From a bacterium (GTDB lineage Bacteria > Patescibacteriota > Doudnabacteria > UBA920 > VMFF01), in contig JAKCAE010000038.1 in the NCBI GenBank assembly GCA_021842385.1, positions 1 to 53,672 on the forward strand: a stretch of DNA of 53,672 bases, read 5' to 3'. The notes below the pieces were generated by a model. That model saw nothing but the letters and a program-made list of their open reading frames with translations, did no database searches and was not told where the DNA came from. Each line of letters starts with the position of its first letter. Positions within the stretch are counted from its first letter, which is position 1. Positions 1 through 53,672 of this stretch are shown one piece after another. The position numbers and the translations under genes were made by a program.

Positions 1-1
1 A

Positions 2-883
2 TTGCTTTTGCGTCATGATTTGGATTTAGTGCATTTTTTAAATTTTAATGTTCCCTTGCTGTACAATAAGCCTTTTGTCGTAACCATCCATGATGTTATT
101 CACCACCGTCTTCCAGGAGTTAAAAAAAGTCATTTTTTACACCGTTTAGCTTACAAAGCAGTCATGCGTCACGCAGTTTTTGCTTCTAAGAAGATAATCA
201 CAGTTTCTGAGTTTTCTAAAAAGGAGATATTAGATCTTTTTAAAGTTCCTGCAGAGAAAATAGAGGTCATCTATGAAGCAGCTAGCACTGTGCCTGTAAC
301 AGATTCAGATGTTTCATTAGTTAAACAAAAATTTGACATATCAAAGGCATATCTTGTATTTGTTGGTGTTATGGAAAGAAAAAAGAATCTGCTTAATCTT
401 TCTAAAGCTTTTGACATTTTAAAGGACAAGTTTAATTTAAATGTCCAGTTGGTTTTAGCAGGCAAAGAAGATTCGCACTATCCGGAAATTTTAGAGAAGC
501 TTAAAGAAATTAAATATCGAAAAGATTTAATAATTACAGGGTTGGTTTCGGAAAAAGAAAAATATGCTTTGTACAAGGGTTCCGTAGCTTTTGTTTCAGC
601 TTCTCTTTTTGAAGGCTTTGGTCTTCCTGGAGTTGAAGCTATGAGTCTGGGTATTCCTTTGGTTGTATCAAACACAGAGGTTTTTAATGAGGTCTATGAC
701 AATGGCGCGATATATTTTAATGCGCTAGATCCTGAAGACATTGCTCAGAAAATTAACTTCTTGCTTTCTGATGAAAAATACAGATCTCTCATTGCTAACA
801 ATGCTTATACCAGGGCACAGTATTTTTCTTGGGATTTAGCTGCAAAAAAAACATTGGAAGTATATTTTAATCTAAAAACATGA
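2..883 (+). CDS. Glycosyltransferase, GT4/GT1-fold family (5' end outside window)
   Basis: The ORF is open to the window edge. C-terminal retaining-GT signature FEGFGLPGVEAMSLGIPLVVSN. Its stop overlaps the murG start (ATGA at 880-883). Confidence 0.8.
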   Translation: MLLRHDLDLVHFLNFNVPLLYNKPFVVTIHDVIHHRLPGVKKSHFLHRLAYKAVMRHAVFASKKIITVSEFSKKEILDLFKVPAEKIEVIYEAASTVPVTDSDVSLVKQKFDISKAYLVFVGVMERKKNLLNLSKAFDILKDKFNLNVQLVLAGKEDSHYPEILEKLKEIKYRKDLIITGLVSEKEKYALYKGSVAFVSASLFEGFGLPGVEAMSLGIPLVVSNTEVFNEVYDNGAIYFNALDPEDIAQKINFLLSDEKYRSLIANNAYTRAQYFSWDLAAKKTLEVYFNLKT

Positions 884-2010
884 GACTGATATTTGTCGGC
901 GGCGGTAGCGGCGGACCAATCATCCCCTTAATCGCTGTTTCCCAAAGAATTAAAAAGGAAAATAAAGAAGCAAAGTTTTTGTTTTTGGGGACTTCCAACG
1001 GTCCTGAAAAACAAATGCTTGCCAAGTATAATTTGCCTTTCAAGAGCATTGCAGCCGGAAAATGGCGCAGATATTTTTCTTTTCTTAACATCATTGCGCC
1101 CCTAATGGTACTTGTCGGCTTAGTGCAGTCTTTTATGATTCTAAAAAAGTTTAAGCCGGACCTTGTCTTTGCAGCAGGGGGTTATGTCGCAGTACCCGTT
1201 GTTTTTGCTGCTTGGGTTTTGCGTATAAAAATAGTTATACATCAACAAGATTATGTGCCAAGTCTTACTAATAAAATACTTTCTCCTTTTGCCGAGAGAA
1301 TAACCGTTAGTTTTGAGCACTCTTTGAAGGACTTTTTGAGCGGTTCAGGAATTTTTGGTTACAGCAAAAATGAACAACGAGTTATCTGGACAGGAAATCC
1401 TTTTAGAGAAGAGTTGATTAATTCTCTTTCTGAAAAAGAAATAAAGAAAGCACGGGGTGAGTTTAATCTGAGCGAAGAATTGCCGGTGCTTTTGGTCCTG
1501 GGTGGGGCAACAGGAGCCGCTTCCTTAAATAGAATATTAGAAGAAGCTTTGCCTGAGCTTGTTAAAACCGTTCAGGTTATACATGCAACAGGCAAAGGCA
1601 AGAAGATTGATTTCAAGCATCCAAACTATCACGCTTTTGAGCTCATTTCCAAGATGCAGGAAGCATACGCCCTCTCAGACATTGTCATATCCCGTGCTGG
1701 CATGTCAACGATTACTGAGCTCTCTGCTTTGAAAAAAGCGGCAATAGTCGTGCCCATGCCTGATTCTCATCAAACAGAAAACGGCGGCGTCCTGTTAATC
1801 ACGCAAGCAGCATTAGTGGTTCCTCAAGAGACATTAAACGGTGAAAGACTTTCAATGATTGTCAAAAAGTTAATTTATGATTGGGACTACCAGCAGAGTT
1901 TAAGAGAAAATATACACCGCTTAATGCCGCATAACGCAACAGAAAAGATTTCTAAAATAATCATGGATCTATGCAAGAAGCCAGAGAAAGAAAAAAACAA
2001 AAAACAATAG
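880..2010 (+). CDS. murG: Undecaprenyldiphospho-muramoylpentapeptide beta-N-acetylglucosaminyltransferase (MurG)
   Basis: N-terminal Gly-rich loop IFVGGGSGGPIIPL and C-terminal LVLGGATGAASLN ... ISRAGMSTITE pattern of GT28. Sits in a mur gene cluster. Confidence 0.85.
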   Translation: MRLIFVGGGSGGPIIPLIAVSQRIKKENKEAKFLFLGTSNGPEKQMLAKYNLPFKSIAAGKWRRYFSFLNIIAPLMVLVGLVQSFMILKKFKPDLVFAAGGYVAVPVVFAAWVLRIKIVIHQQDYVPSLTNKILSPFAERITVSFEHSLKDFLSGSGIFGYSKNEQRVIWTGNPFREELINSLSEKEIKKARGEFNLSEELPVLLVLGGATGAASLNRILEEALPELVKTVQVIHATGKGKKIDFKHPNYHAFELISKMQEAYALSDIVISRAGMSTITELSALKKAAIVVPMPDSHQTENGGVLLITQAALVVPQETLNGERLSMIVKKLIYDWDYQQSLRENIHRLMPHNATEKISKIIMDLCKKPEKEKNKKQ

Positions 2011-2900
2011 CTTTGGCTATGGCAGGAGCTGGTGCTCGTGCTGTCATATACTTTGGCATTTTAGATGTTTTCAAAGAAAATGGTATTGACATCTCAATGT
2101 TTGCCACATGTAGCAGTGCTTCTTTTGTTGCTTTGGCATATGCTTCAGGAACTCTGGATAAAATGAAGGAAAGAGTTTTGAATATGGACAGTAAAGAAAT
2201 GCTGGGTCTTTTTGAAACAAGCTTTAAGGGTGGAATTTTTTCTTTAGACAAGATCGAAGCAGAGATGCGTAAGTATATTCCATACTCGAATTTGGAGGAA
2301 TTGCCAATCCCTGTGTCTGTTGTTGCTTCTGATATTGTGCATGGCGAAGAAGTAGTTTTTTCAATGGGAAATATTTCTCGCGCTGTAAAAGCTTCCTGTT
2401 CCATGCCTGGTTTGTTTGAGCCAGTAGTTTGGGGAGATCGTGTGCTTTTAGACGGCGGTTTGTTTAGTATAATCCCGGTGGAGGCAGCAAGAGCATCTGG
2501 TTCTGATTTAGTTATTGGTATTGATCTGGCAAGTTCCAGAAACTTGTTTTCTAACCCAGTGCTGCATTTAAAAAGGGGATGGAACTTTGTTTTTTGGCCA
2601 CTTTCATTGATAAAAAGAGTTTCTACCAAAGCTTACAGGAAATATGTTAAGGCATATCAAGACCAGGCAAATATTGATGAAATTAAGACACCGAATCTTT
2701 TTTCGATTCTAGGGCGTTCCATGAATTATGCTATTAAAGAGCGCAGGAAAGCAGAATATTTTAATTGTGATATAGTAATAACCCCGAGTGTTAAGGGTTT
2801 TGGCGATGTGGGTATAAGTAAAGGACAGGCAATGTACGAAGAAGGTAGAAGGGCTGCAGAAGAAGCATTGCCTTTAATTAAGAAGTTGTTACAAAAATGA
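1971..2900 (+). CDS. Patatin-like phospholipase family protein (divergent active-site motifs)
   Basis: IALAMAGAGARAVIYFGILDVF (oxyanion-loop region), CSSAS in place of GxSxG, and LLDGGLFSIIP (catalytic DGG). Overlaps the murG 3' end by 40 nt. Confidence 0.65.
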   Translation: MQEARERKKQKTIALAMAGAGARAVIYFGILDVFKENGIDISMFATCSSASFVALAYASGTLDKMKERVLNMDSKEMLGLFETSFKGGIFSLDKIEAEMRKYIPYSNLEELPIPVSVVASDIVHGEEVVFSMGNISRAVKASCSMPGLFEPVVWGDRVLLDGGLFSIIPVEAARASGSDLVIGIDLASSRNLFSNPVLHLKRGWNFVFWPLSLIKRVSTKAYRKYVKAYQDQANIDEIKTPNLFSILGRSMNYAIKERRKAEYFNCDIVITPSVKGFGDVGISKGQAMYEEGRRAAEEALPLIKKLLQK

Positions 2901-4225
2901 ATTTAGAAAAAGTAAAAAAAATATATTTCATTGGCATTGGCGGTATTGGCATGTCTGCTTTGGCAGGCATTGCCAAAGCCAAGGGTTTTTTAGTTTCAGG
3001 TTCAGATTCCAGCGATGTCTACGATCCTTCAAAAGCTGTTTTGGATAAATATGGCATAAGCTATCATATTGGTTTTGAGTTAAAGAACATTGCTGATTTT
3101 AATCTCTCACCTGACGATTTAGTTGTCGTTGGGGCGGCAATTGATTTAGAAAACCCAGAATTAAAATACGCCAAAGAAAATAACTTAAGAATGACTGGCT
3201 ACCCAGAGCTTTTAGAAGTTTTAGTTTCCGACAAAAGAAGAATTGTTGTTGTAGGAACACATGGCAAAGGCACTACCTCAGGTCTCATAGCCTTTGTTTT
3301 AAAAGAGTTGGAAGATTCAGGGTTTTTTGTTGGTGCTGTTTTAACAGATCTGCAAACTAATTTCCATTATGGTAGCGGTCCAAACTTTGTCATAGAAGGG
3401 GATGAATACAGGTCAGGGATTGATGATCCAAAACCTAAGTTTGCATATTACAAACCAGATTTGTTGCTTGTAAATAACATTGAGTTTGATCACCCTGATA
3501 TTTACAAAGATTTAGAAGCATTCAAGGCTCCTTTCAAAAGCTTGGTTTCAGAGATGAAAGAAGATTCAATAATTGTTTACAATGCCGATGATATTAATGT
3601 TTTGGATGTTGTTTCAAAAAGTGTTGCTAAAAAAATTCCTTTCTCACTTTCAGAGCAGAAGAATTACAAATTACCGGGTAAAGCCTATGCCTATGACTAC
3701 CTTGCCGCTAAAACAACCTTGGAAGCTTTAGGCTTTGATTTTAAGCAGTTTGAAAAATATTTCTTAGAATACACAGGCGTTAAAAGACGTTACGAGTTAA
3801 TATATGAAAACAGCATCACGGTTATTGATGATTATGCACATCATCCAACAGCAGTCAGAGAGACTTTAGAAGCAACAAAACAAAAATATCCTCAAAAAAG
3901 AATAGTTTGTTTTTTTGAACCGCACACATATTCCAGAACAAAAGAAACTCTTGCTGATTTAGAAAAAGCTTTTAATTCTGCTGACTTGGTGTATATTGCG
4001 GAAGTGTATCCGGCACGAGAACAGAAGTTACCAAGCAGCATATCAGGACAAGATGTTGTTAGAGCGGTTTCTCGACATCAGCAAAACGTATTTTATGTTT
4101 CAGACAAAAGAGATGCTTTGGATAAATACAGAAAAGAAAAAAAAGACGGCGATGTTGTCATTGTTATGGCTGTTGGTTCATTTAATACTTTAGTCTATGA
4201 TTTAAAGAAAGAATTAGGAGCATAA
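2897..4225 (+). CDS. Mur ligase, MurC/Mpl family (UDP-N-acetylmuramate-adding ligase)
   Basis: IYFIGIGGIGMSALAGIA...VSGSD, P-loop GTHGKGTTS, and EGDEYRSGIDDPKPKFAYYKPDLLLVNNIEFDHPDIY (closer to the Mpl pattern than to canonical MurC). ATGA overlap with the upstream gene. Confidence 0.8.
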   Translation: MNLEKVKKIYFIGIGGIGMSALAGIAKAKGFLVSGSDSSDVYDPSKAVLDKYGISYHIGFELKNIADFNLSPDDLVVVGAAIDLENPELKYAKENNLRMTGYPELLEVLVSDKRRIVVVGTHGKGTTSGLIAFVLKELEDSGFFVGAVLTDLQTNFHYGSGPNFVIEGDEYRSGIDDPKPKFAYYKPDLLLVNNIEFDHPDIYKDLEAFKAPFKSLVSEMKEDSIIVYNADDINVLDVVSKSVAKKIPFSLSEQKNYKLPGKAYAYDYLAAKTTLEALGFDFKQFEKYFLEYTGVKRRYELIYENSITVIDDYAHHPTAVRETLEATKQKYPQKRIVCFFEPHTYSRTKETLADLEKAFNSADLVYIAEVYPAREQKLPSSISGQDVVRAVSRHQQNVFYVSDKRDALDKYRKEKKDGDVVIVMAVGSFNTLVYDLKKELGA

Positions 4226-4226
4226 T

Positions 4227-5117
4227 ATGCAAGAGAATATCACGCTTTCAAAGTACACATCTTTTAGAATTGGGGGGCCTGCTAGTTTTTTTGTTGAAGC
4301 AAAAAACGATGCTGATTTTCTTTCAGCTTTAAAATTTAGCAAGGAACACAATTTACCTTTCTTGGTTTTAGGCGGAGGTACCAATATGTTAATTAGCGAC
4401 CAAGGTTTTAAAGGGGTTGTCATACGCAGCCTCGGTAAAGGTCTTTCTTTTGAAGATCAGGGACAAAATGGTTTAGTTGTTTCTGAAACAGGCAATGTTT
4501 TACCGATCATAAATCAGTTTGCTAACAACAACGGATTGGTTGGTTTTGAAAAGCTGGCTACTGTTCCTGGTACTTTAGGCGGAGCAATTTACAACAATGC
4601 CCACTGGAAAGATGATCTGCTTTCTAAACATTTGCTCTGGGTTGATGTCATTGACCCTGAAGATAGAGAATCCTCAGTGAAGAGGTTAAGTTTAGAAGAA
4701 CTCGATTTTAAATACGACTCTTCAGCCATAAAGACAAAAAACCTCATAGCTTTAAGAGCAGCGATATTGCTTCCAAAAGGAGATGTTTCAGAATCAAAGA
4801 AAACATATGCTAAATATTTGAAAAGCAGAACAGAATCCCAACCTTATGGAACATTGAATAGCGGTTGTATGTTTCAGAATGTTACTCAGAACTTAGGACC
4901 TGGAAATCATGGAACCTCAGCCGGATATTTAATTGATCAAGCAGGTTTAAAGGGTTTGAAGATTGGCGGAGCGCAGATTTCTGAAAAACATGGTAACTTC
5001 TTTATCAACACCGGAAATGCTAGCAGTAATGATATACTGAAATTAGCAGAAACATGTAAAGAGAAGGTCAAAGAAAAGTTTGGTGTAGAATTGGAATTTG
5101 AAGTTAAAATAGTTTAA
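4227..5117 (+). CDS. murB: UDP-N-acetylenolpyruvoylglucosamine reductase (MurB)
   Basis: FRIGGPASFFVEAK ... LVLGGGTNMLISD FAD-binding N-terminus and C-terminal GNFFINTGNASSNDI. Confidence 0.9.
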   Translation: MQENITLSKYTSFRIGGPASFFVEAKNDADFLSALKFSKEHNLPFLVLGGGTNMLISDQGFKGVVIRSLGKGLSFEDQGQNGLVVSETGNVLPIINQFANNNGLVGFEKLATVPGTLGGAIYNNAHWKDDLLSKHLLWVDVIDPEDRESSVKRLSLEELDFKYDSSAIKTKNLIALRAAILLPKGDVSESKKTYAKYLKSRTESQPYGTLNSGCMFQNVTQNLGPGNHGTSAGYLIDQAGLKGLKIGGAQISEKHGNFFINTGNASSNDILKLAETCKEKVKEKFGVELEFEVKIV

Positions 5118-5134
5118 GAAAGGAGAAAAATAAA

Positions 5135-5470
5135 ATGTCAGTAACCATAAAGAAGACAAACGCAAAAGTTAGTGAATCAGAAATTGCCTATGTTAACAAG
5201 AATTTGGAGAAATTAAAAAAGTTTTTAAGACCAGAGAATAATATTCATGTGGAGTTGCAGAACACCACAAAGCACAAAACAGGGCTCATTGCTCGTGCTG
5301 AGGTAACAATAATGCCAAAGCCGGGAATTTATGCAGATGCATTTGGTAATGATTTTTTTGAGGCCATAGACCTTTGTTTGCCAAAGATTAAAGAACAGTT
5401 GATGAAGAATAAAGATAGAGTTGTTTCTCAAAGAAGGCGCTTAGGAGCGCAAAGGAAAGTAGACAGATAA
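5135..5470 (+). CDS. hpf: Ribosome hibernation/ribosome-associated inhibitor family protein (short HPF/RaiA)
   Basis: 111 aa, pattern VELQ...ARAEVTI...YADAFGNDFFEAIDLCLPKIKEQL. GGAG-containing SD upstream. Confidence 0.75.
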   Translation: MSVTIKKTNAKVSESEIAYVNKNLEKLKKFLRPENNIHVELQNTTKHKTGLIARAEVTIMPKPGIYADAFGNDFFEAIDLCLPKIKEQLMKNKDRVVSQRRRLGAQRKVDR

Positions 5471-5475
5471 CGAAC

Positions 5476-5505
5476 GAGGCCCCAGCAATTGCTTGCAGGG
5501 GCCTC
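5476..5505. terminator. GC-rich hairpin between convergent hpf and the receiver gene
   Basis: gaggcccc (5476-5483) pairs perfectly with ggggcctc (5498-5505). It lies 4 nt after the minus-strand TGA stop. The U-tract is weak on both strands. Confidence 0.5.
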
Positions 5506-5509
5506 TTGT

Positions 5510-5863
5510 TCATGAGCAGATGTCGGTGAGAGCAGCCTTTTCGGTTTCGCCGAAAGGCTTGCTCAAGATCACGGTGAAGTGTTGCGGGTTGAAAGCGCTG
5601 TTCGGGTTGCCGCTCATCCCGAACATGCTCGCTTTCGGGAACTTCGCAGCGAACTTCGCAGCGACATCGTTGCCTGTGCCATCACCCAGGTCGAAGTCTG
5701 TCAGCAGTACGTCGAAGGTTTCGCTGTCTTCGATCGCTGAGAAAGCTTCCGATACGCTGGAAGCCAACACTACGCTGACATCGGGGTTTGTGCGTAGAAT
5801 CAGATCCCCGATGAATCTGCGAACCGCTTCCTGATCCTCGACTACTAGGACTTTTGTGCTCAC
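5510..5863 (-). CDS. Single-domain response regulator receiver (CheY-like), on GC-rich cassette 1
   Basis: VLVVEDQ (acidic pocket), VLLTDFDLGDGTG (phospho-acceptor Asp), GMSGN (Ser/Thr position), LSKPF (Lys-Pro). GTG start with AGGAGG 8 nt upstream. 36/60 G+C at 5581-5640. Confidence 0.85.
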   Translation of the reverse strand: MSTKVLVVEDQEAVRRFIGDLILRTNPDVSVVLASSVSEAFSAIEDSETFDVLLTDFDLGDGTGNDVAAKFAAKFPKASMFGMSGNPNSAFNPQHFTVILSKPFGETEKAALTDICS

Positions 5864-5891
5864 TTATACATCCTCCTTGATGGTTGTATAT

Positions 5892-5920
5892 ATAATGCCA
5901 TAAAGTGCTGAAAATGTCAA
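5892..5920 (-). promoter_or_regulatory. Sigma70-like promoter for the receiver gene
   Basis: Minus strand reads TTGACA (5920-5915), 17 nt spacer, CATTAT (5897-5892). An AGGAGG SD follows at 5877-5872. Confidence 0.4.
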
Positions 5921-5952
5921 GATTTGATTTTCCCTTTATTTAACCTTTTCTG

Positions 5953-5981
5953 TTGTTATTTCCCCCCAAAAAACATATAAT
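5953..5981 (+). promoter_or_regulatory. Sigma70-like promoter placed for a leaderless secA mRNA
   Basis: TTGTTA (5953-5958), 17 nt spacer, TATAAT (5976-5981), then only 6 nt before the secA ATG at 5988. Confidence 0.4.
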
Positions 5982-5987
5982 ATACGC

Positions 5988-8639
5988 ATGTCATTTTTAG
6001 AAAAAATCTTTGGAGGCAACCAAAGAGTCGTTTCAAGGCTAAAGGGCGTTGTTGATGAAATAAACGCTTTAGAAGAGCGTTTTAAAGGTTTAACAGACGC
6101 TCAGATTAAAGAACAAGTTCAGTCTTTTAAAAAGCAACTCTCTGATGAAAATGGCCCTAAAGATTACGAAGTTCAAAAGAAAATATTAGATCAAATACTT
6201 CCTGAAGTTTTTGCGCTAACAAGAGAAGCCGCAAAGCGAACAATCGGGCAAAGACATTATGATGTTCAGCTTGTGGGTGGTATTACGTTGCACAGAGGTC
6301 AGATTGCTGAAATGAAAACCGGAGAAGGAAAAACTTTAACAGCAACCCTACCCTTGGTTTTAAATGCTTTGACAGGAAGAGGCGCTCACTTGGTTACAGT
6401 TAACGACTATTTGGCTCGTTGGCATGCTTCTTTAATGGGTCCTATATATCACATGCTTGGTTTGTCTGTGTCTTCGATTCAGCACCAGCAGTCTTTCATC
6501 TATGATCCTGAATACGCTCCTGAAGAAGAAGAAGTTAAGCGCTTGGAAAGTGAAACCCAAGGTTTTGTTTTAGATGTTAAACATATGCGCACAGTTTCCA
6601 GAAGAGAAGCGTATGCAGCTGATATTACATATGGTACAAATAATGAATTTGGCTTTGACTATTTGCGTGACAACATGGTTGCTGATCTTTCGCAAATGGT
6701 TCAAAGAGAGCTTCATTTTTCCATTGTTGATGAAGTAGACAGCATTTTAATTGATGAAGCGCGTACTCCTTTGATCATTTCAGCACCAGACACAGATCCA
6801 ACTGATAAGTATTACCGTTTTGCAGAGTTGGTTGAAAAATTAGAGCACGGTTCTGATTACAGTATTGATGAAAAGAAAAAAGGCGTTGCTCTTTCAGAAA
6901 CAGGTATTGAAAAATTGGAAAAGCTTTTAAATGTTAAAAACATCTATGAAGAGGAAGGCGTTTCAACAGTGCACCATCTCGAACAAGCCTTGAGAGCAAA
7001 AGCTTTGTTTAAATTAGACAGAGATTATGTTGTTCGTGACGGTGAGGTTGTTTTAGTTGATGAGTTTACGGGTCGTTTAATGTTCGGACGAAGATATTCA
7101 GATGGCTTGCACCAGGCAATAGAAGCAAAAGAAGGCGTGAAGATTCAGCAGGAAAGCAAAACCCTGGCAACTGTCACTTTCCAAAATTACTTCAGAATGT
7201 ACAAAAAACTTGCCGGTATGACTGGTACTGCGCTAACTGAAGCAGAAGAATTTTTCAGCATCTACAAATTAGAAGTTGTTGCCATACCAACACACAGACC
7301 AATGATCAGGGAAGACAGAGCAGATGCAGTTTACAAGTCAGAAAAAGGCAAGTTTGAAGCCATTACCCGAGAGGTTATTGAAAGACATAAGAAAGGGCAG
7401 CCCCTGCTTATTGGTACTGTTTCCATCCAAAAGAACGAATTACTTGCAGAACACCTTAAAAAAGCGGGTTTAACTTTTGAGATATTAAATGCAAAGAACC
7501 ACGAACGTGAAGCACATATCATTTCTCAAGCAGGAAGATTTGGTGCAATAACTGTTGCCACAAACATAGCAGGTCGTGGTGTTGACATTCTGCTTGGAGG
7601 AAACCCAGTAGATCCGGATGAAGCGGAAAAAGTAAAAGCAGCAGGTGGTTTGCATATTCTTGGAACTGAAAGACACGAATCCCGAAGAATTGATAACCAG
7701 TTAAGAGGACGTTCTGGTCGTCAGGGAGATCCCGGCTCTTCTCAGTTTTTTGTTTCTTTGGAAGATGATTTAATGCGTCTTTTTGGCGGTGAGCGTTTGC
7801 AGAGATTAATGACAACTTTGGGAATTGAAGAGGATCAACCGATTGAAGCAGGTTTAGTTTCAAAATCAATTGAACAAGCACAGAAAAAGATTGAAGGATT
7901 AAACTTTGACACCAGAAAGCATGTTTTGGAATATGACGATGTCATGAACAAGCAAAGAGAGATAATCTACGGAAAACGTAGGGCTTGGCTAGAAGCAGGT
8001 AGCAATCACAAAGAAGAAATACTTTCTCTTGTTGAAACTGAAGTTTCAGAGCTTGTTAAAAACCACTTTCTAGCAGAAAATGATATTCAGGAACTGCTGA
8101 ATGCTTTGAACTCAATTTTTCCTCTGGGCAATGTAGAGGCAGGAAAAATTGTTGAAATGACAAAACAGCCGGGAGATTCAGAATTTGCCATCACTGATTT
8201 TGCTGTTAAGCTTGCTAAACAAAGATACGAAGAAAAAGAAAAAGCTCTTCCAGAGGAAGGAATAATGAGGCAGATTGAAAGAGGTATCTCATTACAAGCT
8301 TTAGACAATCTTTGGATGGAACATCTAGAAACCATGGAGCATTTAAGAGACTCTGTTGGTTTAAGGGGTTATGGACAAAGAGATCCATTAGTTGAATACA
8401 AGCGTGAATCTTTTGACTTATTTAAACGTTTGCTTGCTCAGATTAATTCCCAGATTGTATATACCATATACAAAGTAACAGTTCAGAAACAACCGGTTTC
8501 AGAATTACAAGAACTTGCTAAGAATGCCCAAGAAGTTTCTACAGAAACAACCACAGCAGATTCAGTGGAGAAAATCGGCAGGAATGACCCTTGTCCTTGC
8601 GGGTCAGGGAAGAAATATAAGAAGTGTCATGGGAAGTAA
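5988..8639 (+). CDS. secA: Preprotein translocase ATPase SecA
   Basis: [42 protein letters not shown], and C-terminal zinc motif [14 protein letters not shown]. Confidence 0.97.
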
Positions 8640-8640
8640 T

Positions 8641-9108
8641 ATGAAATTAACGAGCTTTCAATTTGATAACAATTCAAGTATCCCAGAAAAATATACATGT
8701 GAAGGTCAGGACATCAACCCTCCGCTGGAGATTAGTGAAATTCCTGAGGGAACAAAATCGCTAGTATTAATAATGGATGATCCGGATGTCCCTAAACATT
8801 TGCGAGAAGATGGTGTCTGGGATCATTGGATTAAGTTTAATATTCCTCCTGTAGTTTCTGTAATTGCTGAAGGAGAGGAACCACAAGGTGTTTCTGGCAG
8901 GGGAACATCTGGTAATTTGAAATACCATGGACCTTGTCCTCCAGATAGAGAGCACAGATATTTTTTTAAGATATATGCGCTGGATGCGGAATTAAAACTA
9001 ACTGAAGGAGCAAGCAAGAAGGAAGTACAAAAAGCAATGGAAAACCATGTCTTAGAGGAAACAGTATTGATCGGTTTGTACATTAAGAAAAAGTATGACA
9101 GTAATTAA
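8641..9108 (+). CDS. YbhB/YbcL family Raf-kinase-inhibitor-like (PEBP) protein
   Basis: LIMDDPDVP ... WDHW ... GPCPPDREHRYFFKIYALD. Start moved to the ATG at 8641, just after the secA stop. The track ORF start at 8515 lies inside secA. Confidence 0.8.
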   Translation: MKLTSFQFDNNSSIPEKYTCEGQDINPPLEISEIPEGTKSLVLIMDDPDVPKHLREDGVWDHWIKFNIPPVVSVIAEGEEPQGVSGRGTSGNLKYHGPCPPDREHRYFFKIYALDAELKLTEGASKKEVQKAMENHVLEETVLIGLYIKKKYDSN

Positions 9109-9361
9109 GAAAAAAATTTGGCCAGAATATTTTGAGGCTGTGGTTTCTGGAAAGAAAAAGTATGAGCTTCGTCTTAATGATTTTGAAATAAGCGAAGGTG
9201 ACACACTGATACTTGAAGAATGGAATCCAGAAACCAAAGAATATACAGGTAGAAGCGTAGAAAAGAAAGTAACATTTGTCGGAAAGTTTAAGTTAGACAA
9301 GCTATTTTGGCCCGAGGAAGAGATCAAAGAAAAAGGAATTCAAATCATTTCTTTAGAATAA
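9095..9361 (+). CDS. DUF3850/ASCH-like small RNA-binding-fold protein
   Basis: KIWPEYFEAVVSGKKKYELRLNDFEISEGDTLILEEW...YTGR matches the DUF3850 pattern as I remember it. Confidence 0.65.
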   Translation: MTVIKKKIWPEYFEAVVSGKKKYELRLNDFEISEGDTLILEEWNPETKEYTGRSVEKKVTFVGKFKLDKLFWPEEEIKEKGIQIISLE

Positions 9362-9388
9362 TATTAAAAACAATTAACAAAGGAAAAC

Positions 9389-9688
9389 ATGCCCAACGAT
9401 TTTCAACAAAAACAACCAACCAAGAACGAACAGATGTTCTATGAAATAGCTATGCAAATGCACGATCTGGATAAAAGAGTCTGGTCCATTTCATCGCACA
9501 TGCTTGCTTTAGGTGTTGCTTTAAATATAGACGCTAAAAAGATGGCTGAGATTTTAACCGGCGATGATTCAAAGATTCGCGAGTATGCAAAAAATATCAA
9601 TGATGAGATCAAGAAGATTGAAGACGCTCGTCCTAAAGAAGAAAAACACGAACACGATCATGAACATGATCACAACCATGAACACTAA
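9389..9688 (+). CDS. Hypothetical protein with His-rich C-terminal tail
   Basis: ORF with SD-like AAAGGA upstream. The tail is KEEKHEHDHEHDHNHEH. Confidence 0.5.
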   Translation: MPNDFQQKQPTKNEQMFYEIAMQMHDLDKRVWSISSHMLALGVALNIDAKKMAEILTGDDSKIREYAKNINDEIKKIEDARPKEEKHEHDHEHDHNHEH

Positions 9689-10154
9689 AAAAAAGAAAAA
9701 ACAAATTGTCGTCGCTGTAAGCGGGGGATTTGATCCTATTCACCCTGGACATGTGCGCATGTTTTCCGAGGCAAAAAAGCTTGGTGACAAGTTAGTTGTC
9801 ATACTAAACAACGACAATTGGATTAAACTCAAAAAAGGTTTTGGCTTTATGAATGAAAAAGATCGTGCTGAAGTCATTCGCGCCTTTTCAGATGTTGATG
9901 ATGTTGTCATAACCAGGCACACAAAGAACACTAAGGACATGAGTGTTTGTTCAGAGCTAAGAAAGATCAAACCTGATATCTTCGCAAATGGCGGGGATAG
10001 GAAATTAAACAATATTCCTGAGGTTGCTGTCTGCAAGGAAATTGGCTGCAAGATGGTTTTTAATATTGGCACAGGCGGCAAGATCCAGTCTAGTTCCTGG
10101 CTTTTAAAAGACTATGTTAAGAAGACTTTAGACAAAAAGCCTAAAAAATATTAA
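9678..10154 (+). CDS. Cytidylyltransferase-like nucleotidyltransferase (HxGH family)
   Basis: VVAVSGGFDPIHPGHVRMF...GDKLVVILNND. Start set at ATG 9678 and overlaps the preceding ORF by 11 nt. Confidence 0.7.
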   Translation: MNTKKKKKQIVVAVSGGFDPIHPGHVRMFSEAKKLGDKLVVILNNDNWIKLKKGFGFMNEKDRAEVIRAFSDVDDVVITRHTKNTKDMSVCSELRKIKPDIFANGGDRKLNNIPEVAVCKEIGCKMVFNIGTGGKIQSSSWLLKDYVKKTLDKKPKKY

Positions 10155-10163
10155 TATGTAGGG

Positions 10164-10187
10164 GACTTCTTTAAGAGAAGTCTTTTT
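10164..10187 (+). terminator. Rho-independent terminator
   Basis: gacttct / agaagtc stem (10164-10170 / 10176-10182) followed by TTTTT. Confidence 0.65.
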
Positions 10188-10213
10188 AAAGAAATTAAAG
10201 TAAAACTGAAAAC

Positions 10214-11695
10214 ATGAGAAAAAATCTACGGCTCTACGTGACTTTCCTTTTTATACTCTTAATAGCGGCTTTTGCAGCATATATAGATCATCCAAAGGGG
10301 AGTAAAATTGACCTTAAAAAGCTTAAAATTAGCTTTACAAGGGAGTTTAAGCCCCATCTGGGCTTGGACCTCCAAGGTGGAAGCCATCTTGAATATCAAG
10401 GCGATTTAAAAGAAGTTGCTCCGGAAAAACAAAGAGAAGCAATGGAGTCTTTAAGATCTGCTATAGAGCGCAGGGTTTTTTACTTTGGAGTTCAGGAACC
10501 CCTGGTTGAATCGGCAGGCTCTGACCGAATCATTGTTGAACTACCTGGTATTACTGATATTAACGAAGCCATAAAAGTTATTGGTCAAACTCCGTTTTTG
10601 GAGTTTAGAGAAGTAAGCAACGAACCAGCAACAGCAACAGTTGTTGATGGCAAAGCAGTTGTGGATCCACTCTCTCAGTGGAAAGCAACAGGACTTACCG
10701 GAAAAGATTTGGATACAGCAACTGTAGATTTTAACCAGCAAACGGGAAATCCTCAGATTCTCTTGCAGTTTAATTCAAATGGCGCAAAGCTTTTTTCAGA
10801 AATTACATCAAGGAATATTAGCAAACCAGTTGCCATTTTCTTAGATGGTTCTCCGCTTTCAACACCAACAGTTCAGAATGTCATCACAGACGGTAAAGCC
10901 GTGATTACAGGACAGTTTACTGTTAAAGAAGCAAAAGAGTTAGTTTCCAGATTAAACTCCGGTGCTTTGCCTGTACCAATTCATTTAATTTCTCAGCAAA
11001 ATGTTGGTGCAAGTTTAGGTAAGGACTCTATTCAGAAAAGCGTTGTTGCTGGGTTAATTGGTTTGTTAATGATTGCTCTATTCATGATTGTCTATTACAG
11101 ACTCCCTGGTTTTTTAGCTGTTTTTGCTTTAGCAATTTACGCATTGTTAACATTCGCGATTTTTAAGATCGGTATTTCTGTGACAGCTGTTTTATTAGTT
11201 GGAGCATTTTTGATGCTTGCTCTAACTTCAAGCTGGTGGTTTGGAGTCTTGGGCGGTGCTACATATTTAATTTTAATGCTTCTTGGAGGTTTGCATCCTG
11301 TTACTTTAACTCTAGCCGGTATTGCAGGTTTTATCTTGTCTATCGGTATGGCAGTTGATGCAAACATCTTAATCTTTGAACGCACTAAAGAAGAACTTCG
11401 TTTAGGAAAAGATGTTAACAAGGCCTTGGAAGACGGTTTTAACAGAGCATGGCTTTCAATTAGAGATTCTAATGCTTCAAGCTTAATTACAACTTTAATC
11501 TTGTATATCTTTGGAACACCGGCAATAAAGAGTTTCGCAGAAACCCTTGCTATTGGTATTATAATTTCCCTGTTTACGGCAATTACAGTTACGAGAACGT
11601 TCCTTAAAATGTTTGTTGGTCACAACATTTTGTCACATCCGTGGCTTTTCGGTGTGCGCAAAATGAACAAAGAATTAACAGCTCAAGGAAAGTAA
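10214..11695 (+). CDS. secD: Protein translocase subunit SecD
   Basis: N-terminal TM, GLDLQGG periplasmic domain, C-terminal 6-TM RND-like bundle. Immediately upstream of secF. Confidence 0.9.
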   Translation: MRKNLRLYVTFLFILLIAAFAAYIDHPKGSKIDLKKLKISFTREFKPHLGLDLQGGSHLEYQGDLKEVAPEKQREAMESLRSAIERRVFYFGVQEPLVESAGSDRIIVELPGITDINEAIKVIGQTPFLEFREVSNEPATATVVDGKAVVDPLSQWKATGLTGKDLDTATVDFNQQTGNPQILLQFNSNGAKLFSEITSRNISKPVAIFLDGSPLSTPTVQNVITDGKAVITGQFTVKEAKELVSRLNSGALPVPIHLISQQNVGASLGKDSIQKSVVAGLIGLLMIALFMIVYYRLPGFLAVFALAIYALLTFAIFKIGISVTAVLLVGAFLMLALTSSWWFGVLGGATYLILMLLGGLHPVTLTLAGIAGFILSIGMAVDANILIFERTKEELRLGKDVNKALEDGFNRAWLSIRDSNASSLITTLILYIFGTPAIKSFAETLAIGIIISLFTAITVTRTFLKMFVGHNILSHPWLFGVRKMNKELTAQGK

Positions 11696-11699
11696 AGCA

Positions 11700-12590
11700 A
11701 TGTTGAATATCATAAAACACTACAAATTTTGGTTTTCAGTTTCAGGAGTTATTTTCTTGGCAGGAGTAATTTCTCTTTCTCTCTATGGTTTAAGGCCAGG
11801 ACTTGATTTTACAGGTGGTTCCTTGGCTCAGCTTTCTTTCAAGAGTCAGCCAAATATACAAATCATAAAAGATGAAGTTTCCAAGGTAGTAGACAACGCA
11901 GCTGTACAAACAGCAGGGGAGAATGATGTTATCATCAGAACCAAAGCTTTAGAAAAAGATCAGCTTGAAAAAATATACGCAGGGTTAAAAGCAAGTCAGG
12001 GTGAATTTACTGAAAAATCATATAGTTTGATTGGTCCGATTGTTAGCAAGGAGTTAATTTGGAAAGCAATTTGGCAGTTAGTCTTAGTTTCCTTAGGTAT
12101 TGTCTTCTATATAGCCTATGCTTTCAGAAAAATAACTAAACCAATCACATCTTGGAAATTCGGTTGGGCTGCAATCATTGCTTTGCTTCATGATTTAATC
12201 ATCGTGCTTGGTTTGTTTTCAGTGCTTGGTCATTTTGCGCATGTTGAAGTTGATACAATGTTTGTTACAGCGCTACTTACTGTGCTTGGTTTTTCTGTGC
12301 ATGACACAATTGTTGTTTTTGACAGAATCAGAGAGAACATGAGAGTAGAAGCAGGCAAACCAATAGAAGAAATTGTGAATCACAGCATTAATCAGACCAT
12401 AGTCAGGTCCTTAAACACTTCCTTAACTGTTTTGTTTGTGCTTTTGTCGCTCTTGCTTTTCGGAGGCGCTACAATAAAATACTTTGTTCTAGCTCTTTTT
12501 GTCGGAGTCATAGCTGGAACATACTCTTCAATCTTCATAGCTAGCCCCTTGTTGGTTGTTTGGGAGAAATGGCAGCACAGAAGAGCGTAA
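11700..12590 (+). CDS. secF: Protein translocase subunit SecF
   Basis: GLDFTGG motif and C-terminal TM bundle with HDTIVVFDRIREN. Confidence 0.9.
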   Translation: MLNIIKHYKFWFSVSGVIFLAGVISLSLYGLRPGLDFTGGSLAQLSFKSQPNIQIIKDEVSKVVDNAAVQTAGENDVIIRTKALEKDQLEKIYAGLKASQGEFTEKSYSLIGPIVSKELIWKAIWQLVLVSLGIVFYIAYAFRKITKPITSWKFGWAAIIALLHDLIIVLGLFSVLGHFAHVEVDTMFVTALLTVLGFSVHDTIVVFDRIRENMRVEAGKPIEEIVNHSINQTIVRSLNTSLTVLFVLLSLLLFGGATIKYFVLALFVGVIAGTYSSIFIASPLLVVWEKWQHRRA

Positions 12591-12600
12591 AACCAGAACC

Positions 12601-12629
12601 TTGACACAATGTAAAGTTTATGATATATT
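12601..12629 (+). promoter_or_regulatory. Near-consensus sigma70-like promoter
   Basis: TTGACA (12601-12606), 17 nt spacer, TATATT (12624-12629). Followed by a hairpin at 12632-12653 plus TTT directly before ATG 12657. Confidence 0.45.
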
Positions 12630-12656
12630 CTAGGCGTATAGAAAAATACGCCTTTT

Positions 12657-13787
12657 ATGTCAGATCCAATAGAGCAAGAAAAAAAAGCAATATCAGGGAT
12701 TTTGGATAAAATAATAGACAGCAAACAAACTGTCTCTTTGCAGAATTTTGAGCCTGCTTTGGTAGCAAGCAAGATTTTGAGTTTGCTAAAAGAAAGAGAT
12801 CGTCAGATCCTAGCAAAGCGTTTTGGCTTGCTTGGCTTTCCTGCTAGAACTTTAGAAGCAATAGGTAAGGAGCATAATCTAACCAGAGAGCGTGTTAGAC
12901 AAATTGAAAAAGATTCAATCAAGTTTTTGCGTTCTAAACTAGACCAAGAACAGCTTGCTGATTCAGTAAAAGTGCTTGCTCATATCATCCATGACTCAGG
13001 AAGAATCATCAAAGAGCTGGAATTAATCAAAATGTTAAGCTTTGAATCAACTGAGGAAGAAAAGCGTTCGGTTTTGTTTTTGCTGCATATTGCTGAAGAA
13101 CTTTTAGAAGTCAGAGAATCTGAGCTTTACCACGCAGCTTGGGCTTCAGTTACTTACAATCATGAATTTTTTGAAAACATCATAAAGACAGCTAGAGAAA
13201 TATTGAAAGCAGAGGGCAAGCCAATCAGTGAGTTTAATCTCATTGAAAAACTGCAAGCCAGCGAGTTTTACAGAAACAATGAGCACGAGTTAAACGAAAA
13301 AGTTTTAAAAACTTACATTGAAATTAGTAAAGAGATTGCAAAAAATCCTTTTGGTGAATATGGTTTGAAAGAGTGGCGTGAGATTAAGCCAAAAGATGTT
13401 GGTGATAAAGCATACATTGTCTTAAAACATCATGCTAAGCCTGCTCACTATTCAGAGATTACTGAAATGATCAACAAGCACGGTTTTGACAAACGTACGG
13501 CAAACAAAGAAAGCGTGCACAATGAACTCATAAAAGACGGACGTTTTGTTTTAGTGGGTCGTGGTATTTACGCTTTAACTGAATGGGGTTACAAAAAAGG
13601 CGTGGTTGCTGACGTCATCATAGAAATACTTCAAAAAGCAAACCAGCCTCTAAGCCGCGATGAAATAATTGCCGAGGTTATGAAAAAGCGTATGGTTAAG
13701 AGAAATACTGTTTTAGTTGCGCTTTCCAACAAGAGTCTTTTTAACAAAGTTCAAAGAAACAAGTACGAGTTAGCCAAAGCAAAATAA
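12657..13787 (+). CDS. Sigma-70 region-4-like HTH protein with C-terminal HARE-HTH-like domain
   Basis: RTLEAIGKEHNLTRERVRQIEKDSIKFLR (region 4 HTH). C-terminal AYIVLKHHAKPAHYSEITEMI...GRGIYALTEWGY (HARE-HTH pattern). Confidence 0.55.
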   Translation: MSDPIEQEKKAISGILDKIIDSKQTVSLQNFEPALVASKILSLLKERDRQILAKRFGLLGFPARTLEAIGKEHNLTRERVRQIEKDSIKFLRSKLDQEQLADSVKVLAHIIHDSGRIIKELELIKMLSFESTEEEKRSVLFLLHIAEELLEVRESELYHAAWASVTYNHEFFENIIKTAREILKAEGKPISEFNLIEKLQASEFYRNNEHELNEKVLKTYIEISKEIAKNPFGEYGLKEWREIKPKDVGDKAYIVLKHHAKPAHYSEITEMINKHGFDKRTANKESVHNELIKDGRFVLVGRGIYALTEWGYKKGVVADVIIEILQKANQPLSRDEIIAEVMKKRMVKRNTVLVALSNKSLFNKVQRNKYELAKAK

Positions 13788-13813
13788 TTTTGCTTAAAAT
13801 CTAGAAACAAAAA

Positions 13814-15133
13814 ATGGGAATCTTTTCAACGATATCAGAAGGGTTTGGCTCAACCATCTCCACAGGATGGTATTTGTTTGTACACTGGTATGGCTGGGTT
13901 CTTTTCGTCATTGCCGCTTTCTATATCGTTCAGAAGCTTTACAAAGACAAGATTGCAGATGATTATGTTCTTTCGAACAAAAGAATTTTTTTACATATTA
14001 AAATTGAAAAAGAGAATCTTCAAAGCACATTGGCTGTAGAACAGATCTTTGCAAGCATGCATGCCATGCACCAAAACTTCACCTGGGCAGAACGCTGGTT
14101 GGAGGGTTTAGTTAATCTTTGGTGGACAGCGGAAATAGTCAGCTTAGGCGGCAAGATTTCTTTCATTATTTCAGTTCCTGAAAAAAACAGGAGCCTGGCT
14201 TTAAGTTCTTTTTATGCATATTATCCAAACGCTGAAATCATGGAAGTTGAAGACTACATGAAAAATCTAAAACATCTTGATGAAAATTCTTCCTGGGATA
14301 TGTGGGGTACTGAATACAAATTTACTAAAGATTGGGCATATCCCATAAGGACATGGAGAGAATTTGAGCACCCTGCAGCAGAAGAGTCAATAATTGATCC
14401 AATGGCTGGGGTCTTAGAAGCCTTAAGCAGAGCAGAACCTCATGAGCTCATGGCCATACAGATAGTTATGCGACCAGTTGCTGATAAGGAATGGGCACCT
14501 CATGTTACTGAAGTTGTACAGAACTTAAAGGAAGAGGGTTCACATCACGTGCCTTTCTTAGAGAGGATCTTTCCTTTTCTCGCCTGGGGTAGCAAAAAGA
14601 CTGTTCTAGAAGCAATACAAGAGGGTGGGGGGCATGGTGGTCACGGCGAGGAGCAAAAACAACCTAAAGTTATGCGCATGACTGAAGGTGAAAGAAACAC
14701 AGTTAAGGGTATAGAAATGAAAGCAACCAAGCCTGCATATCAAACAAAAATCCGTCATCTCTACATTGCTCCTAAAGACAAGTTCGACAAAACAAAGAAA
14801 AGCTTGCTGGTTGGCGCTTACAGACAATTTGGTGCAGTTAATTCAAATAACTTGAAACCTGATGTTTCAGGAACTTGGACAAACTACAACTATGCGATGT
14901 TTGAAGCCATTGAAAGACCTTTTGTTAACTTTATGATCATGGAGAGAAAACATTTGCTTTTAAAAGGTTTTGTTAACAGAAGCAGATGGATAGGAGCAGA
15001 TCCAATGATTATGAACATTGAAGAGTTAGCTACCCTTTACCACTTCCCATTAAACACGGTTTCAACACCTCCTGTTGAAAGAATAGACATTAAAAAAGGT
15101 CAGCCACCGGCTAACCTCCCAATTATTTCTTAA
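13814..15133 (+). CDS. Hypothetical membrane-anchored protein, partner of the downstream P-loop ATPase
   Basis: N-terminal TM (WYLFVHWYGWVLFVIAAFYIV). No motif I recognise. 3-nt gap to the next gene. Confidence 0.5.
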   Translation: MGIFSTISEGFGSTISTGWYLFVHWYGWVLFVIAAFYIVQKLYKDKIADDYVLSNKRIFLHIKIEKENLQSTLAVEQIFASMHAMHQNFTWAERWLEGLVNLWWTAEIVSLGGKISFIISVPEKNRSLALSSFYAYYPNAEIMEVEDYMKNLKHLDENSSWDMWGTEYKFTKDWAYPIRTWREFEHPAAEESIIDPMAGVLEALSRAEPHELMAIQIVMRPVADKEWAPHVTEVVQNLKEEGSHHVPFLERIFPFLAWGSKKTVLEAIQEGGGHGGHGEEQKQPKVMRMTEGERNTVKGIEMKATKPAYQTKIRHLYIAPKDKFDKTKKSLLVGAYRQFGAVNSNNLKPDVSGTWTNYNYAMFEAIERPFVNFMIMERKHLLLKGFVNRSRWIGADPMIMNIEELATLYHFPLNTVSTPPVERIDIKKGQPPANLPIIS

Positions 15134-15136
15134 ACT

Positions 15137-16813
15137 ATGGTAGACGAAAACGAAGTCACATTATTTGCCAAAACCAATTTCCGCAACAAGCAGGTGCCTT
15201 TTGGTATTAAGAGAGAAGACCGTAGAAAGCACATGTATGTCATCGGAAAAACCGGTATGGGCAAAACCACGATGATGGAAAACATGATCATTCAAGACAT
15301 TGTTAATGACAATGGACTTGCTTTTGTTGATCCACACGGCGACTCAGTAGAAAAGATTCTAAACTATATCCCGGCAAGAAGAATAAATGATGTTGTATAT
15401 TTCAACCCTGCGGACATGGAATTTCCCATAGCGTTCAATATCTTAGAATCAGTTGATCCAAGATACAAACATTTAGTTGCTTCAGGACTTATGGGAGTTT
15501 TTACCAAGATTTGGGCAAACCTTTGGTCTGCTCGTATGGAATATATTTTAAACAACGCCATCTTGGCATTACTTGATTCCCCAGGAAATACATTGCTTGG
15601 AATTTCCAGAATGCTCATCGACAAAAAATACAGGAAACGGATCGTTGATAATATAAAAGATCCGATTGTTAAATCTTTTTGGCAGGATGAATTTGCAAAC
15701 TGGAATGAAAAATACAGAATGGAAGCAATTGCTCCAATCCAAAACAAGGTCGGACAATTCCTTTCATCCGGGATAATAAGAAACATTGTAGGGCAGCCTA
15801 AATCAACCGTTGATTTAAGAGAGCTCATGGACAACAAAAAGATTCTCCTGATGAACCTTTCTAAAGGACGTGTTGGTGAAGATAATTCTGCATTGCTTGG
15901 AGCTATGATTATTACCAAACTGCAACTGGCAGCGCTTTCTCGTGTTGATATTCCAGAAGAAGAACGTAATGATTTTTACCTCTATGTTGACGAGTTTCAA
16001 AATTTTGCCACAGAATCATTTGCCACAATCCTTTCTGAAGCAAGAAAATATCGTCTAAACTTAATTGTCGGTCACCAATATATTGGTCAGTTGGTCCAGG
16101 ATAATAACACTAAGGTCAGAGACGCGGTTTTTGGCAACGTCGGCACAATAGTAACCTTTAGGGTTGGTGCTGCAGATGCAGAGTTTTTGGAAAAAGAATT
16201 CATGCCGATTTTTACGGAAAATGATCTTGTTAACATTCCCAAGCACACTGTCATTTTAAAGCTCATGATAAACGGAGTTGCCTCAGATCCTTTTACAGCA
16301 GAAACGCTTCCTCCAGGAACATATGAAAAAACTGACAATGGTGAAAAAATCATCAGAGTTTCAAGAGAACGCTATGCTAATCCCGTATCAGACGTAGAAG
16401 AAAAGATAACCAAGTGGATGGGGCAAGAATTCCATGAGCAAGCAGCCTTAATTGCCGGAAACCAAGCTTTGGAAGGAGAAGAAGAAACAGTTCAAACAGC
16501 AGTAGAACCAGCTCCTTTGGCAGAAGAACCTGTTGTCACAGAGCCACCTAAAACAATGGTTATTCAAGAAGCAGTGCAAAAAATAGAGGACGATCACGAA
16601 AAGAAAAAAAAGAAAAAGAAACAAGCAAACGGAAATAACAACAAGAGAGATCAAAATCCCATCTGGGATACAGTCGCTAAAATGGCTGATCAAAAAATTA
16701 AAAACACAGAAACACCAGATGCCTTGTTAAAGACCCTGGAATCAGTTAAAGTATCAGAGACTCCCAAAAAAGTCCTTAAACCAGGGGAATCAGTAAAGCT
16801 TGATGAGATTTAA
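15137..16813 (+). CDS. TraD/VirD4/HerA-like P-loop ATPase (type IV coupling-protein-like)
   Basis: Walker A GKTGMGKTT and Walker B FYLYVDEFQNF. Acidic/lysine-rich low-complexity C-terminus. Confidence 0.7.
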   Translation: MVDENEVTLFAKTNFRNKQVPFGIKREDRRKHMYVIGKTGMGKTTMMENMIIQDIVNDNGLAFVDPHGDSVEKILNYIPARRINDVVYFNPADMEFPIAFNILESVDPRYKHLVASGLMGVFTKIWANLWSARMEYILNNAILALLDSPGNTLLGISRMLIDKKYRKRIVDNIKDPIVKSFWQDEFANWNEKYRMEAIAPIQNKVGQFLSSGIIRNIVGQPKSTVDLRELMDNKKILLMNLSKGRVGEDNSALLGAMIITKLQLAALSRVDIPEEERNDFYLYVDEFQNFATESFATILSEARKYRLNLIVGHQYIGQLVQDNNTKVRDAVFGNVGTIVTFRVGAADAEFLEKEFMPIFTENDLVNIPKHTVILKLMINGVASDPFTAETLPPGTYEKTDNGEKIIRVSRERYANPVSDVEEKITKWMGQEFHEQAALIAGNQALEGEEETVQTAVEPAPLAEEPVVTEPPKTMVIQEAVQKIEDDHEKKKKKKKQANGNNNKRDQNPIWDTVAKMADQKIKNTETPDALLKTLESVKVSETPKKVLKPGESVKLDEI

Positions 16814-17876
16814 AAAATCGTTAAAACCAAAGAAAAAAGTCCTTGTGGCGCTTTCAGGCGGAATAGACTCCGCAGTAAGCGCTGCTTTGTTGTTAGAGCA
16901 AGGATATGCAGTAGAAGCTGCTTTTATGAAAAATTGGAGCTCTACAGAGGGACTATTTCGTAATGAATGTCCTTGGCTTGATGATCGTAGAGAAGCTTTA
17001 AAAGTTACTGCTTTTTTAAACATTCCTTTACACACTTTTGATTTTGAAAAAGAATATCAAAAAAAAGTAATGCAGTATTTTTTCAGAGAATACAAAGCAG
17101 GCAGAACCCCGAATCCAGATGTCATGTGCAACAAAGAGATTAAGTTCGGACTCTTGTATGGTAAAGCCATGAAAATGGGTTTTGATTACATTGCCACAGG
17201 TCATTACGCACAAAGCAAAGCAAATAATCTTTTTCGTTCCAATGATGAATTCAAAGATCAAACATACTTCATTTACAACCTAAAGAAAGAACAGTTAAAA
17301 CACATTCTCTTTCCAATAGGACATTTAAAGAAAGCCAAAGTTAGGACCTTAGCAAGAAAATTAGGTTTGCCTAATGCTGAAAGAAAAGAAAGCATGGGTC
17401 TTTGCTTTGTCGGAAAGATCCGTCTAGATCAATTCCTTTTTCAAAAACTTAAACCCAAAACAGGCAAAATCATTGATATTAAAGGAAATGTTTTAGGCAG
17501 TCACAAAGGAACCTCTTTTTACACCCTAGGACAAAGACAAGGTTTGGGAATTGGGGGCAAAGGCGGACCGTACTATATCGCAAAAAAAGATATTAAAAAA
17601 AACCTTTTAATAGTTACAGAAAACCCACATGACAAGCTCTTGGAGCTTAAAGAAATACATCTTTCAGAAATTAACTGGATTGATCATCCTTCCAAGTTTC
17701 CTTTAATTTGCAAAGGACGCTTCAGGCATCAGCAAACATTACAGGATTTAATTATTCTCAAAGAAAAAAATGGATATTTAGTTAAGTTCAAAAAACCACA
17801 GTTTGCCATATCTTCAGGGCAAAGTCTTGTATTGTACAAGGGAAAAGAGTGTTTAGGCGGGGGAGTTATTATATAG
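16803..17876 (+). CDS. mnmA: tRNA-specific 2-thiouridylase MnmA
   Basis: PP-loop VALSGGIDSAVSA, NPDVMCN, IATGHYA. The ATG at 16803 is preferred over the TTG at 16800. Confidence 0.92.
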   Translation: MRFKKSLKPKKKVLVALSGGIDSAVSAALLLEQGYAVEAAFMKNWSSTEGLFRNECPWLDDRREALKVTAFLNIPLHTFDFEKEYQKKVMQYFFREYKAGRTPNPDVMCNKEIKFGLLYGKAMKMGFDYIATGHYAQSKANNLFRSNDEFKDQTYFIYNLKKEQLKHILFPIGHLKKAKVRTLARKLGLPNAERKESMGLCFVGKIRLDQFLFQKLKPKTGKIIDIKGNVLGSHKGTSFYTLGQRQGLGIGGKGGPYYIAKKDIKKNLLIVTENPHDKLLELKEIHLSEINWIDHPSKFPLICKGRFRHQQTLQDLIILKEKNGYLVKFKKPQFAISSGQSLVLYKGKECLGGGVII

Positions 17877-17895
17877 GAAAATTTTACATGGTTTA

Positions 17896-17925
17896 TTGAC
17901 AAAGTACCACGGAAAGTGGTATTTT
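17896..17925 (+). promoter_or_regulatory. Sigma70-like promoter with an inverted repeat in the spacer (cassette 2)
   Basis: TTGACA (17896-17901), 18 nt spacer, TATTTT (17920-17925). The spacer contains taccac-ggaaa-gtggta (17905-17921). Confidence 0.4.
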
Positions 17926-17971
17926 TTTACGTTGGTTATGCAGGAGGAAATACACTAAAGCCCGGGGGCTT

Positions 17972-18247
17972 ATGACACAGACCGACATGATACAACTGCT
18001 CCGTGATGCCTCAATTGCGGAAAGCGAGGCAGAAGCAAAATCCTGCCGTGACCAGTTCGTGGAGGCGTTCCGTGGTCTGGATCACTGGACCCAGTGCGTG
18101 CTCGCAGATCTCTATGATGAAGTGTTGCGTCGGTCACCGCGCGACCTTCCTGACCAGCTGATCTTCTACATGTACCTCAAGAGTGCCTCCGGCACCACCG
18201 AGCATGGACTCGGGCGACTGGAGCCTGCTACGGTCATGATGCGCTGA
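17972..18247 (+). CDS. Orphan 91-aa protein on GC-rich cassette 2
   Basis: Intact ORF with G/C-ending codon bias. 33/60 and 35/60 G+C at 18001-18120. No recognised motif. Weak SD (GGGGG 3 nt upstream). Confidence 0.5.
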   Translation: MTQTDMIQLLRDASIAESEAEAKSCRDQFVEAFRGLDHWTQCVLADLYDEVLRRSPRDLPDQLIFYMYLKSASGTTEHGLGRLEPATVMMR

Positions 18248-18264
18248 GTTCTCGGGCAGCAAAA

Positions 18265-18297
18265 CAGGGGCGATCTCGCAGCTAGAGATCGCCCCTG
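18265..18297. terminator. Perfect 13-bp GC-rich hairpin between convergent genes
   Basis: caggggcgatctc (18265-18277) / gagatcgcccctg (18285-18297). Read on the minus strand it is followed by TTTTG, so it could also terminate hppA. Confidence 0.65.
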
Positions 18298-18313
18298 TGC
18301 CACGTCTAGATAC

Positions 18314-20302
18314 TTAGTGTTTTAAGAACTTAACCATTAACAGTGCAACTATGTTGATGATTTTGATCATCGGATTAATTGCAGGACCTGCTGTGTCTTT
18401 GTAAGGATCACCAACAGTGTCTCCTGTAACAGCTGATTGGTGTGCAAAGGATTTCTTTCCGCCGTGGTTTCCTTCCTCAATATACTTTTTTGCATTGTCC
18501 CAAGCAGCACCACCTGTGGTCATAGATATACCAACAAACAAACCAGTGACAATTGAACCAACAATCAAACCACCCAATGCTTTTGCACCAAGTGTTAATC
18601 CAACAATGATTGGCACAACAACTGGAATTAATGCAGGCACAACCATTTCTTTGATTGCTGCTTTAGTAACGATATCAACAGCTTTGGTATAGTCTGGTTT
18701 TGCGATTCCTTCCATAATCCCTTTTATTTCTCTAAACTGTCTTCTGACTTCCTCAACAACAGCATGCGCAGCCTTTCCTACAGCTTGCATGGCAATTGAA
18801 GCAAAAAGGTATGGCAGAAGTCCACCGATGAACAAACCAACTAAGACTTTAGGATCTGAAATATCAAAGCCTGTGTTAAGACCCCTGTTTGTTAATTCCT
18901 GGGAAAAAGAAGCAAACAAAATAATGGCAGCAAGCCCTGCTGAAGCAATCGCGTAACCTTTTGTTACAGCCTTAGTTGTGTTGCCAACTGCATCTAGAGG
19001 ATCTGTGATATCTCTTACTTCTTGTGGTAAGTTAGCCATTTCAGCAATACCGCCTGCATTGTCAGTTATCGGACCAAAAGCATCTATTGCCACAACAATT
19101 CCTGTTAAAGACAACATACTCATAACAGCAAGTGCGATTCCGTAAAGGCCAGCTTGGTTAAAAGCAACTAAAATTGCAATAACAATAACTAAGACAGGCA
19201 AAGCTGTAGATTGCATGGAAACAGCAAGACCTGTGATGATATTTGTGCCATGTCCCGTTGTTGATGCTTGAGCAATGTCTTTTACTGGTTTAAAGCTTTT
19301 AGAAGTGTAGTATTCTGTGATTAAAACAATTGCCGCTGTAACAAGAAGTCCCATAATGGCTGAGATATATAGCTGCCAGAAAGTAAACTGGGTTTGAGCA
19401 GCCATCATGCTTTGAGTAATCGGATAGAAAGCAATTGCAGAAAGAAGACCTGAAACTATGAGTCCTTTGTAAAGGGCTCCCATGATGCTTTTTTTAGAAC
19501 CAATTCTGACAAAGAGCGTTCCAATTATTGTCGTGATAATGGAAGCTGCGCCCAAGATTAGGGGATAGGTGATAGCACCCTCAAAGTTTTTAAAGGTTAA
19601 AGAACCAAGAAGCATAACTGCGATTGCAGAAACAACATATGTTTCAAAAAGATCTGCTGCCATGCCCGCATCATCTCCAACATTGTCTCCAACATTGTCT
19701 GCTATGACTGCTGGGTTTCTTGGATCATCTTCTGGGATGCCGCTTTCTACTTTTCCTACCAAATCAGCACCAACGTCAGCACCTTTGGTAAATATTCCAC
19801 CGCCAAGTCTTGCAAATACTGAAATTAACGATGCTCCAAAACCAAGACCAATTAAAGAATTTAGATCTTTGTTTAAAGCATAGAACCCTGCTACTGAAAG
19901 AAGACCAAGACCAACAACAAACAAACCTGTAACAGTTCCGCCTTGGAAAGCTACAGAAAGAGCTTCTGCTAAGCCTTTCTTTGCAGCCTCTGCAGTTCTA
20001 ATATTTGCTCTAACAGCAACATTCATGCCAATGTAGCCTGCAATTGCTGAAGCAATTGCACCAATCAAAAAACCGATAATAGTACCGGTATCAAAACGAA
20101 AGACCCACATTAAGATTGCTAAAACAACAGCTACTACAGAAACAGTCTTGTACTGCCTGTTTAAGTAAGCGCTTGCTCCTTGCTGGATAGCATGAGCGAT
20201 TTCCCTCATTTTCTCATTACCTTGCTCTTTCTTCAAAACATTGAAGATGAGCGCTATGCCGTAAACTAAAGAAAGCACAGCTGCTATGATCGGAAAGGTC
20301 AT
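18314..20302 (-). CDS. hppA: Membrane-bound proton/sodium-translocating pyrophosphatase
   Basis: [40 protein letters not shown], and about 15 TM helices. Confidence 0.95.
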
Positions 20303-20403
20303 ATCTTTGTTCTTTTCCTTAATTAAAAGGTTAATTTTACCTGCTTATTATGCCAAAAAAGCCCAGGTTTTGCAATACCCTAAGGCTTTCTTTGTCAACA
20401 CGT

Positions 20404-20568
20404 TTACTTGTGTTTGTCTTTTCTAAAGATGATTGTAAAACCCCAGACCCCTATAACCAGATGAATTAGAAGAATATATGTCGGAAGATCAAAATATTCC
20501 TTGAAAGCAAACCCCAAAACACCAACTAAAATCCCTCCTGTAGCACAAACTACAGCATATAGTTTCAT
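20404..20568 (-). CDS. Small membrane protein (54 aa)
   Basis: MKLYAVVCATGGILVGVLGFAF... gives two predicted TM helices. The start overlaps the upstream stop (TAATG at 20566-20570). Confidence 0.4.
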   Translation of the reverse strand: MKLYAVVCATGGILVGVLGFAFKEYFDLPTYILLIHLVIGVWGFTIIFRKDKHK

Positions 20569-20756
20569 TATTTTTTTATTAGGTTGTAGAAAGACTCCAG
20601 ATGCGAGTCTGTACCGCAATAGAAGACATGGTCTGTAAGATTCACGCAATACTGCGGATTTTTGTGGATATAGTTGTACTTTGGCAGAAACCAGTAGAGG
20701 AATACTGCTGCTGCAAAGAACAAACCATAGAGCACAAACTTAATGATTGATAGCAT
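20568..20756 (-). CDS. Small membrane protein (62 aa)
   Basis: MLSIIKFVLYGLFFAAAVFLYWF... An internal ATG is used because the upstream part of the track ORF is antisense to tRNA-Gln. Confidence 0.4.
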   Translation of the reverse strand: MLSIIKFVLYGLFFAAAVFLYWFLPKYNYIHKNPQYCVNLTDHVFYCGTDSHLESFYNLIKK

Positions 20757-20827
20757 AAGGGAATTATATCTGATCTTGTAAAAAGTGCCAATTTCTGGTA
20801 TGGTACAAGGGATTTTTGAAAGATTAA

Positions 20828-20902
20828 TGGGGTGTAGCCAAGTGGTAAGGCATGGGACTCTGAATCCCACATTCGTAGGTTCGATCCCTACCACCCCAGC
20901 CA
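20828..20902 (+). tRNA. tRNA-Gln (anticodon CUG), CCA encoded
   Basis: Hand-folded cloverleaf. Acceptor TGGGGTG/CACCCCA with U1-A72, D arm GCC/GGC, anticodon arm TGGGA-CTCTGAA-TCCCA, T arm GTAGG-TTCGATC-CCTAC, discriminator G, then CCA. Confidence 0.9.
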
Positions 20903-20909
20903 AAAAAAT

Positions 20910-20934
20910 AACACTGATTCAGTGTTTTTATTTT
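20910..20934 (+). terminator. Rho-independent terminator after tRNA-Gln
   Basis: aacactg / cagtgtt stem followed by a TTTATTTT run. Confidence 0.65.
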
Positions 20935-20988
20935 AACTTTTTTTCATGACGCTGTTGTTAGACTTTTTGTAATTAATTTTTTTAACTT

Positions 20989-21663
20989 ATGTCATTTAAA
21001 GAATGGTCAGATTTGTTATCCAATTTAGCTGAAATATTAATTGCAGTTATAGGTTTTATAGTATTTTGGCAATTAAATCAAGCAAAAAAAGATTTGAAAA
21101 TAAGATCAAAGAGGGACGCAGGATCAATTTCTGTACAGCTTGCTGAGGTTTATAGAAAAGAGATAATTCCTATGATAAACAAGTTTTATGATCTATCGCA
21201 TAATTGTGGCTTTGGTATAGTAAATGTTAATTTTGAAAATTTAAAAATAGATGATTTTTTTGATGAAGATATTGACACGTTATCGCAAGAATTCAAAAAT
21301 ATTAATCAAATCAGTCTTGATGTGTATAGAAAACATCAAGAAATAAGAGATTTGGATATTGAGATATTGAATGCTTTAGAGTCTTTTGCTATAAATATAA
21401 CAAAAGGAATAGCTGATGAAGCTGTAATCTTTGAAGGCTTAGCTCAAACGTATTGCAATTTTGTCGCTCGCAGCTTTCCATTCCTTTGTAAAATCAGGAA
21501 AAGGGGTCAATTTAATCTTTATCAAAATGTGGTAGAATTATATAAAGAGTGGTCGAAAAAGATTAAATTGACCGGTTTAAGCAATAAAGAGAACGGAATC
21601 AGGGAAGAATTTAATAAAATTAATACGGGGAGCAGATTGAAACCCCCGATAGGGACTAGATAA
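20989..21663 (+). CDS. Hypothetical membrane-anchored protein, very AT-rich
   Basis: N-terminal TM (LAEILIAVIGFIVFW). 14/60 G+C at 21241-21300, below backbone. No recognised catalytic motif. Confidence 0.55.
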   Translation: MSFKEWSDLLSNLAEILIAVIGFIVFWQLNQAKKDLKIRSKRDAGSISVQLAEVYRKEIIPMINKFYDLSHNCGFGIVNVNFENLKIDDFFDEDIDTLSQEFKNINQISLDVYRKHQEIRDLDIEILNALESFAINITKGIADEAVIFEGLAQTYCNFVARSFPFLCKIRKRGQFNLYQNVVELYKEWSKKIKLTGLSNKENGIREEFNKINTGSRLKPPIGTR

Positions 21664-21690
21664 TTTTATGGCAGTAATCGACTAACAATC

Positions 21691-21716
21691 AAAAACAGCT
21701 TTCAAAAGCTGTTTTT
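21691..21716 (+). terminator. Rho-independent terminator
   Basis: aaaaacagct / agctgttttt perfect 10-bp stem with a 6-nt loop. Confidence 0.7.
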
Positions 21717-21729
21717 GATATATAACCTA

Positions 21730-22182
21730 ATGACCATAACCCTTTGTGGCAGCATTGCTTTTATAGATTCCATGTATGAGCTTAAAACAAAGCTTGAGTC
21801 TTTGGGTTTTAATGTTTTAATCCCGCCGGATAAAGTTCCTGATCATGATGGAAATATCGTTGATGCCAAAGAATATTATGCTTCTAAAAAGAAAGCCATG
21901 AGTGAAAACAATCATGCTTGGGCCACAGAGGGAAACCTTGCCAACAGAATTAAAGACCACTTTGAAAAGATTGCAGCAGGGGATGCAATCTTGGTTGCAA
22001 ACTATGATAAAAATGGAATTAAGAATTACATTGGTCCAAACAGTCTTGTTGAAATGGGAATTGCTTTTTATTTAAAGAAGAGGATATATCTTCTAAATCC
22101 AATTCCAGATATTTCTTACAAAGAAGAAATATTGGGTATGCATCCTGAAATTTTAGACAACGACTTAACAAGGATAAAATAA
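21730..22182 (+). CDS. Nucleoside 2-deoxyribosyltransferase-like protein
   Basis: MTITLCGSIAF...ILVANYDKNGIKNYIGPNSLVEMGIAFYLKKRIYLL pattern. ATG 21730 is used because the TTG at 21715 lies inside the upstream terminator. Confidence 0.55.
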   Translation: MTITLCGSIAFIDSMYELKTKLESLGFNVLIPPDKVPDHDGNIVDAKEYYASKKKAMSENNHAWATEGNLANRIKDHFEKIAAGDAILVANYDKNGIKNYIGPNSLVEMGIAFYLKKRIYLLNPIPDISYKEEILGMHPEILDNDLTRIK

Positions 22183-22202
22183 AACCGCAGAGAACTGCGG
22201 TT
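22183..22202. terminator. Hairpin between convergent genes
   Basis: aaccgcag-agaa-ctgcggtt. Confidence 0.55.
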
Positions 22203-22220
22203 CTATTATTCATTTCAAAT

Positions 22221-22781
22221 TTACTTTGTCACTGCATTTGAGCCGGTTGCGTTAGCATTCGTATTGCAAACTGTTCTTGCTTTCTTGGCCGTTGCTTCGG
22301 CTGACTTGTTCGCTGTCATAAATGCTGTTTGAGCAACTTTCACTGCTGCTTTAAAATCAGTTTGTGCTTTTTTGACTGCTTCCTTCTTTGCTTCTTTTTC
22401 TTCATCTGTTGTTACAGGCATCTCTCTTATACCCCGCAGAACTGTTTCTCTTGCTGAAAAAGCTTTTTTGACTGCTTCCATTCTTGCCTCTCTGTTTGTT
22501 TCAAGGTTCGTCTTTCTCACTTCTACGCTTTGTTTGATACACTCTGTTTTTGCTTCTTCAATCTTTTTCTTTGCCTCTATCTTTTCTTTTCTTTCTTGGT
22601 CTTTCTTTTCTTGTTCTAATTTCCTTGCTTCTAGCTTTTGTTCTTGTGCTTTTTTCAATGCTTCCACTCTCTGTTCCTGCTCTGTTTTAGAAGTAGGATC
22701 ATCATTTTTGGCAAAGACAGGTGCTGCAGTTAAAGCAAACAGCAGCAACAGGGAAGATCCAAATATTGCTATTTTTTTCAT
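22221..22781 (-). CDS. Secreted Lys/Glu-rich coiled-coil protein
   Basis: Signal peptide MKKIAIFGSSLLLLFALTAAPVFA, then repetitive EQ/KK/EA low-complexity sequence. Confidence 0.6.
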   Translation of the reverse strand: MKKIAIFGSSLLLLFALTAAPVFAKNDDPTSKTEQEQRVEALKKAQEQKLEARKLEQEKKDQERKEKIEAKKKIEEAKTECIKQSVEVRKTNLETNREARMEAVKKAFSARETVLRGIREMPVTTDEEKEAKKEAVKKAQTDFKAAVKVAQTAFMTANKSAEATAKKARTVCNTNANATGSNAVTK

Positions 22782-22854
22782 GTTTTTGTTTCGTTATACA
22801 TTTAATTAAGCTAACTAAATCTTAGTGTACCATGTTTTCTGGTATACTGCTAAT

Positions 22855-23463
22855 ATGTTCCGCAAAATTCCTAAATATTTAATATATGTTTTTTCTTTAG
22901 CAGCAGCTTTGTATCTTTCTGCATTAGTATATATTTTAAGTTTTTCGCTTAAACCAAATATCCCAGAGCACGCAGACGCGATTTTGGTACTCGGTGCTAA
23001 AGTTAATTTGGACAATAGTCCATCTGATCCTCTATATGAACGAACGAATGAAGCAGTTAAACTTTATGCTCAAAACAAAGCAGACTATATCATTACAACC
23101 GGTGGAGTTGGTTTGGGCTCTCTGCCTGAAGCAACTATTTCAGCACTCGTTGCTGAAGAAAAGGGTGTTCCCAAAGAAAAAATTTTAAAGGATCAAAAAT
23201 CACACAATACTTTTCAAAATGTAGACGAAGGCAGAAAAATTGCTAAGGAATACAATATTAAATCCGTGATAGTTATAAGTGACAGGTATCATGTTGCTCG
23301 TGGTGTTTTAGTTGCCAGACACCTAGGTTTTAATCCGGTCTTTTGGGATTACCCGGACTTTGGCTATTACAAAAAAGAACTTCTCTTGCAAAATTATGCT
23401 AGAGAAGCTTTTGCCATTCTTTTTTACCTACCTAAAATATATTTAACTAAAGCTTTGTATTAA
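22855..23463 (+). CDS. DUF218/YdcF (SanA/ElyC-like) family protein
   Basis: N-terminal TM, ILVLGAKVN...YIITTGG...ISDRYHVARG. ATG 22855 is preferred (TGgTATACT -10 element 6 nt upstream) over the GTG at 22825. Confidence 0.7.
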   Translation: MFRKIPKYLIYVFSLAAALYLSALVYILSFSLKPNIPEHADAILVLGAKVNLDNSPSDPLYERTNEAVKLYAQNKADYIITTGGVGLGSLPEATISALVAEEKGVPKEKILKDQKSHNTFQNVDEGRKIAKEYNIKSVIVISDRYHVARGVLVARHLGFNPVFWDYPDFGYYKKELLLQNYAREAFAILFYLPKIYLTKALY

Positions 23464-24361
23464 TAAAGTTTTGATGACCACGCAAAAAATCAGAAATGGA
23501 ATTTTCTTTTTTCCCTTCGAGTTGAATCTCTAAAAGTTCTAAACTTCCTTCTGCTGTGCCGATTAAAACCTTAGAGCCATCTTTTAAAACAAGACCTGGA
23601 TCTGCCTTGATCGTGCTAGGTAATATTTTTTTAATCTTCAATACTTTTCCTTCAAAGACCGTCCAGATTCCAGGCCATTTAATATATGCCCTGTATTTGT
23701 TAAAGATTTCTCCTGATCTGTCATTCCAGTTTATACATCCGTTTTCTTTTTTGATGACCTTGCAAAATGTTGCTTGACCGTGATCTTGTTCCTGAGGTTT
23801 TAACTTTCCTTTTAAAAAGTCATTTAGTAGAGGAACAATCATATTCTTCGCAAGCTCTAAAAGTTTGCCTTCGAGCTCAAAAAAAGTATCTTCTGGTTTA
23901 ATCTTTAATGTTTCAATTTTAAGTATTGGTCCATGGTCCATCTTTTCATCCATGAGCATAATGCTAACACCTGTCTCTGTTTCTCCGTTAAGTAGTGCTG
24001 CTTGGATAGGGGAGGCACCGCGATATTTTGGTAACACTGAACCGTGGATATTTATAGCTGGGGCAAGATCCAAAACCTTTTTGGGAATTATTTGTCCGTA
24101 AGCAACAACCACAAAAACATCTGCTTTGGGAAGGTTCTTTAGTTGTTCCAAAGAAGAGATCTCTTTTAAGTTTTCAGGTTTTAATACACGAATATTTGAA
24201 AGACCTGCTTCTTTAGAAACCGGGCTTTCTAAGATTTCTTGTTTTCTGCCAACAGGGCGATCTGGTTGGGTTACAACTGCAAGAATCTCAAAATGTTCTT
24301 TGAGCTTTTTAAGAATTTCTTTAGAGAATTCAGATGTACCAAAAAAGACTATTTTTTTCAT
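23447..24361 (-). CDS. fmt: Methionyl-tRNA formyltransferase
   Basis: IVFFGTSEFS..., HGSVLPKYRGASPIQ, and a C-terminal Fmt domain. Confidence 0.92.
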   Translation of the reverse strand: MKKIVFFGTSEFSKEILKKLKEHFEILAVVTQPDRPVGRKQEILESPVSKEAGLSNIRVLKPENLKEISSLEQLKNLPKADVFVVVAYGQIIPKKVLDLAPAINIHGSVLPKYRGASPIQAALLNGETETGVSIMLMDEKMDHGPILKIETLKIKPEDTFFELEGKLLELAKNMIVPLLNDFLKGKLKPQEQDHGQATFCKVIKKENGCINWNDRSGEIFNKYRAYIKWPGIWTVFEGKVLKIKKILPSTIKADPGLVLKDGSKVLIGTAEGSLELLEIQLEGKKENSISDFLRGHQNFINTKL

Positions 24362-24898
24362 TTAATATCTTTTAACAAGCTGTCTAAATATCTCTGAATA
24401 GTAGCGGCAGTTTTCCAAGGAGTCTCTCTCGTTTTTTCTTTGCAGTTTAAAATATGAACCAATGGTTTCCGCAGTAGGTATTTTTTTTAGATTTTGTTTG
24501 GATAGATACATATAAGCCAGAGTCCAGAGTTCTAAAACGTGATAGTCATACTCATATTCAATGCCCGTTCTGCGAAAAGATTCTCTTAAGAAGTTGACGT
24601 TTATAATGTTGTGACTTGCCAAAGTTACGTTGTAGGAAAACTTTTCTTTAAAAGCAATTAAAACAGCTTTTAGATTTGGTGATTTTATTAAAACTTCTCT
24701 GGGTATACCAAGTGCTTGTACCACCCTATCATTAGTTGTTTGGGAAAAAGGGTTTTTGATGTAGCTTGTAAAAGATCCTTTTTCTAAGAGGTTGTCTTTG
24801 TCTAACAAGACTGCTGAAATTTGCAGGGGAAAATCTTTCTCAGGATTAATCCCTGTGGTTTGCATGTCTATAAAAAGAATGTCTCTGGCAAACCTCAT
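24362..24898 (-). CDS. DnaQ/DEDD exonuclease-like protein with substituted acidic residues
   Basis: ILFIDMQTTGINP (ExoI-like, with Q in place of E) and ASHNIINVNFL (ExoII-like, with N in place of D). Sits between def and fmt. Confidence 0.4.
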   Translation of the reverse strand: MRFARDILFIDMQTTGINPEKDFPLQISAVLLDKDNLLEKGSFTSYIKNPFSQTTNDRVVQALGIPREVLIKSPNLKAVLIAFKEKFSYNVTLASHNIINVNFLRESFRRTGIEYEYDYHVLELWTLAYMYLSKQNLKKIPTAETIGSYFKLQRKNERDSLENCRYYSEIFRQLVKRY

Positions 24899-25377
24899 TA
24901 TTTTACAAGCTCCTTGCCTTGAGTGTATTTTTTAATCCTGTCAATTATTAAAACACCATTGATATGATCTATTTCATGCTGGATAACTTTAGCAAGCATG
25001 CCATCTACTTTTGCCCTAAATTTATTACCGTCTACATCTTGGGCTTCAAACTCAATTTCTTCAGGTCTGGGAACAAAACCAAAAACTCCTGGAATTGAAA
25101 GGCAACCTTCGTCCATTTCATTTTTTTTCTTCGAGGCTTTGATAATTTCCGGGTTAATCAAAACAAAGGGTTTTAAACCCATACTTTCCAAATTAACAAC
25201 AATCAGAGCAAGACTTTGGTTTACTTGAGGTGCAGCTAAACCAACTCCATCAGCGTGTTTAACTGTATCGAGCATGTCTTTTATAAGCTTGCGCTCTTGA
25301 TTAGTTAGCGGAAACTTAACTTTTTTAGTTTTAGTTCTCAGTACCTTGTTGGGGTACAAAACAATATGCAGGTTCAT
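24898..25377 (-). CDS. def: Peptide deformylase
   Basis: GLAAPQV, EGCLS, HEIDH motifs. Confidence 0.95.
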   Translation of the reverse strand: MNLHIVLYPNKVLRTKTKKVKFPLTNQERKLIKDMLDTVKHADGVGLAAPQVNQSLALIVVNLESMGLKPFVLINPEIIKASKKKNEMDEGCLSIPGVFGFVPRPEEIEFEAQDVDGNKFRAKVDGMLAKVIQHEIDHINGVLIIDRIKKYTQGKELVK

Positions 25378-25643
25378 TTAATTGGATCTGAATGTTCTTT
25401 TTTAACTAAAAAGGCAAACAATGCTCCGGGTTTTTTGGCATTTCCTTCTAAAACCTCTCCGGCAATGCGTCTTAAAATTCTGTGGTCATGTTTTTGAGCC
25501 ATCTTTAAGTAAAAGCCAAAACGTTTAGGTTCATTAAGCTTTTTTGAGAGCTCATCAGCTAAAACATGGTCTTCTGAGTGCAGATATTGAGATTTTTTTG
25601 GAGCCTCGGAAAATTTCTTTTTAAACTCCTTATTAATTTCCAT
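25374..25643 (-). CDS. Hypothetical 89-aa basic protein
   Basis: ORF coupled to def by a 4-nt overlap. No recognised motif. Confidence 0.4.
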   Translation of the reverse strand: MEINKEFKKKFSEAPKKSQYLHSEDHVLADELSKKLNEPKRFGFYLKMAQKHDHRILRRIAGEVLEGNAKKPGALFAFLVKKEHSDPIK

Positions 25644-25695
25644 AAATTTTCCTTTTGCATAGTATACCTTAAATATTGGTTAATTTCCACAGAAA

Positions 25696-27015
25696 ATGAT
25701 AGAATGGTGCAATAACGGTATGGAAAAAATAGATATTTTGGGGGTGCAAATTAATAATCAGGATAAAGCTCGGATCCTGGAGAGTTTAGAAAAAAGACTT
25801 GATGCAAAGAAAAAAACTTTCTTAGTTACTCCGTATTCTGAGTTCATTTACCGTGCTTTTACAGACTACGACTTTAGAGCGCTTTTAAATAGCGCTGACT
25901 TTGCTTTGCCAGACGGAGTTGCAATTCAGTGGTTAGCTTACTTTTTAAATGTCCCATACAGTTTTAAAAATTTCTATGCCAGGATTTTTGAGACATACTA
26001 CCAGCTTTGCCATTCTCTAGCTGCCATTGTTTTTAAGCCCAAGAAATTAAAACAGAGAATACCTGAAAGGATTTCCGGTGTTGATTTCTTTTGGGACTTG
26101 GTTGCTTTAGCTGAAAAGAAGAGACTCTCGATTTTTCTCTTAGGGGGACATGGGCACACTCCGGAGCTTGTGCTTAAAAAGATTCATGAAAAATATCCTA
26201 ATGTAAAGATAGCTGGTTTTTCAAACAAAGGACCAGGAAATGAAGATTTAGTAGGGGATATAAACAAAAGTGGGGCAGACATGCTTTTTGTGGCATATGG
26301 ACCTGTCAAACAGGAAAATTGGATACGCTCCCATCTTTCAGAACTTGATATTAGATTAGCTGTAGGGCTTGGTGGTACTTTTGATTATGTTTCTGGAAAA
26401 GTCTTCAGAGCGCCTCATTTTTTGCGTAATATGGGCTTTGAATGGCTCTTTCGTCTTGTTTTACAGCCACACAGGGCAAAAAGGATTTGGAATGGCACAG
26501 TAAGGCTCATAACCGGCGCTTTTCGGTATAAGGTTTTTATGTCAATGCCATACCGTCAAAATGTCCTCTCTGTTATACTAAATAAAGAAAATCTAGTTTT
26601 TGTAGCGCGAAGAGGAAGAGATGGAGAAAAAATAGGCAATCTACATGAGGAACATTGGCAGTTTCCCCAGGGTGGTGTTGACTATAAAGAAAACTTAGAA
26701 AAAGCAGTCTTGCGTGAAGTTGCGGAAGAAACCAACATGACTAATCTTTCAATCCTCGGACATTCAAAAAAAAGACACAGCTATATCTGGAACAACACGA
26801 TAAGAAGAGTTTGGTTTAACAGGTTAAAATTCAAAGGACAAGAACAAACCATTTTTTTCTTAAAGTACTTTGGCGATAATTCAGAGATTAAACTTGATTT
26901 AGATGAACTTAATGAATACAAATGGATAAAGCCTGAAGATATTAAAAAAACAATTCATGTAGTGCGTTCTGGAATGGTTGATATAGTTGTTGAAGATATA
27001 AATAAATATTTATGA
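25696..27015 (+). CDS. WecG/TagA/CpsF-type (GT26) glycosyltransferase fused to a Nudix hydrolase domain
   Basis: N-terminal ILGVQINN...FLVTPYSEF...LPDGVAIQW...VAYGPVKQENW. C-terminal near-canonical Nudix box GGVDYKENLEKAVLREVAEETN. The start may be at ATG 25720. Confidence 0.7.
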   Translation: MIEWCNNGMEKIDILGVQINNQDKARILESLEKRLDAKKKTFLVTPYSEFIYRAFTDYDFRALLNSADFALPDGVAIQWLAYFLNVPYSFKNFYARIFETYYQLCHSLAAIVFKPKKLKQRIPERISGVDFFWDLVALAEKKRLSIFLLGGHGHTPELVLKKIHEKYPNVKIAGFSNKGPGNEDLVGDINKSGADMLFVAYGPVKQENWIRSHLSELDIRLAVGLGGTFDYVSGKVFRAPHFLRNMGFEWLFRLVLQPHRAKRIWNGTVRLITGAFRYKVFMSMPYRQNVLSVILNKENLVFVARRGRDGEKIGNLHEEHWQFPQGGVDYKENLEKAVLREVAEETNMTNLSILGHSKKRHSYIWNNTIRRVWFNRLKFKGQEQTIFFLKYFGDNSEIKLDLDELNEYKWIKPEDIKKTIHVVRSGMVDIVVEDINKYL

Positions 27016-28538
27016 ATCAAGAAGTAAGAACAAGATTTGCTCCTAGCCCAACCGGATATTTACATGTCGGTGGTTTAAGAACCGCTCTTTTTGCATATCT
27101 TTTTGCAAAACACAACCAAGGAAAATTTGTTTTAAGGATTGAGGATACAGATCAGGCTCGTTTCATAGAAGGAGCTATAGAAAAATTAATTAATATTTTA
27201 AATGATATTGGTTTGAAATATGACGAAGGTCTTTTCATAGAAAACGGAAAAATAATCGGCAAAGGAGAACACGGCCCATATTTGCAGTCTCAGCGAAAAG
27301 AAATTTACAAGGAATACGCAGAAAAACTAGTTGCGTCTGGAAATGCTTATTATTGTTTTTGCGATGAGAAAAGATTAGAAGAGCTACGTAAAGAACAGGA
27401 AGCACTGAAACAGCCAACAAGATATGACAGGAAGTGCAGAAACCTTTCTAAAGAAGACGTCCAGACAAACTTAAATCAAGGTTTAGGTTACGTCATTAGA
27501 CAAGCAATTCCATTAGACGGCCAAACAATAGTTAAAGATCTTGTTTATAAGGATATTGTTTGGGAAAACAAAGCATTAGATGATCAAGTCTTGATGAAAT
27601 CAGATGGTTTCCCAACCTATCATCTAGCAGTTGTTGTAGATGACCATTTAATGCAGATTTCTCATGTCATTCGCGGTGAAGAATGGATTCCTTCAACACC
27701 AAAACACATTCTTCTTTACAAAGCTTTTGACTGGCAAGCGCCACAATTTGCGCATCTACCTCTACTTTTGAACAAAGATCGCTCCAAGCTTTCAAAAAGA
27801 CAAGGAGATGTTGCAGTAGAAGACTATCTTTCAAAGGGGTACCTTAAAGAAGCTTTAATTAATTTCATTGCTTTGTTAGGTTGGAATCCAAAAACAGATC
27901 AGGAAATATTTTCCATGCAAGAATTGATTGAGCAGTTTGACTTAACAAAGGTAAACAAGTCTGGTTCAATCTTTGATGTCGAGAAGTTAAACTGGTTAAA
28001 CAACATATACATCAGGAAGCTTTCCGCTTCAGAACTCAAAGATCTTTTAATTCCATATTTAATTTCTTTTGGTTTAATTACAGAAGACGGCAAAAAACAT
28101 TTAGCCAAGAACGGCAAAGAAGTTTCAGTGGAATTTCTTGAAGCAATAGCAAAAATAGAGAGTGAGAGATTAAGCGCGCTGTCAGAAATAGGGGAGAGGG
28201 TTAATTACTTTTTTGAACAACCGAAATATCTCCCTGAAATATTGATTTGGAAAAAATCAGATCTTGGTCAAACAAAAAATGCTCTTAAAAAAACTTTGGA
28301 CTTTCTTGAAAAACTTTCAGACGCCGAGTTTAAAGCAGCAGTCTTAGAAAACAAACTCAAAGAGTTCATTTCTCAAAATGGTTTTGATAATGGATCAGTG
28401 CTTTGGCCCTTGCGTGTTGCTTTGTCTGGTCTTGAAAAATCACCAAATCCTTTTGAGATCATCGAAACACTTCATTTAGGCTATGGTAAATTTGAAATCT
28501 TGCAACGTTTAGAAGCAGCGTTAAAAATGCTTGAATAA
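27012..28538 (+). CDS. gltX: Glutamyl-tRNA synthetase
   Basis: RFAPSPTGYLHVGG (HIGH) and KLSKR (KMSKS). Confidence 0.93.
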   Translation: MNQEVRTRFAPSPTGYLHVGGLRTALFAYLFAKHNQGKFVLRIEDTDQARFIEGAIEKLINILNDIGLKYDEGLFIENGKIIGKGEHGPYLQSQRKEIYKEYAEKLVASGNAYYCFCDEKRLEELRKEQEALKQPTRYDRKCRNLSKEDVQTNLNQGLGYVIRQAIPLDGQTIVKDLVYKDIVWENKALDDQVLMKSDGFPTYHLAVVVDDHLMQISHVIRGEEWIPSTPKHILLYKAFDWQAPQFAHLPLLLNKDRSKLSKRQGDVAVEDYLSKGYLKEALINFIALLGWNPKTDQEIFSMQELIEQFDLTKVNKSGSIFDVEKLNWLNNIYIRKLSASELKDLLIPYLISFGLITEDGKKHLAKNGKEVSVEFLEAIAKIESERLSALSEIGERVNYFFEQPKYLPEILIWKKSDLGQTKNALKKTLDFLEKLSDAEFKAAVLENKLKEFISQNGFDNGSVLWPLRVALSGLEKSPNPFEIIETLHLGYGKFEILQRLEAALKMLE

Positions 28539-28578
28539 TTATTCGTAAAATTACCTTTTTTGTGGTATACTAAAGGTA

Positions 28579-29865
28579 ATGAACAATACAAGAAACAAAA
28601 AGAAAATAACAATAGCAGCATTACTGATAACCCTGGGACTATATACAGTCCCTTTTTCTGCATTAAGCGCTACTAATTCAGAAATTGAGGCCCAGAAACA
28701 ATCAAAACAAGCTCAGCTTGATCAGTTAAACAAACAAATCACTGAATATCAGAATCAAATTGCGCAAAAAAGAAAACAATCAGCTACTTTGTCTAATGAA
28801 ATCGCTTTGTACGATATGGAAATAAAAGCAACAGGAATTCGCATCCAAGCTACCAGGACAAATATAGAAAACACAGATTTGCAAATAGAACAAACGAAGC
28901 TGCAAATAAAAGAAAAAACAGAACAGATAGAGCAAGAAAAAAAGCTTCTTGCAGAGTTAATTATTACACTTAATGAATATGACAACACTTCAAATCTACA
29001 GCTTGGTTTAGGTTCAAATAATTTTTCCGCTTTTATGGATCAGGTGCAGTATGCACAGTCTTTGCAAAACAAAATTTTTAATTTAATTCAGCAAATTAAA
29101 GAAATCCGCGCTAAGTTAGAAAAAGATGAGGAAGATTTACAGATTAATTTGAACAAGCTTAATGAGCTGAATGATCAGCTTTCTCAAACACAAAAAACTT
29201 TGAATAATCAAAAGAGTTCAAGGGTTGTTTTGTTGCAACAAACAAAAGGACAAGAAAGCAAATACCAAAAACTTCTCAGTACTTCTCAAGAAGAGCAAGC
29301 CAAGATAAATAAAGAAATATACGACCTTGATCAGCAACTGCGCGGAAAAGCAGGCTTTAATGCTTTAAAAGCAGTTCATGGAATAATAGCATATCCTATG
29401 GACGGGGTTTTGACCCAAAGATATGGCAATACAGGGTTTACAAAACTCGGTTATGATTTTCATAATGGACTTGATTTGGCAGCTCCAGCAGGAACTTCAA
29501 TCTATGCGGCAGCAGACGGGGTAGTCTATGCCACAGGCACAGGAACAACTGCCTATGGTAACTGGGTTGTCATAAAGCATTCAGCAGGAGGAAAGCTTGC
29601 TAAAGACATCATGACTCTTTATGCACACATGACTAAATTTACAGTTTCTGCCGGAGAAAAAGTAAAACAAGGCGATTTGATTGGTTATGAAGGAAATACC
29701 GGAAACACCACACGCTTGCTTTATGGCCCTGAAAGGGGATACCACCTGCATTTTGGAGTCTATGATGCAGAGGGTTTTGGTATAAAGAATGGGGCATATC
29801 CTAATATCTACGGCCCGTATAAAATACCTTACGGGTATACATATAATCCGGCTGATTTCTTGTAA
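28579..29865 (+). CDS. M23 family peptidoglycan metalloendopeptidase with N-terminal coiled coil (EnvC-like)
   Basis: Signal/TM, long Q/E/K coiled coil, then HNGLDLAAPAGTSIYAAADGVV...YAHM...HLHFGV. Confidence 0.85.
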   Translation: MNNTRNKKKITIAALLITLGLYTVPFSALSATNSEIEAQKQSKQAQLDQLNKQITEYQNQIAQKRKQSATLSNEIALYDMEIKATGIRIQATRTNIENTDLQIEQTKLQIKEKTEQIEQEKKLLAELIITLNEYDNTSNLQLGLGSNNFSAFMDQVQYAQSLQNKIFNLIQQIKEIRAKLEKDEEDLQINLNKLNELNDQLSQTQKTLNNQKSSRVVLLQQTKGQESKYQKLLSTSQEEQAKINKEIYDLDQQLRGKAGFNALKAVHGIIAYPMDGVLTQRYGNTGFTKLGYDFHNGLDLAAPAGTSIYAAADGVVYATGTGTTAYGNWVVIKHSAGGKLAKDIMTLYAHMTKFTVSAGEKVKQGDLIGYEGNTGNTTRLLYGPERGYHLHFGVYDAEGFGIKNGAYPNIYGPYKIPYGYTYNPADFL

Positions 29866-29908
29866 TCTTTGCTTGTTTTTGGTATTTTAATATTGTTAAT
29901 AAACCCTG

Positions 29909-30979
29909 ATGAAAGAAAAAACAAAAATTCATTTAAAAACACTGATACTGGCTTTCGCAGTTTTAAACGCTGCTTTATTTACAGTGCCACAATTAGCGCA
30001 TGCTGACATCGGTTCCATACTAAAAGGGCAAATTTGTGAACCTGACAACAGCGCAATGGGTTCGGCGTTTAACATAGGCAGGTGTATTAACAACATCTAT
30101 ATCTTCGCAATAAGCATAGCAGGCTTCATTGCGGTTTTAATGTTTGTTTTAGCAGGATACAACTATATTACCGGGACATCTGAGTCAATCAGTGAAGCAA
30201 AGAAAATAATGGGCTCAACAGTCCTTGGTCTAGTTATCCTTTTTGGTACATTTTTGCTTTTAAACACCATAGATCCGAATCTTACAAAAGTTCCAGCACT
30301 TGTTGCACCACAGGTTAATTGTTTACAAGTTGACACAGGCGGAAAGACAGAAAATATCTGTGCTGATTTGCCTGACCAATTACCATATCCACTTGATGCA
30401 AACGGAAATCCTGTGGGATTGTCAGGGGGTAAAATTGTAACAGCTGGAACAACAATACAGCCGCCAGCGAATAATAATAACTTGCCAGCAGGGACTAAAA
30501 CCATCCAACCTTGCATTAATTGTATTGATTTAACACAGGGGTTACCGATTATAGTAAAAAAGACAACAGATCCTAACAGAGTTAAACAATACTATGTAAG
30601 CAAAGATTTGGCACAGCGTTTGGTTAACCTAAATTACTATTTTGCAAACGAGAGAGCATCAAAATCTGGTTTCACACCAGCAACTACATTAAATTGGCGT
30701 GTCACTGAAGCCTGGCCTCCAACAGTCGCTCATGCTTCTGATTGTCACTTTGACGGTACATGTGCTGATATTGCCATTGATAACCGAGACAGCTATTCAA
30801 AGGGAGAACTCATACAAGGCATAAAAATACTTTGTACAGCCGCAAAGAAAGCAAATCTAAGCATACTAAATGAATATTTCGAATTTACAGCCGCTGAACT
30901 AGCAGGGGATACAGGTTCAAATTGTGGAGCCCCGGCTAAAACCGATTACAGTACAGTAGGTCATTTACATGTTAAATAG
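29909..30979 (+). CDS. Membrane protein: TrbC/VirB2-pilin-like two-TM N-terminus plus LAS/M15-like zinc-peptidase-like C-terminal domain
   Basis: Signal peptide and two TM helices (IFAISIAGFIAVLMFVLAGY; VLGLVILFGTFLLL). C-terminal TEAWPPTVAHASDCHFDGTCADIAI...GHLHV resembles the SxHxxGxAxD...H pattern of M15. Confidence 0.4.
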   Translation: MKEKTKIHLKTLILAFAVLNAALFTVPQLAHADIGSILKGQICEPDNSAMGSAFNIGRCINNIYIFAISIAGFIAVLMFVLAGYNYITGTSESISEAKKIMGSTVLGLVILFGTFLLLNTIDPNLTKVPALVAPQVNCLQVDTGGKTENICADLPDQLPYPLDANGNPVGLSGGKIVTAGTTIQPPANNNNLPAGTKTIQPCINCIDLTQGLPIIVKKTTDPNRVKQYYVSKDLAQRLVNLNYYFANERASKSGFTPATTLNWRVTEAWPPTVAHASDCHFDGTCADIAIDNRDSYSKGELIQGIKILCTAAKKANLSILNEYFEFTAAELAGDTGSNCGAPAKTDYSTVGHLHVK

Positions 30980-31490
30980 ACGGTATAACTTAAATTACCA
31001 ACAAGCCGGTACACTAATCGCATTTATAGTACTGGCTATTTTTGTAATTAAATTTCTGAATACTCCCAAAAACGAAAATCCTTTAACAAACAAAGACGAA
31101 TTCGAGATTGGTCTATGCAGAACTTGTGTGTTAATAGAAAACAAAGGTTTGGTCATAGATTCTGATCGTGGTGAGTACTTAGATACTGCCTTAATCAAAA
31201 AATTGACATTACTGGCAGGGGAGAACAAGAACTGGAGAATTACAGAGGCATATCCGCCGACTGTACAGCATTTAAGCTTCTGCCATCAAAATGGGACGTG
31301 TGCTGACATAGCTTTACAGAGAAACTTACTTAACAAGGACCGTTTATCAAACCTTTGTAAGGACGCGCTTGCTGCTGGTTTAACTGTTGTTAATGAATAT
31401 GGTGATTTAAAATATTATTCACCAAATTCTTTTTGCCCAAAACCGAATATCTTTGAGACCACAACAGGCGGTCACTTACATGTGTATTAA
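30969..31490 (+). CDS. Paralog of the preceding C-terminal domain (LAS/M15-like) with an N-terminal TM anchor
   Basis: TEAYPPTVQHLSFCHQNGTCADIAL...GGHLHVY aligns by eye with 29909-30979. 11-nt overlap with it. Confidence 0.4.
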   Translation: MLNRRYNLNYQQAGTLIAFIVLAIFVIKFLNTPKNENPLTNKDEFEIGLCRTCVLIENKGLVIDSDRGEYLDTALIKKLTLLAGENKNWRITEAYPPTVQHLSFCHQNGTCADIALQRNLLNKDRLSNLCKDALAAGLTVVNEYGDLKYYSPNSFCPKPNIFETTTGGHLHVY

Positions 31491-31584
31491 ACGCTATTTT
31501 TTTAAATCATTTGTCGTATAAGCTACATTGTGCGACTAGGGATAAATCTTAAAGAGAGTAGTCCCCTAGGCCTTTAGGTAGCAC

Positions 31585-31614
31585 GAAACCCAGGTCCTAC
31601 AATTCCTGGGTTTC
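31585..31614 (-). terminator. Perfect 10-bp hairpin ending cassette 3
   Basis: gaaacccagg (31585-31594) / cctgggtttc (31605-31614), 19 nt downstream of the minus-strand TAG at 31634-31636. Confidence 0.55.
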
Positions 31615-31633
31615 AGTGTATTCACAACAACTT

Positions 31634-31813
31634 CTAGTCGCGCGCAGCATCGTCGCTACAGCGCTTACAGAGGACGCCAGAAGCATCGTCACCGCAGCGT
31701 GCGCAACGATACGGCTTTCCAGCTTCCTCGTAGCCGGGATCCTGCATGTGCGCGAAAGTGCCTGGCGCTGGTGCATTTGCTGGCTTCTGGTGAAGCGAAA
31801 GAGGGGTGGTCAT
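31634..31813 (-). CDS. 59-aa Cys4 (CxxC-x8-CxxC) mini-protein, cassette 3 gene B (absent from the ORF track)
   Basis: My translation: MTTPLSLHQKPANAPAPGTFAHMQDPGYEEAGKPYRCARCGDDASGVLCKRCSDDAARD. GGAGA lies 3 nt upstream of the ATG. 36/60 G+C at 31681-31740. Confidence 0.5.
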   Translation of the reverse strand: MTTPLSLHQKPANAPAPGTFAHMQDPGYEEAGKPYRCARCGDDASGVLCKRCSDDAARD

Positions 31814-31834
31814 ATGTCTCCTGGGGTTGAGGGG

Positions 31835-32023
31835 CTAGCGAACTTCCTGGCCCATGAAGAAGACAGCGTTGCAGTCAGGTTCCCCGCCTTGGTTGCTGCA
31901 AATCTGCAACTGTCCGCTAATTTCTAACGGGCTCGTGCAGAACGTGCACTGCTTCAGCGGGTACATCTGCGCATCTGAAATCTTGCGACCTTGCTCGGTT
32001 GCCCCGACTTGCTTTGTTGCCAT
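31835..32023 (-). CDS. 62-aa Cys4 (CxxC-x12-C-x8-C) mini-protein, cassette 3 gene A
   Basis: MATKQVG...KQCTFCTSPLEISGQLQICSNQGGEPDCNAV. GAGGG lies 7 nt upstream of the ATG. 21-nt gap to gene B. Confidence 0.5.
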   Translation of the reverse strand: MATKQVGATEQGRKISDAQMYPLKQCTFCTSPLEISGQLQICSNQGGEPDCNAVFFMGQEVR

Positions 32024-32084
32024 GTTTAGACCCTCGTGGTGGGAGGTCTTGTTGTGTGTATCTTCCCTGCTTTAAGTTCACTGT

Positions 32085-32114
32085 AGGATAGCAGTAGGGA
32101 GATATTTACGTCAA
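32085..32114 (-). promoter_or_regulatory. Sigma70-like promoter for cassette 3, abutting the pepN stop codon
   Basis: Minus strand reads TTGACG (32114-32109), 18 nt spacer, TATCCT (32090-32085). Confidence 0.35.
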
Positions 32115-34685
32115 TTATTTATTAAAAAATTCTAAAAGTATTTCTCGATCACTTTTAATCCAAGCAACATTTGCTCGAATTTGTTCTAATGATTGTTGTA
32201 TAGAACGCTCAGCACCAGGCGCTGGATTAACTTTAAAAAACTCGGAAATATCTAAGGCAATCTTTTCTGTAGTAAAAACTTCTAACGCACTGGTGATTCT
32301 AGGAAACTCGTGTCCCCCACCTCCAAACTTATTTAGCAAATATTTCCAATTTTGTTTGACAAATTTCCACGCTAAATGTTTGCTTCGTCTTGAAGATAGC
32401 GCGCTTGCTAAGAAAAGCATTGTGTCTTGATTCCTGACTTCTTTAGAAAGAAAGAACTTCAAAACATCAGCCAATATCTCTTGGTCTTTAAAATGCGGCA
32501 AGACTCTAGCAATACGATGTTTTTCTTCATGCAATTTTGCGTGCTTATAAAGCTTTCTTAACTGTTTGTATTCTTTAAATCCCCCGTTAATTGCAACCGC
32601 AGAATAAACTATCTGTTTAATATCTGGATCAATGCGTTTACCTTGTGAAAGTTGTTTAAACATTGCGAGAGCTTTTGCTGTAGTTTGTTGATCTCCGTAC
32701 CTAACCGCATTTGCAAGAATTAAACTTCTTAAAAGACTTTGTGTATGCGTCTCTTTGGGTTTTTTGCTCCAATCGACTCGCTTTACCATTGGTGAGAATA
32801 TATCTCTGCAATGTTTTTCAAAAGCGTCTTTAAAATCTTCATTTTCTAACACTCTAGAAAGATGCAAGAGTCCTGATGATATTTCAACCCAGACATTGTA
32901 GTTATCCTCGTTTTTGTAAGCTTCTAAAAGATCTAGAACCTCAGTTGTTGGAATATATCCGGCTTGAGCCAGAGCAAAAGCATTGCTAATCAGCGCTAGA
33001 CGGTCCTTTGGATCAAGTTTTTTCGTTAAAATTGCCTGTTTAAGGTCGTTTAAAAAAGCAGGTTGATACTTTACTCGATAAAAGCCAGTTTCATTAAGGT
33101 TTAATTTAAGCCACTCCCCTTTTTTGAGTGGTTTAGTTATTGCAGAATTTTTTTCTAGTAAAATATTTTCTGTTTTTGTCTTGCTTAGAAAAATAGAAAC
33201 TGGGATTTTCCAGAGAGTTTTTTTCTTGTTTGCTTTTCTTGAAACAGAGCTGGAAAAAAAACGCTCTTGAGACATATGAATATTTCCTTTTGCATCCTTT
33301 GTTTCTACAGAAATCACAGGATATCCTGGTTGTTTTGTCCAAGTGCGCATCAGAGGAGCCACCTTCTTTTTAGAAACCTCTTCGAAAGCATGCCAGAGGT
33401 CTTCAGTAACAGCATTACCGTAAGCGTGTTTTTTTAGGTAGTGTCTTAGGCCATTTCGAAAATCTTTCTCTCCCAGGTAATTTGCGAGCATGCGAATAAC
33501 GCTGGCGCCTTTGGAATAACTGATGGTATCGAATATTTCGTCAATTTCAGTTGGGTGATGCACCACCACCTCAATTGGGTGGGTATTTTTTAGTGCGTCT
33601 AAACTTAATGCAAGACCTTGGTAGTTGAAAACAAATTGATCCCAGACTTTCCAGGAAGGAAAAATATGATCAAGTGCTAAGTGTTCAATATATGAAGCAA
33701 AACCCTCATTAAGCCAAAGATCAGTCCACCATTCCATAGTTACAAGGTTTCCAAACCACTGATGTGCTAACTCATGGGTGATAGTTAAAGCGACTTGTTG
33801 TTTGTTTGCAATAGATGAGTGGTCAGGATCGATCAAAAGCGCTGTTTCTCTGTAAGTTACAGCACCCCAGTTTTCCATAGCTGCTGCAGAAAAATCAGGC
33901 AGTGCGATCATATCTAAAACTGGCAATGGATACTTAATATCAAAATATTGTTCGTAGAAATCAAGAGATTTGATAGCTACATCTAAAGCAAACTTTGCTT
34001 GTTTCTTTTTCCCAGGAGTCACGAAAACTCTTACTAAAACATTGTTTTTTGTTTTGCCTTCTATGAATTCAAAATTACCAACAATGAATGCAAGTAAATA
34101 GGTTGACATCTTTGGGGTTGGCGCAAACTTAACTATTTCCCAGCCTTGATGTTCTGAAATCGCAACTGGTAAAGTATTTGAAATTGCGTGGAAACCTTTT
34201 TGAACCATTAATGTAACGTCAAAAACCGCTTTGGCAGCAGGCTCATCAAAACAAGGAAAAGCATTACGGGCAAAGGTTGATTCAAATTGAGTTGTTGCTA
34301 TGTGTTTGAGTTTGCCTTCATGCTCATAGCTGCTCCTGTAAAAACCATTTAAGCGATCTTCTAAGAGCCCGTTAAACTTAATTCCAAGCTCTCCCCTGCC
34401 CTTTGGCAGTTTCTTGCTAAATGAAAAAACAACTTGCTCTAAAGAGCTTTCATATTTGATGCTTTTTGGTTTGTATTTTTTCCCCAAAGAAAAATACTCA
34501 ACTGATTCAATAACCAAATTCTTTGAATGTAGAACGATCTCCCTGTCAGACTTTAAAAGCTCCAGGGAAATGGTTTCTTCAGCCTCGTATTTAAAAGTTT
34601 TTAAATCCGGTTTTATGAATATTTTGTAGTTTGTTGGTTTAACGTGCTTAGGCAATCTAACTGCTTGTTTTTTTGGTTTTGTCAT
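32115..34685 (-). CDS. pepN: M1 family aminopeptidase N (ERAP/F3-like type with large C-terminal domain)
   Basis: AAMENWGAVTY, HELAHQWFGNLVTMEWW, LWLNEGFASY. ATG 34685 (MTKPKK...) is preferred over the TTG at 34712. Confidence 0.9.
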   Translation of the reverse strand: MTKPKKQAVRLPKHVKPTNYKIFIKPDLKTFKYEAEETISLELLKSDREIVLHSKNLVIESVEYFSLGKKYKPKSIKYESSLEQVVFSFSKKLPKGRGELGIKFNGLLEDRLNGFYRSSYEHEGKLKHIATTQFESTFARNAFPCFDEPAAKAVFDVTLMVQKGFHAISNTLPVAISEHQGWEIVKFAPTPKMSTYLLAFIVGNFEFIEGKTKNNVLVRVFVTPGKKKQAKFALDVAIKSLDFYEQYFDIKYPLPVLDMIALPDFSAAAMENWGAVTYRETALLIDPDHSSIANKQQVALTITHELAHQWFGNLVTMEWWTDLWLNEGFASYIEHLALDHIFPSWKVWDQFVFNYQGLALSLDALKNTHPIEVVVHHPTEIDEIFDTISYSKGASVIRMLANYLGEKDFRNGLRHYLKKHAYGNAVTEDLWHAFEEVSKKKVAPLMRTWTKQPGYPVISVETKDAKGNIHMSQERFFSSSVSRKANKKKTLWKIPVSIFLSKTKTENILLEKNSAITKPLKKGEWLKLNLNETGFYRVKYQPAFLNDLKQAILTKKLDPKDRLALISNAFALAQAGYIPTTEVLDLLEAYKNEDNYNVWVEISSGLLHLSRVLENEDFKDAFEKHCRDIFSPMVKRVDWSKKPKETHTQSLLRSLILANAVRYGDQQTTAKALAMFKQLSQGKRIDPDIKQIVYSAVAINGGFKEYKQLRKLYKHAKLHEEKHRIARVLPHFKDQEILADVLKFFLSKEVRNQDTMLFLASALSSRRSKHLAWKFVKQNWKYLLNKFGGGGHEFPRITSALEVFTTEKIALDISEFFKVNPAPGAERSIQQSLEQIRANVAWIKSDREILLEFFNK

Positions 34686-34699
34686 ATATTTAAAGTTTA

Positions 34700-34740
34700 A
34701 CAGAAACAACAAACGCTCGCATCCCCATATACGAGCGTTT
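34700..34740 (-). terminator. Rho-independent terminator ending cassette 4
   Basis: aaacgctcg (34711-34719) / cgagcgttt (34732-34740). On the minus strand it overlaps the TGA stop and is followed by GTTGTTTCTGTT. Confidence 0.65.
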
Positions 34741-35393
34741 CATGAATTAAGACCTGCCTCCTTAAGTTTAGCCGTCAAAAACATGGCGTCATCAACCTGC
34801 CTTCTGACTTCCTGGAGATTGTCATAGCAGTGCAACCAATAGCTTGCTGCCTGCTGGAGGCTCTTACTGACAGAGACTTCTCTTACTATCTCAAGCTGAA
34901 CATCTCTGGGCACGCGACCAATGATCGGGCGCTCGTGGATCTTTTTAAACTGCAGCATTACATGCGAGAACGGATCTGGTTTTGAGTTTGGATCCATATA
35001 CTGTGGCTGCTTACCTAGCAGTAATGCTTCAACAGTTTCCTCGCCGTTGAAATATCTAACAATGTAAGCATCAGTTGGATCTGCAACAGTACCGTGCACG
35101 CCTTGTATGATGTTACGTATCTGGAAGCGCTGGCGCTGCACATCAACCAGAGCTTGAGCAGCAAGGGCAGCTTTCAGACAAAGCTCATCACCAAGAGTTG
35201 TTTCTGCAAGCTGTATTACCCTGCCTCCTCCCAAGGTTACTGCCGATATCTCAGCTTCCTTGCCAAACCACAAAAGCGCTGTGTTGAAGAAGTTGGGAAT
35301 GAAGAGCAAAGGATTGCTCAAAGCTTGTCTCCCTCCAGCCTTGACTATCAGTTGTATGACCCAGGCCTCCATGAAGGAGAGTCTGCGCAACAT
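34740..35393 (-). CDS. Orphan 217-aa protein on GC-enriched cassette 4
   Basis: Intact ORF. 29/60 and 31/60 G+C at 34861-34920 and 35101-35160, versus about 21/60 in backbone. No recognised motif. Confidence 0.6.
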   Translation of the reverse strand: MLRRLSFMEAWVIQLIVKAGGRQALSNPLLFIPNFFNTALLWFGKEAEISAVTLGGGRVIQLAETTLGDELCLKAALAAQALVDVQRQRFQIRNIIQGVHGTVADPTDAYIVRYFNGEETVEALLLGKQPQYMDPNSKPDPFSHVMLQFKKIHERPIIGRVPRDVQLEIVREVSVSKSLQQAASYWLHCYDNLQEVRRQVDDAMFLTAKLKEAGLNS

Positions 35394-35420
35394 AAAATCC
35401 GCCTTGGAATTGTTGTATAG

Positions 35421-35449
35421 ATTCTAAACCAGGCGGATATTTTAAACAA
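35421..35449 (-). promoter_or_regulatory. Sigma70-like promoter for cassette 4 flanked by an 8-bp inverted repeat
   Basis: Minus strand reads TTGTTT (35449-35444), 17 nt spacer, TAGAAT (35426-35421). The inverted repeat atccgcct (35397-35404) / aggcggat (35431-35438) brackets the -10. Confidence 0.35.
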
Positions 35450-35450
35450 G

Positions 35451-36143
35451 TTAATTTTCAACGACTGCTTGAATATGTTCTACGTACTTTCTAAAGATAG
35501 GGTCTGTTTTCTGCCTTGGTCTATCAAGATCAATAGTAACAACTCTTCTGATTTTCCCTTTGTCCATAATAACAACACGGTCAGAAAGAAAGACTGCTTC
35601 TTCTATGGAATGAGACACCATAAGGACTGTTAGCTTGTTTGTTCTCCAAAGCCCTAAAAGCAAGGAATGGAGCTCTTCTGAGGTCTTTACATCTAAAGCA
35701 GAAAAAGGTTCGTCCAGAAGCAAAATTTTGCGTTTTAAAGCCATTGCTCTGGCAATACCGACTCTTTGCCTCTGACCACCTGAAAGTTGCTTAGGATAGC
35801 GCTTTTCTAAGCCTTTTAAGCCAAGCTCTGAGATGATCTGCTCTAGGCGTGTTTTTGGCATGTTTCGTCCCAAAACATTAAAAGGAAAAGAAATATTCTC
35901 TGAAACATTTAGCCAAGGAAACAAGGCGCTGTTTTGAAAGACTACAGAACATTGGTCAGCGATTTGAACAACCCCCTTGTCAGGTTCCAAAAGACCAGCA
36001 ACTATTTTTAAAAGTGTTGTTTTTCCGCTTCCTGATTCTCCGACAATGCAAACAAATTCAGAGGGTTGTATTTCCAAATCAATGTCTTTTAAAACCTCTT
36101 GTCCTTTGAAACTTTTGTAGACGTTTTCTAAAGTTATACTCAT
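35451..36143 (-). CDS. ABC transporter ATP-binding protein (NitT/TauT-like)
   Basis: GESGSGKTT, LSGGQRQRVGIARAMA, LLLDEPFSALD, VFQNSALFPWLNVSENISF. Confidence 0.85.
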   Translation of the reverse strand: MSITLENVYKSFKGQEVLKDIDLEIQPSEFVCIVGESGSGKTTLLKIVAGLLEPDKGVVQIADQCSVVFQNSALFPWLNVSENISFPFNVLGRNMPKTRLEQIISELGLKGLEKRYPKQLSGGQRQRVGIARAMALKRKILLLDEPFSALDVKTSEELHSLLLGLWRTNKLTVLMVSHSIEEAVFLSDRVVIMDKGKIRRVVTIDLDRPRQKTDPIFRKYVEHIQAVVEN

Positions 36144-36937
36144 TCGAATTTAAACCTTTCACTGTATATGGTTAAACGATGCCAAACCATGCGATCGATA
36201 ATCAATATCAAAGCAACTAAAATTAAAAGAGAAGCCAAAAACAAAGAGCTGTTATGTCCTGCAGAAACTGAAAGTAAATTGCCTAATCCAGGTAAACTAA
36301 TTTGAATATTCCCGTAATTAATATATTCGGAAATAATTATGACATTCCAACCCTCCCCAAAAGAAAGAATTGAGCCTGTAACAATGTTCGGAAAGATTGC
36401 CGGAATTATAACTTTAAAAAACAATCGTATTCCTTTTGCGTTATATATCTTCGCTGCATCAAATATTTCCTCGGGGATGAGATGAAGTCCTCCTAAAGCG
36501 CCAAAAAGAACTGACCAAAACATCGCAATTATCAAGACCAGCTGTGCTGCTAATTCTGGCAAATGCAGTCTTGCAAAAACTACGATTATCAATGGGAAGA
36601 ATGCTAGCACAGGAACACTTTGCAAAATATCGAAAATTGGCACAAGGAAGTTTTCTATCCTCTTGTTTCTTGTAACAACAAAAACAACAAACAAAGCAAG
36701 AAACAAAGAAATGAAATATGCCAAACATAGCCTTAAAAAGGTGTACAGCGCATACACAGATACTTCTCCAAAAGAAACAGTTTTAAATATTAAAAATATG
36801 CTTGAAAAACTAACTGACTTAAACCCGCTTTCAAGATATATCGCTAAGAAAGCGATAATTAAAAAACTTAGGATATAGAAAAAAACTCTGCTACTAAAAG
36901 AGTGTTTTCTTAAATGATATTTTGTTTGTCTAAACAT
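36140..36937 (-). CDS. ABC transporter permease (NitT/TauT-like)
   Basis: Six-TM BPD-type permease. 4-nt overlap with the ATPase gene. Confidence 0.75.
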   Translation of the reverse strand: MFRQTKYHLRKHSFSSRVFFYILSFLIIAFLAIYLESGFKSVSFSSIFLIFKTVSFGEVSVYALYTFLRLCLAYFISLFLALFVVFVVTRNKRIENFLVPIFDILQSVPVLAFFPLIIVVFARLHLPELAAQLVLIIAMFWSVLFGALGGLHLIPEEIFDAAKIYNAKGIRLFFKVIIPAIFPNIVTGSILSFGEGWNVIIISEYINYGNIQISLPGLGNLLSVSAGHNSSLFLASLLILVALILIIDRMVWHRLTIYSERFKFE

Positions 36938-36957
36938 TTTTGTTTTTGTCTCTAGAC

Positions 36958-37230
36958 TTAAGGGTAGACCTGTTCCCCACTTTCATCATAAAGATATATT
37001 GCAAGAGTAGGACAACTTTGGGCGGCAAGCATTAAAGTATCGTCATCAACAGCATCAACTTCTAAAAGATCAACATCTGTCTTACCTGAATCTTTTAAAG
37101 CGCCTTTTTTTAAGATCACTGCTTTGTTTTCATCATCCAGCGCAAAAACTTCGGGGTATAAAGCAACACAAGAGGCAGCACCTATACACAGTTCCCTATC
37201 AACCATTAAATATTTAATCTTTCCCGCCAT
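36958..37230 (-). CDS. Small single-cluster ferredoxin
   Basis: DRELCIGAASCVALYPEVF ... SCPTLAI. Confidence 0.6.
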   Translation of the reverse strand: MAGKIKYLMVDRELCIGAASCVALYPEVFALDDENKAVILKKGALKDSGKTDVDLLEVDAVDDDTLMLAAQSCPTLAIYLYDESGEQVYP

Positions 37231-37496
37231 TATTTCATCTCCACGTATTTAATACTTTTTAACTTAGGACAAGCTTCTTGAATGTATTTGTTTAATATTT
37301 TGCCATAGGTTAAAGGAGCCATAGGACAGCCTGCGCAATGACCTTTTAGAGCCAAAACAACTTCATCTTCACTTACGCTGACTATTTCAACACCGCCCTG
37401 ATGAGCCTTAACTACAGGATCAATTTTAGCAATCTGTTCTGAAACAGCAGCCAAAGTCTTCTCATCCATCATTGTAATGCCTGTATTGGAATTCAT
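37230..37496 (-). CDS. NifU-like Fe-S cluster scaffold/carrier domain protein
   Basis: HQGGVEIVSV...LKGHCAGCPMAPLT (NifU C-terminal domain CxxC). Confidence 0.8.
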   Translation of the reverse strand: MNSNTGITMMDEKTLAAVSEQIAKIDPVVKAHQGGVEIVSVSEDEVVLALKGHCAGCPMAPLTYGKILNKYIQEACPKLKSIKYVEMK

Positions 37497-37505
37497 ATAT
37501 AGATA

Positions 37506-38714
37506 TTACTTCTTTTCATCAACCCATTCAACCCTACGCAGTTCTTTAACCAAACCAGGTAAAACAGAAAGCAGTTTTTGCAGATCTTTCTTTTTAGTAG
37601 CTCTACCCAAAGTTATACGCACACTTGCTTTTGCGTTACTCTTACTTAAACCAAGTGCTATCAATACATGAGAGGGATCAAGGCTTGTTGAAGCACAAGC
37701 AGACCCCGTAGAAACTGCAAACCCTTGGGCATCTAAATACAAAAGCAATGCTTCACCATCAATGCCTGGGAAAGAAAAGTTAATGTTGTTTGGCAGTCTG
37801 GAATGTTCTGGTCCATTTAAAATTGCCTTAGGAATTCTTTTTTTAATCTCCTTAATTAAATATCCCTGTAATATCTTCAATCTGTTATTTTCTTCCGCTT
37901 TTAATTTTTCGGAAATCTCTAATGCTTTTGCAAAACCTGATATGCCCGCTGTATTTTCTGTGCCAGAACGTAAACCTCTTTCCTGTCCCCCTCCATAAAC
38001 TAAAGGTTTTAAAGTAACACCTGCACGAACATACAACAAACCAATTTGTTTCGGACCGTAGATCTTACTGGCATTTAAAGTCATTAAATCAACACCAAGT
38101 CTGTTAACATTTAAATCTAAAGCTCCTGCTGCTTGGCAAGCATCTGTGTGAAAAAGAATCTTGTTTTTTCTGTTTGCGTTAGCTTTGCGAATTACTTTTG
38201 AAATTTCACTAATCGGCTCTATGGTTCCAACCTCATTATTTGCATACATAATACTTACGAGTACCGTATTTTTTTGAATGTTCTTTGCTACTTCTTTTGG
38301 ATCAACAAAACCAAAGTTATTAGTTTTCAAAATAGTTAATACAATGCCCTCTGCTTCTAAAGCTTTAGCGCTTTCTAAAACTGCGTGATGCTCTATTGCT
38401 GAAACTATTAAGTGGGGTTTTTTAATTCCTAAAGCCATTGCTTGTCTAATAACCCCAAACAAAGCAAGATTAACAGACTCAGTTCCGCCTGCAGTAAAAA
38501 CTATTTCTCCTTCACGAGCAGAAAGCATTTTAGCAATCTTTACCCTTGCTCCCTCTATTTCAAACTTAGCCTGCATGCCAAGCTCATAGATACTCGAAGC
38601 ATTAGCGTAATTTTTAGAAAAAGACTCTTTCATTACCAAAGCAACCCTTGGACCAAGAGGTGTTGCCGCTGCATAATCAAGATATATTAGTTTTTTCTTT
38701 TTGCGCTCTAACAT
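37506..38714 (-). CDS. Cysteine desulfurase (NifS/IscS class)
   Basis: FTAGGTESVN, HTDACQA, PLP lysine in NASKIYGPK, catalytic STGSACAS. Confidence 0.9.
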   Translation of the reverse strand: MLERKKKKLIYLDYAAATPLGPRVALVMKESFSKNYANASSIYELGMQAKFEIEGARVKIAKMLSAREGEIVFTAGGTESVNLALFGVIRQAMALGIKKPHLIVSAIEHHAVLESAKALEAEGIVLTILKTNNFGFVDPKEVAKNIQKNTVLVSIMYANNEVGTIEPISEISKVIRKANANRKNKILFHTDACQAAGALDLNVNRLGVDLMTLNASKIYGPKQIGLLYVRAGVTLKPLVYGGGQERGLRSGTENTAGISGFAKALEISEKLKAEENNRLKILQGYLIKEIKKRIPKAILNGPEHSRLPNNINFSFPGIDGEALLLYLDAQGFAVSTGSACASTSLDPSHVLIALGLSKSNAKASVRITLGRATKKKDLQKLLSVLPGLVKELRRVEWVDEKK

Positions 38715-38733
38715 CCAGCAAATTATCTCATAT

Positions 38734-38761
38734 TTGACCTATATATTCAATGCTTTAAAAT
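38734..38761 (+). promoter_or_regulatory. Sigma70-like promoter upstream of the GC-rich non-coding segment
   Basis: TTGACC (38734-38739), 16 nt spacer, TAAAAT (38756-38761). The predicted start near 38768 coincides with the first hairpin. Confidence 0.4.
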
Positions 38762-38767
38762 ACAGTT

Positions 38768-39016
38768 GTTGAAGAGTTCAGTCCCGCCGTAGGGTGGACT
38801 GTTCAACCAGGGCATGCTGGCCCAGGTACCTTGCACGATCTTTGTGCTAACGCCGCAAGAGCTTTTTACGAGCCGCTCTGCTTGTCTGCGGGGGAGGTAT
38901 CTTTACAGCGGAGTTGTCCTGATCAAACCCGAACGAGGGTAAAAGAGCGGTGAGGGGGGCCAGAAGGCCCACTGAGGGTCGTGCATGCAACTTAAAGCCA
39001 CTGCGCGACCCTCTTC
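38768..39016 (+). ncRNA. Candidate structured RNA of unknown class (or long structured 5' leader of the downstream methyltransferase gene); ends approximate
   Basis: 33-35/60 G+C and G more frequent than C on the plus strand. No convincing ORF. Hairpin 38768-38807. Long-range ccgctct/agagcgg (38873-38879/38944-38950). gggcc-agaa-ggccc (38957-38970). 8-bp stem gagggtcg/cgaccctc (38974-38981/39006-39013). 5' gaagag pairs with 3' ctcttc. Confidence 0.45.
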
Positions 39017-39059
39017 CTAATTGCCCGAAAAGCGCGATTACTGTAATATTCAAATACAT

Positions 39060-40337
39060 ATGCAATACGCATTCATTTTAGGGAGGGTCTATACATTATC
39101 TATTGCTGAACTACTGGTTGTCCTTAAAGAGGAACTGTTGAATCATGAAATTCCTTTTAAAATATTAGCTGCTTCAGAAGAAGCATTAATCATTGAAAGT
39201 GAAAAACAATTAGATCATGAAAAGCTCCAACGTCGTTTAGGTGGAGTTATTAAAATTGTAAAGCTAGTTGACGTGGTTAAAAAACGCGAACAGGATTCAA
39301 TTAACTTTGCCCTGCAAAACTATTTCAAGCCAAGTAAATTAAAAAAAGATTTTTTAAAAGAATACAGCGGCAAAAAACAATTTGGCGTTAGTTTGTATTT
39401 GTTGGATAAAAGCATTAAAGGTTTTGGCGAACCCAAACGCTTAGGCATGTTCATTAAAAAAGCACTAGTTGAAGAAGGAGATTCAATCCGGGTTTGTCTG
39501 CCTGATTACAACTCCCTTTCATTGGCATCTGTTGTGGTTACAAAAAATCTCTTGTTGCAAAAAGGAGCTGAAATTGTCGTCATCGCGGGAATTGATAGAG
39601 TCTATGTCGGAAAAACTTTGGTTGTTCAGGATTTTGAGGACTATGGCAGACGAGACTATCAAAGACCTGTAAGAGATGAAAAACAAGGAATGATTCCACC
39701 TAAAGTTGCCCAGATTATGATTAACTTTGCCGAGCTTCCAAAGAACGGGATTGTTCTTGATCCTTTCTGCGGTATAGGGACGATTATACAAGAAGCAATA
39801 CTTTTGGGACACAAAGCATATGGTTCAGATATTGCTAGGTTTGCCATTTCAGGAAGCGAAAAAAACTTAGAGTGGTTTAGAAACAGATACAAAGTACCAC
39901 CAGGGAAATATAAGCTTGAGGTTTCAGACGTTGCTTCTGTCTCCAAAGTTTTTAAGGATGAGAAAATAGCAGGGATAGTCACAGAAGGATATTTGGGTCC
40001 CATGTATTCAAGCTTTCCTAAGGAAACTGAAATAAAGCAAAACTTTGAAGATTTAGAAGAGCTTTGGCTAAATGCCTTTAAAGAGTTTAAAAAAATCTTG
40101 CCAAAAGGTGCTCATGTTGTCATTTGCCTGCCTTGTTATAGAAAAGATACGGATAGCTATGTCCCCTTTCCAAGCGTTGACTTCATCACTGATTTAGGCT
40201 ATGATATTGAGGATCATTTTCCAGCAGCTTCTAAAAAATTGATGCCCTTTCTGAAATTAACAGAAAGAAAATCAATGATCTATGATCGAAAAGATCAGGT
40301 GGTTGCCCGGGAAATATTAACGTTCATTAATAATTAA
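39060..40337 (+). CDS. SAM-dependent RNA/DNA methyltransferase (UPF0020/Trm11-RlmL-like)
   Basis: Motif I VLDPFCGIGTIIQEA, with an N-terminal non-catalytic domain. ATG 39060 is preferred over the TTG at 39021, which lies in the GC-rich segment. Confidence 0.65.
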   Translation: MQYAFILGRVYTLSIAELLVVLKEELLNHEIPFKILAASEEALIIESEKQLDHEKLQRRLGGVIKIVKLVDVVKKREQDSINFALQNYFKPSKLKKDFLKEYSGKKQFGVSLYLLDKSIKGFGEPKRLGMFIKKALVEEGDSIRVCLPDYNSLSLASVVVTKNLLLQKGAEIVVIAGIDRVYVGKTLVVQDFEDYGRRDYQRPVRDEKQGMIPPKVAQIMINFAELPKNGIVLDPFCGIGTIIQEAILLGHKAYGSDIARFAISGSEKNLEWFRNRYKVPPGKYKLEVSDVASVSKVFKDEKIAGIVTEGYLGPMYSSFPKETEIKQNFEDLEELWLNAFKEFKKILPKGAHVVICLPCYRKDTDSYVPFPSVDFITDLGYDIEDHFPAASKKLMPFLKLTERKSMIYDRKDQVVAREILTFINN

Positions 40338-40347
40338 TAGTTAACAA

Positions 40348-40632
40348 ATGGCACATAAGAAAGCCGGAGGTAGTACCTCGTTAGGCCGCGATAGCGTTTC
40401 CAAACGTCTTGGAGTAAAAATATTCGGTGGACAGAAAGTCTCTGTCGGCAATGTCATTGTCCGACAACACGGTAGCAAATTCAGAGCAGGAAAAAATGTG
40501 CGAATGGGTGGCGACAGCACTTTGTATGCAGCAGCCAACGGATTCGTAAAGTTCTCCAACAAGAAAGTTAAAAGGTTTAACGGCGCTCTTGCAAAGACAC
40601 GCATTGTAAACGTCCTTGCAAACAAAGCTTAA
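40348..40632 (+). CDS. rpmA: 50S ribosomal protein L27
   Basis: [16 protein letters not shown]...[11 protein letters not shown]. Confidence 0.95.
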
Positions 40633-40656
40633 AGATCTACTTCCAAAAGATAAATT

Positions 40657-40680
40657 AAAACCCCTCAAACAAGGGGTTTT
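40657..40680. terminator. Bidirectional terminator between rpmA and pyrG
   Basis: aaaacccct / aggggtttt stem flanked by A and T runs. Confidence 0.7.
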
Positions 40681-40688
40681 AATTTTGG

Positions 40689-42362
40689 TTATTTCTTTCC
40701 TTTAGCTACTGCTTTCATGAAACCTTCAAATAGCGGGTGGGGTTTTAGGGGTCTGGATTTGTATTCTGGATGAAACTGACTGCCCATAAAGAAAGGATGT
40801 CCCGGAAGCTCAATTATTTCTGCAAGCTTGCCATCAGGAGACGTTCCTGAAAAAACTAAACCCGCTTTTTCTAAAATGTTCCTGTACTTGTTATTAACCT
40901 CGTATCGGTGTCTGTGTCTTTCCGCAATTCTTCTTTGCTTGTACAAAGATTCTACCTGACTACCCTTTCTCAAAAGACAATCCCAAGAACCCAAACGCAT
41001 GGAAGCACCATAATCACGGACTAGAAGTTTCTTTTCCTGATCTGGCATAATGTGAATTACAGGGTGCTTTGTTTCGTCATCAACTTCAGTGGTGTTGGCA
41101 TTTTTTAATTTAGCAACATTTCTGGCAAACTCTATTGTTGCCATTTGCATACCATAGCAAAGACCAAGATATGGAATCCTGTTTTTTCTGGCATACTCAA
41201 CAGTTTGAATCATGCCTTCTGTTCCTCTTTTGCCAAAGCCTCCGGGAACAACAATGCCGTCAAATCCCGAAAGTATTTTTTTAGCCCCTTCATTTTCTAC
41301 TTTCAAAGAATCAATCCAAGTAAGTTTGGCATTGTGTTTGTTTGACCAAGCAGCATGTTTTAACGATTCGATTACCGAAACATATGAATCAGCAAGCTCA
41401 AACTTACCTGTACCAAAATACTTTCCAACAATTGCGATGTTTAGATCTTTTTTAATGCTCTTAATCTTTTTGATGAAATTGCGCCATTCTTTCATGTCGC
41501 GCTTTCTTGGTTTCATCTTAAGCTTTTCCAAGATAATATCACCGGCATTTTGTTCTTCTAAAATCACAGGAATTTCATAGATTGATTTAACGTCAGGGTT
41601 AGAGAAAACCGCTTTTTTATCTACATTGCAAAATAAAGCAATTCTTTCTTTTCTTTTGTCATCTATAACGGTTTCAGCACGTCCAACAATAATGTCAGGT
41701 TCAATACCCATGGAATTAAGCATGCGCACTGATTGCTGTACTGGCTTAGATTTCATTTCTCCAAGGTATGAAGGAACCGGCAAATATGCCACGTGAATAT
41801 GTAGAATATCTTCTGGGTGTCTTAACTTTAAAATACGGGTTGCTTCAAAGAAAATGGCGTTTTGATACTCACCAACAGTTCCACCTAATTCCACAAGCAC
41901 GATATCAGCATTTTTAGCAGCAAGCATAAACCTTCTGATGATTTCATCAGTAACATGCGGGATTGCTTCAACATCCTCTCCCTCATATTCAAAAGCTCGC
42001 TCTTTTCTCAAAACTTCACCGTAAATCTGTCCTGTTGTAACGTAGTTTATCTTAGTCAGTGGTCTATCAATGAAACGCTCATAATGACCAAGGTCTTGAT
42101 CTGTTTCCATGCCATCGTCTGTAACAAAAACCTCACCGTGTTCTTGTGGTCTGATTGTTCCAGCGTCCTGGTTTAAATACATATCAACTTTAACAGGGGC
42201 AATCTTTAAACCCCTTGATTGCAGAATCGCACCAATTGATGCTGAGGTTATACCTTTACCAATTCCTGAGATGACACCGCCTGAAACAAAGATGAACTTT
42301 GTTTGTTTCTTTAACTTTTGAACTTTTGCCCTGGTTGTTTTACTTTTTGCTGTCATTTTCAT
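40689..42362 (-). CDS. pyrG: CTP synthase
   Basis: KFIFVSGGVISGIGKG, glutaminase GLCYGMQ, HRHRYEVN. Confidence 0.95.
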   Translation of the reverse strand: MKMTAKSKTTRAKVQKLKKQTKFIFVSGGVISGIGKGITSASIGAILQSRGLKIAPVKVDMYLNQDAGTIRPQEHGEVFVTDDGMETDQDLGHYERFIDRPLTKINYVTTGQIYGEVLRKERAFEYEGEDVEAIPHVTDEIIRRFMLAAKNADIVLVELGGTVGEYQNAIFFEATRILKLRHPEDILHIHVAYLPVPSYLGEMKSKPVQQSVRMLNSMGIEPDIIVGRAETVIDDKRKERIALFCNVDKKAVFSNPDVKSIYEIPVILEEQNAGDIILEKLKMKPRKRDMKEWRNFIKKIKSIKKDLNIAIVGKYFGTGKFELADSYVSVIESLKHAAWSNKHNAKLTWIDSLKVENEGAKKILSGFDGIVVPGGFGKRGTEGMIQTVEYARKNRIPYLGLCYGMQMATIEFARNVAKLKNANTTEVDDETKHPVIHIMPDQEKKLLVRDYGASMRLGSWDCLLRKGSQVESLYKQRRIAERHRHRYEVNNKYRNILEKAGLVFSGTSPDGKLAEIIELPGHPFFMGSQFHPEYKSRPLKPHPLFEGFMKAVAKGKK

Positions 42363-42801
42363 TAATGAGCTTAATTTTAGATTTGGCTGTTATGCCATTG
42401 TTTAACTTAATTTGAAATTCGTACTCTCCAAGTTCTTTAGTTTGCTTTGGTAGTATAATCTGTGATTTTTCTAATTCTAAATTCATCTTCTCCTTTATTC
42501 TTTCTAAGACATCTTTTTGATGTATTGAACCAAAGACTTGCCCTTTATCCCCCACCTTAACACTTAGCGTAAAAGTTCTTTTTGCAAAATCATCAGAAAT
42601 CTTTCTTGCTTGTTCTTCTTCTTTTTTCTTTTTTGCCTGAGCCTGAGCCTGTTCGTTTTTAATCTTGCTTAATATCTGTGCTGTTGCAGGCATAGCATAG
42701 CCTTTGGCAATCAAGAAGTTCCTGGCATAGCCGTCATTAAATTCCTTTACTTCTCCTTTTTTTCCTGTTCCTGATAGTTCTTTGATAAAGACAACTTGCA
42801 T
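42340..42801 (-). CDS. rplI: 50S ribosomal protein L9
   Basis: MQVVFIKELSGTGKKGEVKEFNDGYARNFLIAKGYA. Confidence 0.9.
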   Translation of the reverse strand: MQVVFIKELSGTGKKGEVKEFNDGYARNFLIAKGYAMPATAQILSKIKNEQAQAQAKKKKEEEQARKISDDFAKRTFTLSVKVGDKGQVFGSIHQKDVLERIKEKMNLELEKSQIILPKQTKELGEYEFQIKLNNGITAKSKIKLINENDSKK

Positions 42802-42814
42802 TAAGGTGTTGTAT

Positions 42815-42842
42815 AAAAATAAAGGCCTCTCCGAAGGAGAGG
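42815..42842 (-). terminator. Rho-independent terminator after ftsX
   Basis: On the minus strand: cctctcc-ttc-ggagagg, then CCTTTATTTTT. Confidence 0.65.
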
Positions 42843-42895
42843 TTTTGGCTCTTTTCCAGTATAGAGCAAGGCTCGAAAAAACTCAAGTCTAAAAA

Positions 42896-43807
42896 CTAGA
42901 TCCTCAAATACCTACGTATAGCTATGCTGCTTGAAATAATGCCTAAGATCAAGGCGGTAACAAGCTGGATAGCAAAGATAATCCAAAGATTAAAGCCCCA
43001 GGTATTATTGGTGAGATTAGTTCCTAGGTAGATATTCAGGCGCGGTAAGATGTAGTTAAAGATTGGGATTGTTAAGAGTATGGTAATGACACTTGCTGCC
43101 AGAGCATAAAGAATGCTTTCAATTATGAAAGGCCAGCGAATATACCAGTTGGTTGCACCAACAAGTTTCATAATCTCAACTTCTTCTCTTCTGTTAAAAA
43201 TTGTTAAGCGTATGGTGTTAAAAATTACCAGGATTGCAATGAAGCAGAAAACTACTGCCATACTAACACCTAAACGTTTAACAGCTGAAAGGATTCTGGA
43301 AAGGCGTTCAATGACGCTTCTGTTATCCTGGAAGTTTACTTTGTCTATGAAAGCCGCGTAATTGCTCTTGGTAAGCTCTTCAGCAATTTTTGGGTATTCA
43401 TCTAAGCTCCTTGCTTTAACTTGCAAGGTTGGTGGAAGCGGATTATCTGTTAACTGTCCCAGAGAATCTTGAATCAACTGATTGTCTGAATGCTTTTCTT
43501 TAAAAGAAGCTAAAGCTTCAGCTGCAGAAACGTATTTAACTGCAGCAATTTCCGGAACCTGTTCTAATTCTGTCTTAATATCTAATATTTGCTGTTCTGA
43601 AACCTGAGTTTTAAAATAGACACTAATATCTACTCTTTCCTGAATATTCTGAATTGCTACTCGAGTAACGTTAAAAGAAACTAAGGTTAACGTTAAGATT
43701 GCCAGGGTAATAACCATGATTAAAGTAGCTGTCGCAGAAAGCCAGAAATTTCTGTAAAAGTTTATTGCCCCTGTCCTTATTACTCTCAACAAAGTTATTG
43801 ATTCCAT
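42896..43807 (-). CDS. ftsX: Cell division permease-like protein FtsX
   Basis: N-terminal TM, periplasmic domain and three C-terminal TM helices. Directly downstream of ftsE. Confidence 0.85.
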   Translation of the reverse strand: MESITLLRVIRTGAINFYRNFWLSATATLIMVITLAILTLTLVSFNVTRVAIQNIQERVDISVYFKTQVSEQQILDIKTELEQVPEIAAVKYVSAAEALASFKEKHSDNQLIQDSLGQLTDNPLPPTLQVKARSLDEYPKIAEELTKSNYAAFIDKVNFQDNRSVIERLSRILSAVKRLGVSMAVVFCFIAILVIFNTIRLTIFNRREEVEIMKLVGATNWYIRWPFIIESILYALAASVITILLTIPIFNYILPRLNIYLGTNLTNNTWGFNLWIIFAIQLVTALILGIISSSIAIRRYLRI

Positions 43808-43811
43808 AATT

Positions 43812-44489
43812 TTAAAGTTTATAATGCCCTTTAGCCTGTTCCATAGAGATCTTTCCTTTATCCATGGTAATTACTCTTTTTTGAATCTTGTTTACTAAAT
43901 CACGGGCATGCGTTGCCAACAAAACAGTAGTTCCCAATTGGTTAATCTTCTGTAAAAGATCAAGTATTTCAAAGCTATTCACTTCATCTAAATTGCCTGT
44001 TGGCTCATCAGCTATCAACAATACAGGTTTGTGAGCAAGGGCTCTGGCAATGGCAACTCTTTGTTTTTCGCCGCCTGACATTTCATCCGGAAAATTATGA
44101 GTCTTTTCTTTTAGACCAACGATTTCTAATATCTTTGAAACATCATGTGTGATTTTTTCTTTGGGATATCCTGCAACCTCCATGGCAAAAGCAACATTTT
44201 CAAAAGCAGTTTTTTTAGGTAGAAGCTTCATGTCCTGAAAGACTATACCTATTTTTCTTCTTAAATACGGTATATCGCTATCACTTAATGAAGAAATATC
44301 AATATCATCGATATAGAGTTTGCCTTCATCAACCTTTTCTTCACCAAAGATAAGTTTCAGGAGGGTGGATTTACCCGCTCCCGAGACTCCGACTATGGAA
44401 ACAAACTCCCCGTGCTTTATCTCCAAGTCAATGTTTTCTATTGCTTTTTTGTCTTTATAAGTTTTTGTTACCTTTTCGAAACGAATCAT
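43812..44489 (-). CDS. ftsE: Cell division ATP-binding protein FtsE
   Basis: GVSGAGKSTLLK, MSGGEKQRVAIARAL, LLIADEPTGNLD. ATG 44489 (MIRFEKV) is preferred over the TTG at 44507. Confidence 0.9.
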   Translation of the reverse strand: MIRFEKVTKTYKDKKAIENIDLEIKHGEFVSIVGVSGAGKSTLLKLIFGEEKVDEGKLYIDDIDISSLSDSDIPYLRRKIGIVFQDMKLLPKKTAFENVAFAMEVAGYPKEKITHDVSKILEIVGLKEKTHNFPDEMSGGEKQRVAIARALAHKPVLLIADEPTGNLDEVNSFEILDLLQKINQLGTTVLLATHARDLVNKIQKRVITMDKGKISMEQAKGHYKL

Positions 44490-44514
44490 ATTTAAATTAT
44501 ACCACAATATTTAT

Positions 44515-45613
44515 CTAAACAGTAGTTTCTAAATATTTTTCCATAAAATCGTCTAAATTACCGTTTAAAACAGTGCTTGGGTCTGTGGATTCATAGCCGC
44601 TCCTATGATCTTTAACTAGTTTGTAGGGATGTAAAACATAGCTCCTGATTTGGTTACCCCATTCAGCGCTTTTAAACTCACCGCGCAGTTCTTTCTTTTC
44701 TTTTTGTTTACGTTCCTCTTCTAAGATATTTAAGCGCGCTTGTAAAACTTCCATGGCTTTTTCTTTGTTTTGGTGCTGAGAACGCTCATTTTGGATTGAA
44801 ACTTTAATACCACTTGGAATGTGTGTAATTCTTACTGCAGAATATGTTGTATTAACACTTTGCCCACCATGTCCTGATGCTGTTGTTGTTTCAATTTTTA
44901 AATCCTTTGGGTCAATTACAGAAGTTTCTTCTTGTTTTAATAAAGGTAAAACCTCTACCAAAGCAAAGGAAGTTTCTCTGGTATGTGCAGGGTTAAACTC
45001 AGAAAGCCTCACCAAGCGATGAACCCCTGCCTCGCATTTTAGAAAACCGTAAGCATTAAGACCAGCGATTTCTAAAAGCACGCTCTTAATTCCGGCTTCT
45101 GACCCTTTAGAAAGCTCTAATGTTTCAACCTGAAAGCCGTGTTTCTCGCAAAAGCGCATATACATTCTCAAAAGCATTTCTGCCCAATCAGCAGCATCAG
45201 AACCACCAGCACCAGCATGAATGCTCAAGATTGCTCCGTGGTCATCATATTTCTTTGAAAAAAAAGCTTCTACTCTTGCTTTCAAAAACTTTTCCTTTGC
45301 TTCTTGTAGCTGTTTTTCAATATCACCCCTGTCCTCTGCAGCAACTGTTCCGTTTTTAAAAAGCTCGGTAGATATAACAAAAAGATCTTCAACATCTTTT
45401 TGAAGCTTGTTCCAAAAATCAAATTGTGTCTTTAAAGCGCTATATTCCGCGCTTTTTGTTTTTGCGGTTTCCTGATCTGCCCAAAAACCGCCTGCTTGCA
45501 TTTCTTCTTCTAACTTAGTTATTTTTTGTTTTTTTGTTTCAAGGTCAAAGACGCTCCTTCAGGTTTTGTATTTCAGAAAGCAAACCTTGAATATTTTTTA
45601 ATAACTCGTGCAT
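44515..45613 (-). CDS. prfB: Peptide chain release factor 2, expressed through a programmed +1 frameshift
   Basis: Frame 0 reads MHELLKNIQGLLSEIQNLKERL, then an in-frame TGA. The +1 frame continues DLETKKQKITKLEEEMQAGGFW... to GGQ (SGHGGQSVN). Total length is 1099 nt = 3n+1. Confidence 0.92.
45544..45559 (-). promoter_or_regulatory. RF2 autoregulatory +1 frameshift site
   Basis: Minus strand reads AAGGAG CGT CTT TGA C. This is an SD-like element 3 nt before the slippery CTT and an in-frame TGA followed by C. Confidence 0.9.
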
Positions 45614-46020
45614 TAAAGTAAGTTTAATATTGCTTTTACGTAACTGTCTAAATCAGAAAGATTTTTTAACTCCTCAAGAGTAAGCCAGCGGAAAGCATCA
45701 TGTTCTCTTTCTAAAACAGGCTCTCCTTCAATATTTGCAGTATATGTCAGCCGAACAACATGCTTATCATTTTTTAAAATATCCTGCGCTGCTATTAGTT
45801 TCGGCGTATCCACAAGTTCCAATTTCGTTTCTTCAAATATTTCACGCTTTAAGTTATCAACTAAAGAGCTTCCAGGATCAATTCTACCACCGACAATATC
45901 CCAAGGATGATTAACTTCTGGGTAGACCTCTAGATTTCTGTGTAAAAGCAAATACTTCCCCTCTTTGTTTGAAAGCAAAGCCTTAACCCCAACTTGCAGT
46001 GTTTTAGTGTTAGTTTCCAT
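45613..46020 (-). CDS. Nudix family hydrolase
   Basis: GGRIDPGSSLVDNLKREIFEETKL (degenerate Nudix box). Start at ATG 46020 (METNTK), overlapping the upstream stop as TAATG. Confidence 0.75.
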   Translation of the reverse strand: METNTKTLQVGVKALLSNKEGKYLLLHRNLEVYPEVNHPWDIVGGRIDPGSSLVDNLKREIFEETKLELVDTPKLIAAQDILKNDKHVVRLTYTANIEGEPVLEREHDAFRWLTLEELKNLSDLDSYVKAILNLL

Positions 46021-46613
46021 TATTTCCCTGCGTCTGGAATCCTGTTCCATTTGTTAGTTTCCATATGCCAAGAATCAACATCAACCTCGTTTAGAGAATC
46101 CCAAATCTTTTTTGCAGATTCTGTATACAGTTTTTGATTCCTAACCAAGGATCTATTGGCCATCCATTTTCTCGGAAGTTGAGAACCTTTTTGTTCCAGT
46201 TCGCGCATTTCTAAGTCAACATCCAAGTTATCAGCATCTTTTACAATCTTTGCTTCGATGCTTTCTCTAAGCTCATACTCTTTTAAGGTTTCGTTATTCA
46301 AGTTTTCAAAGCTTGTGCCGCCAAAAAGATCATTGGCTGCAGAATGTTCGTCTGCTTTGACATATACTTTTTGGACATAGCTGTGGTCTGAAACTCTTGT
46401 TTCTGCCATATCATGCACCAAAGCCATTTTAATGACTTTCTCTTCATCTTTAACCCCCTCAAGGCGCGCGATAAGCAGAGCAATCCAAACAACACGAATA
46501 GTGTGTTCTAAGTCATTTGCCACATCCATGCCAAAATGCTGACGCCAGCCTCTTTGAATATTTCTCAGAGAACCAAGCTCATACAAAAATTCTATATCTC
46601 TTTTTAATTCCAT
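46020..46613 (-). CDS. HD-domain phosphohydrolase (YfbR-like 5'-nucleotidase type)
   Basis: LEHTIRVVWIALLIA ... ALVHDMAETRVSD. Confidence 0.75.
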   Translation of the reverse strand: MELKRDIEFLYELGSLRNIQRGWRQHFGMDVANDLEHTIRVVWIALLIARLEGVKDEEKVIKMALVHDMAETRVSDHSYVQKVYVKADEHSAANDLFGGTSFENLNNETLKEYELRESIEAKIVKDADNLDVDLEMRELEQKGSQLPRKWMANRSLVRNQKLYTESAKKIWDSLNEVDVDSWHMETNKWNRIPDAGK

Positions 46614-46614
46614 G

Positions 46615-47331
46615 TTATTTCTTGTTTAATGCAAGTCTTCTAACCAAATTCCAGATTTTGTTATGTATCTGCTCTGGTGCTAATAGTTTACCATCTTCAA
46701 CACATTCAATGTACTTAGTGTTTGGAAAAAGCTCAGCTATCTGCATAAAGACCAGCTCTGCTTTTTCTAAATGTTCTAAATCATCTTCAAGCAAATCCCG
46801 TTTCTTGCCATTAACGTATTTTCTCTGATCTTTGCTTTTTTTGTCCACAAGCTTCTGAGCTATTTTAGCAGGAACATGCAAAATTAGATTTAAATCTGGC
46901 TTAGGTAATTGAAACAAGGTGTATTCTAAATTATCCAGCCACTTAAAATATTTTACTCTTTCAGAACTGCTTTCAATATTACTACCCTGGTGTCCGGCAT
47001 TTGCCGTAACATATCTGTTGGAGATGACAATTTTTCCTTCATCAAGCTGCTTTCTAATCCAAAAGCTTCCGTCATACCTATCAACTGCAAAAAGCAAGGA
47101 TGCTATGTAAGGATTTGATTTGCCGTAGGCACCATTTAGATATTCTTCTAAGGGGCCAGCAGATTTCTTGCCGTATTGAGGAAAATCAGCCACAGCAACC
47201 TCAAAACCCTCTTTACTTAAAGTTTCAGCAAGGAGCTTTGCCTGGGTTGCTTTACCAGAACCATCAATTCCATCAATGACTATGAATTTACCCTTTTCTT
47301 TTTTAGATTTTGTTCTTAAGCTTAATTTCAT
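46615..47331 (-). CDS. tmk: Thymidylate kinase
   Basis: FIVIDGIDGSGKATQAKLL, DRY-like DRYDGSF, and lid region. Confidence 0.88.
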   Translation of the reverse strand: MKLSLRTKSKKEKGKFIVIDGIDGSGKATQAKLLAETLSKEGFEVAVADFPQYGKKSAGPLEEYLNGAYGKSNPYIASLLFAVDRYDGSFWIRKQLDEGKIVISNRYVTANAGHQGSNIESSSERVKYFKWLDNLEYTLFQLPKPDLNLILHVPAKIAQKLVDKKSKDQRKYVNGKKRDLLEDDLEHLEKAELVFMQIAELFPNTKYIECVEDGKLLAPEQIHNKIWNLVRRLALNKK

Positions 47332-47869
47332 GCCTTTCTAATATGTTATCTACTTGCTCAAAAAGCTCTTCTCTGCCCTTGTCATTAAGTAATATATATT
47401 CGCATTTTTTCTTTAATTCCGCAATATGCGTTTCAGTCGGTTGTTTTGCTTCAATTTCCTTAAACTCTTCAAAGCTCATGGTTGAATCACCCTGATATTG
47501 CTTTTCTAGGAGTTGACGCTCATATCTTTGCTCAACCGGAGCATCAATATATATTAGTATGCTTTGAGGGTATGTTTTAATATTTTCCAGCTCGTTTTCA
47601 AAACGAATGCCTGTTACAACCTCCAACTCTGCTTTGTCTTCCTGTATTTTTTTGTTTAAGGCATGAATTAAAACATTTGAACCAAAAACATCACGCAGGC
47701 CAACTAATTTAATAATATTCATCCTAGTGTTAGAAATCTTAAGTAACCTTAAAATTTCATTATAAATCTCAGAATGGGCATGGCTCTTTGCGCCATACTT
47801 TTGCACTATGTATTCAGCAACAGTGTCTTTGCCAGAACGTTTTGGTCCTACAAGTCCTATAACTATCAT
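47303..47869 (-). CDS. P-loop nucleotide kinase (dNMP-kinase-like)
   Basis: IGLVGPKRSGKDTVAEY Walker A. Size and context fit. Confidence 0.5.
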   Translation of the reverse strand: MIVIGLVGPKRSGKDTVAEYIVQKYGAKSHAHSEIYNEILRLLKISNTRMNIIKLVGLRDVFGSNVLIHALNKKIQEDKAELEVVTGIRFENELENIKTYPQSILIYIDAPVEQRYERQLLEKQYQGDSTMSFEEFKEIEAKQPTETHIAELKKKCEYILLNDKGREELFEQVDNILERHEIKLKNKI

Positions 47870-48402
47870 AGCAAAGCTTTCCTTAATTTTTCTCTTAATT
47901 CTTCTTTGCTCCCGTTATTCTCAATTACAACATCAGCATACTTTTCTAAACCTAAAAGCTGAGCATCAACATCATGCTGTTCGGATTTTAAAAAGTTCTC
48001 AAAACTCTCCTGTGTCTCACCAATTTTTTCAGATCTTTGCAACATTCTTTGGTATCTGGTCTTTGGCTCTGCTTTTAGATATATGATCCTTGCATCTGGA
48101 ATATCTTTTAAGGTCAGGAGATCTTCCTTTGTTCTTAAGCCATCCATTAAAAAAATCTCTGCTTGGGAATCTTTGGAATACTCAAGAGCTGTTTTAACTA
48201 AAATGTCTTGGCCATATGTTTCTTTAATAAACAAGCCCAGATCTTGAAGGTTTTTCCTATTTTTTTCCAAATCAAGCAAATCAAGAAGTTGTCCTAAAAA
48301 TCGCGAAAAATGAAAAGACTCTGCTTTAAAATCCTGTTCAAGAATTTCTTTGGCAGTGGTTTTTCCCGAAAGAAGCCCTCCCGTAATCCCTATATATCTC
48401 AT
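47866..48402 (-). CDS. P-loop kinase, dephospho-CoA-kinase-like
   Basis: MRYIGITGGLLSGKTTAKEIL. Start moved to ATG 48402. The upstream 64 codons of the track ORF have no support. Confidence 0.5.
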   Translation of the reverse strand: MRYIGITGGLLSGKTTAKEILEQDFKAESFHFSRFLGQLLDLLDLEKNRKNLQDLGLFIKETYGQDILVKTALEYSKDSQAEIFLMDGLRTKEDLLTLKDIPDARIIYLKAEPKTRYQRMLQRSEKIGETQESFENFLKSEQHDVDAQLLGLEKYADVVIENNGSKEELREKLRKALL

Positions 48403-48476
48403 GCTTTTAGTATATATCAAATATACTTTAAAGGCATATGATATACTTAAGACAAATACATTTAAGACTAACAAAA

Positions 48477-49157
48477 ATGGAAAAAAACAGTTACGAAATT
48501 GAGTTAAAAAGCCTGCTGGGCAACCCCCAAAATGCGGAAAAACTTGTTTCAAAAATGAAAGAGCTTGATCCCCAAATGGTTTCCAAAGGAACACATAAAC
48601 AGCTCAACCACTATTTCAAGGACGGCGATCTTAAAACACTTTATGAAAAATTGGAATCTTTTGTTCCTGCTGAAAAAAAGAGTCAATTTAAAGAAATTGC
48701 TGAAAAAGCAAAAACCTTTTCAGTAAGAACGCGTTGGGCAGACGGCAAAGTAATTTTAGTTGTCAAAGCCTCTGTTGATGAAACAACAAGTTCCAATGGC
48801 ACTGCCAGGCTTGAATTTGAAGCCTTGATGAATATGACTTTAGAAGAACTAGATAACCAGATACTAGCCTCTGGCTTTAATTACCAGGCAAAATGGTCAC
48901 GGGAAAGGACAGATTACAACTACAAAGATACAGCTGTAAGCATAGACAAGAATGCCGGTTATGGATATTTAGCTGAGTTTGAAAAAACAGAAACAGAATT
49001 AGAAAAAGTTGAACCCACTAAATCATTGCTCCGTGAAATGCTAAAAGAGTTAGGAGTGGAAGAACTTGCCCAGGATCGTTTAGAAAGAATGTTTGCTTTC
49101 TACAATGACAATTGGCAGGACTATTACGGCACAGAGAAGACATTTAATATTGAATAA
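48477..49157 (+). CDS. CYTH-domain protein (triphosphate tunnel metalloenzyme)
   Basis: N-terminal ExExK signature in YEIELKSLL. Start set at ATG 48477. Confidence 0.6.
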   Translation: MEKNSYEIELKSLLGNPQNAEKLVSKMKELDPQMVSKGTHKQLNHYFKDGDLKTLYEKLESFVPAEKKSQFKEIAEKAKTFSVRTRWADGKVILVVKASVDETTSSNGTARLEFEALMNMTLEELDNQILASGFNYQAKWSRERTDYNYKDTAVSIDKNAGYGYLAEFEKTETELEKVEPTKSLLREMLKELGVEELAQDRLERMFAFYNDNWQDYYGTEKTFNIE

Positions 49158-49197
49158 CATTATCGCTGCGGCTAAACCAAAGCGGAAAGGTAAAGTT

Positions 49198-50178
49198 ATG
49201 GATATAGAACATCCAGAACAACAATATTTAGGGCTTTTAAGAGACATTCTCGCAAATGGCTCAGAAAAGAAAGACCACAACACAGGCATGGGCCTAAAAA
49301 GCGTCTTTGGCAGACAAATACGCTTTGATCTTTCAAAAGGCTTTCCCCTACTAACTACAAAAAGAGTTTACTGGAAAGGCGTTTTACATGAACTGCTTTG
49401 GTTTCTTTCAGGAAGCTCGAATATCAAATATTTAGTTGATAATGAGGTGCACATCTGGGATGACTACCCTTTTAAAGCCTACAAAAAATCAGCGGACAAA
49501 GGAGAACAACCTGTTTTAACGCAAGCTGAATTCATCCAAAAGATTAAAGATGATTCAGCTTTTGCCGAAAAATGGGGTGATCTGCCTAAAATATACGGCG
49601 AACTCTGGAGAAGATGGCCTGCGAAAAACAACAGGACTATAGATCAAATTGCTTGGATTATCGGAGAATTAAAAGCATACCCTCAGAGAAAGCATCATGT
49701 TTTCTCTGTCTGGAATCCGGAATATCTTTACTCCATGGCTTTGCCAGGCGAAGCTTTAAGCTTTCCTCTTTGTCATATTCTTGTACACTTTAATGTTTCT
49801 GAGAACAAACTTTCCTGCCAGCTCTACCAAAGAAGTGCAGACATGTTCTTAGGTGTCCCCTTTAACATTGCAAGCTATGCTCTCTTAACACAAATAGTTG
49901 CTCATGTTTGCGGGTATGAAGTCGGGGAATTTGTACATACTTTCGGAGACGCGCATATCTATGCCAATCATTTTGAGCAAGTTAATGAACAACTAACAAG
50001 GGAACCAAAACCGTTCCCTACTCTAAGCATTGACCCGAATATCAGAGATATTGATAGTATTAAGCCTGAGCACTTTAATCTCCAAGGTTATGATCCTCAT
50101 CCTGCTTTGAAAGGAGACCTTACAGTTGCTGGAGGTTTTAATGAGGCTGACAGAATTGACTTTAACAAGAAAAACTAA
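49198..50178 (+). CDS. thyA: Thymidylate synthase (ThyA, long form)
   Basis: EQQYLGLLRDIL, FPLCH, LYQRSADMFLGVPFNIASYALL, GDAHIY. Start at ATG 49198. Confidence 0.93.
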   Translation: MDIEHPEQQYLGLLRDILANGSEKKDHNTGMGLKSVFGRQIRFDLSKGFPLLTTKRVYWKGVLHELLWFLSGSSNIKYLVDNEVHIWDDYPFKAYKKSADKGEQPVLTQAEFIQKIKDDSAFAEKWGDLPKIYGELWRRWPAKNNRTIDQIAWIIGELKAYPQRKHHVFSVWNPEYLYSMALPGEALSFPLCHILVHFNVSENKLSCQLYQRSADMFLGVPFNIASYALLTQIVAHVCGYEVGEFVHTFGDAHIYANHFEQVNEQLTREPKPFPTLSIDPNIRDIDSIKPEHFNLQGYDPHPALKGDLTVAGGFNEADRIDFNKKN

Positions 50179-50660
50179 TGATTAGTTTAATCGCAGCAAT
50201 CTCTGAAAACAGAGTCTTAGGAAAAAACAATGAGCTCATCTGGAAAATCTCCAAAGACCAAAAAAGATTTAGGGAAATAACTAAGGGACATCCTGTAATA
50301 ATGGGTAGGAACACTTACAAATCAATTGGCAAAGCGCTGCCAAACCGTTTTAACATAGTCATTAGCAGAAACCAGGACTATACACTACCTGACGCAGCTG
50401 TTGCCCACACTTTAGAAGACGCTTTACGCATTGCTAAAGATTCTGGAGTTGGCTCAGAAGAGATCTTTGTCATTGGTGGAGCACAAGTCTATACAGAAGC
50501 TCTGCCTTTTGCTGACAAGCTATATTTAACGGTTGTTCACCAACAAGCAGAAGGCGATGCCTACTTCCCTGCTTACGAAAATATATTCAAAACTGTTCTA
50601 CACGAAGAATCTGCTGAAGAAAACGGCATTAGCTTCACATTCAAAGATTTAGGGAGATAA
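50178..50660 (+). CDS. folA: Dihydrofolate reductase
   Basis: ISLIAAISENRVLG, VIMGRNTYKSIG, IFVIGGAQVY. TAATG overlap with thyA. Confidence 0.92.
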   Translation: MISLIAAISENRVLGKNNELIWKISKDQKRFREITKGHPVIMGRNTYKSIGKALPNRFNIVISRNQDYTLPDAAVAHTLEDALRIAKDSGVGSEEIFVIGGAQVYTEALPFADKLYLTVVHQQAEGDAYFPAYENIFKTVLHEESAEENGISFTFKDLGR

Positions 50661-50662
50661 CA

Positions 50663-50686
50663 AAAACCCCGGGATCCCGGGGTTTT
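50663..50686. terminator. Bidirectional terminator between folA and dcd
   Basis: aaaaccccggg / cccggggtttt palindromic hairpin. Confidence 0.7.
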
Positions 50687-50689
50687 AAA

Positions 50690-51316
50690 TTATCTTCGTT
50701 TCTTTTTTGAAAGAGGTTTAGCTTTTACTGTCTTCTTGGGAATTGCTCTGACTTCATCATGAAGTTTTGAAGCCAAGGGGCTTTTTTGCCCAGCGTACTT
50801 GTTATTCTTCTTGTTTACATAGGGAACATCAACTTTGCTTGTTAACTCTTCAAAAGTAAAGGCACATATTCTCATTCCCGGATACAACGCAACAGGCATG
50901 GTGCCTAAATTACCAAGCTCCATGGTTGGTTTACCGTTCCAGCCTGCATCAAATACTGAAGCAGTGCCATGAACTATAATCCCCAGACGTCCAAGAGAAC
51001 TTCTGCCTTCAATTCTTCCCAAAAGATCATGCGGTAATTCCAAGTTTTCAACTGTTGTTACTAAAGCAAAATCACCGGGCTGCATTATGAAAGCATCGCC
51101 TTTTTTAACAACAATTTCTTCCATAATCTCTTTAATATCAACAGGACCCTTTAAATCAATATAGGGAAAGCTTGATTTTTTAAAGACTCTGAATCTGTTT
51201 CCCAAATGCAAATCAATGGAACAAGAACCAAGCTGAGTTTCAAAATCCGGTTCCGGAGTTATCTTTATCCTTCCCTGTGCCAATGCCTTTTTTATGTCTC
51301 TGTCTGAAAGAATCAT
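50690..51316 (-). CDS. dcd: dCTP deaminase with Lys-rich C-terminal extension
   Basis: MILSDRDIKKAL..., SCSIDLHLG, GRIEGRSSLGRLGI. Confidence 0.9.
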   Translation of the reverse strand: MILSDRDIKKALAQGRIKITPEPDFETQLGSCSIDLHLGNRFRVFKKSSFPYIDLKGPVDIKEIMEEIVVKKGDAFIMQPGDFALVTTVENLELPHDLLGRIEGRSSLGRLGIIVHGTASVFDAGWNGKPTMELGNLGTMPVALYPGMRICAFTFEELTSKVDVPYVNKKNNKYAGQKSPLASKLHDEVRAIPKKTVKAKPLSKKKRR

Positions 51317-51320
51317 ATGT

Positions 51321-52004
51321 TTAGATCTTTACTTTAATACCAGGACCCATAGAAGCATTAACAACTATATTTGTGATGAAAACTTTTTTGACTGTGCTTG
51401 GTTTAGAAGCATTCAACGCATCGATGAAGATTTTTAAATTAGCAACCAATTTTTCTGAATCAAAATCAGTCTTGCCGATTATCTGATGCACATTTCCTGA
51501 ATCATCGTTCTTAAAGTCAATTTTTCCGGCATTGATTTCCTTAATAATCCCTGAGATGTTTTCAGTAACAGTGCCAGTTTTTGGGTTAGGCATTAAACCC
51601 CTTTGGCCAAGAATCTTTGCAATTGGCGCCATTAATTTCATCATTGCAGGTTCTGCAACTGCCATGTCAAAATCAGTTTTTTCAGTTTCTTTGATCTGTT
51701 TAACTAACTCAGCACCACCAACTAAAACAGCTCCTGCTTCTTTGGCTTCTTTTTCTTTGGTCTCAGTAACAAAAGCAGCGACGCGCTTAATTTTTCCTGT
51801 GCCGTGCGGTAAAGAAACAGAACCTCTGACTGACTGATCTGTTTTCTTTGGGTCAATACCCAATCTTACATGCACTTCAACAGTGCCAGTAAACTTTGTA
51901 TTTGCCGTTTGTTTAACCAATTCAATGGCTTCAGAGGCAGAATACACTTTTGTGCGTTCTACCTTTGCAATATTCGCCTTTTGGCGTTTAGAAACATTTC
52001 TCAT
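51321..52004 (-). CDS. rplA: 50S ribosomal protein L1
   Basis: FTGTVEVHVRLGIDPKKTDQSVRGSVSLPHGTGK. Confidence 0.95.
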   Translation of the reverse strand: MRNVSKRQKANIAKVERTKVYSASEAIELVKQTANTKFTGTVEVHVRLGIDPKKTDQSVRGSVSLPHGTGKIKRVAAFVTETKEKEAKEAGAVLVGGAELVKQIKETEKTDFDMAVAEPAMMKLMAPIAKILGQRGLMPNPKTGTVTENISGIIKEINAGKIDFKNDDSGNVHQIIGKTDFDSEKLVANLKIFIDALNASKPSTVKKVFITNIVVNASMGPGIKVKI

Positions 52005-52066
52005 ACTCGTCCTTTCGACTTAGTGGTTTACGCAAATATTTTGCTCCCACAAATTAATTAATATAT

Positions 52067-52411
52067 TTAAGCTTCTTTGCGAGCCAATTTCCAGTGGTAG
52101 TAGAAGACCGGCGCGCCAACTATGATCATTGCCAAGGATTGCGCTATATCTCTTTTTCTCTGTTGCTGCTGGTTCTTTTTCTCATACTCTTGCTGTCTTG
52201 TTTGATATTCTGGATCACACTCAGCTGTTTTGACAGCTGCCGAGTTAGCAGGAACTGCCGGGCAGCTCATTGCCACAGGATATGCGTAGTAATCTTCTGC
52301 ATTAAGCAGGATTTTCAAACCCATGTTCAGCAAGGTTATTGCCCCAACCATGATTATGATTAAGGAAACCAGGGAAACAACATAGAGATATGCTTTTTTT
52401 ATCCAAGTCAT
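52067..52411 (-). CDS. Small two-TM membrane protein inserted between rplK and rplA
   Basis: TM helices at both ends with a QQQRKRD-rich linker. 29/60 G+C at 52201-52260. Confidence 0.5.
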   Translation of the reverse strand: MTWIKKAYLYVVSLVSLIIIMVGAITLLNMGLKILLNAEDYYAYPVAMSCPAVPANSAAVKTAECDPEYQTRQQEYEKKNQQQQRKRDIAQSLAMIIVGAPVFYYHWKLARKEA

Positions 52412-52430
52412 ATATTTTTTGTTTAATTAT

Positions 52431-52856
52431 TTAATCAACAACTTCAACGCCCATGGAACGGGCTGTGCCGGCAACAATCTTTTCTGCAGCTGCCAAATCA
52501 TTTGCGTTCAAATCAGGCATTTTCCTCTCAGCAATTTCTCTAACTTTTGCTCTGGATATTTTACCAACTTTATTCTTTAAAGGATTTGCCGAGCCTTTTT
52601 CCAAACCAACTGCTTTTCTGATTAAAACAGAGGCTGGAGGAGTTTTTAAAATGAAAGAAAAGGAACGATCTTCATAAATAGTCACTTCAGCAGGAATGAT
52701 CAAATCCCCCATCGGGGCTGTTTTTTCATTAAACTGCTTGGTAAACTCACCGATATTAATACCATGGGGACCTAAAGCAGTACCAACCGGTGGAGCTGGT
52801 GTTGCTTTTCCAGCTTGCAGCTGGAGTTTTACCATTGCTTTTACTTTCTTTGCCAT
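52431..52856 (-). CDS. rplK: 50S ribosomal protein L11
   Basis: [26 protein letters not shown]. Confidence 0.95.
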
Positions 52857-52947
52857 TTCTTCTTTGTGGTAGCAGTTTTTTAAGCTGCGAGACGGTTATC
52901 CCGCCAACCACCCTTTCTTTGCCAGAACCCTGGCTTAATTAATATAT

Positions 52948-53493
52948 TTAAATCTTTTTAACCTGAAGAAAATCTAACTCCACAGGTGTTTCTCTACCAA
53001 AGATTGAAACTAGCACTTTAACCTTACCCTTAGCTTCGTCTACCTCAGAAACCTTGCCTTCATAATCCTTAAAAGGTCCGTCCATCATTCTAACTAAACT
53101 ACCTACAACAAAATCAACCTTAAACTTTGGTTCTTCCACACCCATCCTCTTCTGAAGCGATCTAATTTCTTCGTCAGAAATGGGGGTTGGGATTGTTCCG
53201 CTACCCACGAAACCTGTAACATTTGGGGTATTTCTAACAACATACCAGGAATCATCGGTCACTATCATCTCAACTAAAACATACCCCGGAAAGATCTTTT
53301 CTTCAACTGTAGTTCTTTTACCGTCTCTAATCTTAATCTTCTTTTCTTTAGGCACTATGACATCAAAAATTTTGTCTTCCATACCCATTGATTCAATACG
53401 CTGTTTCAAATTGAAAGCAACGCTATCTTCATAGCCTGAATATGTGTGCAAAACATACCAATGTTTTTCGCCTGTAACTTGTTGTCGTGACAT
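52948..53493 (-). CDS. nusG: Transcription termination/antitermination factor NusG
   Basis: [11 protein letters not shown] (NGN) and C-terminal KOW ([18 protein letters not shown]). Confidence 0.93.
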
Positions 53494-53497
53494 ATCT

Positions 53498-53671
53498 CTA
53501 AAAGAAAACTATTAATGCTGTTAAAATTATTAATATTTCAATAATGCCGGTGAAACTGCAATAGTCCTTAACTGCCAGATTAAACCAATACTTCCAAAAA
53601 CTTTTATGCTCCTTGTGTTTAAACTCATACTTTCTTTGGTAGTAAGCAGGAGAAAAAGGAAAAAATCTTTT
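53498..53671 (-). CDS. Small membrane protein, 5'-truncated by the window edge (SecE position)
   Basis: Open frame to the window edge ending ...[18 protein letters not shown] with TAG at 53498-53500. It lies immediately upstream of nusG, where secE usually sits. The sequence itself is not convincingly SecE-like. Confidence 0.3.
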
Positions 53672-53672
53672 G

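Follow-up and report, generated by a model that had tools for sequence, protein, structure and literature searches.

G+C-rich islands in an AT-rich Doudnabacteria contig: one structured RNA gene and, probably, several old single-gene acquisitions

In a contig from an uncultured groundwater bacterium assigned to the Doudnabacteria, short and sharply bounded stretches of G+C-rich DNA lie in the gaps between housekeeping genes, which raises the question of what they are and whether they belong together. The stretch analysed (the window; 53,672 nucleotides of contig JAKCAE010000038.1) has a G+C content of 37.9%, and its five islands reach 48-58% compared with about 38% in the backbone. An initial annotation had described five units of promoter, payload and hairpin and proposed that they form one dispersed accessory system, or are the product of one undescribed cassette-insertion process. 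We consider it rather more probable that they comprise one RNA gene and a set of old, integrase-free single-gene acquisitions than a single cassette system, the two kinds of island looking alike because both stand out against an AT-rich genome.

Composition and content of the islands

In 200-nt windows the median G+C is 0.375 (robust standard deviation 0.037), and only positions 5451-5850, 17951-18350, 31551-32050 and 38751-39050 lie more than four standard deviations above it; island 4 (34801-35400), at 0.475-0.485, lies about three above. The G+C content of third codon positions (GC3) is 0.25-0.39 in backbone genes and 0.49-0.68 in island ORFs, so that both measures confirm five abrupt G+C-rich islands in an AT-rich backbone. 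An overlapping ORF call in the backbone, at 9564-10154, has a GC3 of 0.45. Contigs assembled independently from other samples and MAGs run across both junctions of islands 1, 3, 4 and 5 at 99.7-100% identity, and island 2 is spanned in related species; the islands are therefore not an assembly artefact, and the chimeric or edited assembly that had been named as the trivial alternative falls away. The payloads are those originally described: a receiver, a 91-aa ORF, two Cys4 mini-ORFs, a 217-aa ORF and a non-coding stretch. The features are as follows, with L numbers denoting related genomes and contigs.

5476-5505, minus strand: island 1 terminal hairpin GAGGCCCC...GGGGCCTC, right after the stop codon, folding as an 8+4 bp stem
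5510-5863, minus strand: island 1 gene, 117-aa single-domain response-regulator receiver (CheY-like); G+C 0.55, GC3 0.67
5891-5920, minus strand: island 1 promoter-like TTGACA-18-ATTATA, then an AAGGAGG ribosome-binding site (consensus match only)
17896-17925, plus strand: TTGACA box over the mnmA terminator hairpin TACCAC-N5-GTGGTA-T7, a possible island 2 promoter
17972-18247, plus strand: island 2 gene, 91-aa orphan, predicted four-helix protein; G+C 0.57, GC3 0.65
18265-18297, plus strand: island 2 terminal hairpin, 13-bp perfect stem, kept in L098 and L101
31513-31536, no strand: 24-nt palindrome GTCGTATAAGCTACATTGTGCGAC, conserved edge of the variable island 3 slot
31585-31614, minus strand: island 3 terminal hairpin, 10-bp perfect stem, kept in L018 and L007
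31634-31813, minus strand: island 3 gene b, 59-aa CxxC...CxxC zinc-ribbon mini-protein; G+C 0.61
31835-32023, minus strand: island 3 gene a, 62-aa Cys4 mini-protein; G+C 0.54, GC3 0.68
32028-32049, minus strand: island 3 leader hairpin, pairing the GAGG ribosome-binding site just 5' of the start codon
32085-32114, minus strand: island 3 promoter-like TTGACG-18-TATCCT, directly after the peptidase M1 stop codon, kept in L018 and L007
34711-34740, minus strand: operon terminator after island 4; its homologue adjoins the ABC ATPase gene in genomes without island 4
34740-35393, minus strand: island 4 gene, 217-aa clade-restricted orphan; G+C 0.48, GC3 0.49
35397-35438, minus strand: conserved hairpin in the gap from the ABC ATPase stop to the island 4 start, its 3' arm holding the AAGGCGGA ribosome-binding site; present in the window, L018 and L007
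38734-38761, plus strand: island 5 promoter-like TTGACC-16-TAAAAT, which overlaps a divergent nifS promoter-like site on the minus strand
38766-39017, plus strand: island 5, a nine-helix structured non-coding RNA of about 250 nt, without an Rfam family
39021-39049, plus strand: conserved promoter-like TTGCCC-17-TAATAT for a Trm14/TIGR01177-like methyltransferase gene (ATG at 39060)

The RNA gene of island 5

Island 5 is an unclassified structured non-coding RNA gene. It contains no ORF longer than 72 aa, in agreement with its description as non-coding, and its indels are not multiples of three and would break a reading frame. The RNAalifold consensus has 74 pairs, 15 of them with compensatory changes compared with 1-4 in controls whose partners were slid; 95.9% of cells pair, compared with 37-48% in the slid state, and none of 500 shuffles reached the observed covariation. 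The plus strand is favoured (z of -3.7 to -3.9 versus -1.75; 42 G-U cells), and the terminal hairpin occupies 38976-39012. A covariance model matches all five genomes that cover the slot (L018, L007, L020, L021 and L013), which are the whole support for the structure and include one, L013, that is a second assembly of the window species.

The promoter-like site upstream has 10 of 12 matches, is the best in an 8.5-kb scan and is invariant across five genomes. The separate promoter-like site of the methyltransferase gene suggests that island 5 is its own transcription unit, and we would guess that it is transcribed independently, from its own promoter, rather than as the leader of the downstream RNA methyltransferase gene. 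The nine helices of island 5 depend on stable pairs, hence its high G+C; the RNase P RNA gene likewise forms a sixth G+C island, 4 kb outside the window, so that in this genome an intergenic stretch rich in G+C is a mark of structured RNA. Such regions in AT-rich bacteria are the basis of the GC-IGR and DIMPL approaches to structured-RNA discovery (PMC6429828, PMC8632094, PMC8723152, PMC11109978). Like the RNAs found in this way, island 5 is long, G+C-rich and intergenic with covarying helices, a signature shared by RNase P RNA; unlike them, it matched none of the 4227 families of Rfam 15 (E ≤ 10, three orthologues) and is so far confined to one Doudnabacteria-like clade. The other four islands differ from the targets of those pipelines in being protein-coding, a class that the pipelines set aside.

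Conservation and distribution of the coding islands

Judged by codon position, the island ORFs are coding and all are under purifying selection; divergence at third positions exceeds that at first and second positions in every one of them. Protein divergence of the coding islands is about 3-5 times that of their neighbours: island 4 retains 44% identity where its flanks retain 80-89%, and island 2 retains 61-70% where the adjacent pyrophosphatase retains 96-98%. Close relatives carrying these loci at backbone composition would have counted against the initial annotation, and the opposite was found: related genomes hold the same slots for islands 2, 3 and 4, and these, like island 5, are G+C-rich there too.

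The island 1 protein scores 34.1 bits against PF00072 (cut-off 30.2) and has weak matches to receivers in the PDB; by eye, and not from a profile alignment, we take E9-D10, D55, the S/T in MSG and the K-P in SKPF to be its receiver signature residues. A word-index search returned no homologue elsewhere, and the island is seen in this species only, the slot in close relatives lying outside the comparison. Homologues of the island 2 protein form two clusters only, at 70% and 61% identity; they are syntenic in the gap between mnmA and the pyrophosphatase gene at 56-59% G+C (L098-L101), and the island occupies the same place in every related contig found. AlphaFold2 predicts four helices (pLDDT 66, with the C-terminal 18 residues below 50), for which a fold search gave no match. 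The site where the TTGACA box overlies the mnmA terminator is kept in L098 and L101 with an altered loop.

Island 3 occupies a variable slot. Gene a has orthologues in L018, L007 and L009 at 70-73% identity and is absent in L019, L020 and L021, and gene b, whose Pfam zinc-ribbon matches are weak and below the cut-off, was found only in the window species and L018 (88% amino acid identity; divergence of.07,.05 and.44 at first, second and third positions). Other cargo replaces island 3 in three genomes, the gap elsewhere being filled by a DUF3800 gene or an LPD3-like gene. The leader hairpin, with a comparable stem in L007 and a weaker one in L018, would be regulatory. At the edge of the slot lies the palindrome GTCGTATAAGCTACATTGTGCGAC, of which the window has one copy with none expected by chance; it is exact in six loci (five related genomes and L013, the second assembly of the window species) whatever the adjoining cargo, and it marks a convergent gene switch and the maximum of the window's cumulative GC skew. 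Lying in the 3' end of the gene upstream, it can also form an RNA hairpin of 9 bp. The palindrome may be a dif-like site or the 3' hairpin of that gene; only about half of it matches what we take to be the arms of E. coli-type dif.

The island 4 gene is the last of a NifS-NifU-ferredoxin-ABC permease-ABC ATPase string. The TTGTTT promoter assigned to it does not hold up, as the gene is placed ahead of the operon terminator and after the ABC ATPase stop codon, from which a conserved and probably regulatory hairpin separates it. Its orthologues, 41-44% identical, occur only in L018, L007, L009 and L019, in each case between the ABC ATPase and peptidase M1 genes, and a profile search of 1.84 billion representative proteins gave no match beyond these. 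AlphaFold2, from three sequences only, predicts an alpha/beta domain at residues 66-210 (pLDDT about 80) and gives the N-terminal 66 residues a pLDDT below 50; a fold search with the predicted structure found no match. L020 and L021 have a clean empty site of 45 nt, and in L020 the homologous terminator directly follows the ABC ATPase gene. Island 4 alleles are 97% identical where peptidase M1 is 92% identical, and 44% identical where it is 89%; this divergence, out of proportion to the flanks, is a hint that alleles have been exchanged and not simply inherited.

The backbone tree is ((window, L018), (L007, (L020, L021), (L009, L019))), which dates islands 4 and 3a back to the common ancestor, both having been lost in L020/L021 and island 3 in L019 as well. 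The islands are not of one age: island 5 occurs in all relatives examined, 3b in the window and its nearest relative only, and island 1 in this species only. Co-occurrence of payloads as a functional set was not borne out, the pattern being one of vertical descent with losses. From the presence and absence of islands 3 and 4, together with the empty site of island 4, it follows that accessory insertion, with no mobility genes visible, accounts for at least some of the islands. Integrases and transposases are missing among the window's Pfam-annotated genes, the islands are not flanked by direct repeats of more than 8 nt, and the sole tRNA (tRNA-Gln, 20828-20902) lies 2.5 kb from the nearest island, all of which bears out the initial annotation.

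Origin and persistent composition

We hypothesize that islands 1-4 are small, lineage-restricted accessory protein genes that would have entered intergenic slots in the ancestor of the clade, or later in the case of 3b and perhaps island 1, presumably by DNA uptake and recombination guided by the flanks without an element-encoded recombinase. They would then have passed down by vertical descent, now and then deleted or replaced, and they have kept their G+C-rich composition. The search for a donor lineage came up empty for all islands: there were no homologues outside the clade or in viral contigs, none in a plasmid collection for islands 1 and 3a, and none in a phage-genome collection for island 4. 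It is consequently composition that speaks for a foreign origin, which we infer, as we do the mode of insertion and the reason for the lasting composition.

ORFans and recent acquisitions are usually more AT-rich than the host genome. Like ORFans and genomic islets, the islands are clade-restricted, short and fast-evolving, and sit without mobility genes in intergenic slots whose content is gained, lost and replaced among close relatives; unlike ORFans, they are 10-20 points more G+C-rich, in every orthologue and across substantial synonymous divergence. IMEX elements, which use the host Xer at chromosomal dif, resemble island 3 in that it and the alternative cargos adjoin an invariant 24-nt palindrome and it has no element-encoded recombinase; the cargo differs in having no second dif-like flanking copy, and the palindrome in also folding as RNA. 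Integron gene cassettes are likewise short single-gene units with a terminal inverted repeat, but the islands are dispersed rather than arrayed, three or four have their own promoters, there is no Pfam integrase among annotated genes in or near the window, and the terminal hairpins are perfect G+C stems, mutually unrelated, in which nothing attC-like was seen. A phage moron is one gene of deviant G+C, equipped with a promoter and/or terminator of its own and inserted between adjacent phage genes; morons are variably present and often at hot spots (PMC2920897). Islands 1 and 3, and less clearly 2, are comparable promoter-gene-terminator units of deviant G+C between conserved genes, and islands 3 and 4 are variably present, with slot cargo that differs by genome at island 3. 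Unlike morons, they lie in a housekeeping chromosome (secA, mur genes, mnmA, a tRNA synthetase, ribosomal proteins), have no payload relatives in viral contigs (nor, for island 4, in phage genomes) and match PHROG families for island 1 only, through generic receiver domains; moreover, island 4 lacks a promoter of its own.

The strongest rival, tentative but still a serious contender, is active maintenance, in place of a mere remnant of origin, of a gene-specific G+C equilibrium by G+C-biased gene conversion at slots prone to recombination or by selection for G+C-rich, more stable transcripts, which would make the islands a gene class with its own compositional regime. GC3 is 0.42-0.76 in every orthologue despite third-position divergence of 0.29-0.71, while four-fold sites of the backbone lost 54-70% of their compositional disequilibrium over the same splits. 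Neutral decay at this rate requires an ancestral GC4 of 0.92-1.65 for island 3a, which is impossible, and 0.94 for island 2; passive retention of high GC3 is thus hard to reconcile for 3a and borderline for island 2. The value needed is feasible for island 4 (0.53-0.74) and 3b (0.72), and confidence intervals are wide because only 17-49 sites contribute. Inferred GC-to-AT and AT-to-GC changes in the islands are about balanced (66 versus 78), although this three-taxon polarity test is biased, yielding 128:284 in the backbone where 1:1 is expected. The decoupling of island 4 alleles from their flanks is consistent with recombination, and the cargo turnover of the island 3 slot also favours maintenance. 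Against it, the coding sequences of islands 2, 3 and 4 have no RNA structure that depends on base order (z of -0.7 to +0.75), as is the case in the backbone (-0.67 ± 1.09), and the change in composition takes place at transcript edges over no more than tens of nucleotides, which conversion tracts would not obviously produce.

Far less probable is the common origin originally proposed. All five units do follow one layout, with AT-rich sequence upstream, a body rich in G+C and a G+C hairpin at the end, the hairpin count of four having been too low. The TTGAC[A/G/C] -35 box with a spaced -10 stands for islands 1, 2, 3 and 5. Three of the seven matches to a near-consensus pattern (TTGACN, 16-18 nt, TANNNT) in the window fall at islands, but promoter-like matches in the region number 10 where shuffled sequence would give 18.5, which is no enrichment, and a promoter and hairpin are generic to any monocistronic bacterial gene. 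Trinucleotide distances between islands are 0.31-0.38 versus 0.54-0.67 to the backbone for four of the five (0.37 for island 4), yet this likeness is mostly G+C, G+C normalisation leaves no clustering of the islands, and the G+C-corrected dinucleotide signatures of islands 3, 4 and 5 fall within the backbone range. Islands 3 and 4 occur together in L018, L007 and L009, but the units are unequal in age and distribution: L019 carries island 4 but lacks island 3, island 5 is the sole one in L020 and L021, and the structured RNA is in every relative examined, with or without the other islands. Compared with one another, the islands have only chance 9-12-mers in common; their proteins are not homologous and their boundaries carry no shared repeats. 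With one unit a structured RNA and another a promoterless gene inside an operon, we do not regard them as one dispersed system or the product of one cassette process.

De novo birth of the orphan ORFs (2, 4 and perhaps 3) from G+C-rich non-coding loci that were already transcribed, like island 5 or RNase P RNA, seems just as improbable. In a 38% G+C genome only such DNA is stop-free enough for long ORFs; islands 1, 3 and 4 have ORFs of at least 100 aa on both strands, homologues of islands 2 and 4 are confined to the clade, the architecture matches that of the RNA gene, and the ends of the island 2 and 4 proteins are predicted with low confidence. In yeast, G+C-rich, divergently transcribed intergenic DNA is reported to be the preferred source of de novo genes (bioRxiv 10.1101/119768). 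However, island 1 encodes a bona fide receiver domain, most of the island 4 protein is predicted as a confident alpha/beta domain, 3a and 3b have canonical zinc-ribbon cysteine spacing, all are under purifying selection, and no related non-coding version of a slot was seen, L020 and L021 having the clean empty site.

A chimeric, contaminated or edited sequence, which the abrupt flips in composition might suggest, is for practical purposes refuted: island 1 with 100-nt flanks is 99.7-100% identical in 11 loci from ENA, Logan and NCBI samples (at least nine independent contigs; some loci are one contig taken twice), five contigs carry an identical island 4, a separate NCBI MAG has islands 3 and 5 identical or nearly so, and other species hold orthologous islands in the same slots.

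Composition and authenticity of the islands

Of the five G+C-rich intergenic islands, one is a structured RNA gene that falls in no known family; the other four hold small, lineage-restricted protein genes that are unrelated to one another and differ in age. The window as a whole has a G+C content of 37.9%, and its 200-nt windows have a median of 0.375 with a robust standard deviation of 0.037; the only ones lying more than four standard deviations over the median are at 5451-5850, 17951-18350, 31551-32050 and 38751-39050, and island 4 is milder, at 0.475-0.485 over 34801-35400. GC3 is 0.49-0.68 in the island ORFs versus 0.25-0.39 in backbone genes (one overlapping ORF call reaches 0.45). Both measures bear out the abrupt islands reported in the initial annotation, whose description of their contents also holds:

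Island 1, 5476-5920: a receiver gene, minus strand
Island 2, 17896-18297: a 91-aa ORF
Island 3, 31585-32114: two Cys4 mini-ORFs, genes 3a and 3b
Island 4, 34711-35438: a 217-aa ORF
Island 5, 38734-39017: a stretch without a meaningful ORF

Each unit had been described as a promoter, a payload and a hairpin. A G+C-rich hairpin closes all five, and a TTGAC[A/G/C] -35 box with a spaced -10 is found at four of the five, the box of island 2 overlapping the mnmA terminator hairpin. Island 4, to which a promoter had also been assigned, has none of its own; its gene lies between the ABC ATPase stop codon and the operon's terminator. Promoter-like matches showed no enrichment over shuffles, and any bacterial gene that stands alone has this layout of promoter, body and hairpin.

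The analysis confirms the islands as genuine and discrete, with a deviant composition. A chimeric or edited assembly, previously named as the trivial alternative, can be dismissed, since independent assemblies match islands 1, 3, 4 and 5 and orthologous islands occur in other species. The window sequence is contained in contig DAIBWT010000012.1 of GCA_027424855.1, a metagenome-assembled genome of a Doudnabacteria-like organism; with its 100-nt flanks, island 1 recurs at 99.7-100% identity in 11 loci from samples in ENA, Logan and NCBI, some of these loci being the same contig counted twice; five contigs carry an identical island 4; and a separate NCBI MAG carries islands 3 and 5, identical or nearly so.

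The proposal that the five units form one system does not survive. Between islands we find only chance 9-12-mers in common and no relationship among the encoded proteins; none of the islands is spanned by a direct repeat of more than 8 nt, and their phylogenetic distributions differ. Trinucleotide similarity between islands is mostly a matter of G+C content, with no clustering after G+C normalisation. A common foreign signature was likewise rejected, as the G+C-normalised dinucleotide distance puts islands 3-5 in the backbone range and leaves only island 2 as an outlier. A single undescribed cassette-insertion process, the other form of the proposal, is contradicted by the mixture of one RNA gene and four unrelated protein genes of differing ages. 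We observed no integrase or transposase among the Pfam-annotated genes of the window or its surroundings and no tRNA adjacency of the islands; these absences, and that of flanking direct repeats, had been correctly noted for the window. What stands of the earlier interpretation is a set of deviant discrete units, some of them gained or lost without mobility genes; what falls is the single system or mechanism.

Island 5 as a structured RNA

The gap between the nifS and methyltransferase genes is G+C-rich in every relative covering it and aligns well. On this alignment, of five sequences only, RNAalifold gives nine helices with 74 pairs, 15 of which show compensatory changes with both sides changed. 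In this structure 95.9% of the cells pair, a share that drops to 37-48% once the partners are shifted by 1-3 columns, and the 15 compensatory pairs compare with 1-4 in the shifted controls; the observed covariation was reached by none of 500 shuffles. The RNA strand is the plus strand: the folding z is -3.7 to -3.9 on this strand and -1.75 on the minus strand, the alifold energy is -89.4 kcal/mol versus -72.7 kcal/mol for the other strand, and there are 42 G-U cells, with 14.7% of cells unpaired on the opposite strand. The longest ORF, of 72 aa, is on the opposite strand, and the island is not coding because the indels among its orthologues are 1-2 nt long.

Island 5 is therefore a well-supported candidate for an unclassified structured RNA of about 250 nt. 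No Rfam 15 family matched it at gathering score, three orthologues gave no credible match at E<=10, and ARAGORN found no tmRNA; a 13.8-bit Rfam match to DUF3800-XI is on the wrong strand and is noise. The covariance model built from the alignment matches each of the five related genomes in which this slot is covered, with no other match among 60 loci. The RNA can now be searched for with this model, which we consider the most useful concrete product of the analysis; to our knowledge, structured RNAs have rarely been described in the candidate phyla radiation.

A positive control comes from the same contig. The roughly 19 kb surveyed beyond the window contain one further G+C island, of 372 nt, which is a class A RNase P RNA (Rfam, 169.5 bits):

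RNase P RNA island, L191:4835-5206: about 4 kb left of window position 1, between SIMPL-domain and sugar-transferase genes

G+C-rich intergenic DNA can therefore mark structured RNA here, which is the principle of GC-IGR discovery pipelines (PMC6429828, PMC8632094, PMC11109978).

The promoter-like site of island 5, TTGACC-16-TAAAAT, is the top match in an 8.5-kb scan and is invariant in five genomes. Between the RNA and the Trm14/TIGR01177-like methyltransferase gene downstream of it there is a separate conserved site, TTGCCC-17-TAATAT. Given this second site, we infer that island 5 is probably a transcription unit of its own, and a role as leader of the methyltransferase gene is less likely, the site separating the RNA from the ATG. 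Expression as a discrete RNA is predicted from the conserved consensus promoter match together with the strand-specific G-U pairing. RNAduplex lent no support to the idea that the RNA regulates the leaders of the other islands in trans: its energies follow G+C content and its duplexes have implausibly long loops.

At 38722-38761 two promoter-like sites overlap face to face: the RNA has TTGACC-16-TAAAAT on the plus strand, and nifS has TTGAAT-17-GATAAT on the minus strand. This block hardly varies among five genomes, and nifS may have little or no leader. A mechanical ORF call starts the methyltransferase at TTG 39021, a triplet that forms the -35 box of what is probably its promoter; public gene calls start it at ATG 39060 (425 aa).

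The protein-coding islands

A scan of the genome collection with the peptidase M1 that flanks island 4 recovered a tight clade of related genomes, with 89% identity for locus L018 and 79-81% for L007, L009, L019, L020 and L021, beyond which identity falls to about 50%. The neighbour-joining tree of the peptidase is ((window, L018), (L007, (L020, L021), (L009, L019))). In every island ORF with orthologues the third codon positions are the most diverged (.07,.05 and.44 at positions 1, 2 and 3 of island 3b;.24,.21 and.52 in island 2). Islands 1-4 hold genuine protein genes, which are old and evolve fast.

In L018, L007, L009 and L019 island 4 is syntenic, with the ABC ATPase gene on one side and the peptidase M1 gene on the other, and has 47-49% G+C. 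L020 and L021 have an empty site, with about 45 nt and a homologous terminator from the ABC ATPase stop to the peptidase M1 start; from the tree topology it follows, by parsimony, that island 4 was present in the clade ancestor and was lost once. Its protein is 41-44% identical to all orthologues, and the flanking proteins are 77-89% identical. Its only named homologue belongs to a Candidatus Doudnabacteria MAG, and 1.84 billion representative proteins, searched with a profile, yielded its own clade only. Two other lineages, represented by four contigs, have island 2 between the mnmA and pyrophosphatase genes; its G+C is 56-59% there, and its protein identity is 61-70% beside a pyrophosphatase flank of 96-98%. 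Foldseek matched neither the AlphaFold2 model of island 4 (pLDDT 62) nor that of island 2 (pLDDT 66) to the PDB at E<=0.001, and the top match, to a GAF-domain fold, has a TM of 0.17 and is meaningless. Both islands are true orphans.

Gene 3a is found in L018, L007 and L009, and 3b is restricted to the window and L018. In relatives without island 3 the same gap, equivalent to 31540-32114 of the window, holds other cargo: an AT-rich DUF3800 gene (26.4 bits) at L019:3582-4415, and at L020:12674-13168 an AT-rich LPD3-like gene whose 25.7 bits fall just below the cut-off. The slot therefore turns over its cargo. At its edge stands a 24-nt palindrome, GTCGTATAAGCTACATTGTGCGAC (31513-31536), which is single-copy in the window and exact in six loci (five related genomes and L013, a second assembly of the window species) regardless of the adjoining cargo. 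It coincides with a convergent switch of gene orientation and with the window maximum of cumulative GC skew; no second copy was found within 3 mismatches. The palindrome could be a dif-like Xer site at the replication terminus, or a conserved 3' hairpin of the upstream gene.

Hairpins pairing with the RBS lie directly upstream of the start codons of two of these genes:

32028-32049, minus strand: RBS-pairing hairpin of island 3a, its stem kept in L007 and weaker in L018
35397-35438, minus strand: RBS-pairing hairpin of island 4, conserved in L018 and L007

These hairpins may confer translational control.

The minus-strand gene of island 1 encodes a receiver of 117 aa, which matches PF00072 at 34.1 bits (cut-off 30.2, E=3.4e-8). 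We noticed no kinase gene anywhere in the window. By eye, without a profile alignment, we take LVVEDQ, LLTDFDL, GMSGN and LSKPF to hold the receiver residues, i.e. the acidic pocket, phospho-acceptor Asp, Ser/Thr and Lys. No relatives were detected besides identical copies. An ORF of 187 aa on the minus strand of the hpf-secA gap in the more distant locus L102, which has 45% G+C, was rejected as a distant orthologue, having no detectable similarity or Pfam match. The coding region of island 1 (5510-5863, minus strand) has a folding z of -4.77 against dinucleotide shuffles, versus -0.67 +/- 1.09 for 22 backbone segments. The gene also contains a perfect 12-nt tandem duplication at 5639-5662, coding AAKF twice.

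The four coding islands show that single accessory genes can move in and out of core-gene slots of these tiny genomes without visible mobility machinery. Such organisms are thought to rely on DNA uptake, and the turnover of single-gene slots bears on how they renew their gene content.

Persistence of high G+C and relation to known systems

By itself the finding falls mostly into known categories, those of RNA genes and orphan accessory genes; the most interesting question is why the coding islands remain G+C-rich. GC3 is 0.42-0.76 in every island orthologue, and the coding islands stay 10-20 points above backbone G+C in every orthologue, across about one substitution per synonymous site. From backbone four-fold sites, 54% of a compositional disequilibrium is expected to have decayed since the split of the window from L018, and 70% since its split from L007. 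The ancestral GC4 that passive decay would need differs among the islands.

Ancestral GC4 needed for passive decay (estimates with wide intervals, from 17-49 sites only)
Island 3a: 0.92-1.65, impossible or nearly so
Island 2: 0.94, borderline
Island 3b: 0.72, feasible
Island 4: 0.53-0.74, feasible

Active maintenance of island G+C, whether through biased conversion in slots prone to recombination or through selection acting on transcript composition, would deal with the value for island 3a, and those for islands 3b and 4 leave room for passive decay; we keep active maintenance as a serious rival explanation, though one less likely than not. The divergence of island 4 is also disproportionate to that of the backbone: between L009 and L019 it is 97% identical beside a 92% identical peptidase, with a four-fold divergence of 0.16 versus 0.27, and between the window and L018 it is 44% identical beside an 89% identical peptidase, with 0.69 versus about 0.49. 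This pattern hints at allele exchange. A broader reading holds that the coding islands form a class of small and fast-evolving genes actively kept at a separate G+C-rich equilibrium in an AT-rich CPR genome, and that island 5 founds a new class of structured RNA. Maintenance could here stem from gene conversion that favours G+C, in slots prone to recombination, or from selection for transcript stability; as a whole we regard this reading as unlikely. If it were true, local composition would be a maintained functional property of particular genes, not a fading foreign mark, and active maintenance would make these islands a small, naturally occurring test of what determines local base composition in bacteria.

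The high G+C is not caused by selection for particular mRNA folds, because the coding regions of islands 2-4 show no order-dependent RNA structure (z ~0); the only outliers are the coding region of island 1 (-4.77) and the island 5 RNA (-3.9). We also dropped an argument for compositional equilibrium from three-taxon polarity: the ratio of GC->AT to AT->GC changes is 66:78 in the islands, but it is 128:284 in the backbone, and the test is hence biased.

The closest named concept is the phage 'moron' (PMC2920897). Like a moron, the islands differ in G+C from the surrounding genome; unlike a moron, they sit in a housekeeping chromosome in which no phage genes were found, flanked by secA, hpf, mnmA, pyrophosphatase, peptidase M1, ABC transporter, nifS and RNA methyltransferase genes. 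As for a promoter or terminator of their own, islands 1, 3 and 5 have consensus matches and hairpins, island 2 is ambiguous and island 4 is without a promoter. Presence varies among related genomes for islands 3a, 3b and 4; islands 2 and 5 occurred each time their slot was covered. A phage or plasmid origin was rejected: viral contigs, plasmids, phages, PHROGs and PADLOC gave only generic receiver-domain matches, to island 1, with no plasmid homologues of islands 1 and 3a by tblastn and no homologues of island 4 in phage genomes.

A horizontally acquired islet would have an empty site in close relatives, as island 4 does in L020 and L021, though there it is parsimoniously a loss; unlike such an islet, the islands have no homologues in a donor lineage, none being found outside the clade or in viral contigs, and no mobility genes, tRNA adjacency or flanking direct repeats. 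Integron gene cassettes differ in that the islands are dispersed, their hairpins are unrelated and no integrase is among the Pfam-annotated genes. For a Xer/dif-dependent element there is the invariant palindrome at the edge of the island 3 slot, itself only a putative dif, but no second copy of it within 3 mismatches.

At 15137-16813, 29909-30979 and 30969-31490 the backbone has genes for a type IV coupling ATPase of TrwB/VirD4-like type, for a T4SS-pilin-like protein and for a neighbouring 173-aa protein, to which the C-terminal domain of the pilin-like protein is paralogous (41-46% identity over 94 aa). The coupling ATPase and pilin-like proteins may be parts of a DNA-transfer or uptake apparatus relevant to single-gene entry. 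Elsewhere in the backbone, 12657-13787 encodes a 376-aa protein that combines sigma-70 region 4 with HARE-HTH domains, an unusual transcription-factor architecture.

Follow-up and report, generated by a model that had tools for sequence, protein, structure and literature searches.

The closest described counterparts of the locus analysed here are the IMEX, namely CTX-phi, TLC-phi, VGJ-phi, the gonococcal genetic island and LME-1 of Legionella, together with the pdif modules of plasmids, all of which are foreign-looking, integrase-less DNA segments beside a dif site; dif is a known target for the insertion of foreign DNA. Plasmid pdif modules often carry toxin-antitoxin pairs. XafT, the TLC-phi Xer activation factor, is a small protein that works on the Xer machinery of the host and is encoded by an element integrated at dif; it is a helix-turn-helix (DUF3653) protein and is not cysteine-rich. 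As regards gene products, the nearest counterparts are the small zinc-finger or zinc-ribbon micro-proteins, which are 55 to 75 amino acids long and possess two cysteine pairs 8 to 20 residues apart and little else. Those that are known act by binding a partner protein or RNA and not by catalysis. The genomes of Patescibacteria (Candidate Phyla Radiation) are tiny and rich in orphan genes, and to our knowledge almost nothing is known about chromosome dimer resolution or the uptake of foreign DNA in this phylum.

The locus studied here lies in a stretch of 53,672 nucleotides (the window) from a member of Candidatus Doudnabacteria. It is a probable bicistronic unit that spans positions 31585-32114 on the minus strand, between pepN and the gene for a 173-aa protein, and the island that it forms likewise looks foreign, has no integrase and stands beside a probable dif. 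Six lineages of Candidatus Doudnabacteria were compared: the window, the L004 group, L010, L011, L013 and L015.

Organization of the probable bicistronic unit

The first-pass annotation had described a promoter-like site abutting the pepN stop codon, a 21-nt gap between two ORFs and a closing 10-bp hairpin; all three were found as described. The pepN stop codon TAA (32115-32117, minus strand) is directly followed by the -35-like hexamer TTGACG (32109-32114, minus strand), which is invariant in the six lineages. The -10-like hexamer TATCCT (32090-32085) begins 18 nt past the -35 and is conserved in all six, with TATTCT in some. As the spacer ends in TGC, the -10 element is of the extended type (TGn; TGC-TATCCT, 32085-32093, minus strand), and the promoter-like site was also picked up by a consensus scan. 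An imperfect inverted repeat, TCTCCCTACTGC ... GCAGGGAAGA (32061-32102), read from the sequence, brackets the -10 and the likely transcription start; both of its arms are conserved in the six lineages, and it is a possible operator.

The conserved leader (32024-32084, minus strand) contains an SD-like GAGG 8-9 nt before the ATG of ORF A and, upstream, a CCUC that can pair with this SD. The 21-nt spacer between A and B (31814-31834, minus strand) is poorly conserved, with 37-65% identity. Despite this, the SD of ORF B is kept: every lineage has one 5-10 nt before the ATG, of the GGAG/GAGG type, including GAGAG in L013 and GGGA in L015. In the window itself the two elements GAGGG (before A) and GGAGA (in the gap), earlier listed as SD-like, are present. 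The unit is closed by a perfect 10-bp hairpin, GAAACCCAGG / CCTGGGTTTC (31585-31614), whose loop measures 10 nt and which lacks a U tract. Its stem is invariant and its loop variable in the six lineages, and it is likely to mark the transcript end of the A-B unit. Between the hairpin and the candidate dif lies a conserved spacer (31539-31584) that holds a second inverted repeat, CTAGGGA ... TCCCCTAG. The stems of the conserved 3' flank are invariant, hence there was no covariation there by which to assess the hairpin or its strand. The whole would be a self-contained unit made up of a sigma-70-type promoter with an extended -10, a leader of about 55 nt, ORF A, ORF B and the closing hairpin.

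Identity of the flanks between the window and L004 is 87% for promoter and leader and 90.5% for the stretch from dif to the stop of B. As a sign of a special element this conservation carries less weight, since 87-90% is not above that of other short intergenic regions of the genome (77-93%).

Coding status and conservation of ORFs A and B

ORF A (31835-32023, minus strand, stop TAG) encodes 62 aa with a pI of 5.05 and the motif CxxC-x12-C-x8-C (C26-x2-C29-x12-C42-x8-C51). ORF B (31634-31813, minus strand) encodes 59 aa with a pI of 6.0 and a C-terminal CxxC-x8-CxxC (C37-x2-C40-x8-C49-x2-C52). The first-pass annotation, which proposed two tandem Cys4 mini-protein genes here, was right as to coordinates, lengths and motifs, and its hand translation of B is identical to our re-translation over the 59 aa. 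Open runs of 62-121 codons occur in all six frames of this G+C-rich stretch, so that the ORFs alone mean no more than chance and the comparative evidence is decisive.

Both ORFs are retained in synteny in the six lineages, between pepN and the 173-aa gene, and these independent lineages also share the eight cysteines, the hexamers of the promoter and the stem of the hairpin. The pattern of substitution is what coding DNA would show in precisely these two frames. Orthologues of A include P0001 and P0004, and those of B P0002 and P0003. Substitutions in A and B are enriched at third codon positions (variable columns at positions 1, 2 and 3: 20/15/37 in A and 7/11/35 in B) and indels, which in A measure 6 and 9 nt, are in frame. 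The dN/dS ratio is 0.14-0.19 for A and 0.05-0.23 for B, and the dS of the two genes (0.5-1.4) is similar to that of pepN (0.66-1.25). Within A the N-terminal 19 residues are variable; B is conserved over its whole length. By this comparison of sequences A and B are real, co-inherited and constrained genes. Loss of the cysteine pattern in homologues, which would have spoken against the proposal, was not seen: the pattern is invariant in all of them. Standard gene callers partly miss the two genes, with B uncalled in the L004 group and neither gene on record for the genome of the window.

A plus-strand ORF of 103 aa (31616-31927) overlaps the unit, and selection on this frame had been named as the competing possibility. 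It was rejected as a gene, since in four of five lineages its frame is interrupted by stop codons or by a frameshift.

Searches for relatives and structural models

The first-pass annotation could name no family for either protein, and this judgement stands, as Pfam, NCBIfam, PHROGs, PADLOC, the PDB and, for B only, Foldseek gave no meaningful match. Pfam, NCBIfam, PHROGs and PADLOC hold no family for A or B, and in Pfam and NCBIfam A finds none at E <= 1. The best family matches of B are below threshold: zf-UBR (17.6 bits against a cut-off of 25.2), DZR_2 (13.7 against 27) and TIGR00269 (16.4 against 62.75). For the zinc-finger families zf-C4_Topoisom, Lar, Ogr/Delta, Mu Com, DZR, UBR box and TtuA C-terminal finger, neither protein scored above the curated cut-off. 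A sequence-profile search of the PDB returned only trivial matches to C2H2 linkers and UBR boxes. When 5.8 billion proteins were searched by a word index, close orthologues alone came up; with A, an exhaustive profile search over 1.84 billion representatives added one orthologue and four spurious repeat proteins. Viral contigs and phage and plasmid records contained no relatives of A or B at the DNA or protein level. A literature search yielded no paper on the assemblies and none on small zinc-ribbon proteins of Patescibacteria.

The AlphaFold2 model of A (pLDDT 43) is too poor for a structure search. That of B consists of a low-confidence coil in the N-terminal half, followed by a C-terminal knuckle and short helix with pLDDT 77-83, and its best Foldseek match has E = 2. 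The N-terminal half of B is conserved and predicted to be disordered. Judged by their sequences, A and B are two new families of conserved micro-proteins.

The candidate dif site

A 28-bp palindrome with an 11-6-11 layout, TTGTCGTATAA-GCTACA-TTGTGCGACTA (31511-31538, plus strand), lies beyond the hairpin and is unique in the window. It is probably the chromosome dimer-resolution site dif. It occurs once per locus in non-coding DNA and is kept across species while the flanking genes vary. The consensus form, TTGTCGCATAA-GCTACA-TTGTGCGACAA, whose two arms agree at 10 of 11 positions, is present without change in three distant Doudnabacteria loci, whose neighbouring proteins are only 53-59% identical to those of the window; the window copy differs from it at two positions. 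The left arm CGCATAA and the 11-6-11 layout match published dif sites, and the 28-mer conforms to the criteria by which Legionella dif was recognized. As a mark of dif, Kono et al. used the formation of more than four base pairs by positions 7-12 with positions 17-22. By inspection, the 28-mer has four Watson-Crick pairs and one G-T pair there, and the outer 8 bp of its arms are perfectly complementary.

The surrounding DNA is also consistent with a replication terminus. In the window the G-C skew is +0.070 to the left of the 28-mer and -0.082 to its right, and the coding strand switches from 83% plus to 85% minus at the same place. The cumulative skew has its maximum at 32101, on a plateau that extends from 29.8 to 34.4 kb. 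A change of skew sign at the 28-mer is found in four of five other loci as well (L004, L016, L018 and L019). Eight ORFs of the window, mostly of about 300 aa, were scanned for a Xer recombinase and all proved to be other enzymes. No dif site in Patescibacteria is described in the searchable literature, and the locus offers a candidate dif for Doudnabacteria. The 150-nt segment that holds the 28-mer is the sole one that folds better than shuffled sequences (z = -4.6, plus strand), and no covariation was found in it. The first-pass annotation missed the dif setting, which changes what the island most likely is.

Composition of the island and comparison with sister loci

The island is about 0.57 kb long, begins 95 nt from the candidate dif and contains no genes besides ORFs A and B. 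An earlier estimate of about 60% G+C was correct in that the segment is G+C-rich and inexact in its figure: G+C amounts to 54.2% over 31585-32114 and 57.7% in the coding part, as against 37.9% for the whole window. G+C at third codon positions (GC3) was measured in four lineages and lies at 0.52-0.68 in each of them, whereas host genes have 0.30, and singleton changes at third positions reveal no drift towards A/T. The composition of the island is therefore both anomalous and stable. GC3 looks stationary and not decaying, as might be seen in a locus of long residence and no less in an imported one. How a GC3 of 0.52-0.68 has been kept in a genome of GC3 0.30 across a divergence of about one synonymous change per site is an evolutionary puzzle.

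The term cassette, by which the unit had first been designated, implies repetition, and it does not apply: no part of the island or of its flanks has a second copy in the window. Variable presence of the island was not seen, as it is present in all six related lineages found. Independent mobility was looked for as tree incongruence, and only a weak hint was obtained, from ORF B, whose site patterns divide 19 vs 6 vs 11; the adjoining pepN is star-like too.

In distant relatives, the same side of dif is occupied by other G+C-rich islands, some of them with extra dif-like sites. Secondary sites in the same orientation as dif are located at 10370-10397 and 10758-10785 in L016 and at 3686-3713 in L018; they have the centre GCTACA as in dif and a distinct left arm ending in CTTGC. 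The two sites of L016 flank a G+C-rich ORF of 65 aa beside a plasmid-type ParB gene. Such secondary sites in sister genomes are evidence of Xer-exploiting insertions in the phylum. The islands of L018 and L019 each possess two tandem Cys4 mini-ORFs transcribed towards dif, and they are homologous to one another (34% identity, E 2e-5, for the a-proteins and 32%, E 3e-13, for the c-proteins), which implies that this part of the locus was inherited and not re-acquired. Between these mini-ORFs and A/B no homology was detected beyond the aligned cysteine knuckles, a tandem Cys4 pair is absent from L016, and the window has no homologues of the island proteins of L016, L018 or L019. Two contigs, among them that of L020, end inside dif, a hint at heterogeneity in other lineages only. 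A resemblance at 7 of 11 positions over the -35 region was considered as a second dif-like site and discarded, as it is within chance by our own count.

Possible origin and function

The reading to which we incline, with confidence a little better than even, is that of a fixed, probably Xer-inserted island at dif that encodes two zinc-stabilised adaptor or regulator proteins. Its origin would be an IMEX-like insertion of DNA at dif through the Xer recombinase of the host, followed by fixation and purifying selection. An Xer-mediated origin is the most likely one because dif-side DNA is variable and G+C-rich in the phylum and in some cases bounded by extra dif-like sites. In the window clade a second dif-like site at the island, with the centre GCTACA and arms to match, was not found, so that this origin rests on analogy with the sister lineages. 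Against insertion, the island is fixed in all six lineages, and its substitution history is not clearly different from that of the adjoining pepN.

A and B would be co-transcribed towards dif at the replication terminus and would yield two unrelated acidic proteins of 6-7 kDa, in each of which the four invariant cysteines most likely hold one zinc ion. A may be a zinc-ribbon-type module behind a variable N-terminal tail, and B a conserved disordered tail on a C-terminal zinc knuckle and helix. The two may act together as small binding modules that serve a larger protein or complex in an adaptor or regulator role. The first-pass annotation had guessed at regulators, antitoxin-like factors or anti-defence factors, a guess that gained no direct support: PADLOC, PHROG and phage matches are lacking and both proteins are acidic.

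Rather unlikely, in our estimate, is an old native and fast-evolving locus of Doudnabacteria whose paired zinc mini-proteins would act at the terminus, for instance as accessory or controlling factors in Xer recombination, with FtsK or in fork fusion at dif. The position, the orientation towards dif and the kind of product do recur in the window clade, L018 and L019, the islands of the latter two are homologous and inherited, the stationary GC3 agrees with long residence, and XafT is a precedent for a small element-encoded activator of Xer. However, homology of A or B with the proteins of L018 and L019 was not detected, L016 is without such a pair, and the anomalous composition points to foreign DNA or a special process. 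Acidic pI values of 5.0 and 6.0 disfavour DNA binding, and distance is the sole link of A and B to Xer. It is distinctly unlikely that paired zinc mini-proteins are a functional hallmark of dif-resident loci or elements specific to Patescibacteria, where they would bind and control the host Xer (probably a single one) or FtsK as cysteine-rich analogues of XafT, and where the stable G+C-richness would arise as a side effect of recombination at dif. XafT itself has no known link to A or B in sequence or structure.

We consider it improbable that a mobile element carries A and B for a selfish or conflict role, be it that of an addiction (toxin-antitoxin-like) pair or that of an anti-defence factor. 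Such a role would agree with the arrangement of two small-protein genes in one operon, with the inverted repeat at the promoter, which would suit autoregulation, with the anomalous composition and with the analogy to plasmid pdif modules; a paper on pdif describes resistance-gene modules. The two proteins, however, match no toxin, antitoxin or defence family of PADLOC, PHROG, Pfam or NCBIfam, have no relatives in phages, plasmids or viral contigs and are not roomy enough for a known toxin fold. Moreover, the genes occur in a single copy at one locus, where they are fixed and have long been under purifying selection.

Very improbable are precursors of RiPP-like cysteine-modified peptides or metal-storage peptides, which are suggested by small tandem cysteine-containing ORFs near a peptidase gene (pepN) and an ABC transporter. 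The neighbourhood contains no maturase (radical SAM, cyclodehydratase or lanthipeptide enzyme), the transporter is of the importer type (BPD_transp_1), B is conserved over its full length with no leader-and-core pattern, and each protein has only four cysteines; CxxC pairs at a fixed spacing are, moreover, characteristic of structural zinc sites. Finally, although G+C-rich DNA opens long frames in all six and G+C-rich islands of A+T-rich genomes are often RNA genes, a region that does not code in the A/B frames (a structured RNA, the plus-strand gene at 31616-31927 or chance ORFs) is hardly credible, given dN/dS well under 1 and in-frame indels in A and B, most variable columns of B at codon position 1 of the plus-strand frame, no Rfam match for the whole window at gathering thresholds or for 31400-32200 at E <= 10, and island folding z-scores of -1.25 and -0.76, with neither strand significantly better than shuffles.

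Comparison with known systems

Haloarchaeal CPxCG proteins, Com of phage Mu, Ogr/Delta of P2 and Lar resemble A and B in their small layout of cysteine pairs. A and B differ from these micro-proteins in that none of their profiles in Pfam, NCBIfam or PHROGs matches, both are acidic and the second knuckle of A (C-x8-C) is unusual; B, in addition, carries a conserved tail of 34 residues, predicted to be disordered, that sets it apart from known zinc micro-proteins.

The 28-mer shares the CGCATAA left arm with the dif of E. coli. Its nearly identical arms recall the dif sites of single-recombinase systems (XerH/difH, XerS/difSL, XerA and XerL) and would be expected if one recombinase binds both. 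The extra sites of L016 and L018 are like difGGI and the attP of TLC-phi in having a central region in common with dif and one divergent arm, and the 65-aa ORF of L016 sits between two dif-like sites as in a pdif module. In contrast to IMEX, the island of the window is only 0.57 kb long, has neither replication nor phage genes and lacks a second dif-like site in its clade. It further differs from them in being fixed in six lineages, under purifying selection alongside its neighbours and stably more G+C-rich than its host.

Architecture of the A-B unit

The minus strand of window positions 31400-32300 carries two tandem small ORFs, A and B, which lie downstream of pepN and are equipped with a promoter-like site, a leader and a hairpin of their own. 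All the elements listed in the first-pass annotation were recovered. The pepN stop codon TAA (32115-32117) is abutted, as described in the first-pass annotation, by a promoter-like site consisting of TTGACG (32114-32109), an 18-nt spacer and TATCCT (32090-32085). The same site is reported by a consensus scan, and the TGC directly before TATCCT makes it an extended -10. ORF A (32023-31835) encodes 62 amino acids with the pattern CxxC-x12-C-x8-C. ORF B (31813-31634), which begins after 21 nt, encodes 59 amino acids identical to the earlier hand translation, with the pattern CxxC-x8-CxxC, and a perfect 10-bp hairpin follows at 31585-31614. The segment is G+C-rich as had been claimed, while the estimate of about 60% proved too high: the measured values are 54% for 31585-32114 and 58% for its coding part, and the window as a whole has 38%. 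An imperfect inverted repeat at 32061-32102, kept in six lineages, surrounds the -10 and the probable transcription start of the unit and may be an operator. The leader also contains a CCUC able to pair with the Shine-Dalgarno (SD) sequence GAGG.

Coding status of ORFs A and B

Open runs of 62-121 codons are present in all six frames of the G+C-rich stretch, so ORFs A and B alone are unconvincing. RNA genes often form G+C-rich islands in A+T-rich genomes, and the RNA reading was therefore tested first. Rfam identified only a tRNA-Gln in the window, outside the island, and nothing credible in 31400-32200 even at E = 10. On neither strand did the island fold better than shuffled sequence (z = -1.25 and -0.76). 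In four of five lineages, stops or a frameshift interrupt the plus-strand ORF of 103 amino acids, which the first-pass annotation had named as the competing frame.

Both A and B are absent from the records as called genes for the genome of the window. Identical copies of the locus were reached in three other assemblies via the neighbouring 173-aa protein, and protein searches found the orthologues P0001 (of A), P0002 and P0003 (of B). A fifth lineage came from a metagenome scan and a sixth from an exhaustive profile search with A; in the L004 group, one of the six lineages, B is present though missed by the gene caller. Gene order is constant on the orthologue contigs: pepN, A, B, then a convergent gene of 173-177 amino acids. 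All eight cysteines, whose retention in homologues had been put forward as a check, are invariant across lineages. Variable columns at codon positions 1/2/3 number 20/15/37 in A and 7/11/35 in B, and the two indels in A (6 and 9 nt) are both in frame. For A the dN/dS ratio is 0.14-0.19 and for B 0.05-0.23, at dS of 0.5-1.4, a range comparable with that of the flanking pepN (dS 0.66-1.25, dN/dS 0.06-0.09). Conservation is lowest in the A-B spacer (37-65% identity), yet a GGAG/GAGG-like element persists there, correctly spaced from the ATG of B (GAGAG in lineage L013, GGGA in L015). Taken together, the invariant cysteines, third-position changes, in-frame indels, low dN/dS and retained SD-like element establish A and B as genuine protein-coding genes. 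They are lineage-restricted genes for Cys4 mini-proteins, co-inherited with their neighbours and under purifying selection.

Base composition of the island

In four lineages, GC3 was measured at 0.52-0.68 for A and B; host genes have 0.30-0.33. A recently imported gene is expected, at a synonymous divergence of about 1, to drift towards host composition. No such drift is seen: third-position singleton changes comprise 12-17 from G/C to A/T and 18-19 from A/T to G/C, and the implied equilibrium GC3 is about 0.65-0.69 for A and B against about 0.40 for pepN by the same calculation. As this polarisation is a crude parsimony on saturated sites, the result is taken only as no sign of decay, and on these terms the island is stably G+C-rich within an A+T-rich genome, a new observation.

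Other segments of the window also stand out. A 217-aa gene (34740-35393, minus strand, G+C 0.48) is hypervariable, with 52.8% nucleotide identity and a dN of 0.55 between the window and L004, whereas the intergenic stretches flanking it on either side reach 89-93% identity in the same comparison; the gene matches no family in the libraries searched. A second G+C-rich mini-unit (17972-18247, plus strand) contains a 91-aa ORF with GC3 of 0.65 and no family match, accompanied by a promoter-like TTGACA ... TGgTATTTT and a G+C-rich hairpin at 18266-18300. A stand-alone receiver-domain response regulator of 117 amino acids (5510-5863, minus strand), with a weak PADLOC match to PDC-M60B, lies in a locally G+C-richer stretch (0.46). 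Finally, the G+C-rich segment 38750-39020 (about 0.47-0.55), upstream of a cysteine desulfurase gene and without a credible ORF, may be an undescribed RNA; Rfam has no match for it up to E = 1, and its folding z-score is -1.7.

A probable dif site at 31511-31538

The non-coding DNA from the stop of B to the convergent gene is 89-92% identical among lineages, a figure that alone means little, since other short intergenic regions of the genome are 77-93% identical. One piece of this DNA nevertheless differs in kind. Contigs carrying distant homologues of the 173-aa neighbour (Candidatus Doudnabacteria, Patescibacteria group) were compared with the island by BLAST. A single match of 30-38 nt was found, with 89-97% identity at loci whose neighbouring proteins are just 53-59% identical to those of the window. 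The matched sequence, TTGTCGCATAA-GCTACA-TTGTGCGACAA, is identical in the distant loci L016, L018 and L019, and the window form at 31511-31538, TTGTCGTATAA-GCTACA-TTGTGCGACTA, is two positions off this consensus. The 28-mer is unique in the window, has zero matches in shuffles, and occurs once per locus in 17 of the 17 loci spanning that position. It is a palindrome built 11-6-11, like a Xer core site, and shares CGCATAA and the right-arm start TT.TG with E. coli dif (GGTGCGCATAA-TGTATA-TTATGTTAAAT). In the window, G-C skew goes from +0.070 on the left of the 28-mer to -0.082 on the right, and L004, L016, L018 and L019 show the same sign change; the cumulative skew of the window reaches its maximum at 32101, within a plateau spanning 29.8-34.4 kb. 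The coding strand also switches at the 28-mer, from 83% plus to 85% minus. Legionella dif was recognised as a non-coding palindrome of about 30 bp that lies at the skew maximum and is conserved between variable flanks, and the 28-mer shares all these features. It is thus very probably the chromosomal dif site, which would centre the window on the replication terminus, with A and B forming a compositionally foreign island beside it. The two arms are nearly identical, suggesting that one recombinase binds both; no Xer gene was found among the window ORFs scanned. A literature search returned nothing on dif in Patescibacteria.

The phylogenetic signal differs across dif (window 30969-33000, compared with L004, L010, L011 and L013). 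Site patterns of the 173-aa gene place the window as a clear outgroup (80 versus 26 and 24). The signal of pepN and of ORF A is star-like, and that of ORF B puts the window together with L010 (19 versus 6 versus 11 site patterns). These differences point to past recombination around the terminus.

Flanks of dif in distant Doudnabacteria

In the distant loci, the left of dif is a conserved backbone of WecG/NUDIX, GlnRS, an M23 peptidase, a pilin-like gene and a 173-190-aa gene, while the right is G+C-rich and differs between lineages. L016 has two further dif-like sites on the right in the same orientation, TGATCGCTTGC-GCTACA-GTGTGCGAAAC and AGATCCCTTGC-GCTACA-TTATGCAAAAA. Its segment 10370-11836, with a G+C-rich 65-aa ORF between these two sites of GCTACA centre and then a G+C-rich ParB-like gene (30-34% identity to plasmid partition proteins), looks like an array of Xer-exploiting modules. 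L018 has one further site, TGTACGCTTGC-GCTACA-TTACACGAAGA, and none was detected in L019. All three secondary sites retain the central region found in dif and have a common left arm of their own, following the pattern of the gonococcal island and TLC-phi, Xer-exploiting elements whose attachment sites keep the dif centre and differ in one arm.

L018 (4355-5446) and L019 (8444-9401) possess G+C-rich islands beside dif, each with two tandem Cys4 mini-ORFs with CxxC...CxxC-type motifs and a gene of 131-144 amino acids, all transcribed towards dif; gene callers caught just part of these genes. The tandem ORFs are the sole hydrophilic ORFs of that kind in these loci. The two islands are homologous (first proteins 34% identity, E 2e-5; third gene 32%, E 3e-13), and their proteins are far more diverged than the neighbouring host proteins (52-77% identical). 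Homology with A or B is not detectable beyond the knuckles. The independent contigs L020 (at its end, 9888-9906) and L006 (at its end) stop inside dif, at or beside the central region; these breaks suggest assembly forks, with different sequences adjoining dif within the sampled populations. A stand-alone small GIY-YIG nuclease-domain gene lies about 220-270 nt left of dif in L016 (6586-6870), L018 (2958-3254), L019 (7582-7839) and L020 (9419-9661), and is absent from that position in the window clade, the six lineages with A and B.

Nature of proteins A and B

The first-pass annotation could name no family for A or B, and no profile library places either. Pfam, PHROGs, NCBIfam and PADLOC return nothing for A; B has sub-threshold zinc-finger matches only in Pfam and, in the other three, one sub-threshold NCBIfam match (TIGR00269, 16.4 bits against a cut-off of 62.75). 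Against PDB sequence profiles, A has a single weak match (E 0.34), and B matches the 'GEKPYxCxxCG' linker of C2H2 fingers (per-stretch E > 8), with weak UBR-box and RecR matches. Relatives were not found in viral contigs, phages or plasmids. The AlphaFold2 model of A is unusable (pLDDT 43); that of B has a low-confidence N-terminal half, then a knuckle and short helix at pLDDT 77-83, and in structure this model comes closest to generic zinc knuckles in ribosomal proteins and TtuA (E at least 2). Both proteins are acidic (pI 5.05 for A, 6.0 for B), a property that speaks against nucleic-acid binding of the classical kind. Although predicted to be disordered, the N-terminal 34 residues of B are almost invariant, the signature of a partner-docking linear motif. 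On this evidence, A and B are predicted to be two zinc-stabilised binding modules and are a putative pair of adaptors or regulators.

Origin and role of the island

The island probably arrived through Xer-mediated insertion at dif, and A and B would act as a zinc-binding adaptor or regulator pair. No second dif-like site bounding the island survives in the window clade, so the proposed insertion draws on the analogy with L016 and L018. The main rival is a long-established resident locus that evolves fast and has products acting at dif itself; it is favoured by the same architecture recurring in L018 and L019 and by the stationary GC3, but A and B have no detectable homology to the proteins of those loci beyond the knuckles, both are acidic, and L016 has no such pair. 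That the paired mini-proteins control Xer or FtsK at dif is improbable. Little or nothing supports a toxin-antitoxin, anti-defence, RiPP or RNA reading.

Both small zinc-finger proteins and islands beside dif are kinds already known. The new elements are two families of orphan micro-proteins, a candidate dif site in Patescibacteria with signs of Xer-exploiting insertions, and a stably G+C-rich island inside an A+T-rich genome.

Follow-up and report, generated by a model that had tools for sequence, protein, structure and literature searches.

The spacer between a nifS-like gene and the diverging gene for a Trm11-like methyltransferase, on a contig of Candidatus Doudnabacteria (CPR/Patescibacteria), holds an element that is real, non-coding and read from the plus strand, and whose fold is under selection. 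The DNA analysed, referred to below as the window, is the whole 53.7-kb stretch, with a G+C content of 38% (0.379). The conserved fold consists of nine helices and a 7-bp pseudoknot. With confidence somewhat above even, we interpret the element as a separate gene for a compactly folded non-coding RNA of ~250-270 nt, which would have its own promoter and be restricted to one genus.

We propose that the RNA is transcribed rightward from a strong sigma-70 promoter placed back-to-back with the nifS promoter. The product would fold into a 5' hairpin (P1), a P2-P3-P4 stack bearing P5 and P6, a pseudoknot between the P6 loop and a strand past P2, and the 3' hairpins P7, P8 and P9. It would work as the folded RNA itself, as a protein- or ligand-binding scaffold or as a catalytic RNA, and probably neither as an mRNA leader nor as a base-pairing sRNA. 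The methyltransferase would be expressed mainly from a promoter of its own, on a nearly leaderless mRNA, and the RNA transcript may read through and be trimmed. Its origin was presumably a single event, emergence or acquisition, in the ancestor of one genus of Doudnabacteria, and it sits in the slot that related genera fill with a gene for a small ArfC-like membrane protein.

Genomic setting

The features of the locus, in window coordinates, are as follows.

37506-38714, minus strand: nifS-like gene (Aminotran_5).
38722-38750, minus strand: predicted promoter of the nifS-like gene, TTGAAT-17-GATAAT with an upstream TG, back-to-back with the next; ATTATC and TTCAA are conserved.
38734-38761, plus strand: predicted promoter of the RNA, from sequence and conservation; -35 box TTGACC (38734-38739), 16-nt spacer, -10 box TAAAAT (38756-38761).
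38764-39035, plus strand: full match to the covariance model R1 (276 bits, E = 3e-78, R1 E-values being rough), with the folded core at 38768-39013.
39021-39049, plus strand: putative own promoter of the methyltransferase gene, TTGCCC-17-TAATAT, 10 nt ahead of the ATG at 39060; ATTGC and TGTAAWAT are conserved in all variants.
39060-40337, plus strand: methyltransferase gene (425 aa, Pfam N6_N4_Mtase/UPF0020).

Relatives of the window methyltransferase carry the JGI name 'tRNA G10 N-methylase Trm11'. The next gene is rpmA (L27), giving a methyltransferase-L27 operon. An identical nifS-like protein is encoded on contig DAIEPJ010000047 of GCA_027348475.1 and on three Logan contigs, where the intergenic sequence equals that of the window save for one base. 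Between rpmA and the convergent CTP synthase gene lies a perfect palindromic hairpin of 14-15 bp (40652-40685) flanked by A- and T-runs. From its sequence this is a textbook bidirectional intrinsic terminator, and canonical terminators would thus be in use in the host.

Promoters and start signals

A preliminary description of the segment had placed a promoter, TTGACC-16-TAAAAT, ahead of it and a 40-nt hairpin (38768-38807) at the start of transcription. Both are borne out. The promoter matches 10 of 12 consensus positions; no site scores higher in a 20-kb scan, three sites tie, and both hexamers are unchanged in five species (four besides that of the window). By sequence, then, the element is equipped with a strong sigma-70 promoter of its own. 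The predicted transcription start is at ~38767-38769, where the hairpin, P1 of the fold described below, begins, and P1 is conserved across species.

The divergent promoter of the nifS-like gene ends 7 nt ahead of the ATG at 38714, so the nifS mRNA would be leaderless. A -10 box 6-7 nt ahead of the ATG is found at several first operon genes, namely nifS (38715-38767) and those starting at 5988 (5960-5990) and 28579 (28560-28581), and only ~10 of the 42 genes checked in the window have a Shine-Dalgarno-like motif. These start signals suggest that leaderless initiation is widespread in this genome. The methyltransferase gene likewise appears to have a separate promoter, a TTGCYY-17-TAAWAT pair being conserved between P9 and its ATG. 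In the window this site (TTGCCC-17-TAATAT) is weak, matching only 8 of 12 positions and falling under the scan threshold, and its 10-nt spacing to the ATG is longer than at the clear leaderless genes, which tells against expression from this promoter.

Distribution of the element

Copies of the element were found with nhmmer and with R1, a covariance model built in this analysis. A protein-anchored scan in which a single genome stood for each GTDB species gave 37 loci with relatives of the methyltransferase, and only four (L005-L008) contain the element; the methyltransferase there is 86-88% identical to that of the window. An exact-motif scan of JGI and ENA metagenome contigs returned 71 stretches, comprising three true copies in the same type of locus and 68 that R1 judged to be chance, and more copies came from contigs encoding methyltransferases 88-89% identical. 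Eight distinct variants were obtained in total, from NCBI genome bins/MAGs and from JGI, ENA and Logan assemblies, each between nifS and the Trm11-like methyltransferase gene and 64-74% identical to the window copy. The element is present once in the window, and ~0.9 Mb of fetched loci contained it only in the nifS-methyltransferase slot; nothing related to it turned up in viral contigs or among the phages of GenBank and the plasmids of PLSDB. It is missing from 36 further loci with methyltransferase relatives (L009-L041, L127-L129). Judged by these collections, the element is confined to one narrow Doudnabacteria clade, a single genus with eight variants.

The divergent nifS-methyltransferase pair is kept across the Doudnabacteria examined. 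In relatives with a methyltransferase no more than 77% identical, the slot holds a gene for a small membrane-anchored protein, on the strand opposite to the methyltransferase gene. In these other Doudnabacteria (L009-L041, L127, L128) the protein has 105-150 aa, an N-terminal membrane anchor and a C-terminal C..KG...IYHLPG..Y motif, and that of L128 matches the Pfam family PF27542 (ArfC). The start codon of the slot gene abuts that of the methyltransferase gene on the other strand. Examples, in the coordinates of each locus, are:

L011, 3632-4000: slot gene.
L127, 2660-3000: slot gene.
L128, 260-586: slot gene.

No ArfC-like slot gene is present anywhere in the window. Descent of the segment from such a gene by decay was ruled out by its composition and by the absence of tblastn similarity.

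Composition, strand and coding potential

The segment was described beforehand as G+C-rich with G in excess of C, and this is correct: the core (38768-39013) has 57% G+C, compared with 38% for the genome, and a positive skew. G+C ranges from 0.48 to 0.565 across 38700-39099, compared with 0.379 for the window, and the GC skew is +0.115. The plus strand folds with -113.8 kcal/mol (z = -3.8), a value matched by none of 200 shuffles, compared with z = -1.4 for the minus strand; homologues give z = -2.9 and -4.1. Summed over pair types, the seven-variant alignment contains 49 G-U cells, which on the opposite strand would give A-C mismatches. Together with the fold scores of the two strands, these cells show that the RNA is read from the plus strand.

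The only open reading frames reported for the segment, of 42 and 72 codons, do exist, without a Pfam match and without conservation among homologues. Indels of 1 and 2 nt between variants shift the frame and no ORF is common to the variants, so coding is excluded and protein synthesis from the segment was rejected as an explanation.

A conserved, pseudoknotted fold

The elements of the fold, all on the plus strand, are listed below; percentages refer to paired cells.

38768-38785/38792-38807: P1, 5' bulged hairpin of 15 bp; 99% paired, one compensatory pair, two one-sided (C-G to U-G).
38808-38813/38916-38921: P2; 95% paired, one compensatory pair.
38816-38819/38906-38909: P3; 100% paired, one compensatory pair.
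38824-38832/38894-38902: P4; 100% paired, one compensatory pair.
38833-38847: P5, hairpin GCAC...GTGC (GCAT...ATGC in L006 and L008), present in single-sequence folds of all eight variants.
38853-38857/38887-38891: P6, CCGCA/TGCGG; three pairs with compensatory changes.
38873-38879/38944-38950: pseudoknot CCGCTCT/AGAGCGG, 7 bp; 100% paired in seven variants, three covarying positions.
38928-38939: P7, 3-bp linker hairpin and the weakest helix; 90.5% paired, two compensatory pairs.
38956-38971: P8, hairpin GGGCC-AGAA-GGCCC; invariant block GGCCAGAAGGC.
38974-39013: P9, G+C-rich hairpin at the 3' end (12+3 bp) with no U-tract after it; 97.6% paired, three compensatory pairs.

In the alignment of seven variants, 93.8% of 518 pair cells are standard and 16 pairs carry compensatory changes, two figures that none of 500 column shuffles reached; all eight variants come from one clade and the covariation represents few independent events. 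Sliding the 3' partners by 1-3 columns lowers pairing to 42-52%. Hence the compensatory pairs go beyond both shuffled and slid controls in a segment with no conserved ORF, as expected of a structured non-coding RNA gene. When the window is compared with its relatives, identity is 70-85% in paired columns and 53-61% in unpaired ones, the latter close to the 55-58% at third codon positions of the methyltransferase gene, so selection acts mainly on the helices. Unpaired columns that are invariant number 42 and include GCCC (38820-38823), AAA (38941-38943) and the P8 loop.

The stacked P2-P3-P4 domain (38808-38921) encloses P5 and P6 and has the invariant GCCC at a junction. In P5 the C-G to U-A change was read directly from the sequences, since a one-column shift makes its alignment count poor. 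P6 occurs as CCGCA/UGCGG, UCGUG/CACGA and GGUAG/CUAC, and the 5' strand of the pseudoknot lies in its large loop; the 3' strand follows directly on the invariant AAA, downstream of P2. The pseudoknot is perfect in each of its forms, CCGCUCU/AGAGCGG, CCGUCCU/AGGACGG, CCAUCCU/AGGAUGG and CCGUCCU/AGGGCGG. With more than half of the columns paired and no long conserved single strand, the element does not look like a base-pairing sRNA.

Most of the helices proposed in the preliminary description are supported by covariation in the homologue alignment. The ccgctct/agagcgg pairing (38873/38944) is conserved, as the pseudoknot, and so are ccgca/tgcgg (P6) and gggcc-agaa-ggccc (P8). The 8-bp stem at the 3' end is conserved as well, although its true extent is the 12+3 bp of P9. 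Two further pairings failed as competing helices: agagc/gctct (38858/38875) and gaagag/ctcttc (38771/39011) both pair in 68-71% of cells, with one compensatory cell and none, respectively, and are no better conserved than shuffles. In single sequences RNAfold also pairs the 3' strand of the pseudoknot with the pyrimidine tail. This junction-closing helix was rejected as well: 73.7% of its cells are paired, none is compensatory, 499 of 500 shuffles equal it, and the register differs from species to species. The pairings once thought mutually exclusive thus reduce to a constitutive pseudoknot with unconserved competitors, so alternative conformations lack evidence and no riboswitch-type switch is supported.

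Leader or separate RNA gene

The description had left the choice between a stand-alone sRNA and a riboswitch-like leader. A structured non-coding RNA is supported; the leader alternative gained no support, no expression platform being conserved. The element could in principle be a cis-acting 5' leader of the Trm11-like methyltransferase-rpmA operon, either a riboswitch or a protein- or tRNA-binding leader, in which transcription from the strong upstream promoter continues past P9 and downstream expression depends on the fold. Several features fit this reading, which we nonetheless consider rather unlikely. The element is co-oriented with the methyltransferase gene and, as first described, ends ~45 nt ahead of its ATG; the promoter ahead of it is stronger than the one proposed for the methyltransferase gene; and a pseudoknotted RNA of this size would be compatible with a large riboswitch. 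There is no U-tract terminator between P9 and the methyltransferase gene, and the scan that found canonical terminators elsewhere in the window did not call P9 as one. Since the genome uses canonical terminators, read-through into the methyltransferase-L27 operon is likely, and the element may have a cis effect on that operon.

A leader also needs a way to act on its gene. RNAalifold draws pairings between the tail and the coding region that enclose the start codon, but none of the 22 pairs covaries, the synonymous change GCA TTC to GCT TTT in L132 breaks the structure, and the GGGAGG partner of the start-codon helix is also found in relatives without the element; the start-codon-sequestering helix was rejected. 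The slot has neither a terminator/antiterminator pair nor a Shine-Dalgarno sequence to sequester, and the junction-closing helix that would compete with the pseudoknot behaves like a shuffled control, as described above. The slot thus shows no conserved expression platform, with no U-tract terminator and no supported start-site or competing helix. No Rfam riboswitch model matches. All other Doudnabacteria examined have the same gene without the element, and recurrent association with a gene is not seen, the eight variants being one vertically inherited locus. A separate RNA gene, whose transcript may extend into the operon, accounts better for these observations.

Other G+C-rich islands and a possible mobile origin

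Three other G+C-rich islands occur in the window. The island at 5472-5880 (60% G+C) contains a minus-strand gene with a GTG start (5510-5863) for a 117-aa single-domain response-regulator receiver (PF00072, E = 3e-8). A strong Shine-Dalgarno sequence, AAGGAGG, sets this gene apart from most host genes, and on its 3' side lies a G+C-rich hairpin (~5478-5505) without a U-tract; by its sequence the island looks horizontally acquired. The island at 17927-18300 (peak 65% G+C in a 120-nt window) combines a promoter of the TTGACA type with an ORF of 91 aa (17972-18247), for which Pfam gives no match, and with a perfect hairpin, G+C-rich and again without a U-tract, at ~18262-18298. The island at 31545-32090 (peak 62.5% in a 120-nt window), between a gene for a 173-aa protein and an M1 peptidase gene, contains two small ORFs on the minus strand, one of 59 aa that is rich in Cys and one of 62 aa. 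In L130, whose methyltransferase is 88% identical, the corresponding position (899-2906) holds three A+T-rich genes instead (106 aa, RDD/zinc-ribbon and NYN), and this site is therefore a variable hot spot. Kinship of the element with the three islands was rejected, the only similarities being chance matches of 9-14 nt. Separately, a 217-aa ORF of ~50% G+C with no Pfam match (34740-35393) is found in the same place in L130 (5684-6334); on this comparison it is a second segment of odd composition yet stable inheritance.

It is improbable, in our judgement, that the RNA comes from a mobile or defence element, as a component or relic whose protein gene was lost or never present, and so is one of several foreign G+C-rich cassettes in the window; an omega/HEARO-type guide scaffold, a retron-like ncRNA or a bridge RNA would be examples. 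The composition of the element (57% against 38% G+C), the foreign-looking genes of the other islands with their strong Shine-Dalgarno sequences, and the difference in slot content between genera would fit such an origin. However, the element shares no sequence with those islands and has a single copy in the window; both flanks are syntenic housekeeping genes, with no reverse transcriptase, recombinase, IscB or TnpB gene adjacent; and viral contigs, phages, plasmids, and HEARO and related Rfam models gave no match. It has been stably inherited with compensatory evolution over ~8 lineages, whereas the island at 31545-32090 is missing in a close relative.

Known RNA families

At gathering scores, Rfam 15 (4227 families) matches only tRNA in the whole window. 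At E<=10, the region 38600-39200 and the L006 copy give only chance matches, to eukaryotic lncRNA/miRNA models, bacterial sRNA models and similar, far under gathering scores. Models for cobalamin, glmS, ydaO, raiA, HEARO, the group I intron and other Rfam 15 families do not match, nor do the RNase P RNA models (RF00010/RF00011), which include the conserved P4 boxes CR-I and CR-V, at the gathering score or at E<=10, and ARAGORN finds only tRNA-Gln (20828-20902) and no tmRNA in the window. The initial failure to recognize RNase P RNA, tmRNA, SRP RNA, 6S RNA or a common riboswitch is thus upheld by the Rfam search then recommended. Literature searches on structured RNAs of CPR bacteria and Doudnabacteria found none specific to the radiation. 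By these comparisons the element belongs to no described RNA family.

The topology points the same way. Both ends of the RNA lie in local hairpins, P1 at the 5' end and P9 at the 3' end, and the gaagag/ctcttc pairing of the two ends is unconserved; the element is therefore a poor fit to RNase P RNA with its P1/P2-type end-pairing, and equally to 6S RNA, SRP RNA and tmRNA. The consensus fold is branched and pseudoknotted, not the end-to-end rod with a large central bubble of 6S RNA. In SRP RNA, the domain IV helix is capped by a GNRA tetraloop and interrupted by conserved loops, both symmetric and asymmetric, whereas P8 pairs perfectly up to its AGAA loop and contains no internal loops; neither SRP nor 6S models of Rfam match. 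Neither ARAGORN nor Rfam finds the tRNA-like domain and tag-peptide frame of a tmRNA.

A strongly diverged or relocated copy of a housekeeping RNA (RNase P RNA, 6S, SRP RNA or tmRNA), missed by standard models in a CPR lineage, is therefore very improbable. In favour of such a copy, structured RNAs that stand alone, have a promoter and are G+C-rich within an A+T-rich genome usually belong to the housekeeping set; none of the four is found elsewhere in the 53.7-kb window; and GAAAAGGACGG loosely resembles the RNase P CR-I box. Against it, no such Rfam model reaches E = 10 on the window or the L006 copy, there is no end-to-end closing helix, and the element is absent from the nifS-methyltransferase slot of sister genera.

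Possible role

A separate gene for a folded RNA leaves a more specific, tentative reading, which we hold with clearly less confidence. The element may represent a new class of large, pseudoknotted RNAs that is confined to one genus of the ultra-small, host-dependent Doudnabacteria and works either as a ribozyme or as the RNA component of a ribonucleoprotein. A single gain, perhaps from a donor rich in G+C, might have brought it in, followed by fixation where a gene for a small membrane protein had been; its biochemical role would have no counterpart among known RNA families. Structurally complex bacterial RNAs of more than 200 nt are rare, and those with a worked-out function are ribozymes, ribonucleoprotein cores or elaborate sensors. 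A 270-nt fold kept over the lifetime of a genus in tiny, strongly reduced CPR genomes implies a real function. The neighbourhood suggests no partner protein or ligand, and conservation of the unpaired positions, on average no higher than at third codon positions, falls short of what one would expect in the core of a ribozyme or aptamer. The narrow distribution and the uncultured hosts limit the immediate impact; a natural comparison is at hand in the protein gene that occupies the same slot in sister genera, and the covariance model is ready for use.

Comparison with known systems

Three groups of known RNAs share features with the element. Cobalamin riboswitches, the glmS ribozyme and T-box leaders likewise lie upstream of a co-oriented gene, are on the 200-nt scale and use long-range pairing between a loop and a strand. 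Unlike them, the element has no conserved expression platform and no Rfam match, and the downstream gene is not linked to it outside one genus. RNase P RNA and 6S RNA resemble it in having their own sigma-70 promoter and a stable fold, and possibly in maturation from a transcript that reads into the downstream gene; 6S RNA of E. coli is matured from an ssrS-ygfA transcript. The element differs from both: it has no helix joining its 5' end to its 3' end, it lacks conserved boxes of the P4 type as well as a central bubble, and it is not found in the same slot in sister genera.

The remaining group comprises the raiA motif RNA, OLE, ROOL/GOLLD and HEARO, large orphan ncRNAs of bacteria that were discovered as G+C-rich islands conserved between genes. 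The element has no sequence or structure match to any of these in Rfam 15, and it is far narrower in distribution (one genus, eight variants), with a fixed slot and no phage or mobile association. It has in common with them a length of more than 200 nt, many helices, a pseudoknot and a fold supported by covariation, together with a G+C content above that of the host, the lack of an ORF, and neighbouring genes that are uninformative on function.
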